This document shows, in pieces, positions 1-64,000 of a stretch of DNA of 64,000 nucleotides (position 1 is the first letter of the stretch; each line of letters starts with the position of its first letter). Source of the DNA: Patescibacteria group bacterium (GTDB taxonomy: Bacteria; Patescibacteriota; Minisyncoccia; Minisyncoccales; Staskawiczbacteraceae). Location of the stretch: positions 5,203 through 69,202 of the forward strand of contig JAHIOM010000014.1 of assembly GCA_018895235.1 (NCBI GenBank), read 5' to 3'. The position numbers were made by a program, and so were the translations under genes. A model generated the notes under the pieces. The model was not told the origin of the DNA and made no database searches. It was given only the letters and a program-made list of their open reading frames with translations.

Positions 1-459
1 AACTAATAAGTTATTTTCCTTATATATTGAAACTATTGTATTAACAAATATTGAAAAATCTTTATGTTTAGTTGTGTAAAAATGTTCATAGTCGCACGAA
101 ACATCAAGCGACTTTAATTCCCATAGAATCTCTTGGCTATAAAAATCTAAAATGTTTAAAGGGTGGATAAAAGTTTTCAATACGGATATTGGTGTATTAT
201 AAATATTTTTGTATAAATTAAATATTTTTTTTTCATCACTGCAAAATGCATTATCTTCTGAAAAAAATTCAGAAAATATTTTAGAAATATTCTGAGCAGA
301 ATTGCCGCTATAATGCATTGCAATAGGGAAAAATACATTTTCTCCTTTTTTTCGTGCATTCCTTGCAATAACATCTCCGACAACAAACATTTTCGCATGG
401 TTTATATTAAGCGGACAGAGAGGATAAACATATGCACAAGAAATAAAAAAATTTTTCAT
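1..459 (-). CDS. Class I aminoacyl-tRNA synthetase-like protein (LeuRS-like catalytic core), N-terminal part; gene runs off the left edge
   Basis: Absent from the ORF track because it is edge-truncated. Hand translation from the ATG at 459..457 stays open to base 1 (153 codons): MKNFFISCAYVYPLCPLNINHAKMFVVGDVIARNARKKGENVFFPIAMHYSGNSAQ... The GDVIAR-x5-G-x-NV-x-FP-x-A-x-H-x-G layout matches archaeal-type LeuRS, but the HIGH position reads NINH. Confidence 0.5.
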   Translation of the reverse strand, partial: MKNFFISCAYVYPLCPLNINHAKMFVVGDVIARNARKKGENVFFPIAMHYSGNSAQNISKIFSEFFSEDNAFCSDEKKIFNLYKNIYNTPISVLKTFIHPLNILDFYSQEILWELKSLDVSCDYEHFYTTKHKDFSIFVNTIVSIYKENNLLV

Positions 460-524
460 TGACTTAATTTATCAAATGAATATACACTTTTAACGTTATT
501 GACCCTCGGATTATATTTATATTG

Positions 525-596
525 AGATCCGGGTAGGATTTGAACCTACGATGAGAGCATGTATGGCTCTTGCCTTAACCACTTGGCGACCGGATC
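525..596 (-). tRNA. tRNA, anticodon UAC (Val) by position
   Basis: Reverse complement is GATCCGG TC GCC AAGTGGTTAA GGC A AGAGC CATACAT GCTCT CATC GTAGG TTCAAAT CCTAC CCGGATC. It has a 7-bp acceptor stem, a GG-containing D loop, a TTCAAAT T-loop and a 5-bp anticodon stem. No CCA is encoded. Loop position 33 is A rather than the usual U. Confidence 0.75.
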
Positions 597-684
597 AAAA
601 CTATGAAAAAATTTTTTATTTAATTGTGAATAGGCTTTAATTAACTTTTAAAAAAACTTCGCCATGTTAAGACGAAGTTCTATT

Positions 685-3330
685 TTATTCTTCAATTGAG
701 ACTTTAATTTTATCACTATCAGTTACAATAGTTTCCTTAGCCCTCATAGCATACGAGACATCTCTCAAAAAAGGTTTCAAGATATCTTGTTTGTTCTTGG
801 GGCATTTAATTTTTAACAGAGAAATACTTGCTCCAAACCTAATTTTTTTATTAGTCTTAACTTTCCTGACCTCAGAGACAAGAAGCAAAGCCAATTTAGC
901 ACCTTCTGTTAATTCACCTTCAAGGTGTTTGCTACCCACTGGCCACCTCGTATTGTGGATACTTTTGGTTTTTTCGTTCTTATAGAAATACCCCCTGTCG
1001 TTTTTCGATTCAATCGATTCGCGCACATTTTCCCCATCACCTTTCTTTACCACATCGGCGTGATACATTTCCTCTGTGATATGGGGAACAAAAGGTGACG
1101 TCATTTTAAGAATGTTCAAAAAACTTTGATAGGCAGCATGCTGAGCAGAAAGCTTCTCGGTCGCCCTTTCTTTGTCGTCCGAACCTATTGATAGCCTTCC
1201 CTTAGCAATTTCCAAATAATTGTCACAAAAATCTGACCAAAAGAACTCCTCGAATAGCTTTCTGGCTTGAGAAAACTCGTATTTTTCGAAAGCCTTTGAC
1301 ATTCCTTCAGCTGTTTCTAGAGATCTCTGCAGAATCCATTGGTCAAATGCTTCAAGGCTTGTTCTTTGTAACTCAACTTTTGGATCAAAACCCTGTAATT
1401 TGCTTAAAACAAGTTTACCTGCATTATAAATCTTCGTTATTAACTTTTTTCCCTTTTCAACTTCTTTATCTTCAAAGTATGCATCCCTTCCTAAGGTTGC
1501 GCCACACATAGCATAACGTACAGCATCTGAAGATTTTGTCGCAATTAATTCTTCTGGACCATGCTTTCCTCCTCCTGTTTTTTTACTTATCTTTTCTCCC
1601 TTTCTTAGCAAAATATGTCCAGATACCATCAAATCTTTCCATGGCACCTCGTTATGCCTGTACAAACCCATTAATATCGAATAAACAACCCATGTCCTTA
1701 TTATGTCATGCCCTATAGGACGCATAGACATAGGATATAACTTGTCCTTCAATGATCCGTTTAATTGATTACTACTATTAATATCTGGTGTTAATGAAGA
1801 AGTGAACCAAGTATCCAAAACACTTCTTTCAGCAACTAACTTACCTGTTTTACAACTAGAACAGCTGTTTTCAATCTTCTGCATCTTGGGATCCAATGGA
1901 AAACAATCTTCATCTGGAATTACAATATTTTCGCAATTATCGCAGTTAAAAACAGGAATCGGAATACCATAAAATCTCTCTCTGGAAATGCACCAATCCC
2001 ATTTTAAACCAGACACCCATTCTTCATACCTTTTTTTCATATAAGGGGGGTACCAGTTTATCCTATTTCCAGCCTCTAAAAGGTTTTCTTTCATATCAAG
2101 CATCTTCATAAACCACTGAGTTGTCGGCAAAAACTCAATCGGAGTACTGCATCTTTCGTGTACACCAATATTATGCTTGATTTTTTCTTCTTTTTTCACA
2201 AATCCACCTTCTTTCAGCTTTTCAATTATTATTTTTCTGGCAGCCTCTGCCGTTTTTCCATTGATTTCAGGAAGTTCGTCTACATTCTGTAATTTTCCAT
2301 CCTTATCTAAAATAATTCTTTCCTGCAATCTATATATTTTTGCCCAGTATATGTCTGTTTCGTCTCCATAAGTGCAGCACATAACCGCACCGCTACCTTT
2401 TTCTATGTCGACTTTATCGTCCGACATAATGGTTACTTCTTGTCCCAGGGGTGTTTTAATCTTTTTTCCTACAAAATGTGTGTACCTTTTGTCTTTTGGA
2501 TTTACAAATACTGCCGCGCAAGCAGGAAGTAATTCTGGTCGGGTCGTAGAAATAGTCAAATCTTCACCATTCTCTATCTTAAACAGCAAATCAAAGAAAG
2601 CAGCTTCTTTTTCTTTATCTTCTTTTTCGGCTTGCGCAAAAGACGTATGGCATTCGGTACAATATAAAGCAGGGGCGTTCTCTTTGTATATTAACCCTTT
2701 TTCATAAAGTTCCTTAAACACTGACTGCGATAACTTCTGCACTTCAGGAGAAATAGTAGAATATTCGAGCCTCCAATCCATACTGAAACCAGCTGATTTT
2801 AAAAGACTTTCGTAGAGTTTTTTATATTTCTCGGTAGCGCTCAAACACGACTTAACAAATTCCTCAAGTTTCACGTCTTGCCCCCTTATTCCTGTTTCCT
2901 TTTCAACTAATCTTTCAGTAGGCAAGCCGTTATTATCAAATCCCATGGGATATCTTATATTTGATCCCTCCATTCTTTTAAACCGAGCAATTACCTCTGC
3001 CTGGACATAAGAAAAAATATGTCCCAAATGTAGGGCTCCTGAAATAGTAGGGGGCGGAGCATCAACAGTAAAAAGAGGTCCTGATCGCTCGGGATCAAAC
3101 TCGTAAACTTTTTCTCTCTCCCAAAAATCTTGCCAATATTTTTCCTTCTCAAAAGGATTATATCTTTCTTTTTCTTCCATCTTCTTCTCCTTTGAAGCCT
3201 CTGTTTTATTTGTATTGGACATAATTTCTGGTGTTTCAGAAATGTCTTCTGGTGTATTGGGTGTGTATTCAAATTTTTCTGGTGCCATATTGTTTTTCTT
3301 TTTTCTCAATCTTAACCTTTCTTTATTCAT
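685..3330 (-). CDS. valS: Valyl-tRNA synthetase
   Basis: 881-aa ORF. PPPTISGALHLGH is the ValRS-type HIGH context and KISKKTG is KMSKS-like. Large class Ia architecture. The true start may be the internal MAPEK Met (about 3288). Confidence 0.9.
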   Translation of the reverse strand: MNKERLRLRKKKNNMAPEKFEYTPNTPEDISETPEIMSNTNKTEASKEKKMEEKERYNPFEKEKYWQDFWEREKVYEFDPERSGPLFTVDAPPPTISGALHLGHIFSYVQAEVIARFKRMEGSNIRYPMGFDNNGLPTERLVEKETGIRGQDVKLEEFVKSCLSATEKYKKLYESLLKSAGFSMDWRLEYSTISPEVQKLSQSVFKELYEKGLIYKENAPALYCTECHTSFAQAEKEDKEKEAAFFDLLFKIENGEDLTISTTRPELLPACAAVFVNPKDKRYTHFVGKKIKTPLGQEVTIMSDDKVDIEKGSGAVMCCTYGDETDIYWAKIYRLQERIILDKDGKLQNVDELPEINGKTAEAARKIIIEKLKEGGFVKKEEKIKHNIGVHERCSTPIEFLPTTQWFMKMLDMKENLLEAGNRINWYPPYMKKRYEEWVSGLKWDWCISRERFYGIPIPVFNCDNCENIVIPDEDCFPLDPKMQKIENSCSSCKTGKLVAERSVLDTWFTSSLTPDINSSNQLNGSLKDKLYPMSMRPIGHDIIRTWVVYSILMGLYRHNEVPWKDLMVSGHILLRKGEKISKKTGGGKHGPEELIATKSSDAVRYAMCGATLGRDAYFEDKEVEKGKKLITKIYNAGKLVLSKLQGFDPKVELQRTSLEAFDQWILQRSLETAEGMSKAFEKYEFSQARKLFEEFFWSDFCDNYLEIAKGRLSIGSDDKERATEKLSAQHAAYQSFLNILKMTSPFVPHITEEMYHADVVKKGDGENVRESIESKNDRGYFYKNEKTKSIHNTRWPVGSKHLEGELTEGAKLALLLVSEVRKVKTNKKIRFGASISLLKIKCPKNKQDILKPFLRDVSYAMRAKETIVTDSDKIKVSIEE

Positions 3331-3490
3331 TTGTCAAAAGCCGAGAACCCTCCAACAACATTAGGGTAAACTATCCCGGCGCACTGCTTTTATATTATCA
3401 CATAATACTTCTTTTTGTCAATTCCACAATTTTTTTTCTTCGCTAAAATTCGAGTATTGCATTGGATAATTTTAACACAATATTTCACTG

Positions 3491-3525
3491 AAAAAACAAA
3501 GCCCTTAGATTCCTCTAAGAGCTTT
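3491..3525 (-). terminator. Intrinsic terminator after the 90-aa ORF
   Basis: Minus strand reads AAAGCTCTTAGA GGAA TCTAAGGGCTTT followed by GTTTTTT. Confidence 0.6.
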
Positions 3526-3539
3526 GACGTCTTGAATAA

Positions 3540-3812
3540 TTACGACTCTTTTTTCACTCCAACTTCTTTTTCAAGTTGATCCAATTTGGCCAAAATCTCT
3601 TGCCAGAGTTCTTTCTTAAATCCTCTCCTTGGTTTTACATCAACGGTTCTGCCAATATCGTAAAGCATTTGTTCAACCTGGTTATGAATAATTTGTTGGT
3701 TTGTGTTAAACCCGCCCTTTTTACTGGCGGTCATCGCTGTCTGCTTTAATCTGTTCTGAAGCGATGCAACTGATTCTTCCTTTCTTCTTCTTGTCATTTT
3801 GTTTCTTTTCAT
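3540..3812 (-). CDS. Hypothetical basic protein (90 aa)
   Basis: ORF only. Lys/Arg-rich N-terminus. No family recognised. Divergent from dnaE. Confidence 0.5.
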   Translation of the reverse strand: MKRNKMTRRRKEESVASLQNRLKQTAMTASKKGGFNTNQQIIHNQVEQMLYDIGRTVDVKPRRGFKKELWQEILAKLDQLEKEVGVKKES

Positions 3813-3924
3813 AACAGCTCTCCTTATTATTAAAGAACAACTTTAATAATAAAATATAAGATAATCGTTAAATTTAGTCAAGAATAAAATTGACTTTGAA
3901 TCTTAAAAAAACTAAAATGTCATA

Positions 3925-5145
3925 ATGTCCAAATTTACTCACTTACATGTCCACAGTCACTACTCTTTGTTAGACGGCTTGCCGAAAATTGAGGAAATGG
4001 TAAATTATGCCAAAGAGTTAGGAATGGATTCACTTGCTTTAACCGACCATGGCGTCTTATACGGCGCTGTTGAATTTTTTAAGGCCTGTAAAGCAAAAGA
4101 TGTAAAGCCGATTATCGGCTGTGAAGTATATCAATCGCTGGAAGGAATGACCCAAAAACGAGTAGGCGTAGATGATAAAAGATATCATTTAGTTTTATTG
4201 GTTAAAAACGAGGAAGGTTATAAAAACTTAGTCAAACTTATTACAAAAGCCCACTTAGAGGGCTTTTATTATAAACCGCGGGTTGATGAAGCTCTGCTGG
4301 CGCAGCATTCAGAAGGTTTGATTGCTCTTTCTGCTTGTTTACAAGGAAAAATCCCTCGCCTGATTTTGGCAAATAGAATAGAGGATGCAAAAAAACAGGC
4401 ATTAAAGTATCAAGAAATTTTCGGCAAAGGAAATTTCTATTTGGAACTTCAACACCATCCTCATATTCCAGAGCAAGAAAAAATAAATAAAACCTTAATA
4501 GATTTTTCAAAAGAACTGAACATTCCTTTGGTAGCCACCAATGACAGCCACTACTTAAGGCCGGACGATGCCGAAGTTCAGGATATCTTAATGCTGATTA
4601 ACACGGGTGCTGACCCAAATGATCCGGAACGACTGACAATGAAAGGAGAAGATTTTTCTCTCAAAAAACCGGAAGAAATGATTGAAAGTTTCAAAAATGT
4701 TCCCGAAGCTATTGAAAACACTCAAAAGATTGCTGAGGCCTGCAATTTTCAATTTGAACTCGGCAAGACAAAACTTCCCCACTTCCAAGTTCCGGACAAT
4801 AAAACCGCGGAAGATTATTTAGAAGAATTATGTTATCGAGGGCTGGAAACACGTTTTGGAAAAAACCCTGATAATAAAATAATTGAAAGATTAAAACACG
4901 AACTCTCTGTTATTAAAGAGACCGGTTTTGCCGGATACTTTCTTATTGTCCAAGATTTTGTTAATTGGGCAAAGCAAAACCGCATTGTTGTCGGACCAGG
5001 AAGAGGAAGTGTCGGAGGATCTTTGGTTTCTTATTTGCTTAATATTACTAACGTCGACCCATTAAAGCACAATCTTTTGTTTGAAAGATTTTTAAGTATT
5101 TCTGAAAAATATTTTGTAACCAATGAAGATTTTGGGATTTTATGA
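3925..5145 (+). CDS. dnaE: DNA polymerase III alpha subunit, N-terminal fragment (PHP domain to the ERFL motif)
   Basis: PHP start MSKFTHLHVHSHYSLLDG, then GFAGYFLIVQDFV, GPGRGSVGGSLVSYLLNIT and LLFERFL, followed by 16 unrelated residues and TGA. It stops exactly where intact DnaE proteins continue with NPER..PDIDxDF. Confidence 0.9.
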   Translation: MSKFTHLHVHSHYSLLDGLPKIEEMVNYAKELGMDSLALTDHGVLYGAVEFFKACKAKDVKPIIGCEVYQSLEGMTQKRVGVDDKRYHLVLLVKNEEGYKNLVKLITKAHLEGFYYKPRVDEALLAQHSEGLIALSACLQGKIPRLILANRIEDAKKQALKYQEIFGKGNFYLELQHHPHIPEQEKINKTLIDFSKELNIPLVATNDSHYLRPDDAEVQDILMLINTGADPNDPERLTMKGEDFSLKKPEEMIESFKNVPEAIENTQKIAEACNFQFELGKTKLPHFQVPDNKTAEDYLEELCYRGLETRFGKNPDNKIIERLKHELSVIKETGFAGYFLIVQDFVNWAKQNRIVVGPGRGSVGGSLVSYLLNITNVDPLKHNLLFERFLSISEKYFVTNEDFGIL

Positions 5146-6155
5146 TTGAAAAAAACTGCGATTTTTGTAATAAAACATTTTTAGTCCATCCTTATCGAGG
5201 AAAAATTGCTCATTTTTGTAGTAAAACTTGTTATAATAACCAGCGAAAGAAATCTGCTTATGGGGTAAAAATTTGTCCATTTTGTAAGAAAGAATTTACT
5301 CCAAATCGCAATACTCGACAAAATAAGTATTGTAGTAAAGAGTGCAGTATTTTGGGTCGCAGAAAACATCTAATAGAAGGCGAACGGGTCAAATGGACGA
5401 ATGGGAAAAGAATGAAGGTATATAAATGGAGAGGAGAAAAAATATGCATTTATTGTGGAAAAAAATTTAAATATGCCTCTAAAAATATTCATCAGAAATA
5501 TTGCAGCGTTATTTGCCAAGTAAAAAATCGAGCTTATAGAATTAACGAAAATTTCTTTGAAAAAATTAATTCAGAAGGAAGGGCATATCTTTTGGGATTA
5601 ATTTTTTCAGATGGAAACATTTCAAGTAAGAAATATTATACAAATATTTCTTCAAAAGATCAGGAGTTAATTGAAATGTGTAAAAAACTATTAGACACAA
5701 ACAGACCAATTTATCACTACAAGAATTCTTTTTCTTTATTGTTCGGTAATCAAAAAATTCACGAATCATTAAAAAAACACGGGGTTTTAGAAAGAAAAAG
5801 CTGGAAAGATTATTCGCTACCGTCGATTCCTAAAAACCTGTGGTGGCACTTTATAAGAGGGTTTTTCGACGGTGATGGCAGTTTCTATATTGATGACCGT
5901 GACAAATATAAATATCTCTGCGCAAGTTTTTCTTGCGGTTCACAAAAGTTTTTAGGAGAAATTAAGAAATGCTTAGAAAAATATCATATTATACCGCATA
6001 AAATACGATTTGATAAAAAGCCAGATAATAAAGGCTGTTGGCAATTAAAAATTACAAGGAAGAAGGATATTAAAATGTTTATTGATTATTTATATAAAAA
6101 TAGTAATTATTTTCTAAATCGGAAGTATAAAATTGTGAAATCATTTCATGGATAA
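5142..6155 (+). CDS. Free-standing LAGLIDADG homing endonuclease with three N-terminal zinc-ribbon repeats
   Basis: Two LAGLIDADG motifs (YLLGLIFSDGNI and FIRGFFDGDGSF). Three repeats of CxxC..F..x10-12..(F/Y)CSxxC. ATGA overlap with the upstream dnaE fragment and an 8-nt overlap (ATGGATAA) with the downstream fragment. Confidence 0.85.
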   Translation: MIEKNCDFCNKTFLVHPYRGKIAHFCSKTCYNNQRKKSAYGVKICPFCKKEFTPNRNTRQNKYCSKECSILGRRKHLIEGERVKWTNGKRMKVYKWRGEKICIYCGKKFKYASKNIHQKYCSVICQVKNRAYRINENFFEKINSEGRAYLLGLIFSDGNISSKKYYTNISSKDQELIEMCKKLLDTNRPIYHYKNSFSLLFGNQKIHESLKKHGVLERKSWKDYSLPSIPKNLWWHFIRGFFDGDGSFYIDDRDKYKYLCASFSCGSQKFLGEIKKCLEKYHIIPHKIRFDKKPDNKGCWQLKITRKKDIKMFIDYLYKNSNYFLNRKYKIVKSFHG

Positions 6156-9100
6156 TCAATTTGAAGAAATGAAAAAGATTTGTCTGCAAAAAAAGGATCT
6201 TGATCAAAAAAGGTTAAACTTTGAATTAGAAAAAATAGAAAAATTTGGACTTGTTGAAAGTTTTTATAGATTTTGTATTGAAAAGAAACAGGGGGAGGAA
6301 AATAAAGTAAATAGTTTAGTAGCATACGCGTTAGGAATTACCTCGAAATATCCAGAAGGTGAATTTCAACCTCATAAAAAATTTGAAAGCGGTCGAGTAG
6401 GGCTGCCCGATATTGACCTTGATTTTACAGACCGCAGAAGAAACGAAGTTATAAACTACGTGGCTGAAAAATACGGTAAAGACCATGTTGCCCAGATTAT
6501 TACTTTCGGGACAATGGCAGCAAGGGCGGCTATTAGAGACGTCGGAAGAGCATTGATGATCCCGTATAGCTACTGCGACCGAGTAGCAAAAATGATTCCT
6601 TTCGGAATGTCTTTAGAAGAAACATTAAAAAAGGTTCACGAGTTTAAGGAACTTTATGAATCAGATTCCCAGGCAAAAAACCTGATTGATTTGGGAAAAA
6701 AACTCGAGGGAGTGGCCAGACACGCCTCAACTCATGCCTGTGGAATAGTTATCTCAGAAAAACCACTGACTGACTATGTCCCGCTCCAGCATCCAACACA
6801 AAATGATGATACAATCATCACCCAATATGAAATGCATGCTATTGAGGATTTGGGTCTTTTAAAAATGGACCTGCTGGGACTAAAAAACCTGACCATTATT
6901 GAGGATTGTCTTACCCGCATTTATAGTATTCACAATAAATCAATGTCAATTGACGATATTCCTTTAGATGACGACAAAGTCTATAAATTACTGCGGGATG
7001 CAAACAGTGTTGGCGTTTTTCAATTGGAATGTTTGTCTGGTGAAACAATAATTTCTAATACAACTATAAAAAAATTATTCAAAACAGATAACAAGAAAAC
7101 ACTAAGTTCGGTTTATTTAGACGAGGGCAAGGTACATAAAAATAAAATTATAGATATTCTCGAAGGCGGAGAAAAAAATCTTTACACCTTAATTGCAGAA
7201 AACAACTGGTATATTAAAGCGAGCGAAGACCATTATTTTTTAACAGAAAACGGATGGAAAAAATTGAGGAATATTAAGCCCGGCGAAGGGGTTTTAATGA
7301 AGAATAAAGCGAAACACTTGGTTTACAACACCTGCAGAACTTGCGGCAAGCAGATAGATGGACAAAAAGAAGGAAAAAGTCAATTTTGTTATAAATGTTC
7401 AGCCAGTTTTTATAAAAATCCTTCTAAAAAAGAATCTAAACGAAAAATAAGCGAATCTAGGATTAAATTTTACCGAGAAGGAGGCAAACCTTGGAATTAT
7501 GGGGCCACCGTAGAAAATAATAAAACATGGAAGGAAACTGCTGAAAAAATATCAAAAGCATTATTAGGCAGGCCCCTTGAGGAAAGATGGGGGGGAAAAA
7601 GAGCAAACGAATTTAAAAAATCCCAATCTAAACGAAGCAGAGGAAACAACAATCCAATGTTTGGCAAATCATGTCCGCACAGAAAAGGAGGATTTAGAGA
7701 GGATTTAGGGCACTACGTCCGGTCTGCTTGGGAAGCAGATTTTGCTAGAATTTTAAAACTTCATAATTTAAATTATGAATACGAACCCAAAACCTTTCAA
7801 TTAACGAAACCGAATGGCGAAATTATGCATTATACTCCTGATTTCTACGTTCCATCCCAAAACACTTTTTATGAGATCAAGGGTTGGTTTCATGATTTAG
7901 ACAAAGAAAAGGTGGAATTATTCCAAAAACAATATCTGGATTATAAATTTATTTTAATAAGCGCCACGAAATTTGCTGAATTTGCTTTAAAATATAAAAC
8001 TCTTATTAATTGGGAATGTCCGAAGATACCAACAAAACAAGGTTTTGGATTTATTAAAGTTAAAGAAATAAAATATAGCGGGCGAGAAAAAACTTACGAT
8101 GTTAAGATGCAATCTCCGGGGAATAATTTTGTTGCGAATGGTTTTGTCGTTCATAACAGCAGTGGTATGCAAGCGTATTTAAAACAATTAAAGCCCACCA
8201 GCTTTGAAGATATTGTTGCTATGGTTGCGCTCTACCGACCCGGCCCCATGCAATTTATTCCGGACTTCATTAAAGGAAAACATGGAAAGAAAAAAATAGA
8301 ATATTTGCATCCGAAACTTGAACCGATTTTAAAAAACACTTACGGAGTTTGCATATTTCAAGAACAGCTTATGCAAATTGCCCAACAATTAGCTGGCTTT
8401 TCTTTATCTGAAGCTGATGTATTAAGAAAAGCGATTGGAAAAAAAATAAAAGAGCTTTTGCATGCTCAGAAAGAAAAATTTATTTCCGGCTGTATTAAAA
8501 ACAACATTGACAAAAAAATCGGGCAAGAATTATGGCAGTGGATTTTACCTTTTGCCGAATACGGATTTAATCGCGCCCATGCTACTGCCTACGCTACTAT
8601 TGCCTGCCAAACTGCCTATCTGAAAACCCACTACCCGGTTGAGTTTATGGCAGCTCTCCTAACTTCGGAAAAAGCAGATATTGAAAGAATTGCTGTTTTG
8701 ATAAAAGAATGCAAAAAGATGGGTATTCACGTTCTCCCGCCCGATGTTAATGAAAGTTTCAGAAATTTTTCAGTAGTGCCAAACGAAAACAAAATTCGTT
8801 TCGGACTTTTAGCTATTAAAAATGTCGGTGAAAATATAGTTGAAGCGATTATTACCGAAAGAAAAAATGACGGTCCCTTTAAATCAATGCATGATTTTGT
8901 TTCCCGCATCCAATCCAAAACCCTAAATAAAAAGTCGCTGGAGAGTTTGATAAAATCTGGAGTTTTTGATAAATTAGAGGAAAGGAATACGCTTCTTCAC
9001 AACCTGGAAGATATCCTTGAAGCCAACCGGGAAATAAAGCAAAATCTGAACAATGGTCAGAAAAGTCTCTTTGAAAATTGTTCTTCTTTCAACCATTCTG

Positions 9101-9516
9101 TTTTAAGGTTAAAAACCGCCCAGTCAATTTCTCTAAGCGAGCAGCTAAACTGGGAGAAAGAACTGCTTGGGCTTTATGTTTCGTCACACCCCCTAGAAAG
9201 CTATAAATCGGTTTTTGATGGAAAGGTTTTCCCCCTTAATAATCTTACTGATGAGATGGTTGGAAAATTAGTAAAGATCGGCGGTATAATTTCAACCATT
9301 AAAAGGATACTAACCAGAACCGGCAAACCAATGCTGTTTTTAAGCCTTGAAGACCTGACAAATAAAATTGAGGTGGTTGTTTTCCCGACGGTTATTGAAA
9401 AAAACCCCGCTGTTTTTCAGGAAAATAAAATTGTTTTTGTAAAAGGCAAGGTTGATAACCGCGACGGCGAAGTTAAAATTTTAGCAGACGAAGTCGAAGA
9501 AATATTAGAGAGTTAA
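6148..9516 (+). CDS. dnaE: DNA polymerase III alpha subunit, C-terminal fragment (contains an intein)
   Basis: PDIDLDF, THACGIVIS, GLLKMDLLGL, FQLE|intein|SSGM, YRPGPM, FNRAHATAYA and an OB-fold tail. Same reading frame as 3925..5145. The first 86 aa are a decayed copy of the end of the N-fragment. Confidence 0.9.
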   Translation: MDNQFEEMKKICLQKKDLDQKRLNFELEKIEKFGLVESFYRFCIEKKQGEENKVNSLVAYALGITSKYPEGEFQPHKKFESGRVGLPDIDLDFTDRRRNEVINYVAEKYGKDHVAQIITFGTMAARAAIRDVGRALMIPYSYCDRVAKMIPFGMSLEETLKKVHEFKELYESDSQAKNLIDLGKKLEGVARHASTHACGIVISEKPLTDYVPLQHPTQNDDTIITQYEMHAIEDLGLLKMDLLGLKNLTIIEDCLTRIYSIHNKSMSIDDIPLDDDKVYKLLRDANSVGVFQLECLSGETIISNTTIKKLFKTDNKKTLSSVYLDEGKVHKNKIIDILEGGEKNLYTLIAENNWYIKASEDHYFLTENGWKKLRNIKPGEGVLMKNKAKHLVYNTCRTCGKQIDGQKEGKSQFCYKCSASFYKNPSKKESKRKISESRIKFYREGGKPWNYGATVENNKTWKETAEKISKALLGRPLEERWGGKRANEFKKSQSKRSRGNNNPMFGKSCPHRKGGFREDLGHYVRSAWEADFARILKLHNLNYEYEPKTFQLTKPNGEIMHYTPDFYVPSQNTFYEIKGWFHDLDKEKVELFQKQYLDYKFILISATKFAEFALKYKTLINWECPKIPTKQGFGFIKVKEIKYSGREKTYDVKMQSPGNNFVANGFVVHNSSGMQAYLKQLKPTSFEDIVAMVALYRPGPMQFIPDFIKGKHGKKKIEYLHPKLEPILKNTYGVCIFQEQLMQIAQQLAGFSLSEADVLRKAIGKKIKELLHAQKEKFISGCIKNNIDKKIGQELWQWILPFAEYGFNRAHATAYATIACQTAYLKTHYPVEFMAALLTSEKADIERIAVLIKECKKMGIHVLPPDVNESFRNFSVVPNENKIRFGLLAIKNVGENIVEAIITERKNDGPFKSMHDFVSRIQSKTLNKKSLESLIKSGVFDKLEERNTLLHNLEDILEANREIKQNLNNGQKSLFENCSSFNHSVLRLKTAQSISLSEQLNWEKELLGLYVSSHPLESYKSVFDGKVFPLNNLTDEMVGKLVKIGGIISTIKRILTRTGKPMLFLSLEDLTNKIEVVVFPTVIEKNPAVFQENKIVFVKGKVDNRDGEVKILADEVEEILES
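7030..8157 (+). mobile_element. Intein (376 aa) in the DnaE FQLES/SGM motif, with a non-LAGLIDADG nuclease insert
   Basis: Starts CLSGETII directly after GVFQLE and ends NGFVVHN directly before SSGMQAYL. A block-B-like DHYFLT is present. The insert carries a CxxC..CxxC ribbon, NUMOD3-like GGKPWNYG/NNPMFGK and a PD-(D/E)xK-like segment AWEADF...YTPDFYV...YEIKG. Confidence 0.85.
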
Positions 9517-9534
9517 AATTTAAGCAAATAATTT

Positions 9535-11259
9535 ATGAATATAGAAACCATTCGTCACTCTTTAGCCCATATTATGGCTTATGCCTTCCAGGAATTACAT
9601 CCTGGAATTAAATTTGGAATCGGACCCGCCATTGATAACGGGTTTTATTATGATTTTTCTATCCAAATACCGGAAGAAGAACTGCCAAAAATTGAAAAGA
9701 AAATGCGAGAATTAATTAACCAAAATATCGTTTTTAAAAAGAAGCTTGTCTCAAAACAAGAAGCAAAGAAGATATTTAAAAAACAGCCCTATAAGCTTGA
9801 ATTGATTGCAGAGTTGCAGGAAAAAAAAGCATCGGTTTACGAATCTGGAAAATTTGTTGATCTATGTAAGGGACCTCATATTAAATCCACCAAAGAAATT
9901 AAAGCAGACTCTTTTAAACTGACTAAGGTTGCCGGGGCTTATTGGAGGGGTGACGAGAAAAATCCAATGCTTACTAGGATTTACGGTGTTGCCTTCTCAA
10001 TAAAAAAAGAATTGGATGATTATTTGAAGCTTCAAGCCGAAGCAGAAAAAAGAGATCATCGAGTTCTCGGCAAAAAACTTGATTTATTCGTTTTCTCGGA
10101 TTTGGTTGGTAAGGGTTTGCCGCTTTATACAGAAAAGGGTTCTATTATCCGGAGAGAACTGGAAAACTTTGTGGTCAATGAAGAAATAAAAAGAGGGTAT
10201 AAACACGTCTATACTCCGGATTTGGCTAAGGTGGAATTATACAAGGTTTCTGGCCACTATCCTTATTATAAAGATACTATGTACCCTATTATGAAAGTCG
10301 ATGAAGACGAACTTATTTTAAGACCAATGACCTGTCCCCATCATTATCAACTTTATTTAAGCAAACAACACTCGTATAAAGAACTACCCTTGAGAATCGC
10401 AGAATTGGCGAAACAATTCCGCTATGAAAAATCGGGCGAATTAAGCGGCTTAATGAGAACGAGGATGTTCTGCTTGGCCGATGCTCATATAATTTGCCAA
10501 AAAGAAAAAGCATCTGAAGAAATAAATAATGTTTTGGATTTAATAGAATTCACTGCCTCGGCTTTGGGGCTGGAAAAGGATTTCCGCTACCGATTATCTC
10601 TCGGCGATAGAAAAGACAATAAAAAATATTATAAAGATGACAAAGCTTGGAGTTTTGCTGAAAATGTCCTTCGTTCAATTTTAAAGAAAAGAAATATTCC
10701 TTTTTTTGAAGCTAAAAAAGAAGCGGCTTTTTATGGCCCGAAAATTGATATTCAGATGAAGAATTTTATCGGCAAAGAAGATACGGCTTTCACCGTCCAG
10801 TATGATTTTGTCGGACCAAAAAGGTTTAATCTTTTTTATATTGACAAAAATGGCGTAAAAAAAGAACCGATTGTCATCCATCGTTCTTCCATCGGCGCAA
10901 TAGAAAGGACAATAGCTTTTTTGCTTGAAAAATATGCTGGCGCCCTGCCCCTCTGGTTATCTCCGGTTCAATCGTGGGTTATCCCGATTGGAAGTGACCA
11001 CAATAAATATGCCAAAAAAGTTTATGATGAATTAATAAACAATGGGGTAAGAGCAGAAATTAAAAATGACAATGAAACGGTTTCTAAAAAAATCAGAAAC
11101 GGACAAATCCAAAAAATTCCTTATCTTTTAGTTGTTGGTGATAAAGAAATCAAAGCTAAATCGGTGGCGGTAAGGAAAAGAGGGGAAAACAACATTGAAA
11201 CGATAAAATTAGACAAATTTATTGAAAATATTAAAAAAGAAATTTTAAATAAAATTTAA
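9535..11259 (+). CDS. thrS: Threonyl-tRNA synthetase (no N-terminal TGS domain)
   Basis: RHSLAHIMA editing-domain motif, RDHRVLGKKLDLF and MTCPHHYQ class II core, plus a C-terminal anticodon-binding domain. Starts 18 nt after the dnaE stop. Confidence 0.9.
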   Translation: MNIETIRHSLAHIMAYAFQELHPGIKFGIGPAIDNGFYYDFSIQIPEEELPKIEKKMRELINQNIVFKKKLVSKQEAKKIFKKQPYKLELIAELQEKKASVYESGKFVDLCKGPHIKSTKEIKADSFKLTKVAGAYWRGDEKNPMLTRIYGVAFSIKKELDDYLKLQAEAEKRDHRVLGKKLDLFVFSDLVGKGLPLYTEKGSIIRRELENFVVNEEIKRGYKHVYTPDLAKVELYKVSGHYPYYKDTMYPIMKVDEDELILRPMTCPHHYQLYLSKQHSYKELPLRIAELAKQFRYEKSGELSGLMRTRMFCLADAHIICQKEKASEEINNVLDLIEFTASALGLEKDFRYRLSLGDRKDNKKYYKDDKAWSFAENVLRSILKKRNIPFFEAKKEAAFYGPKIDIQMKNFIGKEDTAFTVQYDFVGPKRFNLFYIDKNGVKKEPIVIHRSSIGAIERTIAFLLEKYAGALPLWLSPVQSWVIPIGSDHNKYAKKVYDELINNGVRAEIKNDNETVSKKIRNGQIQKIPYLLVVGDKEIKAKSVAVRKRGENNIETIKLDKFIENIKKEILNKI

Positions 11260-11271
11260 TTATTTTTTTCT

Positions 11272-12909
11272 ATGTCTCAATTATCCGAGGCAACTAAAAA
11301 TCTTTTATCACAATATCGGGCCGGTATGGAAGCCAATCAGCCGGCAGAAGGGGTATCCACTATCCATGTTGACGAAGTAGCTGCAAAAGTGGCTGCTTTT
11401 TATGAAAAAATAAGAGGCATTGTTGACTGGCGAGAAGAACATCTTTTGAAAAGAGGAGCCATTCAGAGAATGCTAAAGAGACGGTTTTTTGTAGGAATTG
11501 ACCTTCTTAAAGAAGAATCTACCAGGGAAACCATTGCCGAACCCTTGGTTTTTGAATTGATTCGGGGGGGGCACTACCCTAATGATAAAATTCCTGAAAC
11601 AAAAATAACCGAAGTCCAAAAGATAATTGACAAGCATATTTTTATCCTGAAAAACACGCCTCAAGCCGAAAGCGGACAAGAGGCCTTACGATTTTACAAC
11701 TGGCTTTTATCAATCGCGTCCTGTGAAATTGAAGAAGCGCTAAGTTCCTCTTATAAAGAGAGGGCCCTGATTGCCTATATGCATGAATCGATGAAAGAAC
11801 GCATTGTTCTAAACGAAGGCGCTATCAGCATTAGACCTTTAAAAGAAGATGAAAAGAATATTCAAATTTATATTGCCGTCCAAAGAGCTCTTTTTAAACT
11901 TGATGCGCCGGTAATAAGTTATCATCTTTTGAAATATCGCTGTCCTGGCTGGAAAAGCACTAATCAGGGAGAACGGCTGGAAATCGCAAAAAACATGCAT
12001 TCCATTAAAAGAAAAATAGAAAGAGATTTGTCGCATCCTTTAGGTGATAAGTTTTATCAAGTTTGCGAAAAGTACGACACCCCCTATTTGCTTTTAAGCG
12101 ACGTACTGTCTGAAGAAAGATTTGAAGAAATTTCCAAAAAAATATCAGAACCGGAGATTATGGAGGGTTTAATCAGGAATGCCTATACCAAAAGATTAAA
12201 TACTCTTCGGGGCCGTCTTTATCGCGCTGCTTTTTATTCAACTCTTTCCGTTTTATTGACTAATACTTTTTCTGTCTTGGTTTTGGAAATACCGTTGGCA
12301 AATTTAATTTATGGATTTTTTAGCAGATCCCCTTTTCTTACGATATCGGTAGATATTTTAGGACCAACGCTTTTGATGTTTTTAATGGTAGCAACAATCA
12401 AACCGCCCTCAAAGAACAACTTAAACATCGTATTAATGGAGGCGATGAAAATTATTTATCAAAAAGAAAAAACTGATGTTTATGAGATAAGAAGTTCTCG
12501 CCAAAAAAGTGTTGCCATGAAATCAATTGTTGGTTTTATTTATCTTTTTGCAGCTTTAATCTCTTTTGGAACTATTTGCTGGATTTTTTCCCTGGCTAAA
12601 TTTCCCATAACCTCGGCATTTGTCAATATTATGTTTGTCGCTCTAATTGTTTTTACGGGATTAGCCATCAAAAGGCGGGGCGAAGAGCTTACTGTCGAGG
12701 AAACGCCGCCGGGCCTGGCAGACTTTTTGTTTGATATTCTTTCCTTACCGATCGCCGGCACTGGCCAATGGCTATCCAACAAATGGAAAAAGTACAATAT
12801 AATATCTGCATTCTTTAATGCCTTGATAGATTTGCCTTTTATGGTTTTTGTTGAATTTATAGAGCAGTGGAGATATTTCTTGAAAGAGAAAAAAGAAAAG
12901 ATACACTAA
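11272..12909 (+). CDS. Hypothetical membrane protein (545 aa)
   Basis: Soluble N-terminal half and several hydrophobic helices in the C-terminal half. No family recognised. Confidence 0.6.
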   Translation: MSQLSEATKNLLSQYRAGMEANQPAEGVSTIHVDEVAAKVAAFYEKIRGIVDWREEHLLKRGAIQRMLKRRFFVGIDLLKEESTRETIAEPLVFELIRGGHYPNDKIPETKITEVQKIIDKHIFILKNTPQAESGQEALRFYNWLLSIASCEIEEALSSSYKERALIAYMHESMKERIVLNEGAISIRPLKEDEKNIQIYIAVQRALFKLDAPVISYHLLKYRCPGWKSTNQGERLEIAKNMHSIKRKIERDLSHPLGDKFYQVCEKYDTPYLLLSDVLSEERFEEISKKISEPEIMEGLIRNAYTKRLNTLRGRLYRAAFYSTLSVLLTNTFSVLVLEIPLANLIYGFFSRSPFLTISVDILGPTLLMFLMVATIKPPSKNNLNIVLMEAMKIIYQKEKTDVYEIRSSRQKSVAMKSIVGFIYLFAALISFGTICWIFSLAKFPITSAFVNIMFVALIVFTGLAIKRRGEELTVEETPPGLADFLFDILSLPIAGTGQWLSNKWKKYNIISAFFNALIDLPFMVFVEFIEQWRYFLKEKKEKIH

Positions 12910-12963
12910 GCTCTTGTAAAAAGGGTCGACTAATAACCAATAAAATCTAAATTAAAAAAAAAT

Positions 12964-14325
12964 ATGCAAAAAATAACAAAACTATTTTTCATTTTAGCAA
13001 TGTCTTGTTTGATATTTGGGGTAGGCGCTGATATACGGGCGCAGGAAAACGAAGAAGCAACCCAAGAATTAGCTCTTGATGAAGAAGTTTCTTCGCAAGA
13101 TTTGGGGATTAATGAACCTAAACTTCTGCCGGACAGCCCATTTTATTTTCTAAAGAATTGGGTGAGAAAAATCCAAAGCACCCTCACCTTCAATAAGGTA
13201 AAAAAAGCTGAATTAGAGAATAAATATGCAAACGAGAAATTAATTGAGCTTAAGAAATTAGTAGAAAAAAACGCGGATCCGGAAAAAATCAAGAAAGCAA
13301 CGGAAAATTACCAGAACCAAATTGAAAAAATAAAAGAAAAAGTTGAGCAAATCAAAGAAAAAGCGGCTGATAATCAAGCGGTGGATAAGTTTTTAGACAA
13401 ATTTGTCAACCAACAAATACTACAAGAAAAGATTCTTCAAAAGTTGGAGGAACAGGTTCCAACCGAAGCTCTTGAAAAAATAAAAGAGGCAAGGGAACAA
13501 CATTTGGTGAAGTTTGGCGAAGTAATGACGAAATTAGAAGATCGAGCTGAAAAAATAAAAGAGAAAATAGAGAATGCACTAGAAGAAGGAGGCAGCCAAT
13601 TTAAAAACTTTAAGAATTTAGAAATTCTTAAAAATATAGAAGAAAAAATTCCCGAACAGGCGAAAGAGGCAATCCAACAAGCTCAAGAAAATGCGTTAAA
13701 TAGATTAAAAGAAAATTTGGAAAATATGTCTCTCAAAGACCAGGAAAAGTTTAAGGACTACATAGATAATGTTTCCGGCGACAAAGAAAAACAACTTCAG
13801 ATATTAGAAAGCTTAAAAACTGAAATTTCTGAAATGCCAGCTATCCAGATGAAGCTAAACCAAGTACGGGAAAGGGTTATGGAAAAAGTCATGGAAAAAG
13901 CACAGGAGGGAGCTGTTATTAAAAATTGTCCTTTAACTGAAAAACCCTCTTCTAATTTCTGCCCCAATGGTAGAATTGTCCCCCAGAAAGATGAAAAAGG
14001 CTGTATTATCGAATTTAAATGTGTGATACCAGCAGAAACGCAAGTTACTCCCCCATCTACAGAATTCAACTGTATTGCTTTATGGGATCCGGTTTGCGGC
14101 AAAGACGGGAAAACTTATTCTAATAAATGTTTTGTAAAATTGGCTAATGTTGAAGTTGCTTACCAAGGAGAATGTAAAACCAAAGAATGCGAAAAAGACA
14201 ACGACTGCCCGCAGGTAAAATGCGGCGCTAATACAACAAGCAATGCAAAGTGCTTAGAAACAACAAGTAAATGCGTTGATGGAAAATGCGTGATAACTTC
14301 CGCAACTGAAAAAACTGAGCAATAG
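12964..14325 (+). CDS. Secreted coiled-coil protein with Cys-rich, Kazal-like C-terminus
   Basis: Signal-like FFILAMSCLIFGV, an LPDSPFYFLKNW motif and a long K/E-rich coiled coil. C-terminus contains CIALWDPVCGKDGKTYSNKCFVKLANVEVAYQGEC (Kazal-type spacing) plus further Cys pairs. Confidence 0.7.
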   Translation: MQKITKLFFILAMSCLIFGVGADIRAQENEEATQELALDEEVSSQDLGINEPKLLPDSPFYFLKNWVRKIQSTLTFNKVKKAELENKYANEKLIELKKLVEKNADPEKIKKATENYQNQIEKIKEKVEQIKEKAADNQAVDKFLDKFVNQQILQEKILQKLEEQVPTEALEKIKEAREQHLVKFGEVMTKLEDRAEKIKEKIENALEEGGSQFKNFKNLEILKNIEEKIPEQAKEAIQQAQENALNRLKENLENMSLKDQEKFKDYIDNVSGDKEKQLQILESLKTEISEMPAIQMKLNQVRERVMEKVMEKAQEGAVIKNCPLTEKPSSNFCPNGRIVPQKDEKGCIIEFKCVIPAETQVTPPSTEFNCIALWDPVCGKDGKTYSNKCFVKLANVEVAYQGECKTKECEKDNDCPQVKCGANTTSNAKCLETTSKCVDGKCVITSATEKTEQ

Positions 14326-14344
14326 AAGGATTATTAACATAAAA

Positions 14345-14368
14345 CAGCCCCTTGAAGGGGCTGTTTTT
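14345..14368 (+). terminator. Intrinsic terminator
   Basis: CAGCCCC TTGAA GGGGCTG followed by TTTTT. Confidence 0.8.
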
Positions 14369-14387
14369 GTAGGGTAAAATAACCCAT

Positions 14388-15446
14388 ATGAAATATCATC
14401 TAATCACTTTTGGCTGCCAGATGAATAAATCAGACAGTGAAAGAATCGCCGCTGCTTTGGAAAACAATGGTTATAAAGAGGCCTCAAAACTCAATGAGGC
14501 CGATTTAATTGTAATAAATATGTGTTCTGTCAGACAATCAGCGGTTGACCGGGTCCACGGACTGGCAGTAAAAATTAAAGAGCTAAAGAGTAAAAATAAA
14601 AAACTAAAAACCATCCTTACCGGCTGCATCCTTAAAAACGACAAAAAGTTTTTTTCCGGGGTTTTTGATTATATTTTAAGCGCAAAAGATTTGTCCAGTT
14701 GGCCCATATTAAAGAAAAAATCCGATTATTTTAAAATAGTCCCAAAATATGCCTCAAAATCAAGCGTTTTTGTGCCAATTACAAATGGCTGTGTCAATTT
14801 TTGCTCTTACTGTGTTGTTCCCTACGCCCGCGGCCCCTTAATTTGCAAAGACCATAAAGAGGTTTTAAAAAAAATTAAATGTCTAATTAAAAGGGGTTTT
14901 AAAGAAATTTGGTTATTAGGCCAAAATGTTAATGATTACCAATCCCCTAGCGACTTTTCTGTTAACTTCGCCAAACTTTTTAAAATGATTGAAAATATCA
15001 AAGGAAGTTTCAAAATTTTCTTTCTTTCTCCCAATCCTAAAAATTTCTCTCAAGAATTGATTGACGTTTTGTCTAAATCCAAAAAATTCGGCAGACGCCT
15101 TAACCTGCCCGTCCAATCCGGCGATAATGAAATACTTAAAAAAATGAACCGGCCTTATAGCGTAGAGCAGTATAAAAATCTGGTTAAAAAAATCAGAAAG
15201 AAAATCCCGGATATTGATTTATCAACCGATATTATTGTTGGTTTCCCGGGAGAAACAAAAAAGCAGTTTGACAATACGGTCAAATTATTCAAAGAGGTTG
15301 GTTTTAATATCGCCTATATCGCTAAATATTCTCCTCGTCCAGGAACAGCTGCTTTTAAGATGAAAGACAATGTTTCTTTAAAAGAAAAAAAGAGAAGAGA
15401 AAGAATTTTAATGGAGATTGTTAAAAAATCATGCCAAAAAAAATAG
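14388..15446 (+). CDS. miaB: MiaB/RimO-family radical SAM methylthiotransferase (short; no obvious TRAM domain)
   Basis: N-terminal ITFGCQMNKSDSE and the radical SAM box CVNFCSYCVVP. Overlaps miaA by 16 nt. Confidence 0.75.
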   Translation: MKYHLITFGCQMNKSDSERIAAALENNGYKEASKLNEADLIVINMCSVRQSAVDRVHGLAVKIKELKSKNKKLKTILTGCILKNDKKFFSGVFDYILSAKDLSSWPILKKKSDYFKIVPKYASKSSVFVPITNGCVNFCSYCVVPYARGPLICKDHKEVLKKIKCLIKRGFKEIWLLGQNVNDYQSPSDFSVNFAKLFKMIENIKGSFKIFFLSPNPKNFSQELIDVLSKSKKFGRRLNLPVQSGDNEILKKMNRPYSVEQYKNLVKKIRKKIPDIDLSTDIIVGFPGETKKQFDNTVKLFKEVGFNIAYIAKYSPRPGTAAFKMKDNVSLKEKKRRERILMEIVKKSCQKK

Positions 15447-16363
15447 TTGTTATTCTAGGTCCAACTTCCTCCGGCAAAACCGATTTATCTATAAAACTCG
15501 CCCTTCGACTAAACTCAGGGCAAGCTAAAAAAAAGTTCGGCATAAATGGAGCTGAAATTGTTTCTGCTGATTCAAGGCAGGTTTATAAAGGTATGGATAT
15601 CGGCACTGGCAAGATTACCAAAAAAGAAATGCAAGGAATCCCCCACTATCTTTTGGGTGTTGTTTCGCCAAAAAAAAGATTTGATGTCGCCCAATTTAAA
15701 GAATTGGCAAACAAAGCAATTGATAAAATTTTTAAAAAAAACAAGATACCATTTATTGTCGGCGGCACTGGTTTTTATATCCAGGCAATAGTTGACGGCA
15801 TCTCGATACCAGAAGTTAAACCCGACTGGAAATTAAGGAAAAAATTGGAAAAAAAGACGCTTTCTGAACTATATAAAATGCTCCAAAAACTAGACCCTAG
15901 AAGGGCTATGGATATAGATAAAAACAACCCTAGACGCCTTATAAGGGCCTTAGAAATCGTTTTGAAGTCAAAAAGCCCTATTCCCCCGCTCCGGCCTAAA
16001 AACCCTAATTTTAAGGCATTGTTTTTAGGGGTAAAAAGAGACAAAAAAGAACTGAAAAAATTAATTGAAAAACGGCTTTTAAAAAGGCTGGAAGCCGGGA
16101 TGATAGATGAGGTAAAAAAACTCCATAGGTCTGGTGTTTCCTGGAAACGTTTAGAGGAGTTTGGTTTGGAGTATCGTTTTGTCGCACAATATCTGCAGAA
16201 CAAATTAAAATACGACGAAATGGTCAGCCGACTTCAAAAAGAAATTGAACATTATGCTAAAAGGCAAATGACGTGGTTTAAAAGAGATAAACGGATTAAG
16301 TGGGTTAAAAATTCTCAAGAAGTTGAAAAATTGGTTAGAGGATTTTTATTGACAAATAAGTAA
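15431..16363 (+). CDS. miaA: tRNA dimethylallyltransferase
   Basis: GPTSSGKTDLSI P-loop, SADSRQVYKGMDIGTGK and a conserved C-terminal YAKRQMTWF. Confidence 0.9.
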   Translation: MPKKIVVILGPTSSGKTDLSIKLALRLNSGQAKKKFGINGAEIVSADSRQVYKGMDIGTGKITKKEMQGIPHYLLGVVSPKKRFDVAQFKELANKAIDKIFKKNKIPFIVGGTGFYIQAIVDGISIPEVKPDWKLRKKLEKKTLSELYKMLQKLDPRRAMDIDKNNPRRLIRALEIVLKSKSPIPPLRPKNPNFKALFLGVKRDKKELKKLIEKRLLKRLEAGMIDEVKKLHRSGVSWKRLEEFGLEYRFVAQYLQNKLKYDEMVSRLQKEIEHYAKRQMTWFKRDKRIKWVKNSQEVEKLVRGFLLTNK

Positions 16364-16390
16364 AATATGCTACGATTTGAATATTAGGGT

Positions 16391-16705
16391 GTGTGCCCTA
16401 TTCTGCTATTTAACAACACCAATTTGAAAGGACTCGTTATGAAAATGCCCAAACGGAAATTCACATCAGTATTGTTATCGGCGCTGGTAATTTTGCTTGC
16501 GATACTAGGCATCGTTATGGTTGTTTGGTCTTTTATGACCGCCATCGGTAAAAACGACAGCCTCGCCGTGATCCAGTTATTCGGCGGATTCGCCATGTTC
16601 GGATTGGCCTTGATGGTCCAAATTATCCGAGGCAAGGTGGTTTTTTATAAATCATATAAAGAGACCAGACTCAAACAACGGCATTATTTCAAAAACGAAC
16701 ATTAA
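16391..16705 (+). CDS. Small membrane protein (start possibly 16439, MKMPKRK)
   Basis: ORF with two hydrophobic helices. No family recognised. Confidence 0.45.
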   Translation: MCPILLFNNTNLKGLVMKMPKRKFTSVLLSALVILLAILGIVMVVWSFMTAIGKNDSLAVIQLFGGFAMFGLALMVQIIRGKVVFYKSYKETRLKQRHYFKNEH

Positions 16706-16722
16706 CAAGAAAGGAAAAACTC

Positions 16723-17094
16723 ATGTCAGAGACAAAAGGAAAAAACCCAACTCTTGCTGAAAGATTGACACAAAGATTGACACAATTATCGGAGAAAAAA
16801 ACACCTTCTATATTTAATCTTCCGACAGAAATTTCAATAGAATTTTGCACAATTTGTAAAACTCCGAGGCTTGACTCAGACCCAACGGGCGTCACCTGCG
16901 GCAAATCAGAGTGTCTTTCCCGTTTGGGAGCAGTTTACAATAGAGATTTTAATTCGGTAAAGCAAGAGCTTTTTTCAATAGCCAATGATCTCGGCTTAAG
17001 CCCAGAAGAATTGACCGGAGATGGGTTGATAACGCTTTGTAAAAATATCACAAAAGAAATCAAGCTTATTAAATCTACTGTGGAAGGACAATAA
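16723..17094 (+). CDS. Hypothetical protein (123 aa) with a CxxC...CxxxxC cluster
   Basis: ORF only. Followed by a terminator. Confidence 0.5.
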   Translation: MSETKGKNPTLAERLTQRLTQLSEKKTPSIFNLPTEISIEFCTICKTPRLDSDPTGVTCGKSECLSRLGAVYNRDFNSVKQELFSIANDLGLSPEELTGDGLITLCKNITKEIKLIKSTVEGQ

Positions 17095-17100
17095 ACAAAT

Positions 17101-17136
17101 AAAAAACCCTGAAGCATAATGCTTTCGGGGTTTTCT
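17101..17136. terminator. Bidirectional terminator between convergent genes
   Basis: AAAAAA CCCTGAAGC ATAAT GCTTTCGGGG TTTT. Needs G-U pairs. A-run and T-run flank the hairpin. Confidence 0.65.
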
Positions 17137-17159
17137 TTTAATTTGTTTAACGTCGGATG

Positions 17160-18623
17160 TTAAGCAAGAAGTTTTTTTAGTAGATTTTGGACAATCTCTG
17201 GTTTTGCCCTACCTTGGGTTTGCGCCATTACTTTGCCCGCCAAGAATTGCAAAACGTTTTGCTTGCCTTTTTTGAAATCTTCTACTGCATCTTTATTTTC
17301 TTCAATAACTTTTCTTACTGCTTTTTCTATTTCATTTTTATCGCTCACCTGCCCTAATCCTTTATCGTCAATAATCTGCGACGGGTCTTTACCGGTTTGG
17401 AGCATTTCTACCAAAACCTCTTTTGCCGTTTTTGAGGTTATTTTCTCGTCATTAATCAAAATGATAAATTCAGCAAAATTCTCCGGAGTTATGGCACACT
17501 CTTTCTCGTTAAAATCTCTGTCAAGTAATCCCTGCAAATCAGTAATAATATAGTTTGTGGCTAATTTCATTGATGAAGCAAATTTTTCGCTTTTTGCTTC
17601 CAGCCCAATTTCGCTAATCACTTTTTCAAAATACTCGCCCAAATCTTTGTTATCAGTAAATATCTCAATTGATTTGGCATCTAATCCGTATTCTTCAAAT
17701 AATCTTTTTCTTTTTTCTGCCGGCAGCTCTGGTATTTCCGCCCGGATTTTATCAATATATTCTTTCTCTAAAATTATTGGCGGCAAATCCGGCTCAGGAA
17801 AATATCTATAGTCATGCGCTTCTTCTTTTTCTCTTTGGGAAAAGGTTTCTCCTTTGCCATCTGACCAACCGCGGGTTTCTTGAATTACTTTTTGTTTATT
17901 CTTTAAAACTTCTGTCTGCCTCTTTATCTCATAGTTAACTGCTTTTTCTGCTGTTTTAAAAGAATTAAGGTTTTTAATTTCAACCTTCGTCCCAAGTTTT
18001 TTTCCATCGCCAATACTTATATTTACTTCCACTCTCATTTGACCCTTTTCCATATCAGCATCAGAAACACCTAAATAGCGCAGGATTAATTGAAACTCTT
18101 CGGCAAATCTTCTTACCTCAAGGCCAGAGTTCAAATCCGGCTCAGTAACCAATTCCATTAAAGGTATTCCGGCACGGTTAAAATCAACTAACGAATAATC
18201 CGCACCCTCGGGATGCAAAAGCCGGCCGGTATCTTCTTCTAAGTGCACTCTTCTTATTTTTACTTTCTTTATTTCTAATTTTGAAAAATCTTCAGAAACC
18301 GGAATTTCTAAATATCCTTCTCCGCAAAGAGGTTTATCGTATTGGGAAATTTGATAACCCTTGGGTAAATCAGGGTAGAAATAGTTTTTCCGGTCAAATT
18401 TTGACTCTTTGGGGATATTGCAATTTAAGGCCAGCCCAGTTTTTATTACTTTTTTTACTGCTTCTTCGTTGGCCACAGGAAGTGTTCCCGGGTGCCCCAT
18501 ACATGTTGGACAGATATTAAAATTCGGCCGTTTCTCTTCGGCGTCATTTTTGCAGGAACAAAACATTTTAGAGTTGGTTTTCAACTCAACATGAATTTCC
18601 AAACCAATTGTTGGTTTAAGCAT
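17160..18623 (-). CDS. gatB: Asp/Glu-tRNA(Asn/Gln) amidotransferase subunit B
   Basis: MLKPTIGLEIHVELKT...MFCSC...CPTCMGHPGTLP. The track ORF extends to 18677, but the Met at 18623 matches the usual GatB N-terminus. The extra 18 codons lie inside GC-rich hairpins. Confidence 0.9.
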   Translation of the reverse strand: MLKPTIGLEIHVELKTNSKMFCSCKNDAEEKRPNFNICPTCMGHPGTLPVANEEAVKKVIKTGLALNCNIPKESKFDRKNYFYPDLPKGYQISQYDKPLCGEGYLEIPVSEDFSKLEIKKVKIRRVHLEEDTGRLLHPEGADYSLVDFNRAGIPLMELVTEPDLNSGLEVRRFAEEFQLILRYLGVSDADMEKGQMRVEVNISIGDGKKLGTKVEIKNLNSFKTAEKAVNYEIKRQTEVLKNKQKVIQETRGWSDGKGETFSQREKEEAHDYRYFPEPDLPPIILEKEYIDKIRAEIPELPAEKRKRLFEEYGLDAKSIEIFTDNKDLGEYFEKVISEIGLEAKSEKFASSMKLATNYIITDLQGLLDRDFNEKECAITPENFAEFIILINDEKITSKTAKEVLVEMLQTGKDPSQIIDDKGLGQVSDKNEIEKAVRKVIEENKDAVEDFKKGKQNVLQFLAGKVMAQTQGRAKPEIVQNLLKKLLA

Positions 18624-18781
18624 GTAATAAAGCGAGGCGTTAGCCTCCAAAAGTAAATTTCGCAGGCGCGCTGGCATGGTTTCCGCAGAACAGCGCGCCG
18701 AGAACTTAGGGCGCGAAATCCCGCTGGGGATTTCGACGCGCGGTACTTTTTGTGGGTTAATGCCGAGCGTAATGTTAAGCG
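18624..18781 (-). promoter_or_regulatory. GC-rich structured region between thyX and gatB
   Basis: Two strong hairpins in an AT-rich genome: GGCGCGCTG(17 nt)CAGCGCGCC at 18665-18699 and GCG-CGAAATCCC GCTG GGGATTTCG-a-CGC at 18711-18739. A GAGGC/GCCTC hairpin covers a GGAGG about 20 nt before the ATG. Confidence 0.5.
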
Positions 18782-20455
18782 TTAGTTAATTTTAGCATCT
18801 TTCCTGCTAAAATACTGCTTTAATTCCCCTTCTTTCTTCTGTATCTGCTCAACGGTTCCCCTTCTGGCAAAATCATATTCTTGCATATCAACCAAAAGGT
18901 ATTTGGATATTAAAGGATAAATTTTCTGAATTAACTTTATTTTATCGTGTTCTATTTTTCGATAATCAGGGTGACCCTGAGGAATAGTTCTTAATTCCGC
19001 TTCCCAGAAAAAAGACCTTAAGTTCTGATATTGGATAAACCTAAGTTTATGGGCCAAAGCGCAACAATATTGGGCAATATCCTGATCCTTATTTCTCACT
19101 TTTTCATACAGTTCTTCGGTTTTTTCGATGGCGGATTTAAATTCGTTTTCCAGTCCGATTTCCTTTAATTCTGGCGGCGTGTCAAAACCGTTATAAGGGG
19201 AAAATCTTTGCCTGTATTGAGTATGAATTCTATGTCGATGCAGATCTCTCCAGGCACCGATGTTCATTGTAATTTCAAAACGAAGATAAGCATTCTCAAA
19301 GGCGCGGGGGATTTTGTAATATCTTTGCTTTCTGTCTTTAAGAACCTCCTGAAGGATTTTTTCTTTGTCCTCGGCTGATAAACGACGAACCCTGCCCAAA
19401 ACCCTACTAAACGGCTCTTGCGCCTCAAGATAAATAAGACCGGCAATTATTTTATTCTCAGCATCGCCATCATAATCCAATAGTTTAACATTGGTCTGGC
19501 TCGGGATTGTTTCTTTCGGCCAATTTACCTCTGTTAAAACTTTGTTAACCCGATCGCTTCTTTCTGAAATATATTTTCTGTAATCTTCGGAATCTTGGCT
19601 TTCAATCCTTCTTAAAAAAGCAGGCATAATTTTATTCAATTCATCTAGGGCCCGCTGCCCCATCCAACGGATTTCGCCAAGTTTATTATCCAAAGACCTG
19701 GTTATAGCATATTCAAATGCCTGACCGTTGCCAAAAAAAGAAACAGAACTCAAAGTAGAAACGGGCAGTAATTTTCTTGCCACATCAAAGGCTTTTGTTT
19801 TAAGAACTAATTCTTTTTCTCCGGGATATTTTTGTTTAAGGTGCTCAAAATATTTATTGTTAACCAAAGTATAATTATCAAAAAGATTATCCATTACTTC
19901 TCTGTATTCTTTCATTAACCCCATGCCCTCTAAGGTGGGATCGGCATAATACAGATATTGGCCATTTACTTTGGCAGAATAATCAACAAAACGAGTTGAT
20001 TTTTCAATTGGGGCTATTCCCAACCTCATATCCTCTAAATGTTTAATGGCTAACTGCGATATTCCGGCATAAATAAGATGAGTGCCTGCCATCTGGGCGA
20101 TAGAATCATCGCCAAATTGAGATAACCATTTGATATAGAACTCTCTGCCTTTAGGATTTGAAAAAACTACTTCAAGAGGATGTTGATGCAAAAAATCAAT
20201 TAAAGCTCTGAGAGATTCGCCGTATTCGCTTTTTTCCTCCAAAAAGGGTTTTATAAACTCGTTTAGGAAGATTGCTCTTAAATCATCTTTAGCCCGGCTG
20301 GTTCTGGCGCAGAGGGCACCGATAACTTCCGGTGGTATAAAAGTAACTGCAAAAACAGATTGGTCTATGTTGGTGAAGAACGGCTCGATAGAATAACGTT
20401 CTTGGTCTGAAAGATTGGGTTTATCAAATAAAGGCGCGAACTTTTCTATTTCCAT
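18782..20455 (-). CDS. thyX: FAD-dependent thymidylate synthase, double-length (ThyX-like)
   Basis: 557 aa. CARTSRAKDDL in the N-terminal half and WRDLHRHRIHTQYRQRFS (RHR-type ThyX motif) in the C-terminal half. The size suggests a fused or duplicated ThyX fold. Confidence 0.6.
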   Translation of the reverse strand: MEIEKFAPLFDKPNLSDQERYSIEPFFTNIDQSVFAVTFIPPEVIGALCARTSRAKDDLRAIFLNEFIKPFLEEKSEYGESLRALIDFLHQHPLEVVFSNPKGREFYIKWLSQFGDDSIAQMAGTHLIYAGISQLAIKHLEDMRLGIAPIEKSTRFVDYSAKVNGQYLYYADPTLEGMGLMKEYREVMDNLFDNYTLVNNKYFEHLKQKYPGEKELVLKTKAFDVARKLLPVSTLSSVSFFGNGQAFEYAITRSLDNKLGEIRWMGQRALDELNKIMPAFLRRIESQDSEDYRKYISERSDRVNKVLTEVNWPKETIPSQTNVKLLDYDGDAENKIIAGLIYLEAQEPFSRVLGRVRRLSAEDKEKILQEVLKDRKQRYYKIPRAFENAYLRFEITMNIGAWRDLHRHRIHTQYRQRFSPYNGFDTPPELKEIGLENEFKSAIEKTEELYEKVRNKDQDIAQYCCALAHKLRFIQYQNLRSFFWEAELRTIPQGHPDYRKIEHDKIKLIQKIYPLISKYLLVDMQEYDFARRGTVEQIQKKEGELKQYFSRKDAKIN

Positions 20456-20532
20456 GTTGACTACGTAATGAGTTTCGGCAAAGATTGGAAAAAATCTTTA
20501 ACCTTGGCCCTTCGTAGATATTTACCCGGTTA

Positions 20533-20565
20533 AATGCCCGTGGGCAATCCCGCCAAGGCGGGATT
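20533..20565 (-). terminator. Hairpin pair after tmk (weak terminator or thyX leader structure)
   Basis: Minus strand: AATCCCGCC TTG GCGGGATT, then GCCC AC GGGC ATTT. The T-run is weak. Confidence 0.35.
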
Positions 20566-20567
20566 AT

Positions 20568-21197
20568 TTAACTGGGTGAATTTTTAAATATTTTTTCGTT
20601 AATAATATTTTTGATTTCTTCATGAATCGCCTCAATAGATCTTTCTCCTTCAATAATAAACACATTTTCAATTTTCTCCGGCATTATTCTGTATGCCTCC
20701 CAAACCTTGGTTAGTTTTTCTTCTTTCTCAAAAAGAGTTTTAGCGGTTCCTCTTTTATCAATTCTTTCAACGCAAACCCGGGGCGCTACTTTTAGAATAA
20801 AAGATAAATCGGGCAGTAAGAAATTATCATTTAACTTAATCAACCAGTCTAAATCTACACCATCTGATGCTCCGAAACAAAAAGAGGAGAAAAAATATCT
20901 ATCGGATATAACAAACTTCCCTTGTTCTAAAGCCGGGATAATAGTATTTTTTAAATGTTCCTCTCGGTCTTTCGCAAAAAGTTTCTGCAGTTCAGCCGGG
21001 TCTTCTTGGGTTTTTTCATCTAAAATCTGTCTTATTTTCCTTCCGGCTTCGGAATCTTTTGTTGGCTCTTTGGTAATTACTACTTGGTATCCTTGTTTTA
21101 ATAAAAAATCTCTTAAAAGAGACGCTTGAGTTGACTGGCCGGAGCCGTCTAACCCCTCAAATGCAATAAATTTTCCCGGTAAGGTATTTTTAATCAT
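20568..21197 (-). CDS. tmk: Thymidylate kinase
   Basis: FIAFEGLDGSGQSTQ P-loop, ITKEPT and SDRYFFSS (DRY motif). Confidence 0.85.
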   Translation of the reverse strand: MIKNTLPGKFIAFEGLDGSGQSTQASLLRDFLLKQGYQVVITKEPTKDSEAGRKIRQILDEKTQEDPAELQKLFAKDREEHLKNTIIPALEQGKFVISDRYFFSSFCFGASDGVDLDWLIKLNDNFLLPDLSFILKVAPRVCVERIDKRGTAKTLFEKEEKLTKVWEAYRIMPEKIENVFIIEGERSIEAIHEEIKNIINEKIFKNSPS

Positions 21198-21232
21198 GGT
21201 TTTGTTTTAAATCATACTATCATAACAGAAAT

Positions 21233-21258
21233 AAAAAAAGAAGGGGTTTTAATCCTTC
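21233..21258 (-). terminator. Intrinsic terminator after the CYTH-HAD unit
   Basis: Minus strand: GAAGG ATTAAAACC CCTTC followed by TTTTTTT. Confidence 0.65.
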
Positions 21259-21318
21259 AATAATTAGATAATGTAAGATTTTGTAAAGCGCTTCGTTCTA
21301 AAGAAAAACTTGTTTTAT

Positions 21319-21939
21319 TTAATTACCCAGAATAACTTTTTCTAATTCCTCTAAGTTGTGGACTATGAAGTCGGGATTTACAGTTTTTAACCTATTCTCT
21401 GCACTAAAACCCCAGGTAACTGCAGCAGTTATAACACCATTTTTTTCTCCGACTTCTATCTCATGATTAGAATCGCCAATAAAAATAGTTTCTTCTGGTT
21501 TGAAGTTGTGTTTTCTAATCAACTCCTCTATAGCTTCTGATTTATCGTGAACACCAACAATAACATCATCAAATATACCTTTAAGTTTAAAACTTTCAAT
21601 TTCTGGCAAAATAGTTTCGGGGTCATCAGAACTTATAATCACTATCTTTCTTTTGGTTTGTTTGAGTTTCTTTATTAAATCTGTGATCCCTGGATATGAT
21701 TTGGCTTTTGGGTTTTCCGCAATAGCTTTTTTATAAGCAACAACTTCCTGCTCTATGTTTAAATTCGGCAAATACTTGTTATAAAAACGCATATACGGCT
21801 GCTCCCAATTTTCTTTCAATTCTTCCAACGATATCTCTTTTATCCCAAAACTCTTAAATATTTTGTTTACTGCGCAAAAATGGTCTGAAACGCAGTCTTT
21901 TATAACGCCAGACCAGTCAAAAATAATGTTTTTTATCAT
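21319..21939 (-). CDS. HAD-superfamily hydrolase (phosphatase-like)
   Basis: IIFDWSGVI (motif I with the second Asp replaced), ISSD, and GDSNHEIEVG (motif IV-like). Confidence 0.75.
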   Translation of the reverse strand: MIKNIIFDWSGVIKDCVSDHFCAVNKIFKSFGIKEISLEELKENWEQPYMRFYNKYLPNLNIEQEVVAYKKAIAENPKAKSYPGITDLIKKLKQTKRKIVIISSDDPETILPEIESFKLKGIFDDVIVGVHDKSEAIEELIRKHNFKPEETIFIGDSNHEIEVGEKNGVITAAVTWGFSAENRLKTVNPDFIVHNLEELEKVILGN

Positions 21940-21961
21940 ATTTTACTGCTTTTAGTTTGAT

Positions 21962-22537
21962 TTAATTGTCTTCATATTCAACTTCTTTAGGAAACATCAA
22001 CTGAAAAGGATAACCGACATAGTTCCTCTTTATTTTCCCACACCCAATATTTTTCAGAAAGTTTATCATTTCGTCTGTTATTACCTTTGCGTCTGCATTT
22101 TCATTATTTCCTATATATTCAATCTCTACAAAATCTCCCAAATTTTTTACATTGTCTATCGAAATCTCATAATCTTTATATATCCATGTTTTCCTTAATT
22201 TATCAACCAAAACTACCTGTTTAAAATTTAAAACATCAAATATCTTTCTAATTTTATTAATATCTTCTATCTTCGTTTCGTATTCGTCACAATAAGAACT
22301 TTTACTATTTTCATCAAAATGCCAATTTTTATAGTTTATTGAATAATTACCGCCAGAATTTCTTAACCTCAGCCACTCTTTAAGTGGTCTAAATTCTAAA
22401 AAATTGCGATGGGCCGGAGAAAAATATTCGTCAATTTGGCGCTTTTCTGATTTATGGTGCGCGTTTTCCGCTAAAAAATCAATCAATGGTTTGCTGTTTT
22501 CTATATTAACTTGGATTTCTATTTCAATATTTTCCAT
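21962..22537 (-). CDS. CYTH-domain protein (class IV adenylate cyclase / triphosphatase-like)
   Basis: N-terminal EIEIQV (ExExK-type), LRLRNSGG, and C-terminal LGDFVEIEY. Confidence 0.8.
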   Translation of the reverse strand: MENIEIEIQVNIENSKPLIDFLAENAHHKSEKRQIDEYFSPAHRNFLEFRPLKEWLRLRNSGGNYSINYKNWHFDENSKSSYCDEYETKIEDINKIRKIFDVLNFKQVVLVDKLRKTWIYKDYEISIDNVKNLGDFVEIEYIGNNENADAKVITDEMINFLKNIGCGKIKRNYVGYPFQLMFPKEVEYEDN

Positions 22538-22567
22538 ATTTTGAGTTTATTTTGTTCCATATTACAA

Positions 22568-22597
22568 CAAAAAAGGGATCTCCGCCATAGAGATCCC
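22568..22597 (-). terminator. Intrinsic terminator ending the tmk2-nfo-radical SAM unit
   Basis: Minus strand: GGGATCTC TATGGCG GAGATCCC followed by TTTTTT. Confidence 0.8.
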
Positions 22598-22603
22598 CTG
22601 AAT

Positions 22604-23701
22604 TTATTTCCTCAGTCTTTCCCACCCCAATTTTTGCCAAATAATTTCGTTTTGTTTTGGCTTAAACGAAATACATAAAGGAATAACTTCTCCAAAATTT
22701 CGTTTTTGATTGGTGCAGGGAGTCGGTGTCCGAAGATCAAATCCTTCAAGCTCATTTGTTTCATGCTTCCAAAAAATTCCTCGGGCATCGAACCTAGCAA
22801 CAGCCCAGGGTGTACCGATTCTTAGAGCACAGATTTGAATTAAACCGTTTGAATGGACTAAAACCCTTTCTCCAAATTTTACAGGACAATAACCGTAATA
22901 TTCTTGGCTTTCATTAAATTCCTCTCGAGTTACAAACCGCCTAGGAATTCTCACTTGTACTTTATATCTACCCGCATCTGTTCTTTTGCGTATTTCTTCA
23001 TACAATTCCAACCAGAGTTCCAGCGAGATATCCGTTTCTCCAACCCATTCATCTCGCGGAATATCCATCCGGAAAAGAGGATGAAAATTTATCCGCTTAA
23101 CTCCTATTTTCTCAGCAAATCTAATCATTGATTCAATCAAGAACTCGCCGTCTCGACTCCTGCCCACATTTTCTCTGTGTACACAGCAAGTTACATCTAC
23201 TTTGTATCCGAGACTGACGGCCTTTTTTATATTCTCCAAAGCCATTGAAAAAGAAGTTTCTCCTCTTAATGCGTCATTGATTGTATTAAAATGACTATCA
23301 ATGCTAAATGTTATTTCATCAAGCATTTTAAACTCTACTCTCTCCAACAACTCTGGAGAAAACTGGCCGTTAGTATCAAGTCGGACATATTCATAACCCA
23401 AATCTTTTGCGCCCTTTATTACAGCTAATAATGGCTTATGGCCATTCGATGCACCGTACAATGTCGGCTCTCCGCCGATCAGTGATAATTTAATTGCGCC
23501 AAGTTCTTTAAGTTTTTCCAACAAAAGCAGAGCTGTATATTCAGGTATCTCGCCGTTTCTTCTAAGCCACGGCTTATAAAGACATTGGGTGCATGTGAGA
23601 TTGCAATTGTCCGTGATATACAAAAATACTTGTTTAATTCTTTCCCTAAAATAATCTTCGAATTTTGGATCGACGGTGAATTCTTTTGGTTTGCTGGTCA
23701 T
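22604..23701 (-). CDS. Radical SAM protein of unknown function
   Basis: CNLTCTQC (CxxxCxxC) and a GGEPTLY glycine motif. Start set at the Met (MTSKPKEF) preceded by GAAAGGAGG 7 nt upstream. The longer track ORF (to 23833) would run deep into nfo. Confidence 0.8.
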   Translation of the reverse strand: MTSKPKEFTVDPKFEDYFRERIKQVFLYITDNCNLTCTQCLYKPWLRRNGEIPEYTALLLLEKLKELGAIKLSLIGGEPTLYGASNGHKPLLAVIKGAKDLGYEYVRLDTNGQFSPELLERVEFKMLDEITFSIDSHFNTINDALRGETSFSMALENIKKAVSLGYKVDVTCCVHRENVGRSRDGEFLIESMIRFAEKIGVKRINFHPLFRMDIPRDEWVGETDISLELWLELYEEIRKRTDAGRYKVQVRIPRRFVTREEFNESQEYYGYCPVKFGERVLVHSNGLIQICALRIGTPWAVARFDARGIFWKHETNELEGFDLRTPTPCTNQKRNFGEVIPLCISFKPKQNEIIWQKLGWERLRK

Positions 23702-24557
23702 GAGATACCTCCTTTCTTGTAAGAGTTTGAAGATTTCTGAGTAAGCCGAGATTCTGCTGGCTTTTCTCGTCCCGTTCCGGAATTTCAAGAATTTTAGGAA
23801 TGTCTGAAAATCTTGGTTCTCCCACAATAGCATGAAAACATTCTAATCCCAGGTATCCTTCCCCAATCGAAGCATGCCTATCAATGTAAGAACCTAAATC
23901 TTCTTTTGAATCATTAAGATGAAACGCCGCCACGTTTTTCATTCCGATGATTTTGTCTAATTGCTCCATCGTCTTTTCATATCCTTTATATGAACTTACA
24001 TCATACCCTGCTGCAAAAACATGGCAGGTATCAAAACAGACACCAAATCGTTCCGGCTGTTTGACAAGCCCCATTATTTCCGCCAATTGTTCAAAAGAGC
24101 TTCCAATCTCGGTACCTTGACCAGACATAGTTTCCAAAAGTATTTTCGTAAGTGTATTACTTGTGCTGGCTAACGCCATATTCAAAACATTGACAGATCT
24201 TTTAATTCCTGTCTTTACGCCTGCGCCGCGATGGCTACCTGGATGCGCTACTATAAAAGAAACTCCCATTTTTCTAGCTCGATCCAATTCAGCAATCAAG
24301 CGATTCCCTGCTTTTATATAAAGATCACTGTCTGACGACGCCAAATTAACCAAATACGGCAGGTGGGCCACTACCTCCTTAACCTTGCTTTTTCTCCAAG
24401 CATTTTTGAATTCAAAAATTTCTTTTTCAGACAAGATAGGAACATCCCATCTTCTTGAAAGAGTAAGGTATATCTGAATGCATTCGCATCCCCATTTGTC
24501 AGCGCATTCAAAACCTTTCGGTAATCCACCTATAGTTGGTACATTAGAACCCAGCAT
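23646..24557 (-). CDS. nfo: Endonuclease IV (deoxyribonuclease IV)
   Basis: AHLPYLVNLAS, VAHPGSH, ETMSGQG, CFDTCHVFAAGYD and HLNDSK metal-ligand motifs. Confidence 0.9.
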   Translation of the reverse strand: MLGSNVPTIGGLPKGFECADKWGCECIQIYLTLSRRWDVPILSEKEIFEFKNAWRKSKVKEVVAHLPYLVNLASSDSDLYIKAGNRLIAELDRARKMGVSFIVAHPGSHRGAGVKTGIKRSVNVLNMALASTSNTLTKILLETMSGQGTEIGSSFEQLAEIMGLVKQPERFGVCFDTCHVFAAGYDVSSYKGYEKTMEQLDKIIGMKNVAAFHLNDSKEDLGSYIDRHASIGEGYLGLECFHAIVGEPRFSDIPKILEIPERDEKSQQNLGLLRNLQTLTRKEVSHDQQTKRIHRRSKIRRLF

Positions 24558-25191
24558 GATATTTTTCTCCTAAAAGATTTTCTACTTCTTTCCACATATT
24601 ATTAAAAACTTCACCCACTGAAACACTCGCATCTATTACTTTAATCCTTTTCGGGAATCTTTTTGCTTGTTCTAAATATCCAATTCTCACCCTTTCGTGA
24701 AACACAATGGATTCTTTTTCAATCCGATGCTTTTCTCTTGATGCTATGCGAGCCAGCGCTATACGCGGATCAATATCTAAAAGAATAGTAATCGCAGGAT
24801 TGATACCGTCTGCTACTACCTGACTTAATTTATCAACAAAATCAACTGATAATCCCCTAGCAAAAACTTGGAAAGCATAAAAAGCATCGTTGTATCGTTC
24901 GCCAATAACAACCTTACCTCCTAAAAGAGCTGGCTTGATTACCTCTACCACATTTTGATGGCGCGCGGCTGCGATAAGTAACGCTTCTGTCAATATCGCA
25001 ACGTTATTATTTTCTTCTAAGTTGATTCTGCGCAATTTCTGTCCGATAGCCGTACCTTTTTGATCAACTGAAATAACTGTTTTATAACCCAGTTCTTCCA
25101 GTTTCTTCTTTAATAAATTCGTTAAAGTGGTTTTGCCGCAACCATGTCCACCCTCAATTGTAACAAACAAACCAGGATAATCTCTATTCAT
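24544..25191 (-). CDS. Second thymidylate-kinase-family P-loop kinase
   Basis: FVTIEGGHGCGKTT (Asp replaced by His in the EGxDGxGK motif), LLIAAARHQN and GERYNDAFYAFQ. Preceded by GAAGGAGAG. Confidence 0.75.
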   Translation of the reverse strand: MNRDYPGLFVTIEGGHGCGKTTLTNLLKKKLEELGYKTVISVDQKGTAIGQKLRRINLEENNNVAILTEALLIAAARHQNVVEVIKPALLGGKVVIGERYNDAFYAFQVFARGLSVDFVDKLSQVVADGINPAITILLDIDPRIALARIASREKHRIEKESIVFHERVRIGYLEQAKRFPKRIKVIDASVSVGEVFNNMWKEVENLLGEKYHAGF

Positions 25192-25345
25192 TTCAATCTC
25201 TCCTTCAGGATATTAATTTTTCAAAAGTGAAAACCGCTTTCACTTGCTGTTTTCAGATTACGGCTTTAACAATTTATATCAAGAGTCCCGCAGAAGCGGT
25301 GAACCTGACAACTCAATTTTTCTTGCTTGATAAAATACTATAGCA
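25192..25345 (-). promoter_or_regulatory. Structured 5' leader with terminator-like hairpin (riboswitch/attenuator candidate)
   Basis: Minus strand order: TGcTATAGT extended -10; 7-bp closing stem TATCAAG(25332-25326)/CTTGATA(25283-25277) enclosing CCGC TTCT GCGG; then AGTGAAA GCGGT TTTCACT TTTTG (25244-25222). AAGCCG upstream can pair with the CGGTTT of the terminator. Confidence 0.5.
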
Positions 25346-25350
25346 CAACG

Positions 25351-25386
25351 AAAATAAAAGAAGAAGAGGTCTAATCTCTTCTTCTT
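25351..25386 (-). terminator. Intrinsic terminator after dCMP deaminase
   Basis: Minus strand: AAGAAGAAGAG ATTAGAC CTCTTCTTCTT followed by TTATTTT. Confidence 0.75.
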
Positions 25387-25406
25387 TCCAAATCTTATTT
25401 TGTATA

Positions 25407-25949
25407 TTATTTAAGACCTTCTTTTTGATTTTGGTCTTCTCCGTACTGGTATTTATCATCCACGATATCTTTTTCTCTCCACTCTTCAACCCAATCCTTA
25501 ACATAAAAAATTCTCATATTATTTTCTTCTTTTTCGGAACAAACCACTCTTTCAATTCCGGCATTAATAATCATTCTTTTGCAAAAATAGCAAGGATAAG
25601 TTGACACCCTATTACCCTCTCTGTCTTTGCTGTGTAAATAAAGCGCTCCTCCGTACAAACTTACCCCCGCCCTAGCGGCGTTAATAATAGCATTCTGTTC
25701 GGCATGCACACTTCTGCATAATTCATATCTCTCACCGTGGGGAATTTTTAACTTATCTCTCAGACAATTTCCTCTTTCTAAACAATCTTTGGTTTTCCTC
25801 GGAGCGCCTATATAACCAGTAGCGATAATTTGATCGTCTCTAACAATTATTGCCCCATTTTTTGCTCTAAAACAGGTGCTTCGCTCGCCAATTTCTTTGG
25901 CGATATTAAGATAATATTGATCTTTTGACGGACGTTTAGTATCTGCCAT
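25407..25949 (-). CDS. dCMP deaminase (ComEB-like)
   Basis: HAEQNAI and PCYFCKRMI zinc motifs. Start set at MADTKRPS, because the track start at 25976 would overlap rplK. Confidence 0.85.
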   Translation of the reverse strand: MADTKRPSKDQYYLNIAKEIGERSTCFRAKNGAIIVRDDQIIATGYIGAPRKTKDCLERGNCLRDKLKIPHGERYELCRSVHAEQNAIINAARAGVSLYGGALYLHSKDREGNRVSTYPCYFCKRMIINAGIERVVCSEKEENNMRIFYVKDWVEEWREKDIVDDKYQYGEDQNQKEGLK

Positions 25950-25959
25950 AATTTTGTTT

Positions 25960-26385
25960 TTATTCTGTAATTTCAATTCCCATATTTTTTGCTGTGCCGG
26001 CGATTATTTTCATCGCCTGTTCAATATCAGTAGTGTTCAAATCTTCTATTTTCTTTTGGGCAATTTCTTTTAATTGGGCTTTGGTAATTTTAGCCACTTT
26101 TATTTTATTGGGCTCGCCAGAACCTTTTTCAATTCCGGCTGCTTTTCTTAGTAATTCTGAAGCGGGCGGTTTTTTAAGTTTAAAAGTATAGGTTCTATCA
26201 TTATAAATTGTAATCTCTACCGGTACAATAAAACCGGCCTGGTCTTTTGTTGCTTCGTTAAATTTCTGGCAGAATTCAGAAATATTCAAACCGTGCTGAG
26301 CCAAAGCCGGACCCACCGGAGGCGCTGGATTGGCTTTTGTTGCCTGTATCTGAAGTTTAACAATTGCTTTTATTTGTTTTGCCAT
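25960..26385 (-). CDS. rplK: 50S ribosomal protein L11
   Basis: [34 protein letters not shown]. The track ORF carries a spurious 28-codon N-terminal extension. Confidence 0.9.
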
Positions 26386-26416
26386 AGTTTTATATTTTAA
26401 TCTTTTATATCCTAAT

Positions 26417-26962
26417 TTAAACTTTTTTAATTTGCAAAGAGTCAAGTTCAACCGGAGTATCCCGACCAAACATATTAACTAATACTTTGACCTTACCCTT
26501 TTCCAAATCAATCTCTGAAACCTTTCCGTCAAAACTCTTAAATGGACCATCATTAATTTTAACCAAATCGCCGATTTTAAAATCAATTTTGAAATCAGGC
26601 TCCTTAACTTCCATTTTTTTCATTAAATAATCTACTTCTTCCTTAGAAACAGGCAAGGGAGTTGTGCCGGCCCCGATAAAACCTGTAACGCGGGGAGTGT
26701 TTCTCACCACATACCATGACGCATCGGTTACTATCATTTCAACCAACACATAGCCCGGATATATTTTTTCTTCAATTACTTTGCGCTTGCTGTTCTTTAT
26801 TTTAATCTTCTTTTCTTTCGGGACAATAACATTAAAAATCTTATCTTCCATACCTAAACTCTCAATCCTTTGTTTTAGGTTTTTAGCAACCGCATCTTCG
26901 TAACCGGAATAAGTGTGGATTACATACCAGTTTCTGCTTTGTTCAATGATTTGCTTTGGCAT
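26417..26962 (-). CDS. nusG: Transcription termination/antitermination factor NusG
   Basis: [18 protein letters not shown] domain and a C-terminal KOW ([18 protein letters not shown]). Confidence 0.9.
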
Positions 26963-26974
26963 AATGTATAAAGG

Positions 26975-27190
26975 TTAGGAAGCGCGGTATAAAATAAACT
27001 TTTGGATTAAATTCATAAAAATATAGTCTAGACCGCCCAAAAAGGCAGCTACTATAAAAGTTACCAGGATTACAATTAATGTATATCTCAAAAGCTCTTG
27101 GCGGTTTAGCCAGTTAACTTTTTTGAGTTCTAAATATACTCCTTTTAAAAAGCTTTTTATTCTGCTTACAATATTTGAGAGTTTAATCAT
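26975..27190 (-). CDS. secE: Preprotein translocase subunit SecE
   Basis: 71 aa with a single C-terminal TM helix. Sits in the canonical secE-nusG-rplK order. Confidence 0.75.
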   Translation of the reverse strand: MIKLSNIVSRIKSFLKGVYLELKKVNWLNRQELLRYTLIVILVTFIVAAFLGGLDYIFMNLIQKFILYRAS

Positions 27191-27242
27191 ATTAAAATAA
27201 TCCTAATGGTATTTAAGTAAAAAATCAAATCTCTTGGTTTTT

Positions 27243-27260
27243 AAAACGGCCGCGGGGGCC
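27243..27260 (-). terminator. Short GC hairpin terminator after gyrB
   Basis: Minus strand: GGCC CCCGC GGCC followed by GTTTT. Confidence 0.45.
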
Positions 27261-27288
27261 ATCTACCCTTAAATTACCCTGCCAAGAA

Positions 27289-29244
27289 CTAAATGTCAAG
27301 GTTTTTCACTGCTTTTGCATGGGTCTGAATAAACTTTTTCCTTGGTCCTACTTCCTCACCCATCAAAGTATCAAAAATCTTATCCGCCTCCCTGACATCA
27401 TCAATTGTCACTTTTAATAATACCCTGTTTTGAGGATCCATTGTTGTTTCCCATAGTTGTTCGGCATTCATTTCTCCGAGACCTTTGTAGCGTTGAATAG
27501 AAACGCCTTGAGCCCTATTCAACGATTTTAAAACCTGCGCTTTTTGATCCTCTGTAAGGGCATATTTTATCTCTTTACCTGCCTGAATTTTATACAAAGG
27601 AGGTTGGGCGATATAGATATACCCCATTTCAATTAATGGTTTAAAATGACGGTAAAAAAAAGTCAGAAGCAGGGTCCTTATGTGTGCGCCATCGACGTCA
27701 CTATCAGTCATAATCACGATACGATGATATCTTAACTTTTCTATACTAAAATCTTCGCCGATTGCAGTTCCTAAAGCAATAATCAAAGCCCTTATTTCTT
27801 TATTATCTAACATTTTGTCTAAACGAGCTCTCTCCACGTTTAAAATCTTACCCCTTAATGGCAGAATCGCCTGAAAGTGCCTGTCTCTTGCTTGACGGCT
27901 CGAACCTCCGGCACTTTCTCCCTCCACTATATACAACTCTGATTCTTCTGGTTTGCGTGAAAGACAGTCTGCAAGTTTGCCGGGCAAAGCTAGCCCCTCT
28001 AAAATTCCTTTTCTCAAAACTATCTGGCGGGCGCTTTTTGCAGCTTCCCTGGCCTTAGCAGCCAAAAGACAATTCTCAACAATTCCCTTGGCATCTGAAG
28101 GATACCTTTCTAAATAATCGCTTAGGGCTTCTGCTACTGCTGATTCTACGGCGTTTTTCGCTTCGGGGTTTCCTAATTTTGCTTTTGTCTGACCTTCAAA
28201 CTGAGGATTTCTTACTTTTACCAACACAACTGAAGTTAAACCCTCTCTCACATCGTCGCCGGAAAGATTACCATCTTTTTCTTTGATAAAACCCTCCCGC
28301 CTCGCGTAATCATTTAAAGATCTCGTTAGGGCGGCCCTAAAACCGGTAAGATGGGTGCCACCTTCCGGAGTATAAATATTATTGGCAAAACTTTCCTCAA
28401 TACATTCCATTTCTTGGGTGTATTGGAAAGCTACTTCAACCGCAATATCGTTTTTTGTCGTTGAAACGTTAAAAACATTCGGATTGCGGGGCGTGTTGTC
28501 ACCGACTAGATATTTAACATAAGAAGCCACGCCTCCTTCAAAGTAAAAAGAATAGCTTAATTTATCCTTCCCCCTTGCATCTATAAGAGTTACCCTTACT
28601 CCCCTTGTCAAATAGGCCTGCTGTCGTAAGTGGTTTAAGATTTTTTTTGAATCATATTTTATTTCTTTAAAAATCTCTGAGTCAGCCTGAAAGGTGATAA
28701 AGGTTCCTGTTTCTTTGCAACTTCCCATTTTTTTAACAGGGGTTTTCACATTTCCTTTGGCGTATTCTTGCATATATAATCCCCCATCCCTACAAACTTC
28801 GGCCTTCATATAAACAGACAGGGCACAAACAACAGAAACTCCAACACCGTGCAAACCGCCAGATACCTGGTAGGCCTTACCGCCAAATTTGCCTCCGGCA
28901 TGCAAAATGGTCATCACTGTTTCTAAAGCAGATTTTTTAGTTTGAGGATGTTTTTCAACCGGTATCCCTCTTCCGTCATCAGTAACTTTTACTACATCAT
29001 TCGGCAATAAAGAAACCTCGATGTTTTTACAATAGCCAGCCATTGCTTCATCAATCGCGTTATCTAAACACTCCCAAATTAAATGATGCAAACCATCAGG
29101 CCCGGTTGAACCGATATACATTGCCGGTCTTTTCCTCACCGCTTCCAAACCCTTTAAAACATAAATATCCTTGGCTGTGTATTCGCCTTCTTTTCTGTCT
29201 TTTTCAACTTTTTTAGTTTTTTCTACTTCTTTTTTCGCTGTCAT
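27289..29244 (-). CDS. gyrB: DNA gyrase subunit B
   Basis: LEAVRKRPAMYIGST, HHLIWECLDNAIDEA, the LHGVG GHKL ATPase, and the Toprim motifs EGESAGG and DSDVDGAHI. Confidence 0.95.
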   Translation of the reverse strand: MTAKKEVEKTKKVEKDRKEGEYTAKDIYVLKGLEAVRKRPAMYIGSTGPDGLHHLIWECLDNAIDEAMAGYCKNIEVSLLPNDVVKVTDDGRGIPVEKHPQTKKSALETVMTILHAGGKFGGKAYQVSGGLHGVGVSVVCALSVYMKAEVCRDGGLYMQEYAKGNVKTPVKKMGSCKETGTFITFQADSEIFKEIKYDSKKILNHLRQQAYLTRGVRVTLIDARGKDKLSYSFYFEGGVASYVKYLVGDNTPRNPNVFNVSTTKNDIAVEVAFQYTQEMECIEESFANNIYTPEGGTHLTGFRAALTRSLNDYARREGFIKEKDGNLSGDDVREGLTSVVLVKVRNPQFEGQTKAKLGNPEAKNAVESAVAEALSDYLERYPSDAKGIVENCLLAAKAREAAKSARQIVLRKGILEGLALPGKLADCLSRKPEESELYIVEGESAGGSSRQARDRHFQAILPLRGKILNVERARLDKMLDNKEIRALIIALGTAIGEDFSIEKLRYHRIVIMTDSDVDGAHIRTLLLTFFYRHFKPLIEMGYIYIAQPPLYKIQAGKEIKYALTEDQKAQVLKSLNRAQGVSIQRYKGLGEMNAEQLWETTMDPQNRVLLKVTIDDVREADKIFDTLMGEEVGPRKKFIQTHAKAVKNLDI

Positions 29245-29267
29245 ATTATTTATTTTTATTTATAAGA

Positions 29268-31310
29268 TTAACAACGCACTTCCCATTCTGGGTTTTTCTC
29301 TAATGCTTTTACTATTTTTTGATGTAATTTGTTAATTTCGTTTGATTTCAGGGTTCTGTCTTCTGCTTGATAGATTATATGAAAAGCCAAATTCTTTTTT
29401 CCATCCGGCAAATTTTCGCCTTCGTACATATCAAAAAGATCAATATCTATTACTAATTTCCCGCCTGCCTGTTCCATAATGTTTAAAACATCATCAACCT
29501 TAACGTTTTGAGGCACCAAAATAGCTAAATCCCGAATGGCTGAAGGATATTGGGAAATGGGTCTGTATTCTTGCTCTTCTGAAGCCAGCTTGGATAATTT
29601 TTCAAAATCCAGATCAAAAACAAAAACATTTTCCGGTACTTCTAATTTTTTGCGGATTGTCTGGGTAATTTCGCCCAAAAAGCCGATCTCCTCTTGGCTT
29701 GATTTTATCTCAGCACATTTTTTACGATTCCAAATTGTGTTTTTAGTATCCTCTGGTGTTGCTTTAAACTCGTCATACCAAACATCGGCAACTCCTAATT
29801 TGTTTAATAGGGTCTCAACCACTCCCTTTACCTCATAAAACCCTTCATTCTTTTTATTTTGGATAGTAGAAACCAACCCTGACAGCATTCTTTTTTCTGC
29901 TAATCCTTTTTTAATAAATATCTTCCCCAATTCAAAAATACTGATTTCTTTAAAATTGAGGTCTTGATTCTTTTGGACATTTTTCAACAAGTTGGGAATT
30001 AAAGTGGCTCTTAAATATTTCTGTTCTATATTAGCCGGGTTTTTTATTTCAATCAGTTCTTGGGGATTATAGCCAAAAGATTCGGCCTCTTTGTCGCCAA
30101 AAAATGAATAGTTGTAAACTTCGTTGAAACCGGCTTCTTTTAGAGCATCTTTAGCTTTATTCTCCCAAAAGAGATTAATATTTCTTTTCGGCGGAATTAA
30201 GCTGGAAACCGGAAAAAAGGGCTTAATGGCCTCATAACCATAAACTCTGCCCACTTCTTCTACCAAATCTTCTCCCAAATTAATATCAGCCCTAAAGGTG
30301 GGAATTTCTACTATTAAATCGCTTTTTATTTGTTTTACTTTGAACTCTAAGGATTCTAAAATATCGGTTATTCTTTTAACGGGGATCTCCCTTCCCAGCA
30401 AACTTGAGAAATAGCCTATATTTATTTTAATCTTTCTGGATTTTATTTTTTTAGGATAAATATCAACTACTTGTCTAATCTTTCCCCCGCCCAGCTTATT
30501 AAGAAGGAAATAAGCTCTTTCTAAAGCGGGCTTTGTTAAATTAGGATCTACTCCCTGGGAATAAATATCCGAGGCCTGTGTTTTCTGGTTAAGTTTTTTG
30601 GCGGTAATATAAATACTCCTTCTATCAAAATTAGCAGCCTGTAATATAATGCTCTTTGTTTCGTTAGTTACTTCGCTAACCTTCCCGCCCATAATTCCGG
30701 CCAAATCAATTAATCTTTCCTGGTCTTCAATGATAATGGCACCGTCATCCAGTTTATGGGTTTTTTCGTCCAAAGTTATTACTCTCTCGCCCGCCCTGGC
30801 CATTCTAACCACCATTTTCTTACCGAAGATTTTATCATAATCAAAAGCGTGCAATGGCTGACCAGTTTCCAGCATTATCCAGTTAGTTAAATCAACAATG
30901 TTGTTAATTGACCTAATTCCAACTGCTTCTAAATTGTTCTTTAACCAATCCGGTGATTTTTTTATCTTAATCCCCTCAATCAAAATAGCTGTATAGCGGG
31001 GAATAATAGATGATGATCTGACTTCAATTTTAACAGGTTCTAATCCCCCTTTTTCAACAAGAAGCTTTTCTTGCTCAAGTTTCTTTGGCTTTTTATTCAA
31101 AAGCGCGCCAACTTCCCTGGCCAATCCCTGATAAGAAAAACAATCCTGCGACCTATTCGGTAAAATATCAATATCTAAGATAAAATCATTTCCCTTTTTA
31201 ACCACGCTTTCCACTTCAAAACTATGCATAGTCAAAATATCAGCCAGTTTTTCTGGTTTTGGTAATTTTTCTTTAAAAAATGATTGTAACCAGTTATAAC
31301 TAAATTTCAT
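29268..31310 (-). CDS. pheT: Phenylalanyl-tRNA synthetase beta subunit
   Basis: MKFSYNWL start, B3/4 and B5 regions. Directly downstream of pheS with a 1-nt gap. Confidence 0.9.
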   Translation of the reverse strand: MKFSYNWLQSFFKEKLPKPEKLADILTMHSFEVESVVKKGNDFILDIDILPNRSQDCFSYQGLAREVGALLNKKPKKLEQEKLLVEKGGLEPVKIEVRSSSIIPRYTAILIEGIKIKKSPDWLKNNLEAVGIRSINNIVDLTNWIMLETGQPLHAFDYDKIFGKKMVVRMARAGERVITLDEKTHKLDDGAIIIEDQERLIDLAGIMGGKVSEVTNETKSIILQAANFDRRSIYITAKKLNQKTQASDIYSQGVDPNLTKPALERAYFLLNKLGGGKIRQVVDIYPKKIKSRKIKINIGYFSSLLGREIPVKRITDILESLEFKVKQIKSDLIVEIPTFRADINLGEDLVEEVGRVYGYEAIKPFFPVSSLIPPKRNINLFWENKAKDALKEAGFNEVYNYSFFGDKEAESFGYNPQELIEIKNPANIEQKYLRATLIPNLLKNVQKNQDLNFKEISIFELGKIFIKKGLAEKRMLSGLVSTIQNKKNEGFYEVKGVVETLLNKLGVADVWYDEFKATPEDTKNTIWNRKKCAEIKSSQEEIGFLGEITQTIRKKLEVPENVFVFDLDFEKLSKLASEEQEYRPISQYPSAIRDLAILVPQNVKVDDVLNIMEQAGGKLVIDIDLFDMYEGENLPDGKKNLAFHIIYQAEDRTLKSNEINKLHQKIVKALEKNPEWEVRC

Positions 31311-31311
31311 A

Positions 31312-32325
31312 TTAGAACTGTTCTAGAAATCTTAAATCGCCGGAATAAAATAACCTGATATCGTTTATTTTATACTTCATCATTGCCAACCTATCTAACC
31401 CGATGCCAAAAGCAAAGCCCTGCCACTCTTTAGAATTTATCGCGCAGGCATTATACACATTAGGATGAACCATGCCAGCGCCCATTATTTCCAGCCAGCC
31501 GGTTTTCTTACAAACGCTGCATCCTAATCCCCCACAAGTTAAACAACTCATATCAACCTCAAATCCCGGCTCAACAAAAGGAAAATATGAAGGCCTTAAG
31601 CGCACTTTCACTTCTTTGCCAAAAAACCTGGAAAAGAATTCTTGGATAATCGCTATGAAATTAGCAACGCTTATTGTTTTTCCCACCATTAGACCTTCCA
31701 AATGGTAAAATTGAACATCATGAGAAGCGTCAGTGGCCTCGTACCTAAAAACTCGGCCAGGCGCAATAATTCTTAGAGGTGGGTTATTTTTCTCCATATA
31801 GTGAATCTGTACAGGACTGGTGTGAGTTCTTAAAAGCATTTTTCCGTCTTTCAACCAAAAAGTATCCCATAAATCACGCGCCGGATGATCGGGCGGAACA
31901 TTAAGGGCATCAAAGTTGTAAAACTCATTTTCAATTTCCGGACCCTCAACAACGGTAAAACCCATTTCTTGAAAAATCTCTATCGCTTTTCTAATGGTTA
32001 CTGTTAAAGGGTGTAAGTGCCCTAAGGATAATTTCTTGCCCGGTGCTGTAACATCCAACCATTCCTTGCCTGGAACTACTTTGGTAAAAATAGCTTTTTT
32101 TCCTTCTATTGATTTCTCAATAAATCTTTTGAGATTGTTTAAATCTTTCCCGAATTTAGCCCTTACTTCTTTTGACATATCTTTTATCAAATTAAAGGCC
32201 TGTGTTATTTCACCTTTTTTGCCAAAATAGGAACGAAAAACCCCGTCCAAATCCTTTAGATTTTTGGCGGATTTTAAGCTTTTTTGAGCCTCAATTTTCA
32301 GCTTTTTCAGGTCAATTTTAAGCAT
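31312..32325 (-). CDS. pheS: Phenylalanyl-tRNA synthetase alpha subunit
   Basis: HPARDLWDTFW, RTHTSPVQ and FAFGIGLDRLAM class II motifs. Confidence 0.95.
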   Translation of the reverse strand: MLKIDLKKLKIEAQKSLKSAKNLKDLDGVFRSYFGKKGEITQAFNLIKDMSKEVRAKFGKDLNNLKRFIEKSIEGKKAIFTKVVPGKEWLDVTAPGKKLSLGHLHPLTVTIRKAIEIFQEMGFTVVEGPEIENEFYNFDALNVPPDHPARDLWDTFWLKDGKMLLRTHTSPVQIHYMEKNNPPLRIIAPGRVFRYEATDASHDVQFYHLEGLMVGKTISVANFIAIIQEFFSRFFGKEVKVRLRPSYFPFVEPGFEVDMSCLTCGGLGCSVCKKTGWLEIMGAGMVHPNVYNACAINSKEWQGFAFGIGLDRLAMMKYKINDIRLFYSGDLRFLEQF

Positions 32326-32360
32326 ATCAATATTCTCTAATTTTACCTTAAAAATCAGTC

Positions 32361-32398
32361 AAAAACAAGCCCTTCACCTTTGATTAAAGGTGAAGGGC
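32361..32398 (-). promoter_or_regulatory. Terminator-type hairpin inside the pheST leader (attenuator candidate)
   Basis: Minus strand: perfect 13-bp stem GCCCTTCACCTTT AATC AAAGGTGAAGGGC followed by TTGTTTTTGACTGATTTTT. It lies 36-73 nt upstream of the pheS ATG and downstream of a TATAAT box. Confidence 0.6.
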
Positions 32399-32553
32399 AA
32401 GGGGTAAACTATTGTGGACAACAGTTTATCCTGAACCGTGCCAGTTGTTTTTAATTAAAGTATATGGTAATATTATATAAGAGACGATATTAATAATTAA
32501 TTTTTTGACATGGCTCAAGGTTAATACCAAGACCAAGTCAATATATTAAAATT

Positions 32554-32811
32554 ATGCCAAGAAAAGCAAACGCGGCTTTTATGAAGCCGCTAAAACTCAC
32601 TGCTGATTTGGAAGCAGTGGTAGGAAATGGTCCTATGCCCCGATCCCAAGTTGTAAAAAAACTCTGGGCTTATATCAAAAAGAATGACTTGCAGGACAGC
32701 AAAAACAGAAGGAACATTAACGCTGATGCTAAATTAAAAATAGTTTTCGGCGGAAAAGGTACAGTGGATATGTTTGAAATGACAAAGCTGGTTTCAAAGC
32801 ATCTGTCCTAG
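32554..32811 (+). CDS. SWIB/MDM2-domain protein (85 aa)
   Basis: PMPRSQVVKKLWAYIKKNDLQDSKNRRNINADAKLKIVFG matches the SWIB-domain pattern. Confidence 0.75.
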   Translation: MPRKANAAFMKPLKLTADLEAVVGNGPMPRSQVVKKLWAYIKKNDLQDSKNRRNINADAKLKIVFGGKGTVDMFEMTKLVSKHLS

Positions 32812-32828
32812 TTAAGCTATATACGAAA

Positions 32829-32858
32829 CAAAAAACACGATTAAACTCGTGTTTTTTG
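32829..32858. terminator. Bidirectional terminator
   Basis: AAAAAA CACGA TTAAAC TCGTG TTTTTT. Confidence 0.8.
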
Positions 32859-32864
32859 TTTTCA

Positions 32865-32946
32865 GCGCGGGTAGTGAACAATGCCAGAACTGCCATAAAG
32901 TGTAATCAGGAACATATTTACATACCAGACCTAAAACCCAATACCA
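32865..32946 (-). repeat. GCGCGGG-element, type C copy
   Basis: Plus strand: GCGCGGGTAGTGAACAATGCCAGAAC...GAACATATTTACATACCAGACCTAAAACCC. Begins immediately after the Nudix stop codon and ends at the terminator. Confidence 0.6.
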
Positions 32947-33483
32947 TTATTTTACCTTAACCAAAGGAATTGCTAACTTGTGTTTACTAATATAAAAATT
33001 GAGCGTCCTCATAAATCCTATGGTATATTTTTCTGGAATTTTTCCCATTTCTTCTGCTATATCATTAAGACTCATAGGAATTATTTTTTTAACCTCATCT
33101 TCGGCGATAACTATTTGTTTTATATCCTTGTCTGTTAATTTAACTTCGTAAAGCCCAAAATAGTGGTCAATCTTTAATTTTCTATTGGGCACTATTTCAT
33201 CTCCATAGAAGACACCAACTCTTTTAAGCTCTTTAACAATTCCCAATTCTTCTTTTGATTCTCTCATCGCGGCTTCATTATAAGACTCTCCCTGCTTAAT
33301 ATGGCCGCCAACTGAATGGTCAAGCAAATCATCTTTTTTTCTAAGTTGAACTAATAATTGATTGTCTGGATTAAATACAAAAATTGCTGCAACTCGGTGG
33401 ATATATCCATTCTCGTGTGCTTCGGCCTTATTGGTTGTTCCTATAATTTTGTCATTTATATCAACTTTATCTATTAGTTCCAT
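32947..33483 (-). CDS. Nudix hydrolase
   Basis: Nudix box GGHIKQGESYNEAAMRESKEELGI. Confidence 0.85.
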   Translation of the reverse strand: MELIDKVDINDKIIGTTNKAEAHENGYIHRVAAIFVFNPDNQLLVQLRKKDDLLDHSVGGHIKQGESYNEAAMRESKEELGIVKELKRVGVFYGDEIVPNRKLKIDHYFGLYEVKLTDKDIKQIVIAEDEVKKIIPMSLNDIAEEMGKIPEKYTIGFMRTLNFYISKHKLAIPLVKVK

Positions 33484-33516
33484 AAATTTAATTAATTTTA
33501 ATTAATCAAGCATGTC

Positions 33517-33645
33517 AAAAAACCACCCCAATTAAAAGGTGGTTTCTGAAAATGCGCGGGCAGTGGGACGCAGTTCGAACTTGGTTTTAGGAGAATTTCC
33601 CCGTGGTAGAACCGATCATTGTTTTGAAATAAAAATTCCTTCATA
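33517..33645 (-). repeat. Conserved terminator module plus GCGCGGG-element, type A copy
   Basis: AAAAAACCACCCCAATTAAAAGGTGGTTTC, then GCGCGGGCAGTGGGACGCAGTTCGAACTTGGTTTTAGGAGAATTTCCCCGTGGTAGAACCGATCATTGTTTTGAAATAAAAA. Confidence 0.7.
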
Positions 33646-33664
33646 TTTTACCTAGTGAAAAATT

Positions 33665-34924
33665 TTACTCGCAGCTTTTTCCGGCGGTATATCCGGTGCT
33701 CCAACACATTTGTAAATTGAAGCCACCAGTTTTGCCATCAACATCAATAATCTCACCTGCAAAAAATAAGTTATCGATTATTTTAGATTTCATCGTGTTG
33801 TGGTCTATCTCTTTTAAAGATACTCCTCCTCTTGTAACTATGGCTTGGTCAAAACCCAAAATATCTTCTGCTGTAACTTCAATATTTTTTAAAATTTTTA
33901 CTATTGTTGCCCTTTTAATTTTCGAAATATTATTGGCTATTTCAGTTTTATCTATGGTCGCAATATCTAATAGAACTTCTGCCAATCTTTCGGGCACAAA
34001 AATCGATAATATATTTTTAGCTGTTTTGTTTGGATATTTCCTTAAAATATCTTCAAGCTCCTTTAAAAGCTCTTCTTGATCCAGTAAAGGAAAAAGATCG
34101 ATACATATCTTTATTTCTCCCTTTTCTAATAAATCTCCCACTTTACCACTGATATTTAAAACAGCAGGCCCACTCATACCAAAATGAGTGAACAAAATTT
34201 CTCCTTCTTCTTGAAGCTGTTTTTTCCTATTTTGAAACACGGTTATCTTAATATCTTTTAAACTTATTCCCTGTAAATTCTTGACCCATCCCTCTTTTAT
34301 TATTATCGGAGACAAAGCAGGTCTTGGTTTCACAATGGTGTGTCCCATTTTTTCAGCTAATTTATAGCCGAAACCATCGGAACCAATCAAAGGATAAGAC
34401 TTTCCTCCGGTGCAAAGGACATACTTTTTTGCCTTGATTTCTTTGTCCTTCAAAATTATCTTGATTATTTTTTTATCTTTACAACTAACACCCACAACTT
34501 CGGAAGCGAAAAACATTTTTATTTTTTTATCTGACAAATAGTCGGTTAACGCTTCCAAAACTTCTTCTGCATCGTCGCTTCTTGGGAAAACTCTTTTGTC
34601 TTTTTCGGTTTTAGTTTTTACCTCTAATCCCTCAAAAAAATCAATCACTTCCTTCGGTCCAAAAACAGAGAAAGCGTGGAAAAGGAACCCTCCATTATTA
34701 TAATTTTTTACCAATTCCTTTAAATTAAATTCTGAATTGGTTAAGTTACATCTTCCGTTCCCCGTTAAGAGTAATTTTTTACCAAGCGCAGAATTTTTTT
34801 CTATTAAAACAACACTCAATCCTTGACGCGCTGCTGCACAAGCTGCCATTATTCCAGCAGGACCAGCCCCGATAACAGCAACATCAAAGTCGTATTTTTT
34901 AGTATCTTTTTTTTGCATAGCCAA
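33665..34924 (-). CDS. FAD-dependent oxidoreductase, HI0933/BaiN-like
   Basis: DVAVIGAGPAGIMAA dinucleotide fold and GRCNLTN. C-terminal GGFNLQ...STGY. Confidence 0.8.
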   Translation of the reverse strand: MAMQKKDTKKYDFDVAVIGAGPAGIMAACAAARQGLSVVLIEKNSALGKKLLLTGNGRCNLTNSEFNLKELVKNYNNGGFLFHAFSVFGPKEVIDFFEGLEVKTKTEKDKRVFPRSDDAEEVLEALTDYLSDKKIKMFFASEVVGVSCKDKKIIKIILKDKEIKAKKYVLCTGGKSYPLIGSDGFGYKLAEKMGHTIVKPRPALSPIIIKEGWVKNLQGISLKDIKITVFQNRKKQLQEEGEILFTHFGMSGPAVLNISGKVGDLLEKGEIKICIDLFPLLDQEELLKELEDILRKYPNKTAKNILSIFVPERLAEVLLDIATIDKTEIANNISKIKRATIVKILKNIEVTAEDILGFDQAIVTRGGVSLKEIDHNTMKSKIIDNLFFAGEIIDVDGKTGGFNLQMCWSTGYTAGKSCE

Positions 34925-36197
34925 AACGACCCGATGACCCGCCTGCGCGGGCAGGTCTATTTCTATGTGAAGAATAATTACTTCTACTAGGATTATTAAA
35001 ATTATTAGACGGCTGATTTAAATTAGGAGGAAAATCGGGTAATTTTGAAATAGGTAAATAAAGCCTTGTTAATCTTTCGATTTCCCTGACCTTAGATCCC
35101 TGGTCTGGCAAACAAAAAGAAATAGCTTTTCCTGCCATGCCGGCTCTACCGGTTCTTCCAATACGATGGACATAATCTTCTGGATTTTCAGGAAGATCAA
35201 AGTTGATAACCAATTCAATACCCTTTACGTCTATACCGCGCGAAGCGATGTCGGTTGCCACAAGCACCCTATATTTTCCGAGTTTGAATCCCTCCAGCGC
35301 TTCTTTCCTCTGGCCCAGTGATCTATTTGAATGTATTTCTGCCGCGGAAATTCCGATATTGCGCAACGTATTACAAATTTTTCTGGCATTATGTTTAATT
35401 CTTAAAAAGATTAAAACGCTTCCTTTGTATTCTTGAAGCAATTTTCCTAATAATGGAAATTTTTGGTCTTTTTTGACAACAAATAATTCGTGCTCAACAT
35501 TTTCAGCAGTAGTTCCAGTCCTATCTATTTCTACTCTGACAGGAAGCTTCATATGGTTACTAGCAATTTTTACAATGCCGTCTGGCATTGTTGCTGAAAA
35601 CAGCATCGTTTGTCTGTTTTTGGGAACCACTTGCAGTATTTTGTTTATCTGCGGAGCAAAACCCATATCAAACATTCTGTCGGCTTCATCTAAAACTAAA
35701 ATTGTAACATCACGCAAGTTTAAAGTTCTTTGTTGGATATGATCATTAATTCTTCCCGGAGTGCCGATAATAACATGGGGATTATAAGAAATTTCTCTTA
35801 TTTGCGCCCGCATGGGAGATCCGCCGATTAACACTGCTGTTTTTATACCAAAATCTCTGCCTATTTTTTGTATAGATTCATTTATCTGCAAAGCTAGCTC
35901 GCGAGTTGGCAATATAATTAATCCTTTTCTTTTTCCGTCTTTTAAAATCTGCTGAACCAAGGGAATACCAAAAGCTAAAGTTTTGCCCGTTCCTGTTTGA
36001 GCTATACCAATAATATCCTTGCCTTCGACGGCTACAGGAATCGCTTTATGCTGTATCGAGGTTGGAGTGTTAAAACCTAATCTTGAAATTACATCCAGAA
36101 GTTTTGGAGCTATGCCAAGACCGCCAAAAGTCATTTCTGTCTCATTTGATAAATGTTTGTTTACTTGCTTCTGTATCATAAAAAAATATGTAGCCAA
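34899..36197 (-). CDS. DEAD-box ATP-dependent RNA helicase
   Basis: AQTGTGKT, PTRELA, DEAD (VLDEADRM), SAT and HRIGRTGRAG. The track start is a TTG; the first ATG is at 36179. Confidence 0.9.
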   Translation of the reverse strand: MATYFFMIQKQVNKHLSNETEMTFGGLGIAPKLLDVISRLGFNTPTSIQHKAIPVAVEGKDIIGIAQTGTGKTLAFGIPLVQQILKDGKRKGLIILPTRELALQINESIQKIGRDFGIKTAVLIGGSPMRAQIREISYNPHVIIGTPGRINDHIQQRTLNLRDVTILVLDEADRMFDMGFAPQINKILQVVPKNRQTMLFSATMPDGIVKIASNHMKLPVRVEIDRTGTTAENVEHELFVVKKDQKFPLLGKLLQEYKGSVLIFLRIKHNARKICNTLRNIGISAAEIHSNRSLGQRKEALEGFKLGKYRVLVATDIASRGIDVKGIELVINFDLPENPEDYVHRIGRTGRAGMAGKAISFCLPDQGSKVREIERLTRLYLPISKLPDFPPNLNQPSNNFNNPSRSNYSSHRNRPARAGGSSGRFGYAKKRY

Positions 36198-36222
36198 CTT
36201 TTATTCCAAAGGCCACATATTA

Positions 36223-36251
36223 ACTATACATCATAATAGTAGAAATGTCAA
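36223..36251 (-). promoter_or_regulatory. Sigma-70-type promoter for the helicase gene
   Basis: Minus strand: TTGACA, 17-nt spacer, TATAGT. Confidence 0.7.
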
Positions 36252-36274
36252 ACAAAACACCCTCTTAATTTCTG

Positions 36275-37732
36275 TTATAACGCTCCTAAATCCAGTGCGA
36301 AATCCACTCTTATCTTCTCTACAAAATCTTGAGCATGACTTACCAATATTATAGCACCGTCGAAATTATTTATTGCTTTTGCAATTACTGGGATATGACG
36401 GAAATTAATGTGATTTGTGGGTTCATCTAAAATAAGTAATCCCGGTTTTTCTAATGCTATTGTGGCAAAAGCAACTAGCCCTTTTTGGCCTTCGGAAAGC
36501 GATCCAATTTTAGCTTTTAATATCTCTGCATCTAAAAGAAACCCGGCTGCGTGAGCTCGAAGCCCCTGTTCTGTTCCCGCACCGTCTATTGCTTTTGAAA
36601 ACGTTTGATATATAGTTGCGTTAAAATCCAATGTTGAAAAATCTTGCCTATAATATCCGATTTTGACTCCTGCTTTAATATGCTCACCTTTTGCGTGGCC
36701 AGAGGCCAGTTTTTCTAAGAGTGTAGTTTTACCAATTCCGTTTGGCCCAGTTAAAAGTAACCTTTCTCTTTTATTCAAGGTTACATTTACTTTTTTATTT
36801 ATAAATTTATGATTTTTTGCAATTGCGACGGAATCCAATTGTAAAATTACTCCTCCAATATCTTTTTGAGCCGGAATTATAAAGTTTTTTATTGTTTTAT
36901 CTTCTCTCCTTAATTTTACGACCTCGCTTTCTAACTCCTCAATCTTTTTTTTCATTTTTGAAGAAACATCTCTAAGATGTCCTCCTTTTTGAGCAAAAAA
37001 GTTAGCCTGTTCTTTTCTATGAGAAATATCTTTTTCTAGTCGAGCATTTTTCATGCGTTCCCTTTCTAAACGGAGCTTAATTTCTTCGACAACGGTAAAA
37101 TAGTCCCCCGTATATTGCTCAACTTTTTTTGAAAATATATCTAAATATAATACGCCCTGCGTAAAAATATTTAAAAAATCTGCATCGTGGGAAATTACAA
37201 TACAGGTTTTGGGATAATCAATAATAAATTTCGTTAAGTACTCAATGCCCGCTTTATCTAAATTATTTGTAGGCTCATCTAATAAAAGCAGATCCGGATC
37301 CTGTATCAAAGCAGACGCCAAAAGAACCTTTGCCTGCTGACCGCCTGAAAGGTTTTTAATCAATCTGTCATGCGGAATAACAAGATTTACTATTTCTAAA
37401 ACATCGTCAATTTTTCTATCAATATCATATATTTTTCCTGAAAAACAATTTTCAAAAAATTCTTTTACAGTTAACTTCAAATCTTCACGAGGAATTACTT
37501 GCTTAGCTGTAGCTATTGTTAAATCTTTATTTGTATTAACCGCGCCCGAATCGGGTTTTGATTCGCCAGTTATTAATTGGAAGATTGTGCTTTTTCCTGC
37601 GCCATTCTGCCCCATTAATGTAATTTTTGAACCCCTGCGTATAGAAAAATTAGCCTCATTTAAAATTGGCTTGTTTATTCCCCACTCAAAAGAAACATTA
37701 TTAAATTTTACTATTATTTCATCACCCGACAT
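36275..37732 (-). CDS. ABC-F family ATPase (two ABC domains, no TM domain)
   Basis: GQNGAGKST / LSGGQQAKV and GPNGIGKTT / LSEGQKG, joined by a charged linker. A -10-like TAAGAT ends 7 nt before the ATG. Confidence 0.85.
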   Translation of the reverse strand: MSGDEIIVKFNNVSFEWGINKPILNEANFSIRRGSKITLMGQNGAGKSTIFQLITGESKPDSGAVNTNKDLTIATAKQVIPREDLKLTVKEFFENCFSGKIYDIDRKIDDVLEIVNLVIPHDRLIKNLSGGQQAKVLLASALIQDPDLLLLDEPTNNLDKAGIEYLTKFIIDYPKTCIVISHDADFLNIFTQGVLYLDIFSKKVEQYTGDYFTVVEEIKLRLERERMKNARLEKDISHRKEQANFFAQKGGHLRDVSSKMKKKIEELESEVVKLRREDKTIKNFIIPAQKDIGGVILQLDSVAIAKNHKFINKKVNVTLNKRERLLLTGPNGIGKTTLLEKLASGHAKGEHIKAGVKIGYYRQDFSTLDFNATIYQTFSKAIDGAGTEQGLRAHAAGFLLDAEILKAKIGSLSEGQKGLVAFATIALEKPGLLILDEPTNHINFRHIPVIAKAINNFDGAIILVSHAQDFVEKIRVDFALDLGAL

Positions 37733-37775
37733 AATGAATATCTTACTCTATTCTCAGACAAATATCCATCCCACT

Positions 37776-37900
37776 AAAAAAACCACCCCGATTAAAAGGT
37801 GGCTTCCGGGAAAATGCGCGGCATCGTGTACAACGTTAGAACCAGAATACAGAAAAATCAGGAATTTATTTATATCCCGAACTTAAATCTACAAACCGAT
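37776..37900 (-). repeat. Conserved terminator module plus GCGCGG-element, type C copy
   Basis: AAAAAAACCACCCCGATTAAAAGGTGGCTTC, then GCGCGGCATCGTGTACAACGTTAGAACCAGAATAC...GGAATTTATTTATATCCCGAACTTAAATC. Confidence 0.65.
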
Positions 37901-37910
37901 TAGTTAAAAT

Positions 37911-38210
37911 TTATTTACAAAACGTTACCCTTAAATCACGCCCGAGCGCCCCTGCTATTTTTTCGAGAATATCTATTGAAAAATTCTGCTGACCCGATTC
38001 CATTCTTGCTATATTACTTTGTTTGGTCCCTATCTTTTTTGCTAATTGCGCTTGAGAGATTTTTTTCTTTTTTCTTAATTTCAAAATCTGATAAGCAATT
38101 TCTAATTGTTTACCGTATTCGTCATAGTATTTTTTGAACTCAGGATTCTTCAGCTGTCTTTTCAAATAAACCTTGAAGTCTTGTGCTTTTTGTATTTTTT
38201 TATTATCCAT
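37911..38210 (-). CDS. XRE-family HTH antitoxin (HigA-like)
   Basis: ISQAQLAKKIGTKQSNIARMESGQ helix-turn-helix. Directly downstream of the toxin gene. Confidence 0.8.
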   Translation of the reverse strand: MDNKKIQKAQDFKVYLKRQLKNPEFKKYYDEYGKQLEIAYQILKLRKKKKISQAQLAKKIGTKQSNIARMESGQQNFSIDILEKIAGALGRDLRVTFCK

Positions 38211-38273
38211 AATTATAAGTGAGGAAGAAATGAAAATAAATTTTCATTTCGATCGAACGAGTAATTATATAAA

Positions 38274-38651
38274 CTAGTTTCTATAGATTTTAGGGTTACT
38301 TAATACGTCTTTATAATTTTGTTCTGCTTTTTTAATTTCAACCAACGGCGTTTTAGCTGTTTTCTTTAAAAATGCGTGAAGCAAAATTATATTTTTCCCG
38401 ACGAAAGTAAAATAAAATATTCTGTGTTTTTTTGAAGAAAAATCGACTCTCAATTCTCGAATTTTACCCTTAATATGTTTTGAATATGGTTCGTCTAAAA
38501 CTCCTTTGTTTGTTCTCAAAAATTCTATATATTTAAAAACCTTAGCTTTCTCTTTAATCTCTAAATTATCAATATATTCTAAAACAGGGCTTTTATCGTT
38601 CTTCGATTCTTTATAAAATTTTACTTCATACTCTGTATTATTATATATCAT
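38274..38651 (-). CDS. RelE/HigB-superfamily toxin (phage Gp49-like)
   Basis: VKFYKESKNDKSPVLEYID...IRELRVDFSSKKHRIFYFTFVGKNIILLHAFLKKT pattern. Toxin-first gene order. Confidence 0.75.
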   Translation of the reverse strand: MIYNNTEYEVKFYKESKNDKSPVLEYIDNLEIKEKAKVFKYIEFLRTNKGVLDEPYSKHIKGKIRELRVDFSSKKHRIFYFTFVGKNIILLHAFLKKTAKTPLVEIKKAEQNYKDVLSNPKIYRN

Positions 38652-38724
38652 ATACGATATATGTATGTCAATACCCTCGCACTAAAACTGACCTTTTATT
38701 TTATCATATCACTAAATCAAAAAT

Positions 38725-38825
38725 CCGAGAATTACCTCGGGAATTTTGCGCGGGCAGTGAGACGCAGTTCGAACTTGGTTTTGGGTGAATTTCCCCGTAG
38801 AACCGGTAATTGTTTTGAAATAAAA
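38725..38825 (-). repeat. Terminator hairpin plus GCGCGGG-element, type A copy
   Basis: CCGAG AATTAC CTCGG (T-run on the minus strand), then GCGCGGGCAGTGAGACGCAGTTCGAACTTGGTTTTGGGTGAATTTCCCCGTAGAACCGGTAATTGTTTTGAAATAAAAA. Terminators flank it on both sides. Confidence 0.7.
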
Positions 38826-38861
38826 AAGAACCCTGCTCACATTAATACAACACAGGACTCT
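38822..38861 (-). terminator. Intrinsic terminator after the SPFH gene
   Basis: Minus strand: AGAGTCCTG(17 nt)CAGGGTTCT followed by TTTTTT. Two stem positions pair only as G-U on the minus-strand RNA and would be A-C mismatches on the plus strand. Confidence 0.7.
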
Positions 38862-38892
38862 TTTTTTATATTTTAACTTTAAGTTTATTTTA

Positions 38893-39606
38893 TTATTGTT
38901 GCGGTTGGTCTTTTTTCCCGAAAGATTCAAATGCCCTTAAAATCTCAAGGGGCACGGCGAATACTATTGTGTTTGATTGGTCAGAACTTATATCATTAAT
39001 AGACTGAAGAGTCCTTAAGTGCAGTGCTCCTTTTGATTCGGCAAGTACTTTTGCTGCTTTTGACATGTTGTCAGCAGCAATAACTTCTCCTTCTGCCTTT
39101 ATAATCATGGCTCTTTTTTCTCTTTCGGCTTCAGCTTGTTTTCCTATAACTCTTTTCATCTCTTCTGGCAAAACAATGTCTTTTAATTCAACATTCGAAA
39201 CCTTAATCCCCCAAGGGTCAGTGGCGTCATCTATAATTTTTCTTATGTTTTCTGAAACTCTGTCTCTTTGAGAAAGCAAATCATCTAAATCAACTTGGCC
39301 CACGGCGTTTCTCATTGTTGTCTGAGCTAATTGGGAAATAGCATAGTAAAAGTTTTCCACTTCCAGAACCGCTTTGTCGGCATCCTGGACTTTATAATAA
39401 ATAACCGCATTTACGCCAACAGAAATATTGTCTTTTGTAATCGCTTCCTGATTTGGGACGTCCACCGCCTTTACTCTTAAATCTATTTTTCTGTATGATT
39501 GGAAAATCGGCCACACCAGCCTCCAGCCGGGCTCCATTGTGCCGATATATTTTCCCAGCATAAATTTGACTCCTTTTTCATATTGGATTATCTGTTTGAT
39601 TGACAT
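38893..39606 (-). CDS. SPFH/Band 7 (stomatin-like) protein
   Basis: Typical SPFH core with the AEAEREKRAMIIKAEGE coiled segment. The frame stays open upstream to 39678 and encodes a TM helix (see findings). Confidence 0.85.
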   Translation of the reverse strand: MSIKQIIQYEKGVKFMLGKYIGTMEPGWRLVWPIFQSYRKIDLRVKAVDVPNQEAITKDNISVGVNAVIYYKVQDADKAVLEVENFYYAISQLAQTTMRNAVGQVDLDDLLSQRDRVSENIRKIIDDATDPWGIKVSNVELKDIVLPEEMKRVIGKQAEAEREKRAMIIKAEGEVIAADNMSKAAKVLAESKGALHLRTLQSINDISSDQSNTIVFAVPLEILRAFESFGKKDQPQQ

Positions 39607-39731
39607 CAGAATAATTGAAACAATTATAAAGATTGCAATATAGAGAAAACTTGTAAAAACTATATTTTTAAATTTAATTATTAATATTTACCTTTAATTT
39701 TATCTAATCAGTTTTACATACTTTTGTCAAC

Positions 39732-39955
39732 AAAAAACCACCTCAATTAAAGGGTGGCTTCCTGAAAAAGCGCGGGTGGCGGGACGATTTTCGAACTTTT
39801 GAGTGGGAAAAAGTATTCCCTTCCCCAGAACTTGTAGTTAGCCAAATAAGGCAGTTATTGGCGATTTCGGCGGATGGACAACGTTAGAACCAAAATACAA
39901 CAACAAAGTGAACATATTTATATGCCAGACCTAAGTCCAGCACCTACCCAATACT
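39732..39955 (-). repeat. Conserved terminator module plus tandem type B and type C elements
   Basis: AAAAAACCACCTCAATTAAAGGGTGGCTTC. Then GCGCGGGTGGCGGGACGATTTTCGAACTTTTGAGTGGGAAAAAGTATTCCC...GCCAAATAAGGCAGTTATTGGC. Then CGGCGGATGGACAACGTTAGAACC...GAACATATTTATATGCCAGACCTAAGTCC. Confidence 0.7.
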
Positions 39956-40360
39956 GATAAACAGTTAAATAACAGCTTAGGTATGGGGGGTAGTCCCAAA
40001 GTCTGATTTCTTTTTTAGATATAGATATAGCTCCTCCGCACAGAATTTGGATTTTAGACAAAAAGCCCTCCGTGTTTGGGAGAACTTAATGAAGGAATTA
40101 TTTTGCTCTTTTTATTTTTTTATCTTCTTCTATTAAAAATCTTGCTAGGTCTATTGGGTTAACTGGTACTGGAGTTTTAAATGTTTGATGTGCTACAAAA
40201 AAACACCCTTCTCTTGTACCACCCTTTGAATAACTAACAAGAAATCTTTTTGACTCTGATATTTTTTCATAAGTTTATTTTTTCTTTCATATTTTTATTC
40301 TTCTTTATTTTCTCCAAATAACTCCTCTTAGCAACTGGCGGTAATTAATAACTTCATAGT

Positions 40361-41398
40361 TTATTGTTTCCTTAAATACTCGGCCGCCTTTTCAGGTTCA
40401 ATGGTAGAAATTTCCATCATAGTGCCGATTTCAAAACCGGCTGAGATCGCGGTTTTGGGTAAAATTGTCCAGTGCCAATGATAATAATCGTAATTTTTGC
40501 CATCGCATGAAGCGGTGTGCAAATAAAAATTATAATCCGGGTCATTTAGTCCTTTGTAAATTTTTTTAATCACTATTTGGAACGCTTCAGCTAAGCTCCA
40601 TTTTTCTTTTTCTGTAATTCTTTCAAAATAAGAAAGGTGTTTTTGGGGAGAAATGATCACCTCAAAGGCGGTTTTTGAAGCAAAGGGACAGATGGCTATG
40701 AAATCTTCGTTTTCAAAAACAATTCTTCTTTTTGCTTTTTTTTCCCATTCGTTCATTTCGCAATAAATACATTTATTGTGTTTCTGAAAATAGATCTGAG
40801 CGGTAGAAAAAGCAGTTCTTAGGTCTTTATCAATAAGCGGAGTTGTTATAATCTGCGAGTGAGGGTGGGTAATCGAGGCACCGGCTGCAAAGCCGTGGTT
40901 GTGAAAAATAGAGATGTGATTTACAAATTTTTCATTCATTATACCTAAATATCTTTCCTGATAGACATCAAATATTTCTTTTACCTGCGCTGTTTTAAAA
41001 TCGGCAATTTGTTTTTTATGGTCTCTTGTCGCCACGACTTCGTGGAAACCAACAGCATTCATCGTTTTATACAAAGAGCCCTCAATTTTTTCGTCTAATG
41101 CTCCCGTTTTAATAAAGGCGGGGTATTTGTTCGGAATAACAATTGTTGTCCAATTCTTGGGAACTTTTTTGTTACCTGTTATTTTTTTACCATTGGAAAA
41201 AATCAGCGTTGGCTTTTCTTGAGTTTCAATTTTGCAGAAAGGACAATTTTTTGGAGGAATCTGTTTCCTATCTGTCTTTTTTCTTTTGAACGTTTCGGGT
41301 CTTTTGGCCCTGCCCGTTGCAATCACTACCCAATTATTGCTTACTATATCCATTCTTAACTCCGAAGGAAATTTTTCTTTTTGTTTTATTTTTAACAT
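40361..41398 (-). CDS. galT: Galactose-1-phosphate uridylyltransferase family (GalT/HIT-like)
   Basis: CPFC zinc motif and the HPHSQI active-site HxHxQ. Confidence 0.8.
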   Translation of the reverse strand: MLKIKQKEKFPSELRMDIVSNNWVVIATGRAKRPETFKRKKTDRKQIPPKNCPFCKIETQEKPTLIFSNGKKITGNKKVPKNWTTIVIPNKYPAFIKTGALDEKIEGSLYKTMNAVGFHEVVATRDHKKQIADFKTAQVKEIFDVYQERYLGIMNEKFVNHISIFHNHGFAAGASITHPHSQIITTPLIDKDLRTAFSTAQIYFQKHNKCIYCEMNEWEKKAKRRIVFENEDFIAICPFASKTAFEVIISPQKHLSYFERITEKEKWSLAEAFQIVIKKIYKGLNDPDYNFYLHTASCDGKNYDYYHWHWTILPKTAISAGFEIGTMMEISTIEPEKAAEYLRKQ

Positions 41399-41630
41399 AT
41401 CTATATCAACTTCCAGTTGATTTTTTGTGTTAATCTTACATTCAAAATTATACCATAATTTTATAAAAAAACCACTGATGAAAAAGTTGACACCCGGCTT
41501 TGCTTTAAGATATAACAGAGATATAACAAAAAAAAGAAATCAGATTAAAAAAACAAAACCATCCCGTAAATAACGGGGTTTTTAAAAATTGCAGCTCTCG
41601 CTGCGTAATTATTTATCAAAGTATTTTTTT

Positions 41631-42941
41631 ATGCAAAACAATAATCAAAAACCTAAAATAGCTATTTTCCATTACTCCGGACCGCCGAACACGTCAGGCG
41701 TTGACATTATTGTCCGCGACCAAGCACGATTATTTCGACTTCACGGTTACAAAGTAGAAATTGTTGCAGGACTCATTAAACAATTCCGCAAAGACATCCC
41801 GGTACACATAATCCAAAAAATAAGCCCCAGGCATCCGCTCGTCCTTTCAACGCTTGAAGAACTAGAAAAAGGAATAGTTTCTTCCGATTTTAAAAAATTG
41901 GAGCGAAGTCTTTTTTACTCAATCAAAAAATATCTAATACGGAACAATATTCAAATTTGCATTTTGCATAATCTCTTCACGCGTTCCTATAACCTTGCTC
42001 TTACTTCGGCGCTAGCCCGCCTTATTAAGGATTTGCCCCACATTCGATTTATTGCCTGGGTGCATGATGTTGTGTTTTACAACGAGCCGGATACACTCCT
42101 GAAACACGAGTTAGGCAATCAATATCCTTGGAATCTACTAGTGAAACCAGTTCCCGAACTTACTTATGTATGTGTATCTAAATTCCTGAAGCATAATATT
42201 CTGACGGCATTCAATAGTTTGAAACACGCAGAAATTACCGTAATTCCCAATGGCCGCGATATTCAAAAATTTCTAGGACTTAGCCCAACGATGAGAACAT
42301 TGTATGAAGACATTCATGCCCTTGGATGCGATTTGATCGCTTGCCTCCCGGTACGCGCTATCCCAAGAAAAAATTTAGAGCTTGCGCTTCGAATTGCACG
42401 TGCTATCTTAAACAAAGGGGTAAAATTTAAACTGCTGCTCACCGCCAATATTGACTATAAGCGCGAAAAAAACCTTAACTATTATAACCATCTTAAAGAT
42501 CTCGTCCAAGAACTTAAACTCAAAAAGCACGTTTTCTTTTTAGAAGAGTATTTTGAACGTTTTGCAACCGATAAAAAACCTGCACCCGCGATTCCCATCC
42601 CAGAACTTTTCCTTATTTCAGACTTTCTTCTTTTTACAAGCCGCGTAGAAGGTTTCGGTTTACCACTCATAGAGGCAGGGCTTATGCGCTGCCCTATCTT
42701 CGCCGCAGACATCCCACCGTTGCGTGAAATTGGCACTACTAATATTAACTATTTCACGCGTGATGCAAACGCGGAGCAGGTTGCGGACTATATCCTTGAA
42801 AATCTTAAAAAGATGCCTCAGGCTTATTTTTACCGAAAAATCATAAAAAAATTCTCCCTCCATATGATATTCAAAAGGCGGATTCTACCACTTATTGAAA
42901 GCATTAAAAGTAAGGAATCTTCTATGTTAAAACAACAATAA
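41631..42941 (+). CDS. Glycosyltransferase, GT4-like (GT-B fold)
   Basis: EGFGLPLIEAG motif. The track start at 41589 is a TTG; the first ATG (MQNNNQKPKIAIFHY) is at 41631. Confidence 0.75.
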   Translation: MQNNNQKPKIAIFHYSGPPNTSGVDIIVRDQARLFRLHGYKVEIVAGLIKQFRKDIPVHIIQKISPRHPLVLSTLEELEKGIVSSDFKKLERSLFYSIKKYLIRNNIQICILHNLFTRSYNLALTSALARLIKDLPHIRFIAWVHDVVFYNEPDTLLKHELGNQYPWNLLVKPVPELTYVCVSKFLKHNILTAFNSLKHAEITVIPNGRDIQKFLGLSPTMRTLYEDIHALGCDLIACLPVRAIPRKNLELALRIARAILNKGVKFKLLLTANIDYKREKNLNYYNHLKDLVQELKLKKHVFFLEEYFERFATDKKPAPAIPIPELFLISDFLLFTSRVEGFGLPLIEAGLMRCPIFAADIPPLREIGTTNINYFTRDANAEQVADYILENLKKMPQAYFYRKIIKKFSLHMIFKRRILPLIESIKSKESSMLKQQ

Positions 42942-42947
42942 TTTACC

Positions 42948-44069
42948 ATGCGCCAATCACAACACTCAAACTATCGATTTTTTATTGCCGCAATGGGTCC
43001 TGGAGAAATTGGCCAGGGGATGGCATTCGCCGGATACGCTCTCGGTCGCGGAGATTTTGTCGTCTTCGCAATACCCCGCGCCGAGTACCTTCCATTAGTA
43101 CAATTGCAAAACCCTCGATTTTCATCTCTTATCACAGAAAATTCAGTTGCCCTCAAAGAAGCTCTTTGCTCCAAAAAGATTGACGCATTGATTTTATGCA
43201 ATTCAAAGATTTTTACCAGAAACGACAATTTTCCCAAATACCCGCCCGAACCAAAACTACCAAGCCTTTCCATAGATTCCAACTGGCTCTTTGGTCCCTC
43301 AAGTCCCTACCTTTCTAACCCGTGGGTTGACCGCTACTGTCTAAACTTGCCTGAGCCAATATTCCAAATGGGACTTAAAAAGAATGGCGGACACTACGTA
43401 ATCCCTAAAAAAATTCTTGAAAAAATAAGCGTGGTGGGACTCATTCCCTCTTACCGCCCCTTATCTGTCCAAGAAAAAAACAAGATACGAGCAAAGTACG
43501 GCATTCATAAAAATGAAAAGTTAATATTTCTCTACACCAGTATGGGATCTTTGGAAAAGCCGAGAGTATTTCTTAAGGCCTATGCGGTGGTAAAAAAACT
43601 TAGAGCCAAGGGGAAAAAAGTAAAAGTAATTTATTTTGGAGATCCGCCGTCCGCTTTTTTAAACGCTAAAGACCGTGACTGGTTTCTTGCGCGTCCCCGC
43701 ACAAATACCGAACATTTTTCAAAAGTGCTTGCGAGTTCCGACTTAGTGTTCCAGCATCAGGGACTTGCCACGATGGAACAAGCCATTGGAGCACAGGTTC
43801 CTGTTATCGCCAACGTAAGAGACCGCAAAGATGAAAAAAATCCCACGCGCCATATGCACGCTTGGGAAGTAGGACCATTCGCAAAATATGGGGCTTGCGC
43901 TATGTTCTTCTCCCGCAATTCTATTAGCACTGTCGCAAATTGCTCAGAGGGTCTTTTATTCAATAAAAATCGGCGCGAAGCCATGCGCCAAAAACAACAC
44001 GCTCTCTATGGAAACGGAGAAAAAAAAGTCTATAATGAAGCTATTAAATTATTAAAAACTAAGTCTTAA
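42948..44069 (+). CDS. Hypothetical protein, possibly glycosyltransferase-like
   Basis: ORF sandwiched between two GT genes with 6-nt and 1-nt gaps. N-terminal GPGEIGQGMAFAGYAL glycine-rich loop. No firm family call. Confidence 0.4.
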   Translation: MRQSQHSNYRFFIAAMGPGEIGQGMAFAGYALGRGDFVVFAIPRAEYLPLVQLQNPRFSSLITENSVALKEALCSKKIDALILCNSKIFTRNDNFPKYPPEPKLPSLSIDSNWLFGPSSPYLSNPWVDRYCLNLPEPIFQMGLKKNGGHYVIPKKILEKISVVGLIPSYRPLSVQEKNKIRAKYGIHKNEKLIFLYTSMGSLEKPRVFLKAYAVVKKLRAKGKKVKVIYFGDPPSAFLNAKDRDWFLARPRTNTEHFSKVLASSDLVFQHQGLATMEQAIGAQVPVIANVRDRKDEKNPTRHMHAWEVGPFAKYGACAMFFSRNSISTVANCSEGLLFNKNRREAMRQKQHALYGNGEKKVYNEAIKLLKTKS

Positions 44070-44070
44070 T

Positions 44071-45180
44071 ATGAGAAAATTACGCATTGGACAAATTGCG
44101 CCGCTCAACGTACCCATCCCTCCAAAAAAGTACGGCGGAACCGAACGCATAATTAACGCTCTTTGCCGCGGGCTTTCTAATCGCGGCCATAAGATCTTTC
44201 TTTTTGCCGCGGCAGACGCAAAAACTGGAGGAAAAATAATCCCCATTATACCAAAAAGCCTTTGGACAAACAAAATCAAAGAGGCCACGCCTTACTATTC
44301 CTATGAAATGAATGTTATTTTACAAAAATCGCCCGGCCTTAAATTAGATATTCTTCACGACCACCTTGGGCCATTTAGTTTAGCCCTGTATGGGGGCCTT
44401 AACATTCCTATTTTGCACACTCTGCATGTTCCTATTAATAAAGATCGCGCTTGGGCCTACCGAAAATTAAATTCTAAATTAATCAGCATCTCTAATAATC
44501 AACGTAAAAACGCTCCTCGGCTTAATTATGTTGCCACTATTTACAACGGCACTGACACAAATCTGTTCCAATTCAATCCTAATCCTAAGGATTATTTACT
44601 GTTTTTGGGCGAGCTGGTGGAACGCAAAGGAGTTAGGGAAGCAATTTTGGCCGCAAAAAAACTTAAATTAAAACTAGTAATTGCGGGCCGTGTCCCACTG
44701 CAAACACAGAGGAAAGATTACTCTTTTTTCCAAAAATACGTAAAACCAAAATTAAATCGCGGCCGCATAGAATACGCAGGTGAAGTCGCCAAAGAAAAAG
44801 TTTCTAAACTTTACAGAGATGCGAAAGCCACGCTTTTCCCCATACGCTGGGAAGAACCATTTGGTCTTGTAATGATTGAATCAATGTCCTGCGGAACGCC
44901 AATTATTGCTTTTGCTAAGGGGTCTGTCCCGGAAATAATCAAAGATGGAGAAACCGGATTTATTGTTAATTTTTCTTTATCCGACATACGGGGAAACTGG
45001 ATTATTAAGAAAACGGGGATAGAAGGACTTTGCAAAGCGGTGGATAGAATTTACGCAATGCCTGAAAAAGAATACCGACAAATGAGAGAAAACTGCCGGA
45101 AACGCGCGGAAAAGAATTTCGCCATTAAGAGAATGGTAGATGAGTACGAAAAAGTGTACTACAAAATATTGCGAAAATGA
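44071..45180 (+). CDS. Glycosyltransferase family 4
   Basis: N-terminal YGGTERIINAL and C-terminal EPFGLVMIESMSCGTPIIA...PEIIKDGETGF. Confidence 0.85.
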   Translation: MRKLRIGQIAPLNVPIPPKKYGGTERIINALCRGLSNRGHKIFLFAAADAKTGGKIIPIIPKSLWTNKIKEATPYYSYEMNVILQKSPGLKLDILHDHLGPFSLALYGGLNIPILHTLHVPINKDRAWAYRKLNSKLISISNNQRKNAPRLNYVATIYNGTDTNLFQFNPNPKDYLLFLGELVERKGVREAILAAKKLKLKLVIAGRVPLQTQRKDYSFFQKYVKPKLNRGRIEYAGEVAKEKVSKLYRDAKATLFPIRWEEPFGLVMIESMSCGTPIIAFAKGSVPEIIKDGETGFIVNFSLSDIRGNWIIKKTGIEGLCKAVDRIYAMPEKEYRQMRENCRKRAEKNFAIKRMVDEYEKVYYKILRK

Positions 45181-45360
45181 ACTACAACTAACTTTTGGTT
45201 AAGATAAGAACATACGGCCAGAAATTTATTAACTCGCCAAATGAAAAGTTTTTACTGATGATCCTTTGTAGCCAGGCAAAATTAAAAAAACGAGAAATAC
45301 TTTCCTGCATAAAAAGTAAAATTGTAATAAGGAAAAAAATATTGAGCGTAGTACAATAAT

Positions 45361-45399
45361 AAAAAACAGCAGGGCAAAATATGCTCTGCTGTTTTTTTT
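45361..45399. terminator. Bidirectional terminator after the glycosyltransferase operon
   Basis: AAAAAA CAGCAG(13 nt)CTGCTG TTTTTTTT. Confidence 0.8.
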
Positions 45400-45434
45400 G
45401 TTGATTTATGATGTCTCGGCATCACTAGATACTA

Positions 45435-45775
45435 AATGCTGTAAGCGCGGGCGACGGGAGGAGTTGCCCGAAGGCATTGCCTCCTCGGTCGCCTAAGGCG
45501 ACTACCCTATCGGCTCGTCGCAATTCGGTGGAGAAACCATCCCGTCTGGGAGCAAAAAGTCCCCCGAAATTGAGGGACTTTTTGCTCTAGCGCGTCTTTA
45601 CGACGAAGTTAGAACCTATTTTATTGAAAATCTTTGACGATATTCTGCCCGCCGCCTGCGGCGGCGGGCAGAAACAGACCGAAAACGAATCGGCTCGCGG
45701 GCAAAAAATGGAGGGGTTTTAGGAGTTTGAGTCCCCGGAAATTTTTTGCCCGCCCGCTTTTTGAAATTTAATTCG
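45435..45775 (-). ncRNA. Long (about 340 nt), hairpin-rich member of the GCGCGGG-element family; class unknown
   Basis: Starts GCGCGGGCGACGGG. Contains GTCGCC TAA GGCGAC, a perfect 14-bp GAGCAAAAAGTCCC/GGGACTTTTTGCTC stem, the family motif GAAGTTAGAACC, CTGCCCGCCGC CTGC GCGGCGGGCAG, and a 13-bp GCGGGCAAAAAAT/ATTTTTTGCCCGC stem. Orientation is inferred from the other copies. Confidence 0.45.
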
Positions 45776-45777
45776 GG

Positions 45778-45803
45778 AAAAATGTCCAGCGATGGACATT
45801 TTT
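45778..45803. terminator. Bidirectional terminator at the island edge
   Basis: AAAATGTCCA GCGA TGGACATTTT. Confidence 0.7.
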
Positions 45804-45851
45804 GATAATTTTAAGTTTTTCTTTTGTGTGAAATTTTATCCACTTCGATAT

Positions 45852-46193
45852 TTATCCAAAACTCCTAGTTCCAACTAATACGCCCAGAAGCCAATATAAG
45901 AAAAAACCGACCCATATAAAAATAAATATTTTCAGTAAACACTCCATTGTCTTTTTAATCGGAGGTTTCTCTAAAAAATTATTGAGAAATTTTATTTTTT
46001 CGCCTAATTTCAGCAAAAGCCCCAATAATAATGAGCCACCAATTGATATTCCAAGTCCAACAGAAAACACCCTATCTTCTAATAGTGTAGAAGAGAACCC
46101 TCCGATTACTGTATACACAAAGAAAAGAAAACCCAAGACAAATACTATTATAAAAATTAAATAGATGATTAACTCTATAAGTTTTTCTTTCAT
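45852..46193 (-). CDS. Small membrane protein (113 aa)
   Basis: MKEKLIELIIYLIFIIVFVLGFLFF; 3-4 hydrophobic helices. Confidence 0.6.
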   Translation of the reverse strand: MKEKLIELIIYLIFIIVFVLGFLFFVYTVIGGFSSTLLEDRVFSVGLGISIGGSLLLGLLLKLGEKIKFLNNFLEKPPIKKTMECLLKIFIFIWVGFFLYWLLGVLVGTRSFG

Positions 46194-46197
46194 AATT

Positions 46198-46503
46198 TTA
46201 TTTGCCGAAGTTTGATGGTTTGAAAAATTCCCATATTTTTAATAGAATTTGTTTCGAAAAAAGAAATATTTTTTGTATAACTTCTTGCCAAAGGGTTAAA
46301 GTTCTTGGTCTAAAAGAAGAACAATCTCTGAATTCCTTAATTTGTTCATCGGTAAATTTTCTCGAAGTATCTGCTTCGCAATAATATCTTCCTCGATGAT
46401 TGGTTGTGGGTATCCCTTGCGGATTTATAAAAGATACTACCCCTTCGCCCTCTTTCAGATATTTACACTGGCCACATGTTGTTTTATTTTCCATATTATT
46501 CAA
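46198..46503 (-). CDS. Hypothetical Cys-containing protein (101 aa)
   Basis: ORF with CGQC...C...C. 4-nt gap to the next gene. Confidence 0.5.
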   Translation of the reverse strand: MNNMENKTTCGQCKYLKEGEGVVSFINPQGIPTTNHRGRYYCEADTSRKFTDEQIKEFRDCSSFRPRTLTLWQEVIQKIFLFSKQILLKIWEFFKPSNFGK

Positions 46504-46545
46504 GTTTTGTCCAGTTTTCTTTTTTGGGTTTATATTATAAAATTC

Positions 46546-46722
46546 TTACCAACAGGCAGGTCCCACGCATTGTTCATAATCTTCGGGGTAATCGTAAGAT
46601 GAAGTATTTGATTCCCAAATCACAGTTATAATGAACCAAATAAGAAAAACAATTACAACGATACCAATAATTAGACCAATAAAATCTTTAAAACTTTTTG
46701 GTTTTAAACCTTCAATGTTCAT
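46546..46722 (-). CDS. Small single-TM protein (58 aa; below the track cutoff)
   Basis: Hand translation: MNIEGLKPKSFKDFIGLIIGIVVIVFLIWFIITVIWESNTSSYDYPEDYEQCVGPACW. Confidence 0.45.
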   Translation of the reverse strand: MNIEGLKPKSFKDFIGLIIGIVVIVFLIWFIITVIWESNTSSYDYPEDYEQCVGPACW

Positions 46723-46744
46723 ATTCCTATGGATAAATTAAATG

Positions 46745-47104
46745 TTATATTTTAAAACCAATGCTATTCCTTTTCTTCTCTGCTCCTATGATGTCATTTT
46801 CTAATTTTTCTTTTATTTCTTCTAAACTCATACAATCATTGCCTTTTAGAAAATTATGGGCCTTAAAAACATAATCATCAGATAAATTGTTTTCTACTAT
46901 CATTTTCCTAATTATTAACTCCCCGAATTGTTTTAAAAATAATTCCGCTGTCCAACCAGGCACAATACTTTTGCAAGTACCTAAAAATATATCGGTAACA
47001 CCAATTTTAATATCTCTGTCTCCGACTTCGAATAACGCTTCTGTAACCTTACCATTTCTTTTACCATTTTTAGATATTAATAATTGTGAAAATTTTATAT
47101 CCAT
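46745..47104 (-). CDS. Hypothetical protein (119 aa)
   Basis: ORF only. 2-nt gap to the upstream gene. Confidence 0.5.
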   Translation of the reverse strand: MDIKFSQLLISKNGKRNGKVTEALFEVGDRDIKIGVTDIFLGTCKSIVPGWTAELFLKQFGELIIRKMIVENNLSDDYVFKAHNFLKGNDCMSLEEIKEKLENDIIGAEKKRNSIGFKI

Positions 47105-47106
47105 AA

Positions 47107-47580
47107 TTATTTTTGTTTTTCTAATCGTTTTGTTATATTAATGCCGAAAATTATACCGTAATACAATATCAGACCAAGAAGGATTATAATGATATTCTGA
47201 AAACGAAAAATCTTTTGATAATAAGGGGTAGAGTTTCTATCTAGATTCTCAAGAAAGAGGTTCACAAAAAGACTATGTTTTACTTCCATTTTATCTCCAT
47301 AATAATAACGATTACTCCGATAATCACATTTTACTTTACAATAATTAACTGCTTCTAAATAATTTAATTCTTCGTTTAACCATTTGTCTGCAACACAATT
47401 CTCAAAACATTTTTCAGCTCGAGCTTGGGATAAACTTTCAGGTATTGCTACAAAAAAAGGATATAAAAAATAAAGAATTAACAAAAAAAGGGGGATAAGA
47501 AATAAAAAGTATTTTCTTAAAAATAGTTTTATGTTTTTCTTGAGCATAATCTTCAAAATTTTCTTAATTTTTTCTTTCAT
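47107..47580 (-). CDS. Membrane-anchored protein, MKEKIK family (157 aa)
   Basis: MKEKIKKILKIM plus a TM helix. Conserved 5' module. Confidence 0.6.
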   Translation of the reverse strand: MKEKIKKILKIMLKKNIKLFLRKYFLFLIPLFLLILYFLYPFFVAIPESLSQARAEKCFENCVADKWLNEELNYLEAVNYCKVKCDYRSNRYYYGDKMEVKHSLFVNLFLENLDRNSTPYYQKIFRFQNIIIILLGLILYYGIIFGINITKRLEKQK

Positions 47581-47752
47581 AAATTATTTTATTGGTTTTC
47601 AGTTGATAACCTACAAATATTCCTACTGAAATCAAGATTAAATCTCCTATTTGTTCATTAGTAATACCAAAAAATCTAAGAATATATCCCATAAAAGAAC
47701 CTATCAATATAACAAATATCAAATTTATAATTATTTTAATTTTTTCTTTCAT
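47564..47752 (-). CDS. Small membrane protein, MKEKIK family (62 aa)
   Basis: Start set at MKEKIKIIINLIFVILIG, which carries the conserved 5' module. The track start at 47800 is less likely. Confidence 0.5.
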   Translation of the reverse strand: MKEKIKIIINLIFVILIGSFMGYILRFFGITNEQIGDLILISVGIFVGYQLKTNKIIYERKN

Positions 47753-47806
47753 GGGCTTATTTAACCCCACCCACTGCTCACTATGTCTTAATGGGGTCAA
47801 CTTAGT

Positions 47807-47983
47807 TTATTGATTATTGGAGTAGAATTTATCTTTGCACTCCAAACAAACAATTTTTCCTTCCTTTTTTTCATTTCTAACAAAATAGTAACTATCAATA
47901 CCTACTTTTATTTCTAACCCGCAAATATCGCAAACTTTATTTTCTCCAACTGGTGGATTTTGTTTTTTGATTACTTTTTCCAT
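47807..47983 (-). CDS. Small zinc-ribbon protein (58 aa; below the track cutoff)
   Basis: Hand translation: MEKVIKKQNPPVGENKVCDICGLEIKVGIDSYYFVRNEKKEGKIVCLECKDKFYSNNQ (CxxC...CxxC). Confidence 0.5.
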   Translation of the reverse strand: MEKVIKKQNPPVGENKVCDICGLEIKVGIDSYYFVRNEKKEGKIVCLECKDKFYSNNQ

Positions 47984-48017
47984 TCTTTTATTAAAATTTC
48001 AATACTAATAGTTTTTC

Positions 48018-48281
48018 TTATAGATTAGTCCAACTTGGGTCTTTCCCGAAACACTGTCCAAACCAAAAACTAAAAAAAATTAAAATTGCAAGGCTAACAT
48101 ATTCACTACCAAAGACAAGACCGACACCCATACTTGTAAGAAGCATAATTATAAAATATCTCAATAAATGTTTCCCAAACCCCAAATTCTTTAGGATGAA
48201 CCACTTCTTATATTTTCCGAGATAATACCCCACAAAGAAAAGAATAATAAATACAGTTGCACCGATTAAAAATTCTTTCAT
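48018..48281 (-). CDS. Small membrane protein (87 aa)
   Basis: MKEFLIGATVFIILFFV; three hydrophobic helices. Confidence 0.55.
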   Translation of the reverse strand: MKEFLIGATVFIILFFVGYYLGKYKKWFILKNLGFGKHLLRYFIIMLLTSMGVGLVFGSEYVSLAILIFFSFWFGQCFGKDPSWTNL

Positions 48282-48285
48282 AGAT

Positions 48286-48591
48286 TTATTTGTTTAATAT
48301 CGATAGCCCAACTTGTTTTCTGAAAAATGAACACCTGTTAGTAGTAGAAGAGTCGTATTTACACGCTTTAAGGTGATGTTTAATGGCTTCTTTTTCGTTT
48401 TTAATATTTATCCCTTTATATCCTCTCCCAACAAACTTTGCGACAGCAAGAGATTGAAGAGCAACTGCTATCCTTTTATATAATGGTGTTTGATAGTGCA
48501 AATTCCATCTTTTCCAAAAACTATTCTCTTCTTTTTTGAAAAATATTCTTTCTTCTTCAGTAAGTTTATAAATCTTAAATACTTGTTTCAT
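48286..48591 (-). CDS. Hypothetical basic protein (101 aa)
   Basis: ORF only. 4-nt gap to the next gene. Confidence 0.5.
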   Translation of the reverse strand: MKQVFKIYKLTEEERIFFKKEENSFWKRWNLHYQTPLYKRIAVALQSLAVAKFVGRGYKGINIKNEKEAIKHHLKACKYDSSTTNRCSFFRKQVGLSILNK

Positions 48592-48628
48592 AGATTTATT
48601 TAGTAAGTTGGTGGTTTACAAATATTTA

Positions 48629-49072
48629 TTACTTTTTCATTTCTTGGTCAATTTTCCAAATAAATCCAACCCTTTTCATTTCATAGCTTGCAGAATAAGA
48701 ATAATCCTTCCCATTTATATTTCGCATAAGTTCAACTTGTAAAAATGAACGGTCACTTCCGAACTTATGTGAAACACTCTGGATTTTAAAATTTCTTATT
48801 GATGGTTCATCGGATATTTTTTCTTTTTCACACCTTTCCTTCCACTTATCAATGTCGTGAGATAGATAACTTATAAAAGAATCACAATCGCCAGTTATTC
48901 GATACTCAAAAGCTCGATTAAAGCTTTTTTTAATAAAAAACTTACTGTTTATGCCAAAATCAATAATAAAACAACCCACTAAAACAAAAATCAGTGCTAC
49001 TGCTAATATCATTATTAAAGCTACTTTGTTTTTGTTTATCCAGTTTAAAATTGTTTTAATTTTTTCTTTCAT
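48629..49072 (-). CDS. Membrane-anchored protein, MKEKIK family (147 aa)
   Basis: MKEKIKTILNWINKNKVALIMILAVALIFVLVG. Overlaps the upstream gene by 4 nt. Confidence 0.6.
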   Translation of the reverse strand: MKEKIKTILNWINKNKVALIMILAVALIFVLVGCFIIDFGINSKFFIKKSFNRAFEYRITGDCDSFISYLSHDIDKWKERCEKEKISDEPSIRNFKIQSVSHKFGSDRSFLQVELMRNINGKDYSYSASYEMKRVGFIWKIDQEMKK

Positions 49073-49494
49073 AATCTTATTTCTCCATTTGAATACTCTA
49101 AAAGAAATTTCTTATAATCTTCCCACTGCTCAGGGAATCGAAAAGAAGTAATTCTATGGTGTGTCAAAGCATTATAAATAAAATGTTCTCTATCGGGGAG
49201 TCTTTGAATAACATATAAACAACTATCTTCTTTCGGACTATAAAAAAGCATTTGAAAAGAATTAAAATCAGAGCCAGCAAAAATTCCTTTGTTTCCCTTA
49301 TCGATTTCTTCTTTTATTGATTCGGCATATTGTTCACATTCAGTCTTTTTATTAAAATAACTTTCGTTTTGTTCTGATTTAACTACTCGAAGTTCCTGTT
49401 TGACCTGATAAAACTTATAAAAACTAAGAGAAATACCAATAAGGAGAATACTTATTATAGTTAAAATTATTACTTTCTTAATTTTTTCTTTCAT
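49069..49494 (-). CDS. Membrane-anchored protein, MKEKIK family (141 aa)
   Basis: MKEKIKKVIILTIISILLIGISL. Confidence 0.6.
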   Translation of the reverse strand: MKEKIKKVIILTIISILLIGISLSFYKFYQVKQELRVVKSEQNESYFNKKTECEQYAESIKEEIDKGNKGIFAGSDFNSFQMLFYSPKEDSCLYVIQRLPDREHFIYNALTHHRITSFRFPEQWEDYKKFLLEYSNGEIRL

Positions 49495-49506
49495 AAATTT
49501 ATAATC

Positions 49507-49773
49507 CTAAATTTCATTGTTGGCTTTTTTCTGTTTTTTTATTTTAACTTTTAATTGTATGGTTTTTACTACCCAAGTAATTCCAGCAATCCAAAATATT
49601 AAACCAAAAATATCTGCTATCCACCCTTCTCCTAAAAATAAATAGCAAAATGCAAATCCCAATAACCCCAGTAATGCTGTTTTGCCAGCCTCTTTTCTGT
49701 CTATTTTTCTATATTGCCACCATTTCTTTTTCTCTTTTTTATATTCTTGATTTTGTGTTTTTTGTTCTTCCAC
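49507..49773 (-). CDS. Small membrane protein (88 aa)
   Basis: Two hydrophobic helices flanked by Lys-rich tails. Confidence 0.5.
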   Translation of the reverse strand: MEEQKTQNQEYKKEKKKWWQYRKIDRKEAGKTALLGLLGFAFCYLFLGEGWIADIFGLIFWIAGITWVVKTIQLKVKIKKQKKANNEI

Positions 49774-49784
49774 AGATTTATTTA

Positions 49785-50264
49785 TTATTTACAGAGTTCT
49801 TGTTGAACGAAATATTCCCGCTGACGCTCTTCTAAAATGGGGATATATTTTTGAACAAGTTCTGGTGTATAATCGGGAATATGCAACCAAGGAGAACCAC
49901 CAGTTTTTTCATAATTTTGCATATAGCCACGGAAATATTCCAATAATTCTTCTGTTGTGTCCGGAGCCCAAGAAGCATAAATAGGTTGGTTACTTTGTTC
50001 GGTATAATATGCTATTTTAGTCTCTTGAGGGGCAAGTTTTAATTCATTAGCTTTTCTACAAGCCACCTCCTTGTCGGCTCTACTTTCAAGAATCGTTACC
50101 CTTCCGATTAGAGAGTCTATTTGTTCAGCTAAAATCTGTATTGCTTCTTCGATTGTTTTACCTTGGATTAAAGAGGAAACAAAAGTTCCTCCGAGAGCAA
50201 TAGTTGGGAAAGCAACGAAGCCGATGAGGACACTTATTATAATAATTTTAATTACTTGTTTCAT
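49785..50264 (-). CDS. Secreted or anchored protein (159 aa)
   Basis: MKQVIKIIIISVLIGFVAFPTIALG signal/anchor sequence. Confidence 0.55.
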   Translation of the reverse strand: MKQVIKIIIISVLIGFVAFPTIALGGTFVSSLIQGKTIEEAIQILAEQIDSLIGRVTILESRADKEVACRKANELKLAPQETKIAYYTEQSNQPIYASWAPDTTEELLEYFRGYMQNYEKTGGSPWLHIPDYTPELVQKYIPILEERQREYFVQQELCK

Positions 50265-50366
50265 AGATTTATTTTACCTTATTTTACCCCACTGTGCTAT
50301 TCACTGTTTCTAAATTAAAAATTACCTAGCAATGGACGGTTTTAGTTAAACCCTAGGCTATATTTT

Positions 50367-51368
50367 TCAATCTTTATAATAAACGTTATGGATGTTCTGA
50401 ACTATCCCCTGAACTTCGTAGTTGCCGATATTCAACCAAGTAGGAACCCCTAAAAAGCATAAACCGTTCTCATCTTTTGAAAGCGCTACGCCGCCAGAAT
50501 TGCCACTATCAATCTTTGCAGAAACATAATAATTAGAATATGGCAAATTCCCCGTAACTTCTACGGAACGGTCATACCCGCTGATAATGCCGTTTGTAAC
50601 CTGTTTAGAGGAGATTTGGCCCGTAGTCCCTTGAAATTCAATCTGTCGTTTGGCAAATGCGGGATATCCTACGATAACCATCGGAGACCCTTCGGGCATT
50701 TTGTAGGGACACAATCTTAAACTAGAAAGGCTATAATTCAAGTCTTTTATGGGTTCAGACCAACTTGATGATGCTGCCGATATAGTCATCTTCAATATCG
50801 CAATATCGGTATAAGAATTCCACCTATATATTGTTGATCTATCAAGATTATAATGGCCTACCATCTGCTCTAAGTTGTTTTCTGGCGTCACCGCGCAGTC
50901 TCCCGTCCCATTAACTACGTGATTATTCGTTATCACGACATAACCGATGTCTAAATCCATCAGAAACCCGGATCCCTCTCCCCCAATACAAGACACCTCC
51001 GTTACTCCTCCCAAATAAGGACTCAATTCCGAGGGCTGAATGGTAAAATTTTCTTTGGGTTTACTCTTTTCGGTTGTTAATTCTTCTTCTAACCCCGTCA
51101 TCTCTTGGTCTTTCTTTTGGTTTTCTATTTTTGCTTTCTCTATCTCTATTTTTGATTCTTCTAATGTTTTTCTTGCTTCTTCTAACATTTCCTGCTGCTC
51201 TAAAAATAGTTCTTGGTTTTGTTTTTCTCGTTGAGTTTGTTGGGTTTGATAACTCTTGAGCTGAAAGTAACCATAATAACTAATACCGCCAACAATAATT
51301 AACCCAACAATAACGCTAATAAAAACTGGTGTTTTGATAAAGCCTTTTTGGCTATTTTTTTCTTTCAT
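50367..51368 (-). CDS. Membrane-anchored trypsin-like (S1) serine protease with coiled-coil spacer
   Basis: MKEKNSQ plus a TM helix, a Q/E-rich coiled coil, then VITNNHVV (His), DIAILKM (Asp) and GNSGGVAL (Ser). Confidence 0.75.
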   Translation of the reverse strand: MKEKNSQKGFIKTPVFISVIVGLIIVGGISYYGYFQLKSYQTQQTQREKQNQELFLEQQEMLEEARKTLEESKIEIEKAKIENQKKDQEMTGLEEELTTEKSKPKENFTIQPSELSPYLGGVTEVSCIGGEGSGFLMDLDIGYVVITNNHVVNGTGDCAVTPENNLEQMVGHYNLDRSTIYRWNSYTDIAILKMTISAASSSWSEPIKDLNYSLSSLRLCPYKMPEGSPMVIVGYPAFAKRQIEFQGTTGQISSKQVTNGIISGYDRSVEVTGNLPYSNYYVSAKIDSGNSGGVALSKDENGLCFLGVPTWLNIGNYEVQGIVQNIHNVYYKD

Positions 51369-51372
51369 AGGT

Positions 51373-51810
51373 TTATTTATCCTCATCTGCTGATTTCATC
51401 TTTTTGAGAATCCTCGCTTTTGCTTTAACGACTTCGTCACTTGTGATATTTATATTTATTGTTTGGGGCAAAGCTCCTTCGGGCTCGATTCTTCTCTTTA
51501 CTTTGTTGTATTCTCTGATAGCGGCAACCTTAGAAGATAAATCTGCTTTCTGTGTAATAACAAATCCCAATTCTCTATCAACGACTTCATTGTTTATGTA
51601 AATATCTAACAACTCACGGATGCGGGCTGTAACGTAATCTTTTGTCAATAATCGATACGCATGCTGCCTCGCCGCCCTATGGGTTGTCTTCCCCCCAAAC
51701 GCTTTAATGTAAGTTTGCGTTCCATTACTAAAGCAATCACGGTCTGTGACAAAGATGCGGCAAAACACTTCTTCTTTCGCAGTAAGTTGTCCGTTAATTC
51801 TTTTCCCCAT
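51373..51810 (-). CDS. Phage terminase small subunit-like protein
   Basis: LTAKEEVFCRIFV...TQTYIKAFG...AARQHAYRLLTKDYVTARIRELL matches the Terminase_2-type HTH pattern. Confidence 0.7.
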   Translation of the reverse strand: MGKRINGQLTAKEEVFCRIFVTDRDCFSNGTQTYIKAFGGKTTHRAARQHAYRLLTKDYVTARIRELLDIYINNEVVDRELGFVITQKADLSSKVAAIREYNKVKRRIEPEGALPQTININITSDEVVKAKARILKKMKSADEDK

Positions 51811-51875
51811 GTTGTTTTTTTGTTAATACTTTTTTTGTATTAAAACATGGGGAATAATATTTTTACAATATTTTA

Positions 51876-52340
51876 TTATTTTCTAAGTATTTTTGCTTCT
51901 TTGCGTCTTTTTTTCTCACGACTTCCCGACAATTTAATGCACTCGGTTTCAACCTCAAACTTCTTAAGACACGCACCAAGCCAACTTTTATCAGATACAA
52001 ATGGCTTCTGCGCATCTTTGTTTGAAAAAATTAAAACTTTTTTATACTTCCCTCCCTGCATCTTCTCTATAAAAATAAGCTTGAGGGCATCCTTCATCAC
52101 TTTCCATTTCTGTCCGGCTTTTGGACGCTTACAGCCCGACCAAGCTTCACATAAGTAAGGTGGATTCTCTGAATACCCATCAATTTGCACAGAAATTTGA
52201 TTTCCTTCAATATTAAATCGAAGGCTTTTACTTACCAAAGTAACCCCCCTGTGTTTAGAAAACCTTGAAATCATTTCTGGTTCAGCCAACATGGCCTCTG
52301 TCGCAGTCCCCAATTTTGGTTTTGATTGTTTTAATTTCAT
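51876..52340 (-). CDS. Hypothetical protein with PD-(D/E)xK-like motif
   Basis: VQIDGYSENPPYLCEAWSGCKRPKAGQKWKVMKDALKL (D...EAW..K...Q..K) with a basic tail. Start set at MKLKQSKPK. Confidence 0.4.
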   Translation of the reverse strand: MKLKQSKPKLGTATEAMLAEPEMISRFSKHRGVTLVSKSLRFNIEGNQISVQIDGYSENPPYLCEAWSGCKRPKAGQKWKVMKDALKLIFIEKMQGGKYKKVLIFSNKDAQKPFVSDKSWLGACLKKFEVETECIKLSGSREKKRRKEAKILRK

Positions 52341-52344
52341 ATAC

Positions 52345-52500
52345 AAAAAGCCCACCACGGGTAGCGGCCGAAGCCACTCATACCGGTTTCCCGATATGGC
52401 AGAACATGCGACCCCATGATGGGTTCTTTATGCATGTTCTAACTTTTTATGCCATGTCTTGCAAAAGCAAGGGTTAGGCATCAATATTAAGTTGTTAAGT
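52345..52500 (-). promoter_or_regulatory. GC-rich structured region upstream of 51876..52340
   Basis: Minus strand: CTTGC TTTT GCAAG; 9-bp AGAACATGC(22 nt)GCATGTTCT; GGTA-GTGGC TTCG GCCGC-TACC (UUCG tetraloop); then GGGCTTTTTGTAT just before the ATG. Confidence 0.4.
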
Positions 52501-52565
52501 TAATATTACATAGAAATAATAAAATTTAAAGAGTAAATCTTAAGAAAAAAAAGAAGAAAAATTAC

Positions 52566-53291
52566 TTGGAAAAACAGGTAGAAACGGGTAGGATAAAGGA
52601 AATTATAACGAAAATTACTATGAGTTATATAGAATTATTATTAGAACTTATAAAAAGTAAAAAAGAGATGTCTGGAGACAATATTGTTAGCTTGTCTATC
52701 GGAGAGATAGCTGATGCTTGGGGCAGAAATGTGCTTTACGAAGATCAGTTCAGTATTAGTAAATCAAAGCATATTGATTATGACTTTCTTCAAGACGTTG
52801 TTTCAGCTTTGAAAAATTTGGAAGATAAAAAACTTATTGCATTTATGTATACAGTTAGGGGTTATCCCTACTACTCTCTTGTCGAGAAAAAAAACGAAAA
52901 AGAAGATTTAATCTCAGACATAGTCCATTTATTCTCTCTTAACGATAAAATATATTTAGAAGTGGAAGAAAAACTTTTATATGAATCTAAACCAAATAAT
53001 AAAAAAGGCGAAAAAAACTGTATCGTAATTCCAGCAGACACAAAAAATTGGAATGATATTGAAATAAAATTTAAAAATGAATTTGATATAGAAATCTTTG
53101 TTAAGGGAAAATTTCATAAAAAAACAAACAATGAAGATTTGAATTTTTACAGTGGCCGGAAGAATAAAAAACCAGATAGACAATGGCAATTTTTAATATT
53201 ATTGTCTATTCTACAAGGAAAACGTGAAAGGAATGCCACAAAGGATGAAATAGTTTTTTCTTTGAGTAATAAATTTGGTAAAAAAATTTAG
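52566..53291 (+). CDS. Hypothetical protein (241 aa; TTG start in the track, first ATG at 52620)
   Basis: ORF only. The sole plus-strand gene in this neighbourhood. Confidence 0.45.
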   Translation: MEKQVETGRIKEIITKITMSYIELLLELIKSKKEMSGDNIVSLSIGEIADAWGRNVLYEDQFSISKSKHIDYDFLQDVVSALKNLEDKKLIAFMYTVRGYPYYSLVEKKNEKEDLISDIVHLFSLNDKIYLEVEEKLLYESKPNNKKGEKNCIVIPADTKNWNDIEIKFKNEFDIEIFVKGKFHKKTNNEDLNFYSGRKNKKPDRQWQFLILLSILQGKRERNATKDEIVFSLSNKFGKKI

Positions 53292-53310
53292 AGCCCGTTT
53301 TATATAAAAA

Positions 53311-54231
53311 TTATAACCATCTGTTTCGGCTAAAAACATAAAAGACAACCGAAACAATAACAACCGTTCCCGCCATTATTATCCAAAAGACATTGGGGTT
53401 ATTCGCAAAAGGAAGCCCGACGTTCATTCCATACAAGCTGGCAATTATTGTCGGAATTGTAAGTATGACCGTCAATGAGGTAAATAATTTAATAACTTTA
53501 TTTAGATTATTGCTAATAATTGTTGAATATGCCTCACGGATGTTTACAATATTTTTAAGGGTTGAGTTACAAAGCTCGACAAGCTGATTTGTATCTAAAA
53601 CCAAGTCTTCCATTAATTCCTGGTCCTCTTTGTAGAGTTGGATAAATTTACCGCTTATGATATTTTTCAATGCCGGATTTGTGTGTGTAAGGGCTAAAAG
53701 AAAATCGTTAAGTATTTCTTCAAAGTTAACGAAGTTCATAATTATTTTTTCGTTTATTTTGCTGAATTTCGCGCTTATTTCTCTAACATCTTTACTTATA
53801 TTAGATAAGAAGCCGTTATAAGCTTTCATTATTTCGGAAAGAAACCTGATGACCAATTGGGTTTTTTGGGTAGTTGTAAAACTAAGTCTGTTTTCAATAA
53901 ACTTGTTTAGAATTGGGCTTTCGGTTTTTAAAAGCGTCATAACAAAATCTGGACCAACTGTTATTAATAACGGCGTGGTAATAATTTTTTCTTCTGATTT
54001 TTGAGGAACTCTTGTAAATATATAAACTATGTTTTCCTCAATTTCTACACGAGGAACTTCATAGGGATCCATCGCATCTTTTAATGTGTTGGGGTTAAGG
54101 TTAAATTTTCTCTCTAAAAAAGCGACCTCTTCTTCATTTATGTTTTGAGCGTAAATCCAGCAACCCGGTCTAAATTCCTCTATTTCCTTTATAGTTGAAT
54201 CGTTTATTCTTTTTTGGTAGATCTTAATCAT
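53311..54231 (-). CDS. corA: CorA-family divalent cation transporter
   Basis: C-terminal LYGMNVGLPF (GMN motif) between two TM helices. Confidence 0.8.
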   Translation of the reverse strand: MIKIYQKRINDSTIKEIEEFRPGCWIYAQNINEEEVAFLERKFNLNPNTLKDAMDPYEVPRVEIEENIVYIFTRVPQKSEEKIITTPLLITVGPDFVMTLLKTESPILNKFIENRLSFTTTQKTQLVIRFLSEIMKAYNGFLSNISKDVREISAKFSKINEKIIMNFVNFEEILNDFLLALTHTNPALKNIISGKFIQLYKEDQELMEDLVLDTNQLVELCNSTLKNIVNIREAYSTIISNNLNKVIKLFTSLTVILTIPTIIASLYGMNVGLPFANNPNVFWIIMAGTVVIVSVVFYVFSRNRWL

Positions 54232-54415
54232 TATTCTAATATTATTATATAATTTTTATTAAAATTACGTTTGAAGTGCATTTTAGTAGTAGTAATGGGG
54301 ACGGTTAATTGTCTAATAAAAAATTCTACTATTAAAAAACTGCCGAAAATAAAATTATTTATTTGATTGTTTTCTCCGTATTTTTAGTTTAATATTTTAA
54401 TTTATTTACTCTATC

Positions 54416-54578
54416 AAAAAATCACCCAAATTAAAAGGTGGTTTTTGATAACTCTTGATACGACTTGGCGCGGGTGGCGGGACGATTTTCGAACTTTTGA
54501 GTGGGAGAAGGCGTTCCCTCAACCAGAAGTGGCTGTTAAAAAAATTAGACAATTATTAACGCTAATTTAATCTACTCT
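54416..54578 (-). repeat. Conserved terminator module plus GCGCGGG-element, type B copy
   Basis: AAAAAATCACCCAAATTAAAAGGTGGTTTTT, spacer, then GCGCGGGTGGCGGGACGATTTTCGAACTTTTGAGTGGGAGAAGGCGTTCCC...GACAATTATTAACGCTAATTTAATCTACTCT. The 5' end of the element overlaps the Nudix stop codon. Confidence 0.7.
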
Positions 54579-55034
54579 ATTCCTTAAAACTTTTTCTAAA
54601 AGACGCCTAAAATTAGGAAAAAGTTTTATATTATCTAATTCATCTATGCCAAAAAACTGAATATCTTTTAATTCTCCTTCATTGAGCTTGATTTTTCTAT
54701 TATTACCATAAATACTACACAAGTAAACGATGTCATCATGATAATGATTGCCGACTAACTCGCATAAAATCACGTAAGGATTGTATAAAACAGAAACATC
54801 TGCATTGGCATCAGATAAACTATTATCTTTTTCTCCCATTATTTCAACATCTAATCCTGTTTCTTCTTTTACCTCTCTTATTACCGTTTGTTCTGGCGTT
54901 TCATTTTTTTCTATATGTCCGCCAGGATAAAGCCAAACGCCGAGTTTTTTATGATGCACCAATAAAACTTTACCGTTATCTATTATCAATGCAGACGCTG
55001 TAAAATGTTTCTCTAACTCATTATTTTTCGGCAT
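54567..55034 (-). CDS. Nudix hydrolase
   Basis: Nudix box GGHIEKNETPEQTVIREVKEETGL. Confidence 0.85.
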   Translation of the reverse strand: MPKNNELEKHFTASALIIDNGKVLLVHHKKLGVWLYPGGHIEKNETPEQTVIREVKEETGLDVEIMGEKDNSLSDANADVSVLYNPYVILCELVGNHYHDDIVYLCSIYGNNRKIKLNEGELKDIQFFGIDELDNIKLFPNFRRLLEKVLRNRVD

Positions 55035-55053
55035 ATTTTTATTTTACTCTATC

Positions 55054-55084
55054 AAAAAGCCCCCCAAATTAAAAGGTGGCTTCT
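55054..55084 (-). terminator. Conserved terminator module (variant) after the 78-aa gene
   Basis: AAAAAGCCCCCCAAATTAAAAGGTGGCTTC. On the minus strand, GCCACC TTTTAATTTG GGGGGC followed by TTTTT. Confidence 0.6.
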
Positions 55085-55098
55085 ATAATTTAATAGAT

Positions 55099-55335
55099 TT
55101 AATACGACAACTTTATTCCAAGTTTATCCGCTAATTGATGCAACCACTTCTCGTGCCTATCAATTTTCTGCGAAAGCATTAACATTTCCTGGAAATATGC
55201 GTCTGCTTTTTCCGCATATTTATCTACGGCAGTTTGTAACTGAACGAAACCTTTTTCCACTTTATCAAATCTTTTATCAATACCAACAAACTTTTCATCT
55301 AAATATGTAATTAACTCTGAAAAATCTTCTTTCAT
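55099..55335 (-). CDS. Small helical protein (78 aa), paralog of 63545..63787
   Basis: The C-terminal 45 aa are near-identical between the two copies (AVDKYAEKADAYFQEMLMLSQKIDRHEKWLH..ADKLGIKL). Confidence 0.65.
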   Translation of the reverse strand: MKEDFSELITYLDEKFVGIDKRFDKVEKGFVQLQTAVDKYAEKADAYFQEMLMLSQKIDRHEKWLHQLADKLGIKLSY

Positions 55336-55343
55336 ATATTTTC

Positions 55344-55371
55344 ATTATATCTCCGTAAGGAATAGTGTCAA
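55344..55371 (-). promoter_or_regulatory. Consensus sigma-70 promoter; probably leaderless mRNA
   Basis: Minus strand: TTGACA, 16 nt, TATAAT, 8 nt, ATG. Confidence 0.75.
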
Positions 55372-55377
55372 ATGATG

Positions 55378-55490
55378 GCGCGGGTGGCGGGACGATTTTC
55401 GAACTTTTGAGTGGGAGAAAGCGTTCCCCTATCCGAAGATTGCTGTGCAGGAAATAAAGCAATTATTGACACTGATTTAATTACTCTACC
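55378..55490 (-). repeat. GCGCGGG-element, type B copy
   Basis: GCGCGGGTGGCGGGACGATTTTCGAACTTTTGAGTGGGAGAAAGCGTTCCCCTATCC...GCAATTATTGACACTGATTTAATTACTCTACCCT. Abuts the promoter of the 78-aa gene. Confidence 0.7.
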
Positions 55491-55521
55491 CTGTGGCTCA
55501 TTATAGTTTTGAAACTCTTTT

Positions 55522-55797
55522 TTATCGGTCGGTAAGATTATTTACTTCTGTCTTTTCCTGCATCCCCTTGGAATCTTCTTTTCGGCCTACAATATCTGAT
55601 TTTCTTTTTAATAACTTGGGCGATAAGACTAACAATCCTACGATAAACCCCAAGACAAATGTTAATAATAGAATTAAAGATAAAGACCCTTCAAGTTTCC
55701 AAATTAGAAAATTTACAAAAATAATATTAACATTTTGAAGGGCAAAAATAACAGCGAGAATAGCTACGACTAATATAACGATGACAAATAATAACAT
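55522..55797 (-). CDS. LapA-domain-like small membrane protein (91 aa)
   Basis: Two TM helices with the FALQNVNIIFVNFLIWKLEGSLSL pattern. Confidence 0.6.
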   Translation of the reverse strand: MLLFVIVILVVAILAVIFALQNVNIIFVNFLIWKLEGSLSLILLLTFVLGFIVGLLVLSPKLLKRKSDIVGRKEDSKGMQEKTEVNNLTDR

Positions 55798-55834
55798 AAA
55801 AATAAAGAGTTAATTTTATATTTGTTATTATATC

Positions 55835-56030
55835 AAAAAACCACTCCGATTAAAAGGTGGCTCTAGAAAATGGCTTGCACTGAGCTTGTCGAAGTGCGCG
55901 GGTGGCTGGACGATTCTGAAAGTCCTGAGCAAAGTCGAAGGATTCGAACTTTTGAGTGGGAGAAGGCGTTCCCCTATCCAGAGCTTACTATTAGAGAAAT
56001 AAACCAATTACTGGCTTTAATTTAGATTTA
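55835..56030 (-). repeat. Conserved terminator module plus type B element with a 27-nt internal insertion
   Basis: AAAAAACCACTCCGATTAAAAGGTGGCTCT...GCGCGGGTGGCTGGACGATT[CTGAAAGTCCTGAGCAAAGTCGAAGGA]TTCGAACTTTTGAGTGGGAGAAGGCGTTCCCC... The direct repeat CTGAGCnnnGTCGAAG occurs twice. Confidence 0.7.
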
Positions 56031-56065
56031 CCCTACCCTACTACTCATTTTATTGTCTTATAATT

Positions 56066-56090
56066 AAAAACTACCAAAAATGGTAGTTTG
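56066..56090 (-). terminator. Intrinsic terminator after the STAS-like gene
   Basis: Minus strand: AAACTACCA TTTT TGGTAGTTT with a T5 run. Confidence 0.65.
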
Positions 56091-56114
56091 GGATAATAAT
56101 TTATTACTATTAAA

Positions 56115-56486
56115 CTATGCCGCCGCCTCTTTTAATAGAGATAATATATCAATCTTTTCTGGATTAAATTCTGGTTTTTCTTTTTTGGGTAAAACTCTAT
56201 TTGCCGCTATAGCACGAAGCATCTCAGCGACATCATTATCGGCATTTATAAAAGACATTTCTTTTCTATTTAAAGTCCTACTTTCAAATTTTTCTTTTAG
56301 TAAAAGCACTGAGTGAGCCGCCGAACGTGAAATAAATTTAATATTAGTAAAATCCAAAAAGACTAATTCGGTATCAGTTTTTTTAATTTCATCTTCCAAT
56401 ACACTAGCTACATCACGAGAACTTATAATGGGAGCCAGTAATTTTCTTATATTGATTGTGGTTAAATTCTGGCTTTTATTTTTCAT
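56115..56486 (-). CDS. STAS-like (DUF4325-like) protein (123 aa)
   Basis: VFLDFTNIKFISRSAAHSVLLLKEKF resembles the STAS-like fold found next to GHKL ATPases. Confidence 0.45.
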   Translation of the reverse strand: MKNKSQNLTTINIRKLLAPIISSRDVASVLEDEIKKTDTELVFLDFTNIKFISRSAAHSVLLLKEKFESRTLNRKEMSFINADNDVAEMLRAIAANRVLPKKEKPEFNPEKIDILSLLKEAAA

Positions 56487-56527
56487 ATTATTACTTTAAT
56501 TATATTATTATACCACAATAAGTATTA

Positions 56528-57382
56528 TTACTCTATGTACGGAGAAATATCAACAGCGCCAGTTGGTTTCGGTATCCTATAGGCAATAATAGCTCCTTGC
56601 CAGTAGAAATTAGGCAAAGATACTAATTTCTCGTCTTGCCCCACAGAAACTAACGCAGAGGAACCAGAAATTAAAATAAATCCTCCACCTTTTAACGCTT
56701 TGCATACTATATCTTTTGAAGTTCTTATCCCATAACCCCTTTCTTTATCTTTTTTAACTGAATTACCCTCCATCGCTTCTGTAATAGCTTCCGCATCTGA
56801 TAATTTTAACTCTTTTTCCTCTTTATAGGTATTAGCAAATCCTCTCCCACAATCAGCTATACAAATATCTAAATAGTTTTTATTGGGATAAAATTGCCCA
56901 AAAACAAAACCTGATTCTTTCTTACTATGTTCAAAAATGTTTGTTATTAACTCTGCTATAGGGTAACAGACAGCATTTTGAGCTCCAGATATATTACCAA
57001 GTGTTTTATAAATTTTTTCTGAAAATAATGATTCTAATCTTTCTCTATCAACCGTCTTCTCTTTATTCAATACGCTAATTGGTATATAAGTTTTGTATTT
57101 TTGAATCTGTCGTTGGAAAGAAGATATAGAATTTACGCCTTTTGGAAAACTTATTTTTTCTAAGTAAGATTTTATATTGCAAGTGTCTATCTTAACTTCG
57201 CTCTGGGTTTCGTTTATATATGCACTGATTGGCAATATTAAAAGCGGAAAAACCCAATTTAGATATGACAAATCAAATTCCAACTTCTCGCCAAAAGAGA
57301 CACCTTTAAAGGCATTGTAAAAAGAACCCAATTGAGCAACAAGAGATTCGTTATTAGGCTGTAGGATTGTAATACTTTTCAT
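56528..57382 (-). CDS. GHKL-type ATP-binding protein (anti-sigma/HATPase-like), no sensor or TM domain
   Basis: N-box-like ELITNIFEHS, G1-like IADCGRGF and G2-like ERGYGIRT. Confidence 0.55.
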   Translation of the reverse strand: MKSITILQPNNESLVAQLGSFYNAFKGVSFGEKLEFDLSYLNWVFPLLILPISAYINETQSEVKIDTCNIKSYLEKISFPKGVNSISSFQRQIQKYKTYIPISVLNKEKTVDRERLESLFSEKIYKTLGNISGAQNAVCYPIAELITNIFEHSKKESGFVFGQFYPNKNYLDICIADCGRGFANTYKEEKELKLSDAEAITEAMEGNSVKKDKERGYGIRTSKDIVCKALKGGGFILISGSSALVSVGQDEKLVSLPNFYWQGAIIAYRIPKPTGAVDISPYIE

Positions 57383-57432
57383 AACTTATTATTTAATACT
57401 ACCAAAAAATTACCAAAAAGGCGATTTTCTTT

Positions 57433-57580
57433 GCGCGGGTGGCGGGACGATTCCTGTCCCGTAGTGGTCGCCTAGGGCGACCTACTACTGGGGTTCGAAC
57501 TTTTGAGTGGGAGAAAGCGTTCCCCTATCTTGAGTTGATTGTTAGCCAAGTGAGGCAATTATTAGCGTTAATTTAGTTTA
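57433..57580 (-). repeat. Type B element with a 41-nt hairpin insertion
   Basis: GCGCGGGTGGCGGGACGATT[CCTGTCCCGTAGTGGTCGCCTAGGGCGACCTACTACTGGGG]TTCGAACTTTTGAGTGGGAGAAAGCGTTCCCC...GGCAATTATTAGCGTTAATTTAG. The insertion is at exactly the same point as in the 55896 copy. Confidence 0.7.
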
Positions 57581-57603
57581 TCATATCACCATTATTTTTG
57601 GAT

Positions 57604-57635
57604 AAAAAAAGCCCCTTGATGTTATCGCGAGGCTT
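57604..57635 (-). terminator. Intrinsic terminator after the membrane/TPR operon
   Basis: Minus strand: AAGCCTC(13 nt)GGGGCTT followed by TTTTTT. The U-G pair exists only on the minus-strand RNA. Confidence 0.65.
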
Positions 57636-57653
57636 ATTTAAAAATACTATTAA

Positions 57654-58079
57654 CTAGCTGCTTACTCCTGGTGGTGGTTTTGTCCCGAGAAGATTCCAAC
57701 TCACAAGGTTGCCATAATACATACATCCAAACGCTATCAACCAACCGCCGACACATGCCAGACCGAACGTGAGATACCAATGCATGTCGGGATTTTTAAG
57801 CGTTTCTGGATGGAAAAATGTGATAAAAAAACTCATAATTATCACTGCAGTTGCCGAAGCCAATCCAAGTGTTCTTTGTTTAAGTTTTTTTATAAGCTTT
57901 GATGCCGGCTCAACAGAACCGTCTCTCCCGACTAAAGCCACTTTGTCAAAGGATAAGCCGTCATAACGCTCTAATCGCGCTTGTGGTAATCTCAGCAAGA
58001 TCAATGCTGAGACAAAGAAGATAAACAAGAATGGCACCAAAGAAATGCCTGATAGAATTTTCAATATCAATATCATCAT
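57654..58079 (-). CDS. Membrane protein (141 aa, 3-4 TM helices)
   Basis: Hydrophobic helices. ATGA overlap with the upstream TPR gene. Confidence 0.6.
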   Translation of the reverse strand: MMILILKILSGISLVPFLFIFFVSALILLRLPQARLERYDGLSFDKVALVGRDGSVEPASKLIKKLKQRTLGLASATAVIIMSFFITFFHPETLKNPDMHWYLTFGLACVGGWLIAFGCMYYGNLVSWNLLGTKPPPGVSS

Positions 58080-58690
58080 TTTACTGCTCCTTTCTTGACC
58101 TGGGGGTTATTTTCGGGAAGTTTTTCCCAAATAGTGCCTAAAAATAAACACCTTTCTCGATTGCTAGAAATTATCCATTGGATACGTGGTTCATCAGCCA
58201 CAGAACCAGAGGCGGTTTGACCCACTGAGCGGTATCCCACGACAGCATTTTCTAATTCCGCTTCCCACAATTTCTGCGAGGCCCCGCATAGGGCGCTGGT
58301 TTGAGCTTTTGCTAAATGAGCTGGCGTATATGCGGGATCTTTTTTAAGTAATAAGTCAATTTGATAGTTTACTTCAATCAATTTTTCCACAATTTCTGCT
58401 CTGGATTTTAATAATATTGCACTATCAAGCAAAATACCAATTAGGCCATTTCTAAATTTGGGATTGTAAGAATCAAGATCAATGGCTTTTCTAGCCATAC
58501 TTTCGGCCAAATCAAGTCTGCTGAGACGCCCGAAACAAATACAAAGCTCATTATAATTATGTGGATTGTTCGGGCTGAGATAAATTGCTTTTTTAAGCAA
58601 GACAACAGCTTCCTGAAATCTTCCGCCCTCAACGAGAAAAAAAGCTCTTCTATTAAGCAGTCTGGCACGAAATTCTCCAAAGCATTTCAT
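58076..58690 (-). CDS. TPR-repeat protein (204 aa)
   Basis: TPR-like A..A...(Y/F)..A...P repeats (EAVVLLKKAIYLSPNNPHNY, LAESMARKAIDLDSYNP). AAGGAG RBS. Confidence 0.6.
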   Translation of the reverse strand: MKCFGEFRARLLNRRAFFLVEGGRFQEAVVLLKKAIYLSPNNPHNYNELCICFGRLSRLDLAESMARKAIDLDSYNPKFRNGLIGILLDSAILLKSRAEIVEKLIEVNYQIDLLLKKDPAYTPAHLAKAQTSALCGASQKLWEAELENAVVGYRSVGQTASGSVADEPRIQWIISSNRERCLFLGTIWEKLPENNPQVKKGAVK

Positions 58691-58740
58691 ATTGTTCTCC
58701 TTGTGAAAGGACTGGTTTCTTAAAACTACGCGATAGCAAG

Positions 58741-58769
58741 AGAATATACTAATTTAATCACTTTGTCAA
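58741..58769 (-). promoter_or_regulatory. Putative promoter of the TPR/membrane operon
   Basis: Minus strand: TTGACA, 17 nt, TATTCT. Located immediately after the terminator module. Confidence 0.5.
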
Positions 58770-58772
58770 ACC

Positions 58773-58935
58773 AAAAACCACCTCAGTTAGAAGTGGCTCT
58801 TGATATCATTTGATACGACTTGATGGCGCGGGTGGCGGGACGATTTTCGAACTTTTGAGTGGGAAAAAGCATTCCCTGCTCCCGACCTAACTATTAAGCA
58901 AATTAACCAATTATTGGCACTAGTTTAGGTTTGGC
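58773..58935 (-). repeat. Terminator module (variant) plus GCGCGGG-element, type B copy
   Basis: AAAAACCACCTCAGTTAGAAGTGGCTCT, spacer, then GCGCGGGTGGCGGGACGATTTTCGAACTTTTGAGTGGGAAAAAGCATTCCC...ACCAATTATTGGCACTAGTTTAGG. Confidence 0.7.
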
Positions 58936-59062
58936 TCGTGGTGATTTTATGGTCTAGTTTGTATTGCGATGAACCATTGCAACAGATTTATCCTGTTTAT
59001 TTGAGCCATCCAATAGAGAATTTCCCGGTTTAGTCGGCTATCATCAAAAAAATTATTTTTCT

Positions 59063-59767
59063 TTAATTTTTCGGAAATTTTGGTCGCCAACCTAAAAAAT
59101 TATCTAATGAGTGAACGCGCCCCAGAACATTAGAAACCGCATAAAAAGCGGCGAAATTGTTCGGCACTTTGTCGACTTCGATGCACATACGCACCAATTC
59201 TATTAAATCTTCCTTATATAAAAGAACTCTGTCATACAGTGGATCTTCATTAAACATAATTTTATTGTATTTGTTGACACCGCCAAAACGCAGACAAACT
59301 ACCTCAAGGCTATATTTTCTGGAAAAAAAACGGCCGAGGTGCTCAATGTAAACCTTGCCTGCTCCGTATGGTGTGTCGGGAAAATTTTCAGACATTGGAG
59401 ATATATATTCACCAACCATAGCATTAGAATAATCGTTAACGTGAACGGAGCTAGCAATAATAACACGTGAAATCTTTTTTTCTACAGCAACGCGATATAT
59501 ATTCTCTGCCATCATCTTATTCTGCTGAACTATATTTTCATTAGGAAAATCCTCCCGCATATCCCAAGCTAAATGAATTATCACATCATCCTTATTAAGA
59601 AGATCCTTAAATTTTTCATACTCATTGGCAAGATCTATGGCAAAAGTTTTATTTTGGGAAATTTTGTCTATACATAATAAATCAAATGAATCCTTCAGGC
59701 CGTCTTGTAAAATCATCCCCAATGAACCTTGACTGCCAGTTATTACGATTCTTTTTGATTGTTTCAT
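59063..59767 (-). CDS. NAD-dependent epimerase/dehydratase-family (SDR) protein, short
   Basis: ITGSQGSLG Rossmann motif and YGAGK (YxxxK). Confidence 0.7.
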   Translation of the reverse strand: MKQSKRIVITGSQGSLGMILQDGLKDSFDLLCIDKISQNKTFAIDLANEYEKFKDLLNKDDVIIHLAWDMREDFPNENIVQQNKMMAENIYRVAVEKKISRVIIASSVHVNDYSNAMVGEYISPMSENFPDTPYGAGKVYIEHLGRFFSRKYSLEVVCLRFGGVNKYNKIMFNEDPLYDRVLLYKEDLIELVRMCIEVDKVPNNFAAFYAVSNVLGRVHSLDNFLGWRPKFPKN

Positions 59768-59805
59768 GTTTTAGCAGTTAGTAAATTAAAGTTATTTTGT
59801 CTATT

Positions 59806-60813
59806 CTAGTAGATTATACCCATAGCTTCTTTTACCATCTTTATAGTTTCTTGAGCTATTTTTTTCTCGCGATTACTCCCCTCTACCAAAATTTCTTTAA
59901 TAAAATTCGGCCGTTGTTGAAATTTTTGCCTTCTTTCTCTGATTGGTTTAAGAAACTGGTTTAATGCTTCTGCTAATTTTCTTTTTACTTCAGAATCAGA
60001 AACTTTGCCCTTTCTGTATAATTCCTTTAAATTGTTGACCTCGTCGATATTTGGATTAAAAGCGTCGTGATATAGAAAAACTGGATTTCCTTCAACGGTT
60101 CCGGGGATATTTGCATGAATTCTTTTCGGGTCTGTATACATTTTTTTTACTTTCTCAACCACAGTTGCCTCGTCGTCGGAAAGATATATAGCATTATTTA
60201 GCGATTTACCCATTTTCAAATTACCGTCTATTCCTGGTAAACGTGGAATTCTACCGACAACAGCCCTAGGAATTGGAAAAACATCTTTATAAATTTTATT
60301 AAACTTCCTAGCTATTCTTCGCGTAAGTTCAATATGAGGCAACTGATCTTCGCCAACTGGTACAATATGAGCTCTTGCCAATAAAATATCTGCTACCTGA
60401 GTAGCGGGATAATTAAAAAAACCGAGCGATATTTGTTTAGAAATTTGTTTCATCTCTGTTTTTAAAGTGGGATTATTTTTTATTTCCGACAAAGGTATTA
60501 TCATCGATAAAAGCATATAAAGCTCTGCATGCTCCGGAACATAACTTTGGACCACAAAATTGCACTTTTGTGGATCTAATCCCACAGAAAGCCAATCTAG
60601 AGTTATTTCATATACTGCCTTTCTAATTAATTCTATATTATCAGAATAATCTCCGAATGCCTGATAATCAGAAATTAGAAAAAAACAATCAAACTCATCT
60701 TGAAAACTTAACCAATTATCGAGGGCGCCCACAAAATGCCCTAAATGCAAAGAGCCAGTTGGGCGCATACCTGATAAAAGTCTTTCTTTATTTTTAAAAT
60801 CTGATTCTATCAT
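59806..60813 (-). CDS. trpS: Tryptophanyl-tRNA synthetase
   Basis: [15 protein letters not shown] (HIGH), [12 protein letters not shown] and LKMGKS (KMSKS). Confidence 0.85.
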
Positions 60814-60814
60814 T

Positions 60815-61768
60815 TTAGTAAGGAAAATAATTAGAAATATTTTTTGCCATTACCGTAAACGACTCAAGATCTCCCTTGTTATATTTACTATCAACCAATT
60901 CAAATAATTTTTCGTATGTTTCTAATACCCAGTATGGAGATTTTTCAAAAATTAATTTGTAATAATTATCATCTTTGTTAAGTAAAAATCTTTCTTCTTT
61001 TTCCGATTTGAACATTCTGGCTGTTCCTGAAATATTAGGAAGCGGTAAAAAGGCTAAAAAGTTAGGTGATTTGTATTTTTTTTCATATTTCCTTGCAAAT
61101 AAGATACAGGCATGTTGTGCCATATCAGCAACGATTAAATTACGATGAGGTCCAAATAGTTTATCAAAAGCATATGAAGTATTGCAAACAAGCATTCTTT
61201 TGCTAGACATAATCCTTAGACGAGAGTGCAATTGCTTTTTGACTCTATCTTGGGAAATATTAAATAAATAAGTGGAATCTTCGGCAGATAGATGAATGTG
61301 TAGCTCTTTGATAGATTCATTAATTATCTTATCGTACCCTAAATAATTTGTATTTATTATTTCTAGCTCTACACCCAATTCTTTTGCCATATCTTTTGCC
61401 GTTTTTTCTAACTGAGAACCAAGTTTTATATAATAATTGCTTAACTTGGGCTGAAAAATTATTTCTTCCTTCACTCCAATAAATAATTTACATGGCAAAT
61501 TTAAACTGTTTGCTATTTTAAGTGGTATAAAAATCTGCGAAAATGTATTTAGGCAAAAACCCTCTATATCTTTTCTTATACACGGCCCGCCAATTATTAA
61601 TTCTGGTTTTTCATTATCTAATTGTCCACAGAAAAAATCATTCTTAAAAATTTTACTATCAATAAAATTTGATTTTATTCTCGATATATCTTTTTCTGTT
61701 AAAGAGCACTCTTTTTTCAAGATTTGGAATGGGTTAAACGCTTGCATTAACTTGAGGCCTGAATTCAT
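60815..61768 (-). CDS. Divergent class Ic aaRS-like (TrpRS/TyrRS-like) paralog, function unknown
   Basis: [20 protein letters not shown] aligns with the Trp[41 protein letters not shown] aligns with [16 protein letters not shown]. No HIGH motif. 1-nt gap to trpS. Confidence 0.4.
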
Positions 61769-61851
61769 AATTTTGTTATTTTATCAAAAGAATTAATTTT
61801 TTTCAAGTTTTTTAGCTTTTTTAACCAAATCTTTATTATTAAACATTATTT

Positions 61852-62883
61852 TCAGCGAGTTCCGGTTTCTTTTAAAACCTTACTGCCCTGCTCTTTTATT
61901 ATCAATTCTACTTTTTCCTTTGTTACTCCATTTGTGCAGCCTGTTTCTAGAGAAGCGGCGGCACCTGTAGCCTGAGCAAATAAAAGCATTTCTATCAACT
62001 CTTCTCGACTGAAATCGCTAAATTTATTCCATTTAAGTAACTTATAAACGATACCAGCACAAAATGCATCGCCACATCCCGTAGGATCAATCCAGTCAAC
62101 CTTAAAAGCTGGCTGAAAAATTTCTATATTTTTAGTAATTAACCTAGCTCCTTTTTCTCCTTCAGTAATAAATAAAAATTCCTTTACTATGCCCTTTAAA
62201 TCTCTAACAGCCTCCTCTATGGTATTTTTCCCAGTAATTTTCATTGCTTCTCCGGTATTACAATGAATGGCATTAGCTTCGCTAACTGCCGGTAAGATAT
62301 AATCCCAATCTTTTTTATATGGGCGACAAACATCCAAAAGTATAAATGTTTTTTTCATCTCCCTAAATATAGAGTCTATTGTTAAATCTATTCCAGAATA
62401 GCCAGGTCGAACGCAAAATACTTTTGGCCTAGTTTCCTTTAAAACTTTTTTTAAAAATGATGGGGATAATTCCGAGCTTGCTCCAGGACTAACATGGAAT
62501 CTTCGATCTTCATTTCTTACTACTAAAACCATATCTGTTGTAGTATGCCTTTCTGTTTTTTGAATGAAAGTCTTAACGCCAAAGTCCTTGATTGTGCTTT
62601 CTAAAAAATCTCCGAAAATATCTTTTCCCAAGCCAATTACTGTTCCTAATTGCGCCGGATTAATTCCTAATTGTGCCAGGTCAATTACAATGTTACCTGG
62701 AAAACCTCCATTCTTTAAAGAGATATCGGTATCCACATAAATCATTTCGCCTGGTTCTGCGATTTTTGGAAGATTGGCGGCAACAATATCGGCACTAATC
62801 ATCCCCGAAGTAATTACCAATAATCCATCTTTCTTCCTAAGATTATTTTTTGTATTTTGATCTTCTTTATATTTTTTATTCAT
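61852..62883 (-). CDS. PfkB-family carbohydrate kinase
   Basis: C-terminal DPTGCGDAFCAG PfkB signature. Confidence 0.8.
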   Translation of the reverse strand: MNKKYKEDQNTKNNLRKKDGLLVITSGMISADIVAANLPKIAEPGEMIYVDTDISLKNGGFPGNIVIDLAQLGINPAQLGTVIGLGKDIFGDFLESTIKDFGVKTFIQKTERHTTTDMVLVVRNEDRRFHVSPGASSELSPSFLKKVLKETRPKVFCVRPGYSGIDLTIDSIFREMKKTFILLDVCRPYKKDWDYILPAVSEANAIHCNTGEAMKITGKNTIEEAVRDLKGIVKEFLFITEGEKGARLITKNIEIFQPAFKVDWIDPTGCGDAFCAGIVYKLLKWNKFSDFSREELIEMLLFAQATGAAASLETGCTNGVTKEKVELIIKEQGSKVLKETGTR

Positions 62884-62899
62884 AATCTTGATTATTTAA

Positions 62900-63490
62900 T
62901 TTTACCAATGACCTCCTCCCCGCCCTCCCTGGGGGTCGGAGCGGGGTTTCCTTTCGTGTCATGAGAGTTCTCCAGTTAAATCAATCCCTCGGTCGAAGTT
63001 ATTCTGTCTTTCGATGTATTTTCTAATGTTCGCCTCATTGAGTCCAACAGTAGATACAAAATATCCAGTGCCCCAGATGCCTTTATCGTCGTACATTTTT
63101 GAAACAAAGTCGAACCTTTCGCGAAGATAAATACTGGTTTGGGATTTTACCACAGAGACAACGAAGGATATTGAGTATTTTGGTGGTATTTCCATCAAAA
63201 GATGGACATGGTCATCGCCAGTATTTATCTTCGCGAAATACCAATCTGGGTATTTCTTTTGTATTTGGTAGAGTCTTTTTACCAGTTCCTCTCGGACATA
63301 ATGTTTCAAAAATTTACGACGGTAAAGAGTGCCCCAAACCAAGTGGTATTCTGTCTGGTATACGCTGTGATTTAACTGTCGAACCCTCATGCTAACAGCA
63401 TACCACACCGCGGTGTGGTATGCCCATTCATCCCCGCCCTCGGCGGACTCTGAAGCGTTTCAACGCCTCAGGCGGGGTTTCCTGTAAGGA
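62900..63490 (-). mobile_element. IS200/IS605-family element (tnpA only)
   Basis: The Y1 transposase gene is flanked by imperfect palindromes. Both ends share TCCCCGCCCTC...GCGGGGTTTCCT. The right end also has ATACCACAC CGCG GTGTGGTAT. Confidence 0.7.
62959..63408 (-). CDS. tnpA: IS200-type Y1 (HUH) transposase
   Basis: YHLVWGTLYRRKFL, DDHVHLLMEIPPKYS (HUH) and GTGYFVSTVG (catalytic Tyr region). Confidence 0.85.
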   Translation of the reverse strand: MWYAVSMRVRQLNHSVYQTEYHLVWGTLYRRKFLKHYVREELVKRLYQIQKKYPDWYFAKINTGDDHVHLLMEIPPKYSISFVVSVVKSQTSIYLRERFDFVSKMYDDKGIWGTGYFVSTVGLNEANIRKYIERQNNFDRGIDLTGELS

Positions 63491-63493
63491 AAT

Positions 63494-63523
63494 AAAAAAC
63501 CACCTCAATTAAAAGGCGGCTTT
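63494..63523 (-). terminator. Conserved terminator module (degenerate) after the 80-aa gene
   Basis: AAAAAACCACCTCAATTAAAAGGCGGCTTT. Directly abuts the IS200 right end. Confidence 0.5.
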
Positions 63524-63544
63524 AACAAAATCTATTATATAAAA

Positions 63545-63787
63545 TTAATATGGAAGTTTTATTCCTAATTTGTCAGCAACTAAATGCAACCATTTTTCGT
63601 GCCTATCAATTTTCTGCGACAACATTAACATTTCTTGAAAATATGCGTCAGCTTTTTCGGCGTACTTATCAACAGCGGTCATTAAATTCTGGATATCAAC
63701 TTTGTCTGCCTTGGTTTCTAATACTTTCTCAATTTTCGTAAAACGTTCGTCTAAATATGTAATTAACTCTGAAGAATCTTCTGCCAT
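63545..63787 (-). CDS. Small helical protein (80 aa), paralog of 55099..55335
   Basis: See 55099..55335. Confidence 0.65.
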   Translation of the reverse strand: MAEDSSELITYLDERFTKIEKVLETKADKVDIQNLMTAVDKYAEKADAYFQEMLMLSQKIDRHEKWLHLVADKLGIKLPY

Positions 63788-63795
63788 ATATTTTT

Positions 63796-63823
63796 ATTAT
63801 ATACCCACTAAAAATAGTGTCAA
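63796..63823 (-). promoter_or_regulatory. Consensus sigma-70 promoter; probably leaderless mRNA
   Basis: Minus strand: TTGACA, 16 nt, TATAAT, 8 nt, ATG. Same geometry as 55344..55371. Confidence 0.75.
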
Positions 63824-63829
63824 ATAAAT

Positions 63830-63925
63830 GCGCGGGCAGTGGGACGCAGTTCGAACTTGGTTCTGGGAGAACTTCCCGGCGATAGAGTCGATCCGGATTG
63901 TATTGGAAACTTAAGTAAATATCTC
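63830..63925 (-). repeat. GCGCGGG-element, type A copy
   Basis: GCGCGGGCAGTGGGACGCAGTTCGAACTTGGTTCTGGGAGAACTTCCCGGCGATAGAGTCGATCCGG... Confidence 0.7.
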
Positions 63926-64000
63926 TCCGCGAATAAATGATGTTTGGACCCTGGGTTAGCTAAAAATAAAGGGGGAATTGGAAAAATTGAGTTTGCTATA

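Follow-up and report, generated by a model that had tools for sequence, protein, structure and literature searches.

Tandem islands at the 3′ end of tRNA or tmRNA genes are exemplified by the accretion of integrative elements with cis-mobilizable elements. Another example is provided by the tandem ssrA islands of Dehalococcoides, which are bounded by 20-bp repeats of the tmRNA gene 3′ end with extra conserved sequence by the repeat, some of the islands being without an integrase (PMC3146451). We analysed a 64,000-nucleotide stretch of DNA (the window) from a Patescibacteria group bacterium, a member of the candidate phyla radiation, in which we read an array of ~33.6 kb of small integrated cassettes. 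Structures of this kind are known, but the form is unusual, with tiny units and no integrase detected in the window or related loci. The repeated elements of the array are, in our assessment, probably att-like DNA recombination joints between small acquired gene blocks that lie in tandem directly downstream of tRNA-Asp(GTC), and most likely they are not small RNA genes.

The window contains 13 copies of the element, spanning 32.8-63.9 kb and lying on the minus strand throughout. GCGCGGG occurs 14 times against 1.8 expected, a count reached in 0 of 100 shuffles; 11 of these matches are element cores (32865, 33554, 38748, 39770, 45445, 54468, 55378, 55896, 57433, 58826 and 63830) and the other three (19302, 34945 and 43075, minus strand) fall within ORFs without family context. 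The core starts listed in the original prediction hold for these 11 exact matches, while at 37816 the sequence is GCGCGGC and the second unit, near 39866, has a degenerate core. The element families were recovered by a repeat search (D1, D2, D8 and D10), and an unfiltered nhmmer search with a family profile matched the minus strand only, from 32865 to 63892, with zero matches over 1-32 kb. The prediction of a multi-copy, co-oriented, intergenic and modular repeat family lacking copies in the first 32 kb is thus borne out, and its types A, B and C with their common skeleton are real, a fourth type (E, at 45445) being added here. Its statement that no copy overlaps coding sequence beyond a stop codon fails for B54468, the 5′ module of which overlaps ~20 nt of a NUDIX ORF. 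The elements and flanks, with the evidence for each, are as follows.

32479-32864, unstranded: conserved flank at the distal end, with a bidirectional terminator (~32815-32860) and the convergent SWIB-domain gene (32554-32811, plus strand); L031 homology
32865-32945, minus: type C element, the last of the array, core ending at 32865; repeat context and profile match, with L031 tail-flank homology from 32861, 4 nt past the core
33514-33545, minus: T1 downstream module, the conserved-loop terminator hairpin following A33554; repeat family D4 and terminator-motif search
33554-33634, minus: type A element; repeat families and profile match
37816-37900, minus: type C element with core GCCGCGC, then T1 hairpin 37774-37805; profile match
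38748-38828, minus: type A element, then T4 terminator 38725-38740; profile match
39770-39862, minus: type B element, then T1 hairpin 39729-39760; profile match
39863-39950, minus: type C unit with degenerate core, directly abutting B39770; repeat family D10 and profile match
45445-45560, minus: type E element with GC-rich hairpins, ending in TCCCGTCGCCCGCGCTT, then module T9; identity to own tRNA-Asp end, T9 matching the L031 tRNA-Asp trailer
54468-54590, minus: type B element, core plus CCA, then T2 spacer and T1 hairpin 54413-54444; repeat family and profile match
55378-55510, minus: type B element, core plus CCA, T5 directly after; profile match
55896-56050, minus: type B element with inserted hairpin, then T3 spacer and T1 hairpin 55832-55863; profile match
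57433-57600, minus: type B element with inserted GC-rich hairpin, including a T-arm-like stem CGGGAC/GTCCCG; profile match and folding
58826-58945, minus: type B element, core plus CCA, then T2 spacer and hairpin 58769-58800; repeat family and profile match
63830-63905, minus: type A element, T5 directly after (promoter and 80-aa DUF16-like gene); profile match

Read on the gene strand, all copies terminate sharply in ...CCCGCGC. In B55896 and B57433 the hairpin is inserted after GTTCGAA, and type C has a hairpin 7-10 nt ahead of the sharp end. The abutment of B39770 and the type C unit at 39863-39950 represents an 'empty' interval between two joints. T5 after B55378 consists of a promoter (TTGACA-16-TATAAT) and a DUF16-like gene of 78 aa.

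The original prediction could not fit the element to tRNA, having missed that its last 15-27 nt are a copy of the tRNA-Asp 3′ end, comprising the 3′ strands of the T-stem and acceptor, the discriminator G and sometimes CCA. Type A ends in TCCCACTGCCCGCGC, compared with TCCCGCTGCCCGCGC in the tRNA-Asp of L013, and type B in TCCCGCCACCCGCGCCA, compared with TCCCGTCACCCGCGCCA in that of L031. The end of type E is identical over 17 nt to the tRNA-Asp 3′ end and trailer of its own organism. Most cores depart from the resident tRNA sequence, the common part being an invariant CCCGCGC accompanied by lineage-specific variants.

Past A63830 the array runs on, out of the window, up to a tRNA-Asp gene. 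This gene lies on L029, a contig of the same organism which overlaps window positions 64000-63833 at 100% identity and carries LepA, two tRNA-Met genes and tRNA-Asp. The intact tRNA-Asp 3′ end falls 2,427 nt past the window end in the same orientation as the elements, is trailed by the same spacer and hairpin as they are, and is separated from the window by two further type C joints. The array is headed by a single tRNA-Asp(GTC) gene and holds at least 17 joints over ~33.6 kb, in blocks of 0.5-5 kb. A tRNA-Asp gene also heads the array in L013, L015/L007, L031 and L033, and five genomes share synteny on the LepA side. At the tail, the last core (32865) adjoins a terminator and SWIB gene orthologous in the relative L031; the flanking DNA is 85% identical to L031 20839-21220, homology begins 4 nt past the core, and the SWIB protein is 91% identical to that of L031 and 85% to that of L033. 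Between tRNA-Asp and this flank L031 has ~8.1 kb of different genes, against ~33.6 kb here. Conserved flanks enclose variable content, and the copies are confined to one array running from the tRNA-Asp gene to the conserved flank. No elements were found in the 17 kb covered of the relative L026, nor in L035, the tRNA-Asp of which has a different acceptor stem. The alternative suggestion of a MITE-like repeat is nearer in spirit than that of an sRNA gene, because the repeat biology is at the DNA level, but the elements have no terminal inverted repeats or target duplications and are not dispersed.

Upstream arms (A, B, C and E) and downstream modules assort independently, switching exactly at the CCCGCGC core. 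T1 follows A, B and C copies; T2 follows B54468, B58826, a B copy in L016 and a C copy in L012 (L012_4006); and T5 follows A63830, B55378, an A copy in L020 (L020_2325) and a C-variant in L020. Each type of downstream module found after elements also occurs directly after some tRNA-Asp gene, namely T1 in L029 (this organism) and L035, T7 in L007/L015 and L013, a T4-like terminator in L013, T8 in L033, and T9, which matches the sequence following E45445, in L031. The intrinsic terminator predicted after most units was confirmed and forms a conserved-loop repeat family of its own (CCACC-TTTTAATTGR-GGTGG), with 7 copies against 0.01 expected, on the minus strand only and within 33.5-63.5 kb. The separate terminators described for upstream genes at 38.8, 56.0 and 57.6 kb are also visible; joints have two terminators because one belongs to the genes of the upstream block and the other is the tRNA-Asp terminator brought by the downstream module. 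A Gp49/HTH toxin-antitoxin block has 88% DNA identity to L012 amid unrelated neighbours, the similarity spanning from the start of an A to the end of a C element and so including both flanking elements whole, and the Band7 5′ region, T1 hairpin included, matches L020 at 92% identity although its upstream partner differs. Judging from these two cases, blocks appear to move between contexts.

Read on the gene strand, a joint has three parts: an arm on the upstream side, 60-150 nt long and of family A, B, C or E; a tRNA-Asp 3′-end core, with a T-loop-like GTTCNAA and then ...CGTCC....CCCGC-G-C(CA), always ending CCCGCGC; and an independently chosen downstream module beginning exactly past the core, which is usually a short spacer and the hairpin terminator native to tRNA-Asp and in some copies a promoter. 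Under the att-like reading, a circular or linear donor arranged as 'downstream module - genes - upstream arm - core' would recombine with the tRNA-Asp 3′ end or an existing core. Integration would regenerate the tRNA gene, supply a new terminator and displace older blocks outward, and repeated rounds would yield a co-oriented stack in which each joint comprises the arm of block n, a core and the downstream module of block n-1. We infer that the joints originated by site-specific recombination, with a recombinase acting in trans, since the array itself encodes none; the blocks may still be mobile.

Neither the window, L029 nor any related locus yielded a tyrosine or serine recombinase, and neither inverted core-type binding sites around CCCGCGC nor an excised circle or empty site was observed. 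These absences count against an att reading, as do the very small size of the blocks and the housekeeping-like genes in some of them (a synthetase of TrpRS/TyrRS type and a DEAD-box helicase in this array, RsgA in L007 and BipA in L020). Passive 'portable homology' would accommodate these genes and the lack of an integrase: after one or a few ancient integrations, blocks would be swapped by natural transformation and homologous recombination between conserved arms, cores and hairpins, as in 'minimal mobile elements', with no dedicated site-specific recombinase needed today. The arms and hairpins (60-150 nt) have the length and conservation that recombination anchors would need, and the shared toxin-antitoxin block includes its flanking elements whole. 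We nevertheless give this account little probability, as homologous recombination alone makes no tRNA 3′-end copies and explains neither the partner switch exactly at CCCGCGC, rather than elsewhere in the conserved arms, nor the element modules directly after tRNA-Asp in other genomes.

Type A contains a 33-nt stretch shared at 100% identity by the window, L001, L007, L012 and L020, so some constraint must act on the arms; conservation across distant genomes is far above that expected of decaying scars, which also tells against an att reading. Such extreme conservation might be expected if the units acted as RNA, either as independently transcribed sRNAs or as 3′-UTR modules of the upstream genes mimicking the tRNA-Asp 3′ end, which could for instance bind or titrate a factor recognising that end or direct 3′ processing. 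The units do lie on the sense strand between gene and terminator, with a T-loop-like GTTCGAA and acceptor-like ends, and a T-arm-like hairpin is restored in B57433. However, an Rfam search of the elements gave no match even at E<5, in agreement with the unknown class given in the original prediction. Folding-energy z-scores on both strands lay between -1.5 and +1.6, apart from units with an inserted GC hairpin, with no excess over shuffled sequence on either strand. Compensatory variants are seen in the short hairpin of type C (GUCG/CGAC, AUCG/CGAU and GUUG/CAAC), but the only well-defined helix pair, that of type A, has one double change, not significant against shuffles, and pairs best on the plus strand, antisense to the genes. 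The 5′ acceptor strand needed for a tRNA-like helix is absent, no consensus promoter lies inside the units, and the '-10-like boxes' proposed on the minus strand do not score as sigma-70 promoters. Many units sit beyond the terminator of the upstream gene, so read-through should be low, and an RNA function leaves the single tRNA-Asp-headed array and the exact partner switch at the core unexplained. The multi-copy sRNA gene of the original prediction, which named a lack of covariation support as a refutation, is not upheld: covariation is not significant, folding is ordinary and consensus promoters are absent. We regard an RNA role as unlikely.

The arm hairpins keep their pairing, with 94.7% of cells paired on the plus strand and 77.9% on the minus (G.T cells 17 vs 1), a strand bias which a purely double-stranded att site does not predict. 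It would suit non-autonomous single-strand transposable elements (PATE, REP or BIME-like) or IS200/IS605-type ends, inserted by an HUH Y1 transposase 3′ of a short target (..GCGC) in one orientation and without duplication. The array does contain a gene for an IS200/IS605 TnpA, at 62959-63408 (Pfam 1.2e-28; NCBIfam equivalog 4e-32), and the single orientation, one sharp end, lack of target duplications and type C hairpin ahead of that end fit as well. The resident IS, however, has its own end hairpins (GGAAACCCCGC..GGCGGGG, two copies only), unrelated to the units, its TnpA scores as IS200 and not as a REP-associated transposase, and the better-pairing plus strand is not the IS top strand but its opposite. 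Transposition would moreover predict neither the 15-27 nt of tRNA-Asp identity, nor a tRNA gene at the head, nor confinement between conserved flanks, and we consider it unlikely as the source of the units.

Compared with known systems, the att-like joints resemble REP/BIME mosaics and IS200/IS605-derived PATEs in being modular, mosaic, intergenic and hairpin-bearing, with one orientation, no target duplication and a Y1 transposase gene nearby, but they occupy one locus rather than being dispersed, have a tRNA-derived core, and carry hairpins unrelated to the resident IS ends. Integron cassette arrays (attI, attC and IntI) likewise line up numerous small gene units in one orientation, with a conserved site after each that forms hairpins in part and is sharply bounded at one end, and share empty units, toxin-antitoxin and NUDIX-type cargo, and better pairing on the strand opposite the genes. 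Unlike in integrons, no IntI gene was found; the locus has no R''/L''-L'/R' core sites (RYYYAAC...GTTRRRY), its hairpin lies 30 nt from the boundary instead of spanning it, its units have their own promoters and terminators, and its anchor is a tRNA gene. The array differs from the Dehalococcoides ssrA islands in the size of its units (0.5-5 kb rather than 10-30 kb) and their density, in that no integration module at all was seen, in cores that are mostly inexact copies of the resident tRNA, and in arms of three or four families, partly 100% conserved across distant Patescibacteria, with hairpins maintained. As in those islands, an intact RNA gene heads the array, the repeats all lie downstream and are co-oriented with it, each repeat joins a copy of the gene 3′ end to adjacent conserved sequence, some units carry no integrase, and variable content is held between conserved flanks.

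We could confirm that the GC-rich intergenic repeat constitutes a genuine family, as the window contains 14 occurrences of GCGCGGG where 1.8 would be expected, a count reached in none of 100 shuffles, and the families were also recovered from the window by a repeat finder. Eleven of the 14 matches are cores listed in the original prediction; the remaining ones (19302, 34945 and 43075, minus strand) fall within ORFs and have no family context. Two listed cores are variants, the copy at 37816 reading GCGCGGC and the unit near 39866 being degenerate. Read on the minus strand, which is the gene strand, all copies of every type end sharply in CCCGCGC. Types A and B share the skeleton GGGAA..TTCTCCCA.....AAGTTCGAA...CGTC...C..CCCGCGC before this end, while type C reads GGTTCTAAC-GTCGTCCACGAC-CCCGCGC with the same spacing; B55896 and B57433 (units are named by type and core position) carry an extra hairpin inserted 3′ of GTTCGAA, and the GC-rich copy at 45445 defines a fourth type, E. 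Full-length units start with ATTyCAAAAC(A/T)AT immediately 3′ of the T-run of the upstream gene's terminator.

The proposal that the units are a multi-copy small RNA gene was not borne out. A scan of the window against Rfam, suggested along with that proposal, matched none of the units at the gathering threshold or at E < 5, LOOT RNA and tRNA-Val being the only matches. Folding energies are ordinary on both strands (z −1.5 to +1.6 in 11 of the 13 copies), B57433 and E45445 alone being outliers, both with GC-rich hairpins. The type A helix pair GGTTCT/AGAACC, which encloses GGGAG/TTCCC, was compared in nine copies from five genomes; 94.7 % of cells are paired on the plus strand with 17 G.U cells, against 77.9 % and one G.U cell on the minus strand. 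The inverted repeat is thus maintained, with the strand opposite the genes favoured, but covariation is not significant. Compensatory hairpin changes, reported earlier for the family as a whole, are seen in type C, whose short hairpin varies in a compensatory way and has its wobbles on the minus strand, and are not significant in type A, where a single double-change pair is matched by 98-101 of 500 shuffles. The wobble preference of the type A hairpin (e.g. 33580-33615) is opposite to that of the type C hairpin (e.g. 37822-37835), and no single-strand model fits both. The −10-like boxes described beside the units do not score as sigma-70 promoters, and a sigma-70 consensus scan found no site inside the units on either strand. 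A small ORF within the core was rejected since reading frames are not conserved and most copies have no start codon, as was a Chi- or KOPS-like polar motif since copies are intergenic only and lie on the G-poor strand. Separately, a related locus (L024, 9650-9900, plus strand) contains a GC-rich, hairpin-rich intergenic stretch of about 250 nt upstream of a DUF16-like gene that resembles a structured RNA or a composite joint.

The core at the end of the units is a copy of the 3′ end of tRNA-Asp. A metagenome contig carrying a type B unit (L013) starts with a tRNA-Asp gene ending GGGTTCAAATCCCGCTGCCCGCGCCA, from which the type A end TCCCACTGCCCGCGCA differs at one of 15 positions. In the related loci L031 and L033 the tRNA-Asp genes end in CCCGTCACCCGCGC(CA) and are matched at 16 of 17 positions by the type B end CCCGCCACCCGCGC(CA), with CCA present in three type B copies. 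The organism's own tRNA-Asp gene ends ATCCCGTCGCCCGCGC|TT and E45445 ends CTCCCGTCGCCCGCGC|TT, the 17 nt being identical. In terms of tRNA structure the core comprises the 3′ strand of the T-stem, the 3′ strand of the acceptor stem, the discriminator G73 and C74, and the GTTCNAA upstream of it corresponds to the T-loop, with a 5-nt insertion between the two. As expected of islands, the units are thereby bounded by direct repeats of the 3′ end of a target RNA gene. They are not themselves tRNA genes or pseudogenes, nor split tRNAs or tmRNAs on either strand, as no cloverleaf can be formed and the 5′ acceptor strand is absent from every unit; across the whole window ARAGORN and the Rfam tRNA model called only tRNA-Val (524-596) and none of the units. 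Inverted fragments resembling a tRNA 3′ end (GACAGGyAAsGGGATTTGAAC), complementary to the T-arm of tRNA-Asp, occur 50-70 nt 3′ of tRNA-Asp genes, and likewise behind certain type C joints (L007 ~6180-6225 and ~750-780, L013 165-185, L029 ~6950-7000). The ‘D’ modules following A and B cores in L012 and L013 finish in sequences resembling the T-loop and acceptor of a different tRNA.

In L013 and in L015/L007 a unit lies 0.9-2 kb downstream of a co-oriented tRNA-Asp gene, a layout which predicted a tRNA-Asp gene at the head of the array of gene blocks in the window. This gene was found on a 128,116-bp contig of the same organism (L029), reached through a homologue, 80 % identical, of the LepA protein encoded beside the L015 tRNA cluster; L029 and L023, a contig identical to the window, derive from one sample. 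L029 overlaps window positions 64000-63833 at 100 % identity and carries, in this order, MurJ, LepA, tRNA-Met, a GIY-YIG ORF, tRNA-Met, a LAGLIDADG ORF, tRNA-Asp with its hairpin terminator (module T1, below), nucleoside deoxyribosyltransferase, a type C unit with module T7, a DAO-like gene, a type C unit with T1, a membrane ORF and A63830. The overlap and gene order place the 3′ end of tRNA-Asp 2,427 nt past the end of the window, on the same strand as all units. An intact target gene at one end of the array with co-oriented repeats downstream was seen in L029, L013, L015/L007, L031 and L033. The GIY-YIG and LAGLIDADG endonuclease-like ORFs (L029 5321-5587 and 5718-6332) are wedged among the two tRNA-Met genes and tRNA-Asp, whereas in L015, L031 and L035 these three tRNA genes are mutually adjacent; another GIY-YIG ORF (L031 18184-18435) is the first gene 3′ of the type B unit there.

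At the distal end, homology between the window and L031 starts at 32861, 4 nt past the last core, and window 32861-32479 is 85 % identical to L031 20839-21220. This flank spans a bidirectional terminator together with a SWIB gene in convergent orientation, the product of which is 91 % identical to that of L031. The absence of copies from the first 32 kb held up, an unfiltered profile of the family giving matches on the minus strand alone, all within 32865-63892, and is explained by that region lying outside the array. The LepA/tRNA side is conserved in five genomes and the SWIB/terminator (or pheS) side in L031 and L035. Between these conserved flanks the content is variable among relatives, as is typical of islands, amounting to 33.6 kb here, about 8.1 kb in L031 and 9.2 kb in L035, with different genes; the content of L033 differs in turn from that of the window and of L031. 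L031 has the same LepA-tRNA-Met-tRNA-Met-tRNA-Asp head with one diverged type B and one type C-like unit. The tRNA-Asp of L035 has a different acceptor stem (..TTGGGTCCG) followed by the same native T1 terminator, and its 9.2 kb up to pheS contain no units and no repeats of its tRNA-Asp 3′ end.

Sequence becomes variable immediately 3′ of the core, where a small set of downstream modules is found:

T1: short spacer and hairpin terminator with the conserved loop CCACC-TTTTAATTGR-GGTGG
T2: CA(TC)AAGTCGTATCAA.. then T1
T3: ACTTCGACAAGCTCAGTGCAAGC then T1
T4: AAAATTCCCGAG..CTCGG and a T-run
T5: ATTTGACAC..TATAAT and a DUF16-like gene of 78-82 aa
T6 to T9: other types, in relatives and 3′ of E45445

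Seven copies of the T1 hairpin are present where 0.01 would be expected, and each lies on the minus strand, within 33.5-63.5 kb. The arms, which are the sequences upstream of the core, combine freely with the downstream modules and the switch point is always the core. T1 is found after units of types A, B and C, T2 after B (three copies) and C (L012), T4 after A38748 and one C copy of L020, T5 after A (twice), B and one C variant, and T6 after A (L012) and B (L013). Every module type seen after units is also found directly 3′ of the tRNA-Asp gene of some genome. T1 stands in this position in the window's organism and in L035, the same spacer and hairpin recurring after A33554, C37816 and B39770, while T7 follows tRNA-Asp in L007/L015 and also in L013, where a T4-like terminator is present too, T8 does so in L033 and T9 in L031, where TTTAGTATCTAGTGATGCyGAGAC equals the sequence after E45445. 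A riboswitch or attenuator leader with T1 as its expression platform was therefore rejected, given that the downstream genes are unrelated and T1 is the native terminator of tRNA-Asp.

Blocks are also found again in different surroundings. A Gp49 (HigB-like)/HTH_3 toxin-antitoxin pair (window 37911-38651, minus strand) makes up one whole block, with an A joint on one side and a C joint on the other, and is 88 % identical at the DNA level to a copy in L012, an otherwise unrelated contig in which its neighbours are unrelated too; the match extends from where the A unit begins to the final base of the C unit core. The 5′ region of a Band7 gene, its T1 hairpin included, has a 92 % identical counterpart in L020, which is preceded by a DUF16-like gene and not by a B unit. 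Such free assortment and recurring blocks are predicted by repeated insertion at a tRNA 3′ end, whereby each joint would consist of the arm of block n, the core and the downstream module of block n-1. This composition would also account for the two terminators per joint. We thus resolve the repeat of unclassified type as att-like joints of a cassette array anchored at tRNA-Asp, and on balance recombination at the 3′ end of tRNA-Asp seems the probable origin of the joints. The window, L001, L007, L012 and L020 share 33 nt of type A without a difference, and across such distant genomes the arms are more conserved than decaying scars would be. Their conservation suggests that they are still read by something, probably a protein acting on DNA.

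Some blocks carry genes resembling housekeeping genes. Other features identified within the array include:

55099-55335 and 63545-63787, minus strand: DUF16-like coiled-coil paralogues of 78-80 aa, also present in L020, L024 and L026
62900-63485, minus strand: IS200/IS605-type insertion with a TnpA gene at 62959-63408 (NCBIfam equivalog, 4e-32)

The DUF16-like family has 127 homologues, almost exclusively from Patescibacteria metagenomes and often directly 3′ of a core. In these genes a TTGACA..TATAAT promoter lies only about 8 nt 5′ of the ATG, so that the mRNA would be nearly leaderless. The sole plus-strand block of the array (41589-45180) contains three glycosyltransferase-type genes and has a GC content of 40-42 % against about 35 %. 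A low-GC region (45850-52360, minus strand, 28-30 %) encodes around 14 small ORFs, nearly all without a Pfam or PHROGs match, six of which (family D5) have a near-identical start region (TTTTTTCTTTCAT on the plus strand). The region further encodes a homologue of the small terminase subunit (51373-51810) as well as a trypsin-like protease (50367-51386) and may be a phage satellite or prophage remnant; it is bounded downstream by the type E joint, the exact copy of the resident tRNA-Asp end. A full-length LOOT RNA (52363-52480, minus strand; RF03000, scoring 79.7 bits where the gathering score is 46.4) lies inside the array and adjoins the run of unannotated small ORFs and the small terminase subunit homologue.

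The original prediction had offered a MITE-like repeat as its second reading, which does not fit the boundaries, as the 5′ end (..ATTyCAAAAC) and the 3′ end (CCCGCGC) are not inverted copies and the flanks carry no duplication. The IS200/IS605-type element looks like a separate insertion within the array, sitting just 3′ of TTAC downstream of a T1 hairpin. Its end hairpins are direct copies of GGAAACCCCGC..GGCGGGG (63472-63482 and 62941-62951) which occur only twice and are unlike the units, and this Y1 transposase was discounted as the mobiliser of the units because these ends do not match them. Its TnpA scores 111 bits as IS200 and 28.5 bits as a REP-associated transposase, for which the cutoff is 80. 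REP/BIME elements with a RAYT and IS200/IS605 PATE were likewise dismissed for want of cognate hairpins and because copies are confined to one array. A viral origin was rejected after pattern scans of IMG/VR for types A/B, type C and the tRNA-Asp end gave no match.

No tyrosine or serine recombinase was found among approximately 90 ORFs of the window and related loci searched with Pfam, NCBIfam and PHROGs, the scans yielding only an IS200 TnpA, a DDE transposase (L020), and GIY-YIG and LAGLIDADG ORFs. No integrase thus lies in or beside the islands in the loci scanned, nor near tRNA-Asp in L029, L015, L031, L033 and L035. Two unannotated ORFs (317 and 241 aa), considered as divergent recombinases, gave no significant match to solved structures. 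The arrangement also departs from that of an integron, there being no IntI next to an attI with a common promoter and, in the alignments, no attC inverse core sites (RYYYAAC...GTTRRRY) pairing across the site. Unlike in attC, the sole helix (P2 + P1) lies inside the unit, some 30 nt away from its boundary. Nor are the cassettes promoterless, as TTGACA-16-TATAAT directly follows core 55378 and a similar promoter follows 63830, TTGACA occurring 3′ of T1 hairpins as well. The array could nevertheless be a functioning platform by which candidate-phyla-radiation bacteria capture genes in an integron-like manner. The tRNA-Asp 3′ end would then serve as attI, the A, B and C arms would act as attC-like sites, recognised partly as single-stranded hairpins of the strand opposite the genes, and a recombinase encoded elsewhere, or a hijacked host enzyme, would insert and shuffle self-expressed mini-cassettes of 0.5-5 kb. 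We regard this as unlikely; if true, it would equip tiny genomes with a locus devoted to fast turnover of genes.

The genomes of candidate-phyla-radiation bacteria are very small, and gene gain and loss in them are little understood. Here about a quarter of a 128-kb contig consists of small self-contained blocks stacked behind a single tRNA gene, with joints conserved in several Patescibacteria lineages. Should the joints still be active, they would constitute a dedicated site of gene exchange without a resident integrase, and the accessory genome could be found from sequence by scanning 3′ of tRNA-Asp for cores ending in CCCGCGC. The repeats break metagenome assemblies, as many matching contigs end at or near a unit. 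The result also removes a false structured RNA candidate.

The array does not show the defining features of integrons, MITEs or REP/RAYT systems, and a structured RNA family is not supported. A literature search returned nothing relevant on integrons of the candidate phyla radiation or tRNA-linked islands in Patescibacteria. Among published cases the closest is that of the tandem ssrA islands of Dehalococcoides. Multiple islands are stacked there behind the tmRNA gene and delimited by 20-bp copies of the 3′ end of that gene, each copy with a further conserved motif beside it, and some islands have no integration module and were interpreted as cis-mobilizable (PMC3146451). The two systems follow the same logic. 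The present array differs from the Dehalococcoides islands in its small units (0.5-5 kb, with at least 17 joints in about 33.6 kb), in being wholly without integration genes, in its long and conserved arm families with hairpins, and in residing in a Patescibacteria genome.

What the first reader, a model, noticed from the sequence alone, without database searches (positions are those of the whole stretch)
45435..45775. About 340-nt hairpin-rich giant member of the element family at the glycosyltransferase/phage-island boundary
The region opens with the family signature GCGCGGGCGACGGG. About 165 nt later it carries the family motif GAAGTTAGAACC. Between these, and beyond, it has five strong GC-rich stems in an AT-rich genome, including perfect 14-bp, 11-bp and 13-bp helices. 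One stem, GGTCGCC TAA GGCGAC, is nearly the same hairpin as the 41-nt insertion in the copy at 57433 (GGTCGCC TAG GGCGACC), which shows module sharing. It sits between two bidirectional terminators in 670 nt of non-coding DNA, where the plus-strand GT island meets the minus-strand small-protein island. It could be the full-length parent RNA of the shorter copies, or a separate large ncRNA that shares modules with them.
Basis: seen in the sequence. Interest (0 to 1): 0.6.

Follow-up and report, generated by a model that had tools for sequence, protein, structure and literature searches.

The report
Stacked intergenic repeats and terminators
This 340-base hairpin-rich stretch in an uncultured Parcubacteria (CPR) genome is most likely two diverged, back-to-back copies of a lineage-specific intergenic repeat family with ordinary two-way transcription terminators between them, not one large conserved RNA.

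Summary
The sequence features are real. The exact signature starts at 45445 and GAAGTTAGAACC at 45605. There are three perfect 13-14 bp palindromes and a hairpin shared with the copy at 57433. The fold is far more stable than shuffles, on both strands. The region lies in a 671-nt ORF-poor gap between convergent genes.

The 'one giant RNA' reading is not supported:
- No Rfam family matches.
- Orthologous loci in relatives (GT operon 82-90% aa identity; 113-aa ORF 59-70%) have different neighbours and no such element.
- A profile of the short family scores it only at chance level (E about 0.8).

What does hold:
- 45445-45575 aligns colinearly with the long family copy at 57433 (z about 9).
- 45590-45616 is a short 'GTTAGAACC' subfamily unit.
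- The two halves look like a diverged tandem duplication.
- Four of the hairpins are A-tract/stem/T-tract bidirectional terminators, which are typical of this genome.

The family has three subtypes. It is always oriented opposite to the flanking genes, lies next to terminators, occurs in several Parcubacteria, and sits at synteny breaks. It is unannotated and its function is unknown. Evidence on which strand folds conflicts. It most resembles mosaic intergenic repeats (BIME/BOX-like). Moderate-to-low interest.

The parts
45361..45397 (.). Bidirectional intrinsic terminator T1 (A6-stem-loop-stem-T8). It closes the + strand glycosyltransferase operon and bounds the region on the left.
45445..45549 (+). 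Unit 1: a diverged long-form family element. It has the box GCGCGGG-CGAC-GGGA (45445-59), hairpin GGAGG..CCTCC (45457-84), shared hairpin GGTCGCC-TAA-GGCGAC (45487-502), ATCGGCTCG (45509-17) and TGGAGAAACCATCCCGTC. GACGGGA (45453-59) can pair with TCCCGTC (45540-46).
45550..45587 (.). H3: a perfect 14-bp palindrome, GAGCAAAAAGTCCC / GGGACTTTTTGCTC, of A-tract/stem/T-tract terminator type. Its 5' arm is homologous to the family core TGGGAGAA..TTCCCC, so its 3' arm looks like an inverted duplication.
45590..45616 (+). Short 'sf3-like' family unit, GCGCG-TCTTTACGACG-AAGTTAGAACC.
   Evidence: weak, E = 5.4
45643..45673 (.). H4: a perfect 14-bp GC-rich palindrome, TTCTGCCCGCCGCC-TGC-GGCGGCGGGCAGAA, with no T-run. 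It may be a palindromised copy of the box.
45678..45694 (-). Small hairpin GCCGATTCGTTTTCGGT, overlapping the second copy of ATCGGCTCG (45689-97).
45697..45753 (.). H5: a perfect 13-bp outer stem, GCGGGCAAAAAAT / ATTTTTTGCCCGC, with an inner GGGG..CCCC stem. It is terminator-type and is the homologue of H3 in the second half (AGTCCCCGGAAATT, TTTTTGCCCGC).
45778..45803 (.). Bidirectional intrinsic terminator T4, directly 3' of the minus-strand ORF 45852-46193. It bounds the region on the right.

Best explanation
The region is not one RNA gene. It is a local build-up of two diverged, tandem units of a Parcubacteria-specific intergenic repeat family, with terminator-type hairpins between and around them.

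Unit 1 runs 45445-45587. Unit 2 runs about 45590-45775. In this genome and its relatives the family ('E' elements, subtypes sf1, sf2 and sf3) normally sits as T - E - T'. It lies between the terminator of one gene and the terminator or promoter of the next, and always has the GCGCGGG box on the strand opposite the genes. Here two such units lie head to tail with no gene between them. They sit at the convergent boundary between a conserved glycosyltransferase operon and a variable block of small ORFs.

Inferred steps:
- The units arose by duplication or recombination among family copies.
- Their perfect 13-14 bp palindromes arose by DNA-level inverted duplication.
- Their only likely present-day activity is bidirectional transcription termination and insulation at this boundary.

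What the E core itself does is not established.
For: - Colinear similarity of 45445-45575 to the long copy at 57433, z about 9, and of 45590-45616 to sf3.
- Insertions in other copies fall at the same site, between GGGACG and TTCGAAC.
- Direct repeats inside the region at 164-180 nt spacing (ATCGGCTCG, AGTCCCC[C/G]GAAATT, TTTTTGC..GC). Half against half aligns at 47 against 28 +/- 5.7.
- 45361-97, 45550-87, 45697-753 and 45778-803 all have the A-tract/stem/T-tract design. The genome's other terminators share it (e.g. 32826-61, 14341-67, and the eight CCACC..GGTGG copies).
- About 25 family copies in the window and in L001-L004, L009, L015, L016 and L045 are antisense to the flanking genes and next to terminators or promoters.
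- The element is missing from orthologous sites, which have different neighbours in every relative.
- Homology between L009 and the window ends within 2 nt of an E element's end.
- No Rfam match and no + strand promoter.
Against: - The half-against-half similarity is modest; one of 500 shuffles reached 54.5.
- The family profile does not detect the region significantly, so membership rests on pairwise similarity to a single long copy from the same genome.
- Very high fold stability, a possible closing helix (GACGGGA/TCCCGTC) and a wobble-pair asymmetry in subtype sf2 are what a structured transcript would show.
- Only six orthologous contexts and about 45 loci could be inspected.
Confidence: 0.55

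Rival explanations
1. A single large structured non-coding RNA on the + strand. It would be an expanded member, or the parent, of the small-element family, with variable hairpins inserted at the family's variable loop.
For: - Fold z-score of -6.5.
- The shared hairpin module and the colinearity with the copy at 57433.
- Insertions fall at one site, as in the variable arms of RNAs.
- The sf2 stem GGTTCT x AGAACC has 15 G.U pairs and 3 mismatches on this strand, against 0 G.U and 18 mismatches on the other.
Against: - No Rfam hit.
- No conservation at orthologous sites or elsewhere.
- Both strands fold equally well.
- The stems are perfect palindromes without wobble pairs or bulges.
- Internal terminator-type hairpins would truncate a transcript.
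- No promoter on +.
- The sf3-long hairpin favours the opposite strand.
Confidence: 0.12
2. A recombination scar. The E boxes would be att-like sites derived from a tRNA 3' end, marking junctions of exchangeable gene segments. The region would then be the junction left where the small-ORF, terminase-bearing block (45.8-52.4 kb) joined the chromosome.
For: - The first 15 nt are identical to the reverse complement of the T-stem and acceptor 3' end of a tRNA-Asp(GUC) in L003.
- In gene sense, the copy at 57433 reads as a variable-arm-like hairpin, then GGGAC-AGGAAUC-GUCCC, then GCCACCC-G.
- All copies are direct repeats.
- Synteny breaks at E elements.
- L045 has a different 600-nt insert between an sf2 and an sf3 element where the window has two genes.
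Against: - No integrase, recombinase or reverse transcriptase in the window.
- ARAGORN and Rfam call no tRNA here.
- The segments between E copies include housekeeping genes (TrpRS/TyrRS-type synthetase, CorA).
- Orthologous E copies are inherited vertically, at about 80-90% identity.
- No direct repeat pairs the region with the far end of the block.
Confidence: 0.18
3. A non-autonomous derivative of an IS200/IS605-type element (a PATE/MITE or REP-like element), mobilised as single-stranded DNA by the Y1 transposase encoded at 62959-63408.
For: - A Y1_Tnp gene lies in the window, and another lies next to the 78-aa gene in L050.
- GC-rich hairpins in an AT-rich genome.
- Uniform orientation of the copies.
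Against: - The IS has its own, different end hairpins (TCCCCGCCCTC).
- The region shares no sequence with them.
- The strand favoured by the sf2 wobble pairs is probably the leading-strand template, not the lagging-strand template used by this transposase family. This is inferred from GC skew and from the orientation of the IS.
- No target-site pattern.
Confidence: 0.05

Closest known systems
Bacterial interspersed mosaic elements (BIME/REP clusters) of enterobacteria, and the modular BOX elements of Streptococcus pneumoniae
   Same: Short GC-rich hairpin-forming modules combined in variable mosaics. They are confined to intergenic DNA at gene 3' ends and near terminators, are multi-copy, and sometimes pile up in tandem clusters.
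   Different: No sequence similarity. The E core (GCGCGGG-N4-GGGAC-N3-TTCGAAC...TGGGAGAA) is not itself a palindrome. All copies have one orientation relative to genes. No RAYT flanked by inverted copies. The lineage is Parcubacteria.
Bidirectional intrinsic (Rho-independent) terminators
   Same: 45361-97, 45550-87, 45697-753 and 45778-803 are A-tract/GC stem/T-tract hairpins between convergent genes.
   Different: There are four in 440 nt, far more than needed. Two have extra GC clamps, and one arm is homologous to the repeat-family core.
tRNA 3'-end att sites of integrative elements
   Same: On the gene-sense strand the box reads ..TCCCGTCGCCCGCGC, identical to the T-stem and acceptor 3' end of a relative's tRNA-Asp(GUC). 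Copies are direct repeats at synteny breaks.
   Different: No intact partner tRNA, no integrase, and 4-5 extra bases between the TTCGAA and TCCC parts. Housekeeping genes lie between copies.
LOOT RNA (Rfam RF03000), present at 52363-52480(-) in the same window
   Same: An orphan structured RNA motif of environmental bacteria. It contains the same GUUAGAAC octamer.
   Different: The region does not match the LOOT model at any threshold. The architecture is different.

Membership tests
Any Rfam 15 family (RNase P, tmRNA, 6S, SRP, group I/II intron parts, tRNA, LOOT and others) | Covariance-model score at or above the gathering threshold | tested here: not met
   Nothing reaches gathering. The best hits at E up to 10 are terminator-like hairpin matches far below threshold.
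Local 'E' element family (sf1/sf2 core) | 5' box GCGCGGG-N4-GGGA | tested here: met
   45445-45459, exact.
Local 'E' element family (sf1/sf2 core) | TTCGAAC box 3 nt after GGGACG, followed by TGGGAGAA..TTCCC | tested here: not met
   There is no TTCGAAC at that position. Only ATTCGG..TGGAGAAACCATCCC and TGGGAGCAAAAAGTCCCCC are found, displaced by about 70 nt of hairpins.
Local 'E' element family (sf1/sf2 core) | Significant score against the profile of 17 copies | tested here: not met
   The nine true copies score E from 1e-12 to 1e-17. The region scores 4.2 bits (E = 0.83), 1.6 bits (E = 5.4) and 5.2 bits (E = 0.39).
Local 'E' element family (long form, copy at 57433) | Colinear similarity, including the inserted hairpin | tested here: met
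   (68.5 against a shuffle maximum of 43.5).
Local 'E' element family | Box-first strand opposite to the adjacent gene, and next to a terminator | tested here: met
   The adjacent ORF 45852-46193 is on the minus strand, with terminators on both sides.
Intrinsic terminator | GC-rich stem-loop followed by a T-run | tested here: met
   45361-97 (+), 45778-803 (+), 45577-61 (-), 45694-78 (-). From the sequence itself, the A and T tracts make 45550-87 and 45697-753 two-way.
tRNA or tRNA-like gene | Cloverleaf, or acceptor and T-arm pairing | tested here: not met
   ARAGORN at default settings finds only tRNA-Val at 524-596. The Rfam tRNA model finds nothing here. Only 15 nt match a tRNA 3' end.
REP/BIME with RAYT | A Y1 transposase gene flanked by inverted copies of the repeat | tested here: not met
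   The Y1 gene at 62959-63408 is flanked by unrelated hairpins in direct orientation.
Integron attC array | Imperfect inverted R''/R' core sites (RYYYAAC..GTTRRRY) and an IntI integrase | tested here: not met
   The element ends are not inverted repeats. No integrase in the window.

The most novel reading that the evidence does not exclude
The E elements, with this region as an expanded double copy, could be a new class of small structured RNAs of Parcubacteria. They would be transcribed antisense to the 3' ends of neighbouring genes, carry a box resembling a tRNA 3' end, and have a stem whose wobble pairs all fall on one strand. They would mark or control the boundaries of exchangeable gene segments.
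Probability: 0.15. Interest if true: 0.6.

Novelty: new variant of a known kind. Interest (0 to 1): 0.33.

Why it matters
The region itself is probably a by-product: stacked repeats and terminators at a rearrangement-prone gene boundary. The family it belongs to is more interesting. It is an unannotated, strictly oriented intergenic element with three subtypes. It is shared by several Parcubacteria genera and always sits between transcription signals and at synteny breaks. If it proves to be an RNA or a recombination site, it would say something about how the very small genomes of candidate-phyla-radiation bacteria organise or reshuffle their transcription units. It would also give a marker for segment boundaries in their fragmented metagenomic assemblies.

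Tried and rejected
- **Rfam.** Gathering scan of the whole window and E-value scans of 45100-46000, 37700-40000 and 57380-57640. Only LOOT and tRNA-Val were found elsewhere.
- **tRNA or tmRNA idea.** ARAGORN at default and relaxed settings gave only noise.
- **Coding idea.** The + strand reading frame through the core stops after 8 codons, and the 41-nt insertion breaks the frame (from the sequence).
- **Integron attC idea.** No inverted core sites and no integrase.
- **Phage origin.** Four viral-collection scans. Three found nothing, and the GGACRACGTTAGAACC hits were chance matches inside coding DNA.
- **Genome and metagenome scans for the short core.** These found family copies only in Parcubacteria. 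The GC-rich hits L005-L007, L011, L013 and L017 are chance.
- **Orthologue walking.** From the GT4 gene and from the 113-aa ORF; no counterpart was found.
- **Walking from the 78-aa gene.** More distant genomes (L048, L050) carry neither E nor T motifs.
- **Consensus folding of sf1 and sf2 on both strands.** Little covariation.
- **Promoter search for a + strand transcript.** Nothing found.
- **GC skew as a guide to replication direction.** Suggestive only.

Full report
**Context.** The window is 35% GC and carries housekeeping genes: aminoacyl-tRNA synthetases, an intein-split DnaE, GyrB, GatB and others. Identical proteins are named Patescibacteria/Parcubacteria in public records. The finding lies in a 671-nt gap with no ORF of 55 aa or more. 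The gap separates the last gene of a + strand glycosyltransferase operon (44071-45180, GT4) from a minus-strand 113-aa ORF (45852-46193). That ORF opens a block of small unknown ORFs which also holds a terminase small-subunit homologue.

- The signature GCGCGGGCGACGGG starts at 45445, and GAAGTTAGAACC at 45605.
- The hairpin GGTCGCC-TAA-GGCGAC (45487-502) recurs only in the copy at 57466-81.
- There are three perfect palindromes of 14, 14 and 13 bp (45550-87, 45643-73, 45697-753), plus GGAGG/CCTCC.
- The fold is 6.5 to 7.6 sd more stable than shuffles, but equally so on both strands.
- Terminator-like hairpins at 45361-97 and 45778-803 bracket the region.

**The family.**
- A profile of 17 copies finds nine clear members in the window, all on the + strand: 33554, 38748, 39770, 54468, 55378, 55896, 57433, 58826 and 63830 (E from 1e-12 to 1e-17).
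- There are two core subtypes. sf1 is GCGCGGG-TGGC-GGGACG-ATT-TTCGAAC..TGGGAGAA..TTCCC. sf2 has CAGT and CAG in the variable positions.
- A shorter third subtype, sf3, is GCGCGGG-RTCGTGGACRAC-GTTAGAACC. It occurs at 37816, in degenerate form at 39858 and 32858, and in long forms in L015 and L045.
- Copies at 55896 and 57433 carry 27-nt and 41-nt hairpin insertions at one site, between GGGACG and TTCGAAC.
- Exact-pattern scans found the family only in Parcubacteria MAGs and metagenome contigs: L001-L004, L008-L010, L012 and L014-L016. None turned up in viral contigs.
- In every case the box-first strand is opposite to the flanking genes.
- Read in gene sense, an element ends ..GTTCGAAC-N3-GTCCC-N4-CCCGCGC-A. 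One of two things follows within 10-35 nt. The first is a terminator hairpin whose loop is also conserved (CCACC-TTTTAATTGA-GGTGG-T6; eight copies; compensatory CCGCC/GGCGG in L003). The second is a perfect TTGACA-16-TATAAT promoter driving a 78-80-aa coiled-coil ORF.
- Often a second terminator lies on the other side, so the element is insulated from both neighbours.

**How the region relates to the family.**
- The profile sees it only at chance level: 4.2 bits, E = 0.83 at 45445-61.
- Pairwise, however, 45445-45575 is colinear with the whole long copy at 57433. The order is box, small hairpin, GGTCGCCTARGGCGAC hairpin, TCG..TT, then TGGGAG..CCCC..TTGAG. The score is 68.5 against 25.9 +/- 4.7 for shuffles.
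- In that alignment the 5' arm of the 14-bp palindrome 45550-87 corresponds to the family core TGGGAGAA..TTCCCC. The 3' arm therefore looks like an inverted duplication.
- 45590-45616 matches sf3 (37, against a shuffle maximum of 29.5).
- The second half repeats landmarks of the first at 164-180 nt spacing: ATCGGCTCG, AGTCCCC[C/G]GAAATT and TTTTTGC..GC. The two halves align at 47 against 28 +/- 5.7. This suggests a diverged tandem duplication but does not prove it.
- The hairpins at 45361-97, 45550-87, 45697-753 and 45778-803 all have the A-tract/stem/T-tract design of this genome's other perfect, two-way terminators (32826-61, 14341-67, 32369-98).
- So the region reads as T - unit 1 - T' - unit 2 - T' - T. 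This is the family's usual 'terminator, element, terminator' arrangement, twice, with no gene in between.

**Conservation.**
- The three-gene GT operon is conserved in relatives (GT4 at 82-90% aa identity). The DNA downstream of it differs in each: a small ORF plus MFS gene, a HIT gene, a 325-nt gap and 109-aa ORF followed by DXP reductoisomerase (Dxr)/IspD, and a restriction-modification block. None contains anything like the region.
- Homologues of the 113-aa ORF (59-70% identity) are followed by MazG.
- None of the region's own modules occurs in any other locus fetched or in viral contigs.
- Within my reach, therefore, the region is private to this genome.

**What the family might be.**
- Synteny analysis shows vertical inheritance. 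L009 1318-2104 matches window 37814-38675 at 88%, with sf3 and sf2 at the same places.
- Homology stops within 2 nt of the sf3 end. L009 has an extra sf2 there. L045 has a 600-nt GC-rich ORF-free insert between an sf2 and an sf3 element, where the window and L009 have two genes. E elements therefore coincide with rearrangement junctions.
- On the gene-sense strand the box resembles a tRNA 3' end. The region's first 15 nt equal the reverse complement of the T-stem and acceptor 3' end of a tRNA-Asp(GUC) in L003. No tRNA fold is detected, and no integrase is present.
- Strand evidence conflicts. The sf2 stem GGTTCT x AGAACC shows 48 Watson-Crick pairs, 15 G.U pairs and 3 mismatches on the box-first strand. 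On the gene-sense strand it shows 48, 0 and 18. This favours a folded box-first strand. In contrast, the inner hairpin of sf3-long (GACAG-GCUCAGGAUAAA-CUGUY) has its G.U pairs on the gene-sense strand. The sf3-long outer stem covaries without any strand information (GGUUC/GAACC against GGCUC/GAGCC).
- No convincing promoter was found for either strand.
- I therefore treat the family's function as open. The nearest analogy is the mosaic intergenic repeats (BIME/REP, BOX) that sit at gene 3' ends. That is a statement about what it resembles, not about membership.

**Verdict.** The 'giant RNA/parent RNA' interpretation is not supported. The most economical reading is a stack of two diverged family units and bidirectional terminators at a variable gene boundary (confidence about 0.55). 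The rivals are a genuine structured RNA (0.12), a recombination or att-type scar (0.18) and an IS200-derived element (0.05).

Noticed in passing
window 52363-52480 (-): A full-length match to the LOOT RNA motif (RF03000; 79.7 bits, E = 2e-13). It lies between a 160-aa ORF and a divergent 241-aa ORF at the edge of the small-ORF/terminase block. It contains the octamer GUUAGAAC that also occurs in the sf3 elements.
   Followed up: partly
window 62900-63470: An IS200-type insertion. The Y1 transposase gene (62959-63408, minus strand) is flanked by GC-rich hairpins that share TCCCCGCCCTC (62904-56 and 63417-61). It is inserted just after a conserved terminator.
   Followed up: partly
window 55099-55335 (-) and 63545-63787 (-): Two paralogous 78/80-aa coiled-coil ORFs. 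Each has a perfect TTGACA-16-TATAAT promoter 7 nt from an E element and is followed by the conserved terminator. There are 178 homologous protein clusters across Parcubacteria, often on very short contigs. In L050 the gene sits beside a 226-aa Y1 transposase. The L015 copy has an in-frame TAA.
   Followed up: partly
window 33514-45, 37774-805, 39729-60, 54413-44, 55051-82, 55832-63, 58769-800, 63491-522: A terminator hairpin, CCACC-TCAATTAAAA-GGTGG, with a conserved loop is repeated eight times and shared with other genomes. L003 has the compensatory CCGCC/GGCGG. Conservation of a terminator loop is unusual and is unexplained.
   Followed up: partly
L045 1005-1600: An ORF-free stretch of about 600 nt at 48% GC in a 37% GC genome, predicted to be highly structured. 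It lies between an sf2 and an sf3-long element where the window has a 125-aa gene and an HTH gene. There is no Rfam match and no similarity to other loci.
   Followed up: partly
window 3925-9516: The DNA polymerase III alpha gene is split. A PHP/N-terminal part, a LAGLIDADG ORF and a C-terminal part with an intein splicing domain suggest intein or homing-endonuclease interruptions.
   Followed up: no
window 46165-51395 (starts of minus-strand ORFs): The small ORFs of the block share a repeated start region, TTTAATTTTTTCTTTCAT, on the + strand (that is, ATGAAAGAAAAAATTAAA). This suggests paralogous N-termini or a shared translation-initiation context.
   Followed up: no
window 37816-38210 and 39858-40300; L009 1320-1713: The sf3 element and a conserved AT-loop hairpin block (..GGNATRTAAATA..) lie directly 3' of a 99-aa Cro/C1-type HTH gene in both the window and L009. 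A decayed second copy of this gene region appears upstream of the composite element at 39770.
   Followed up: partly
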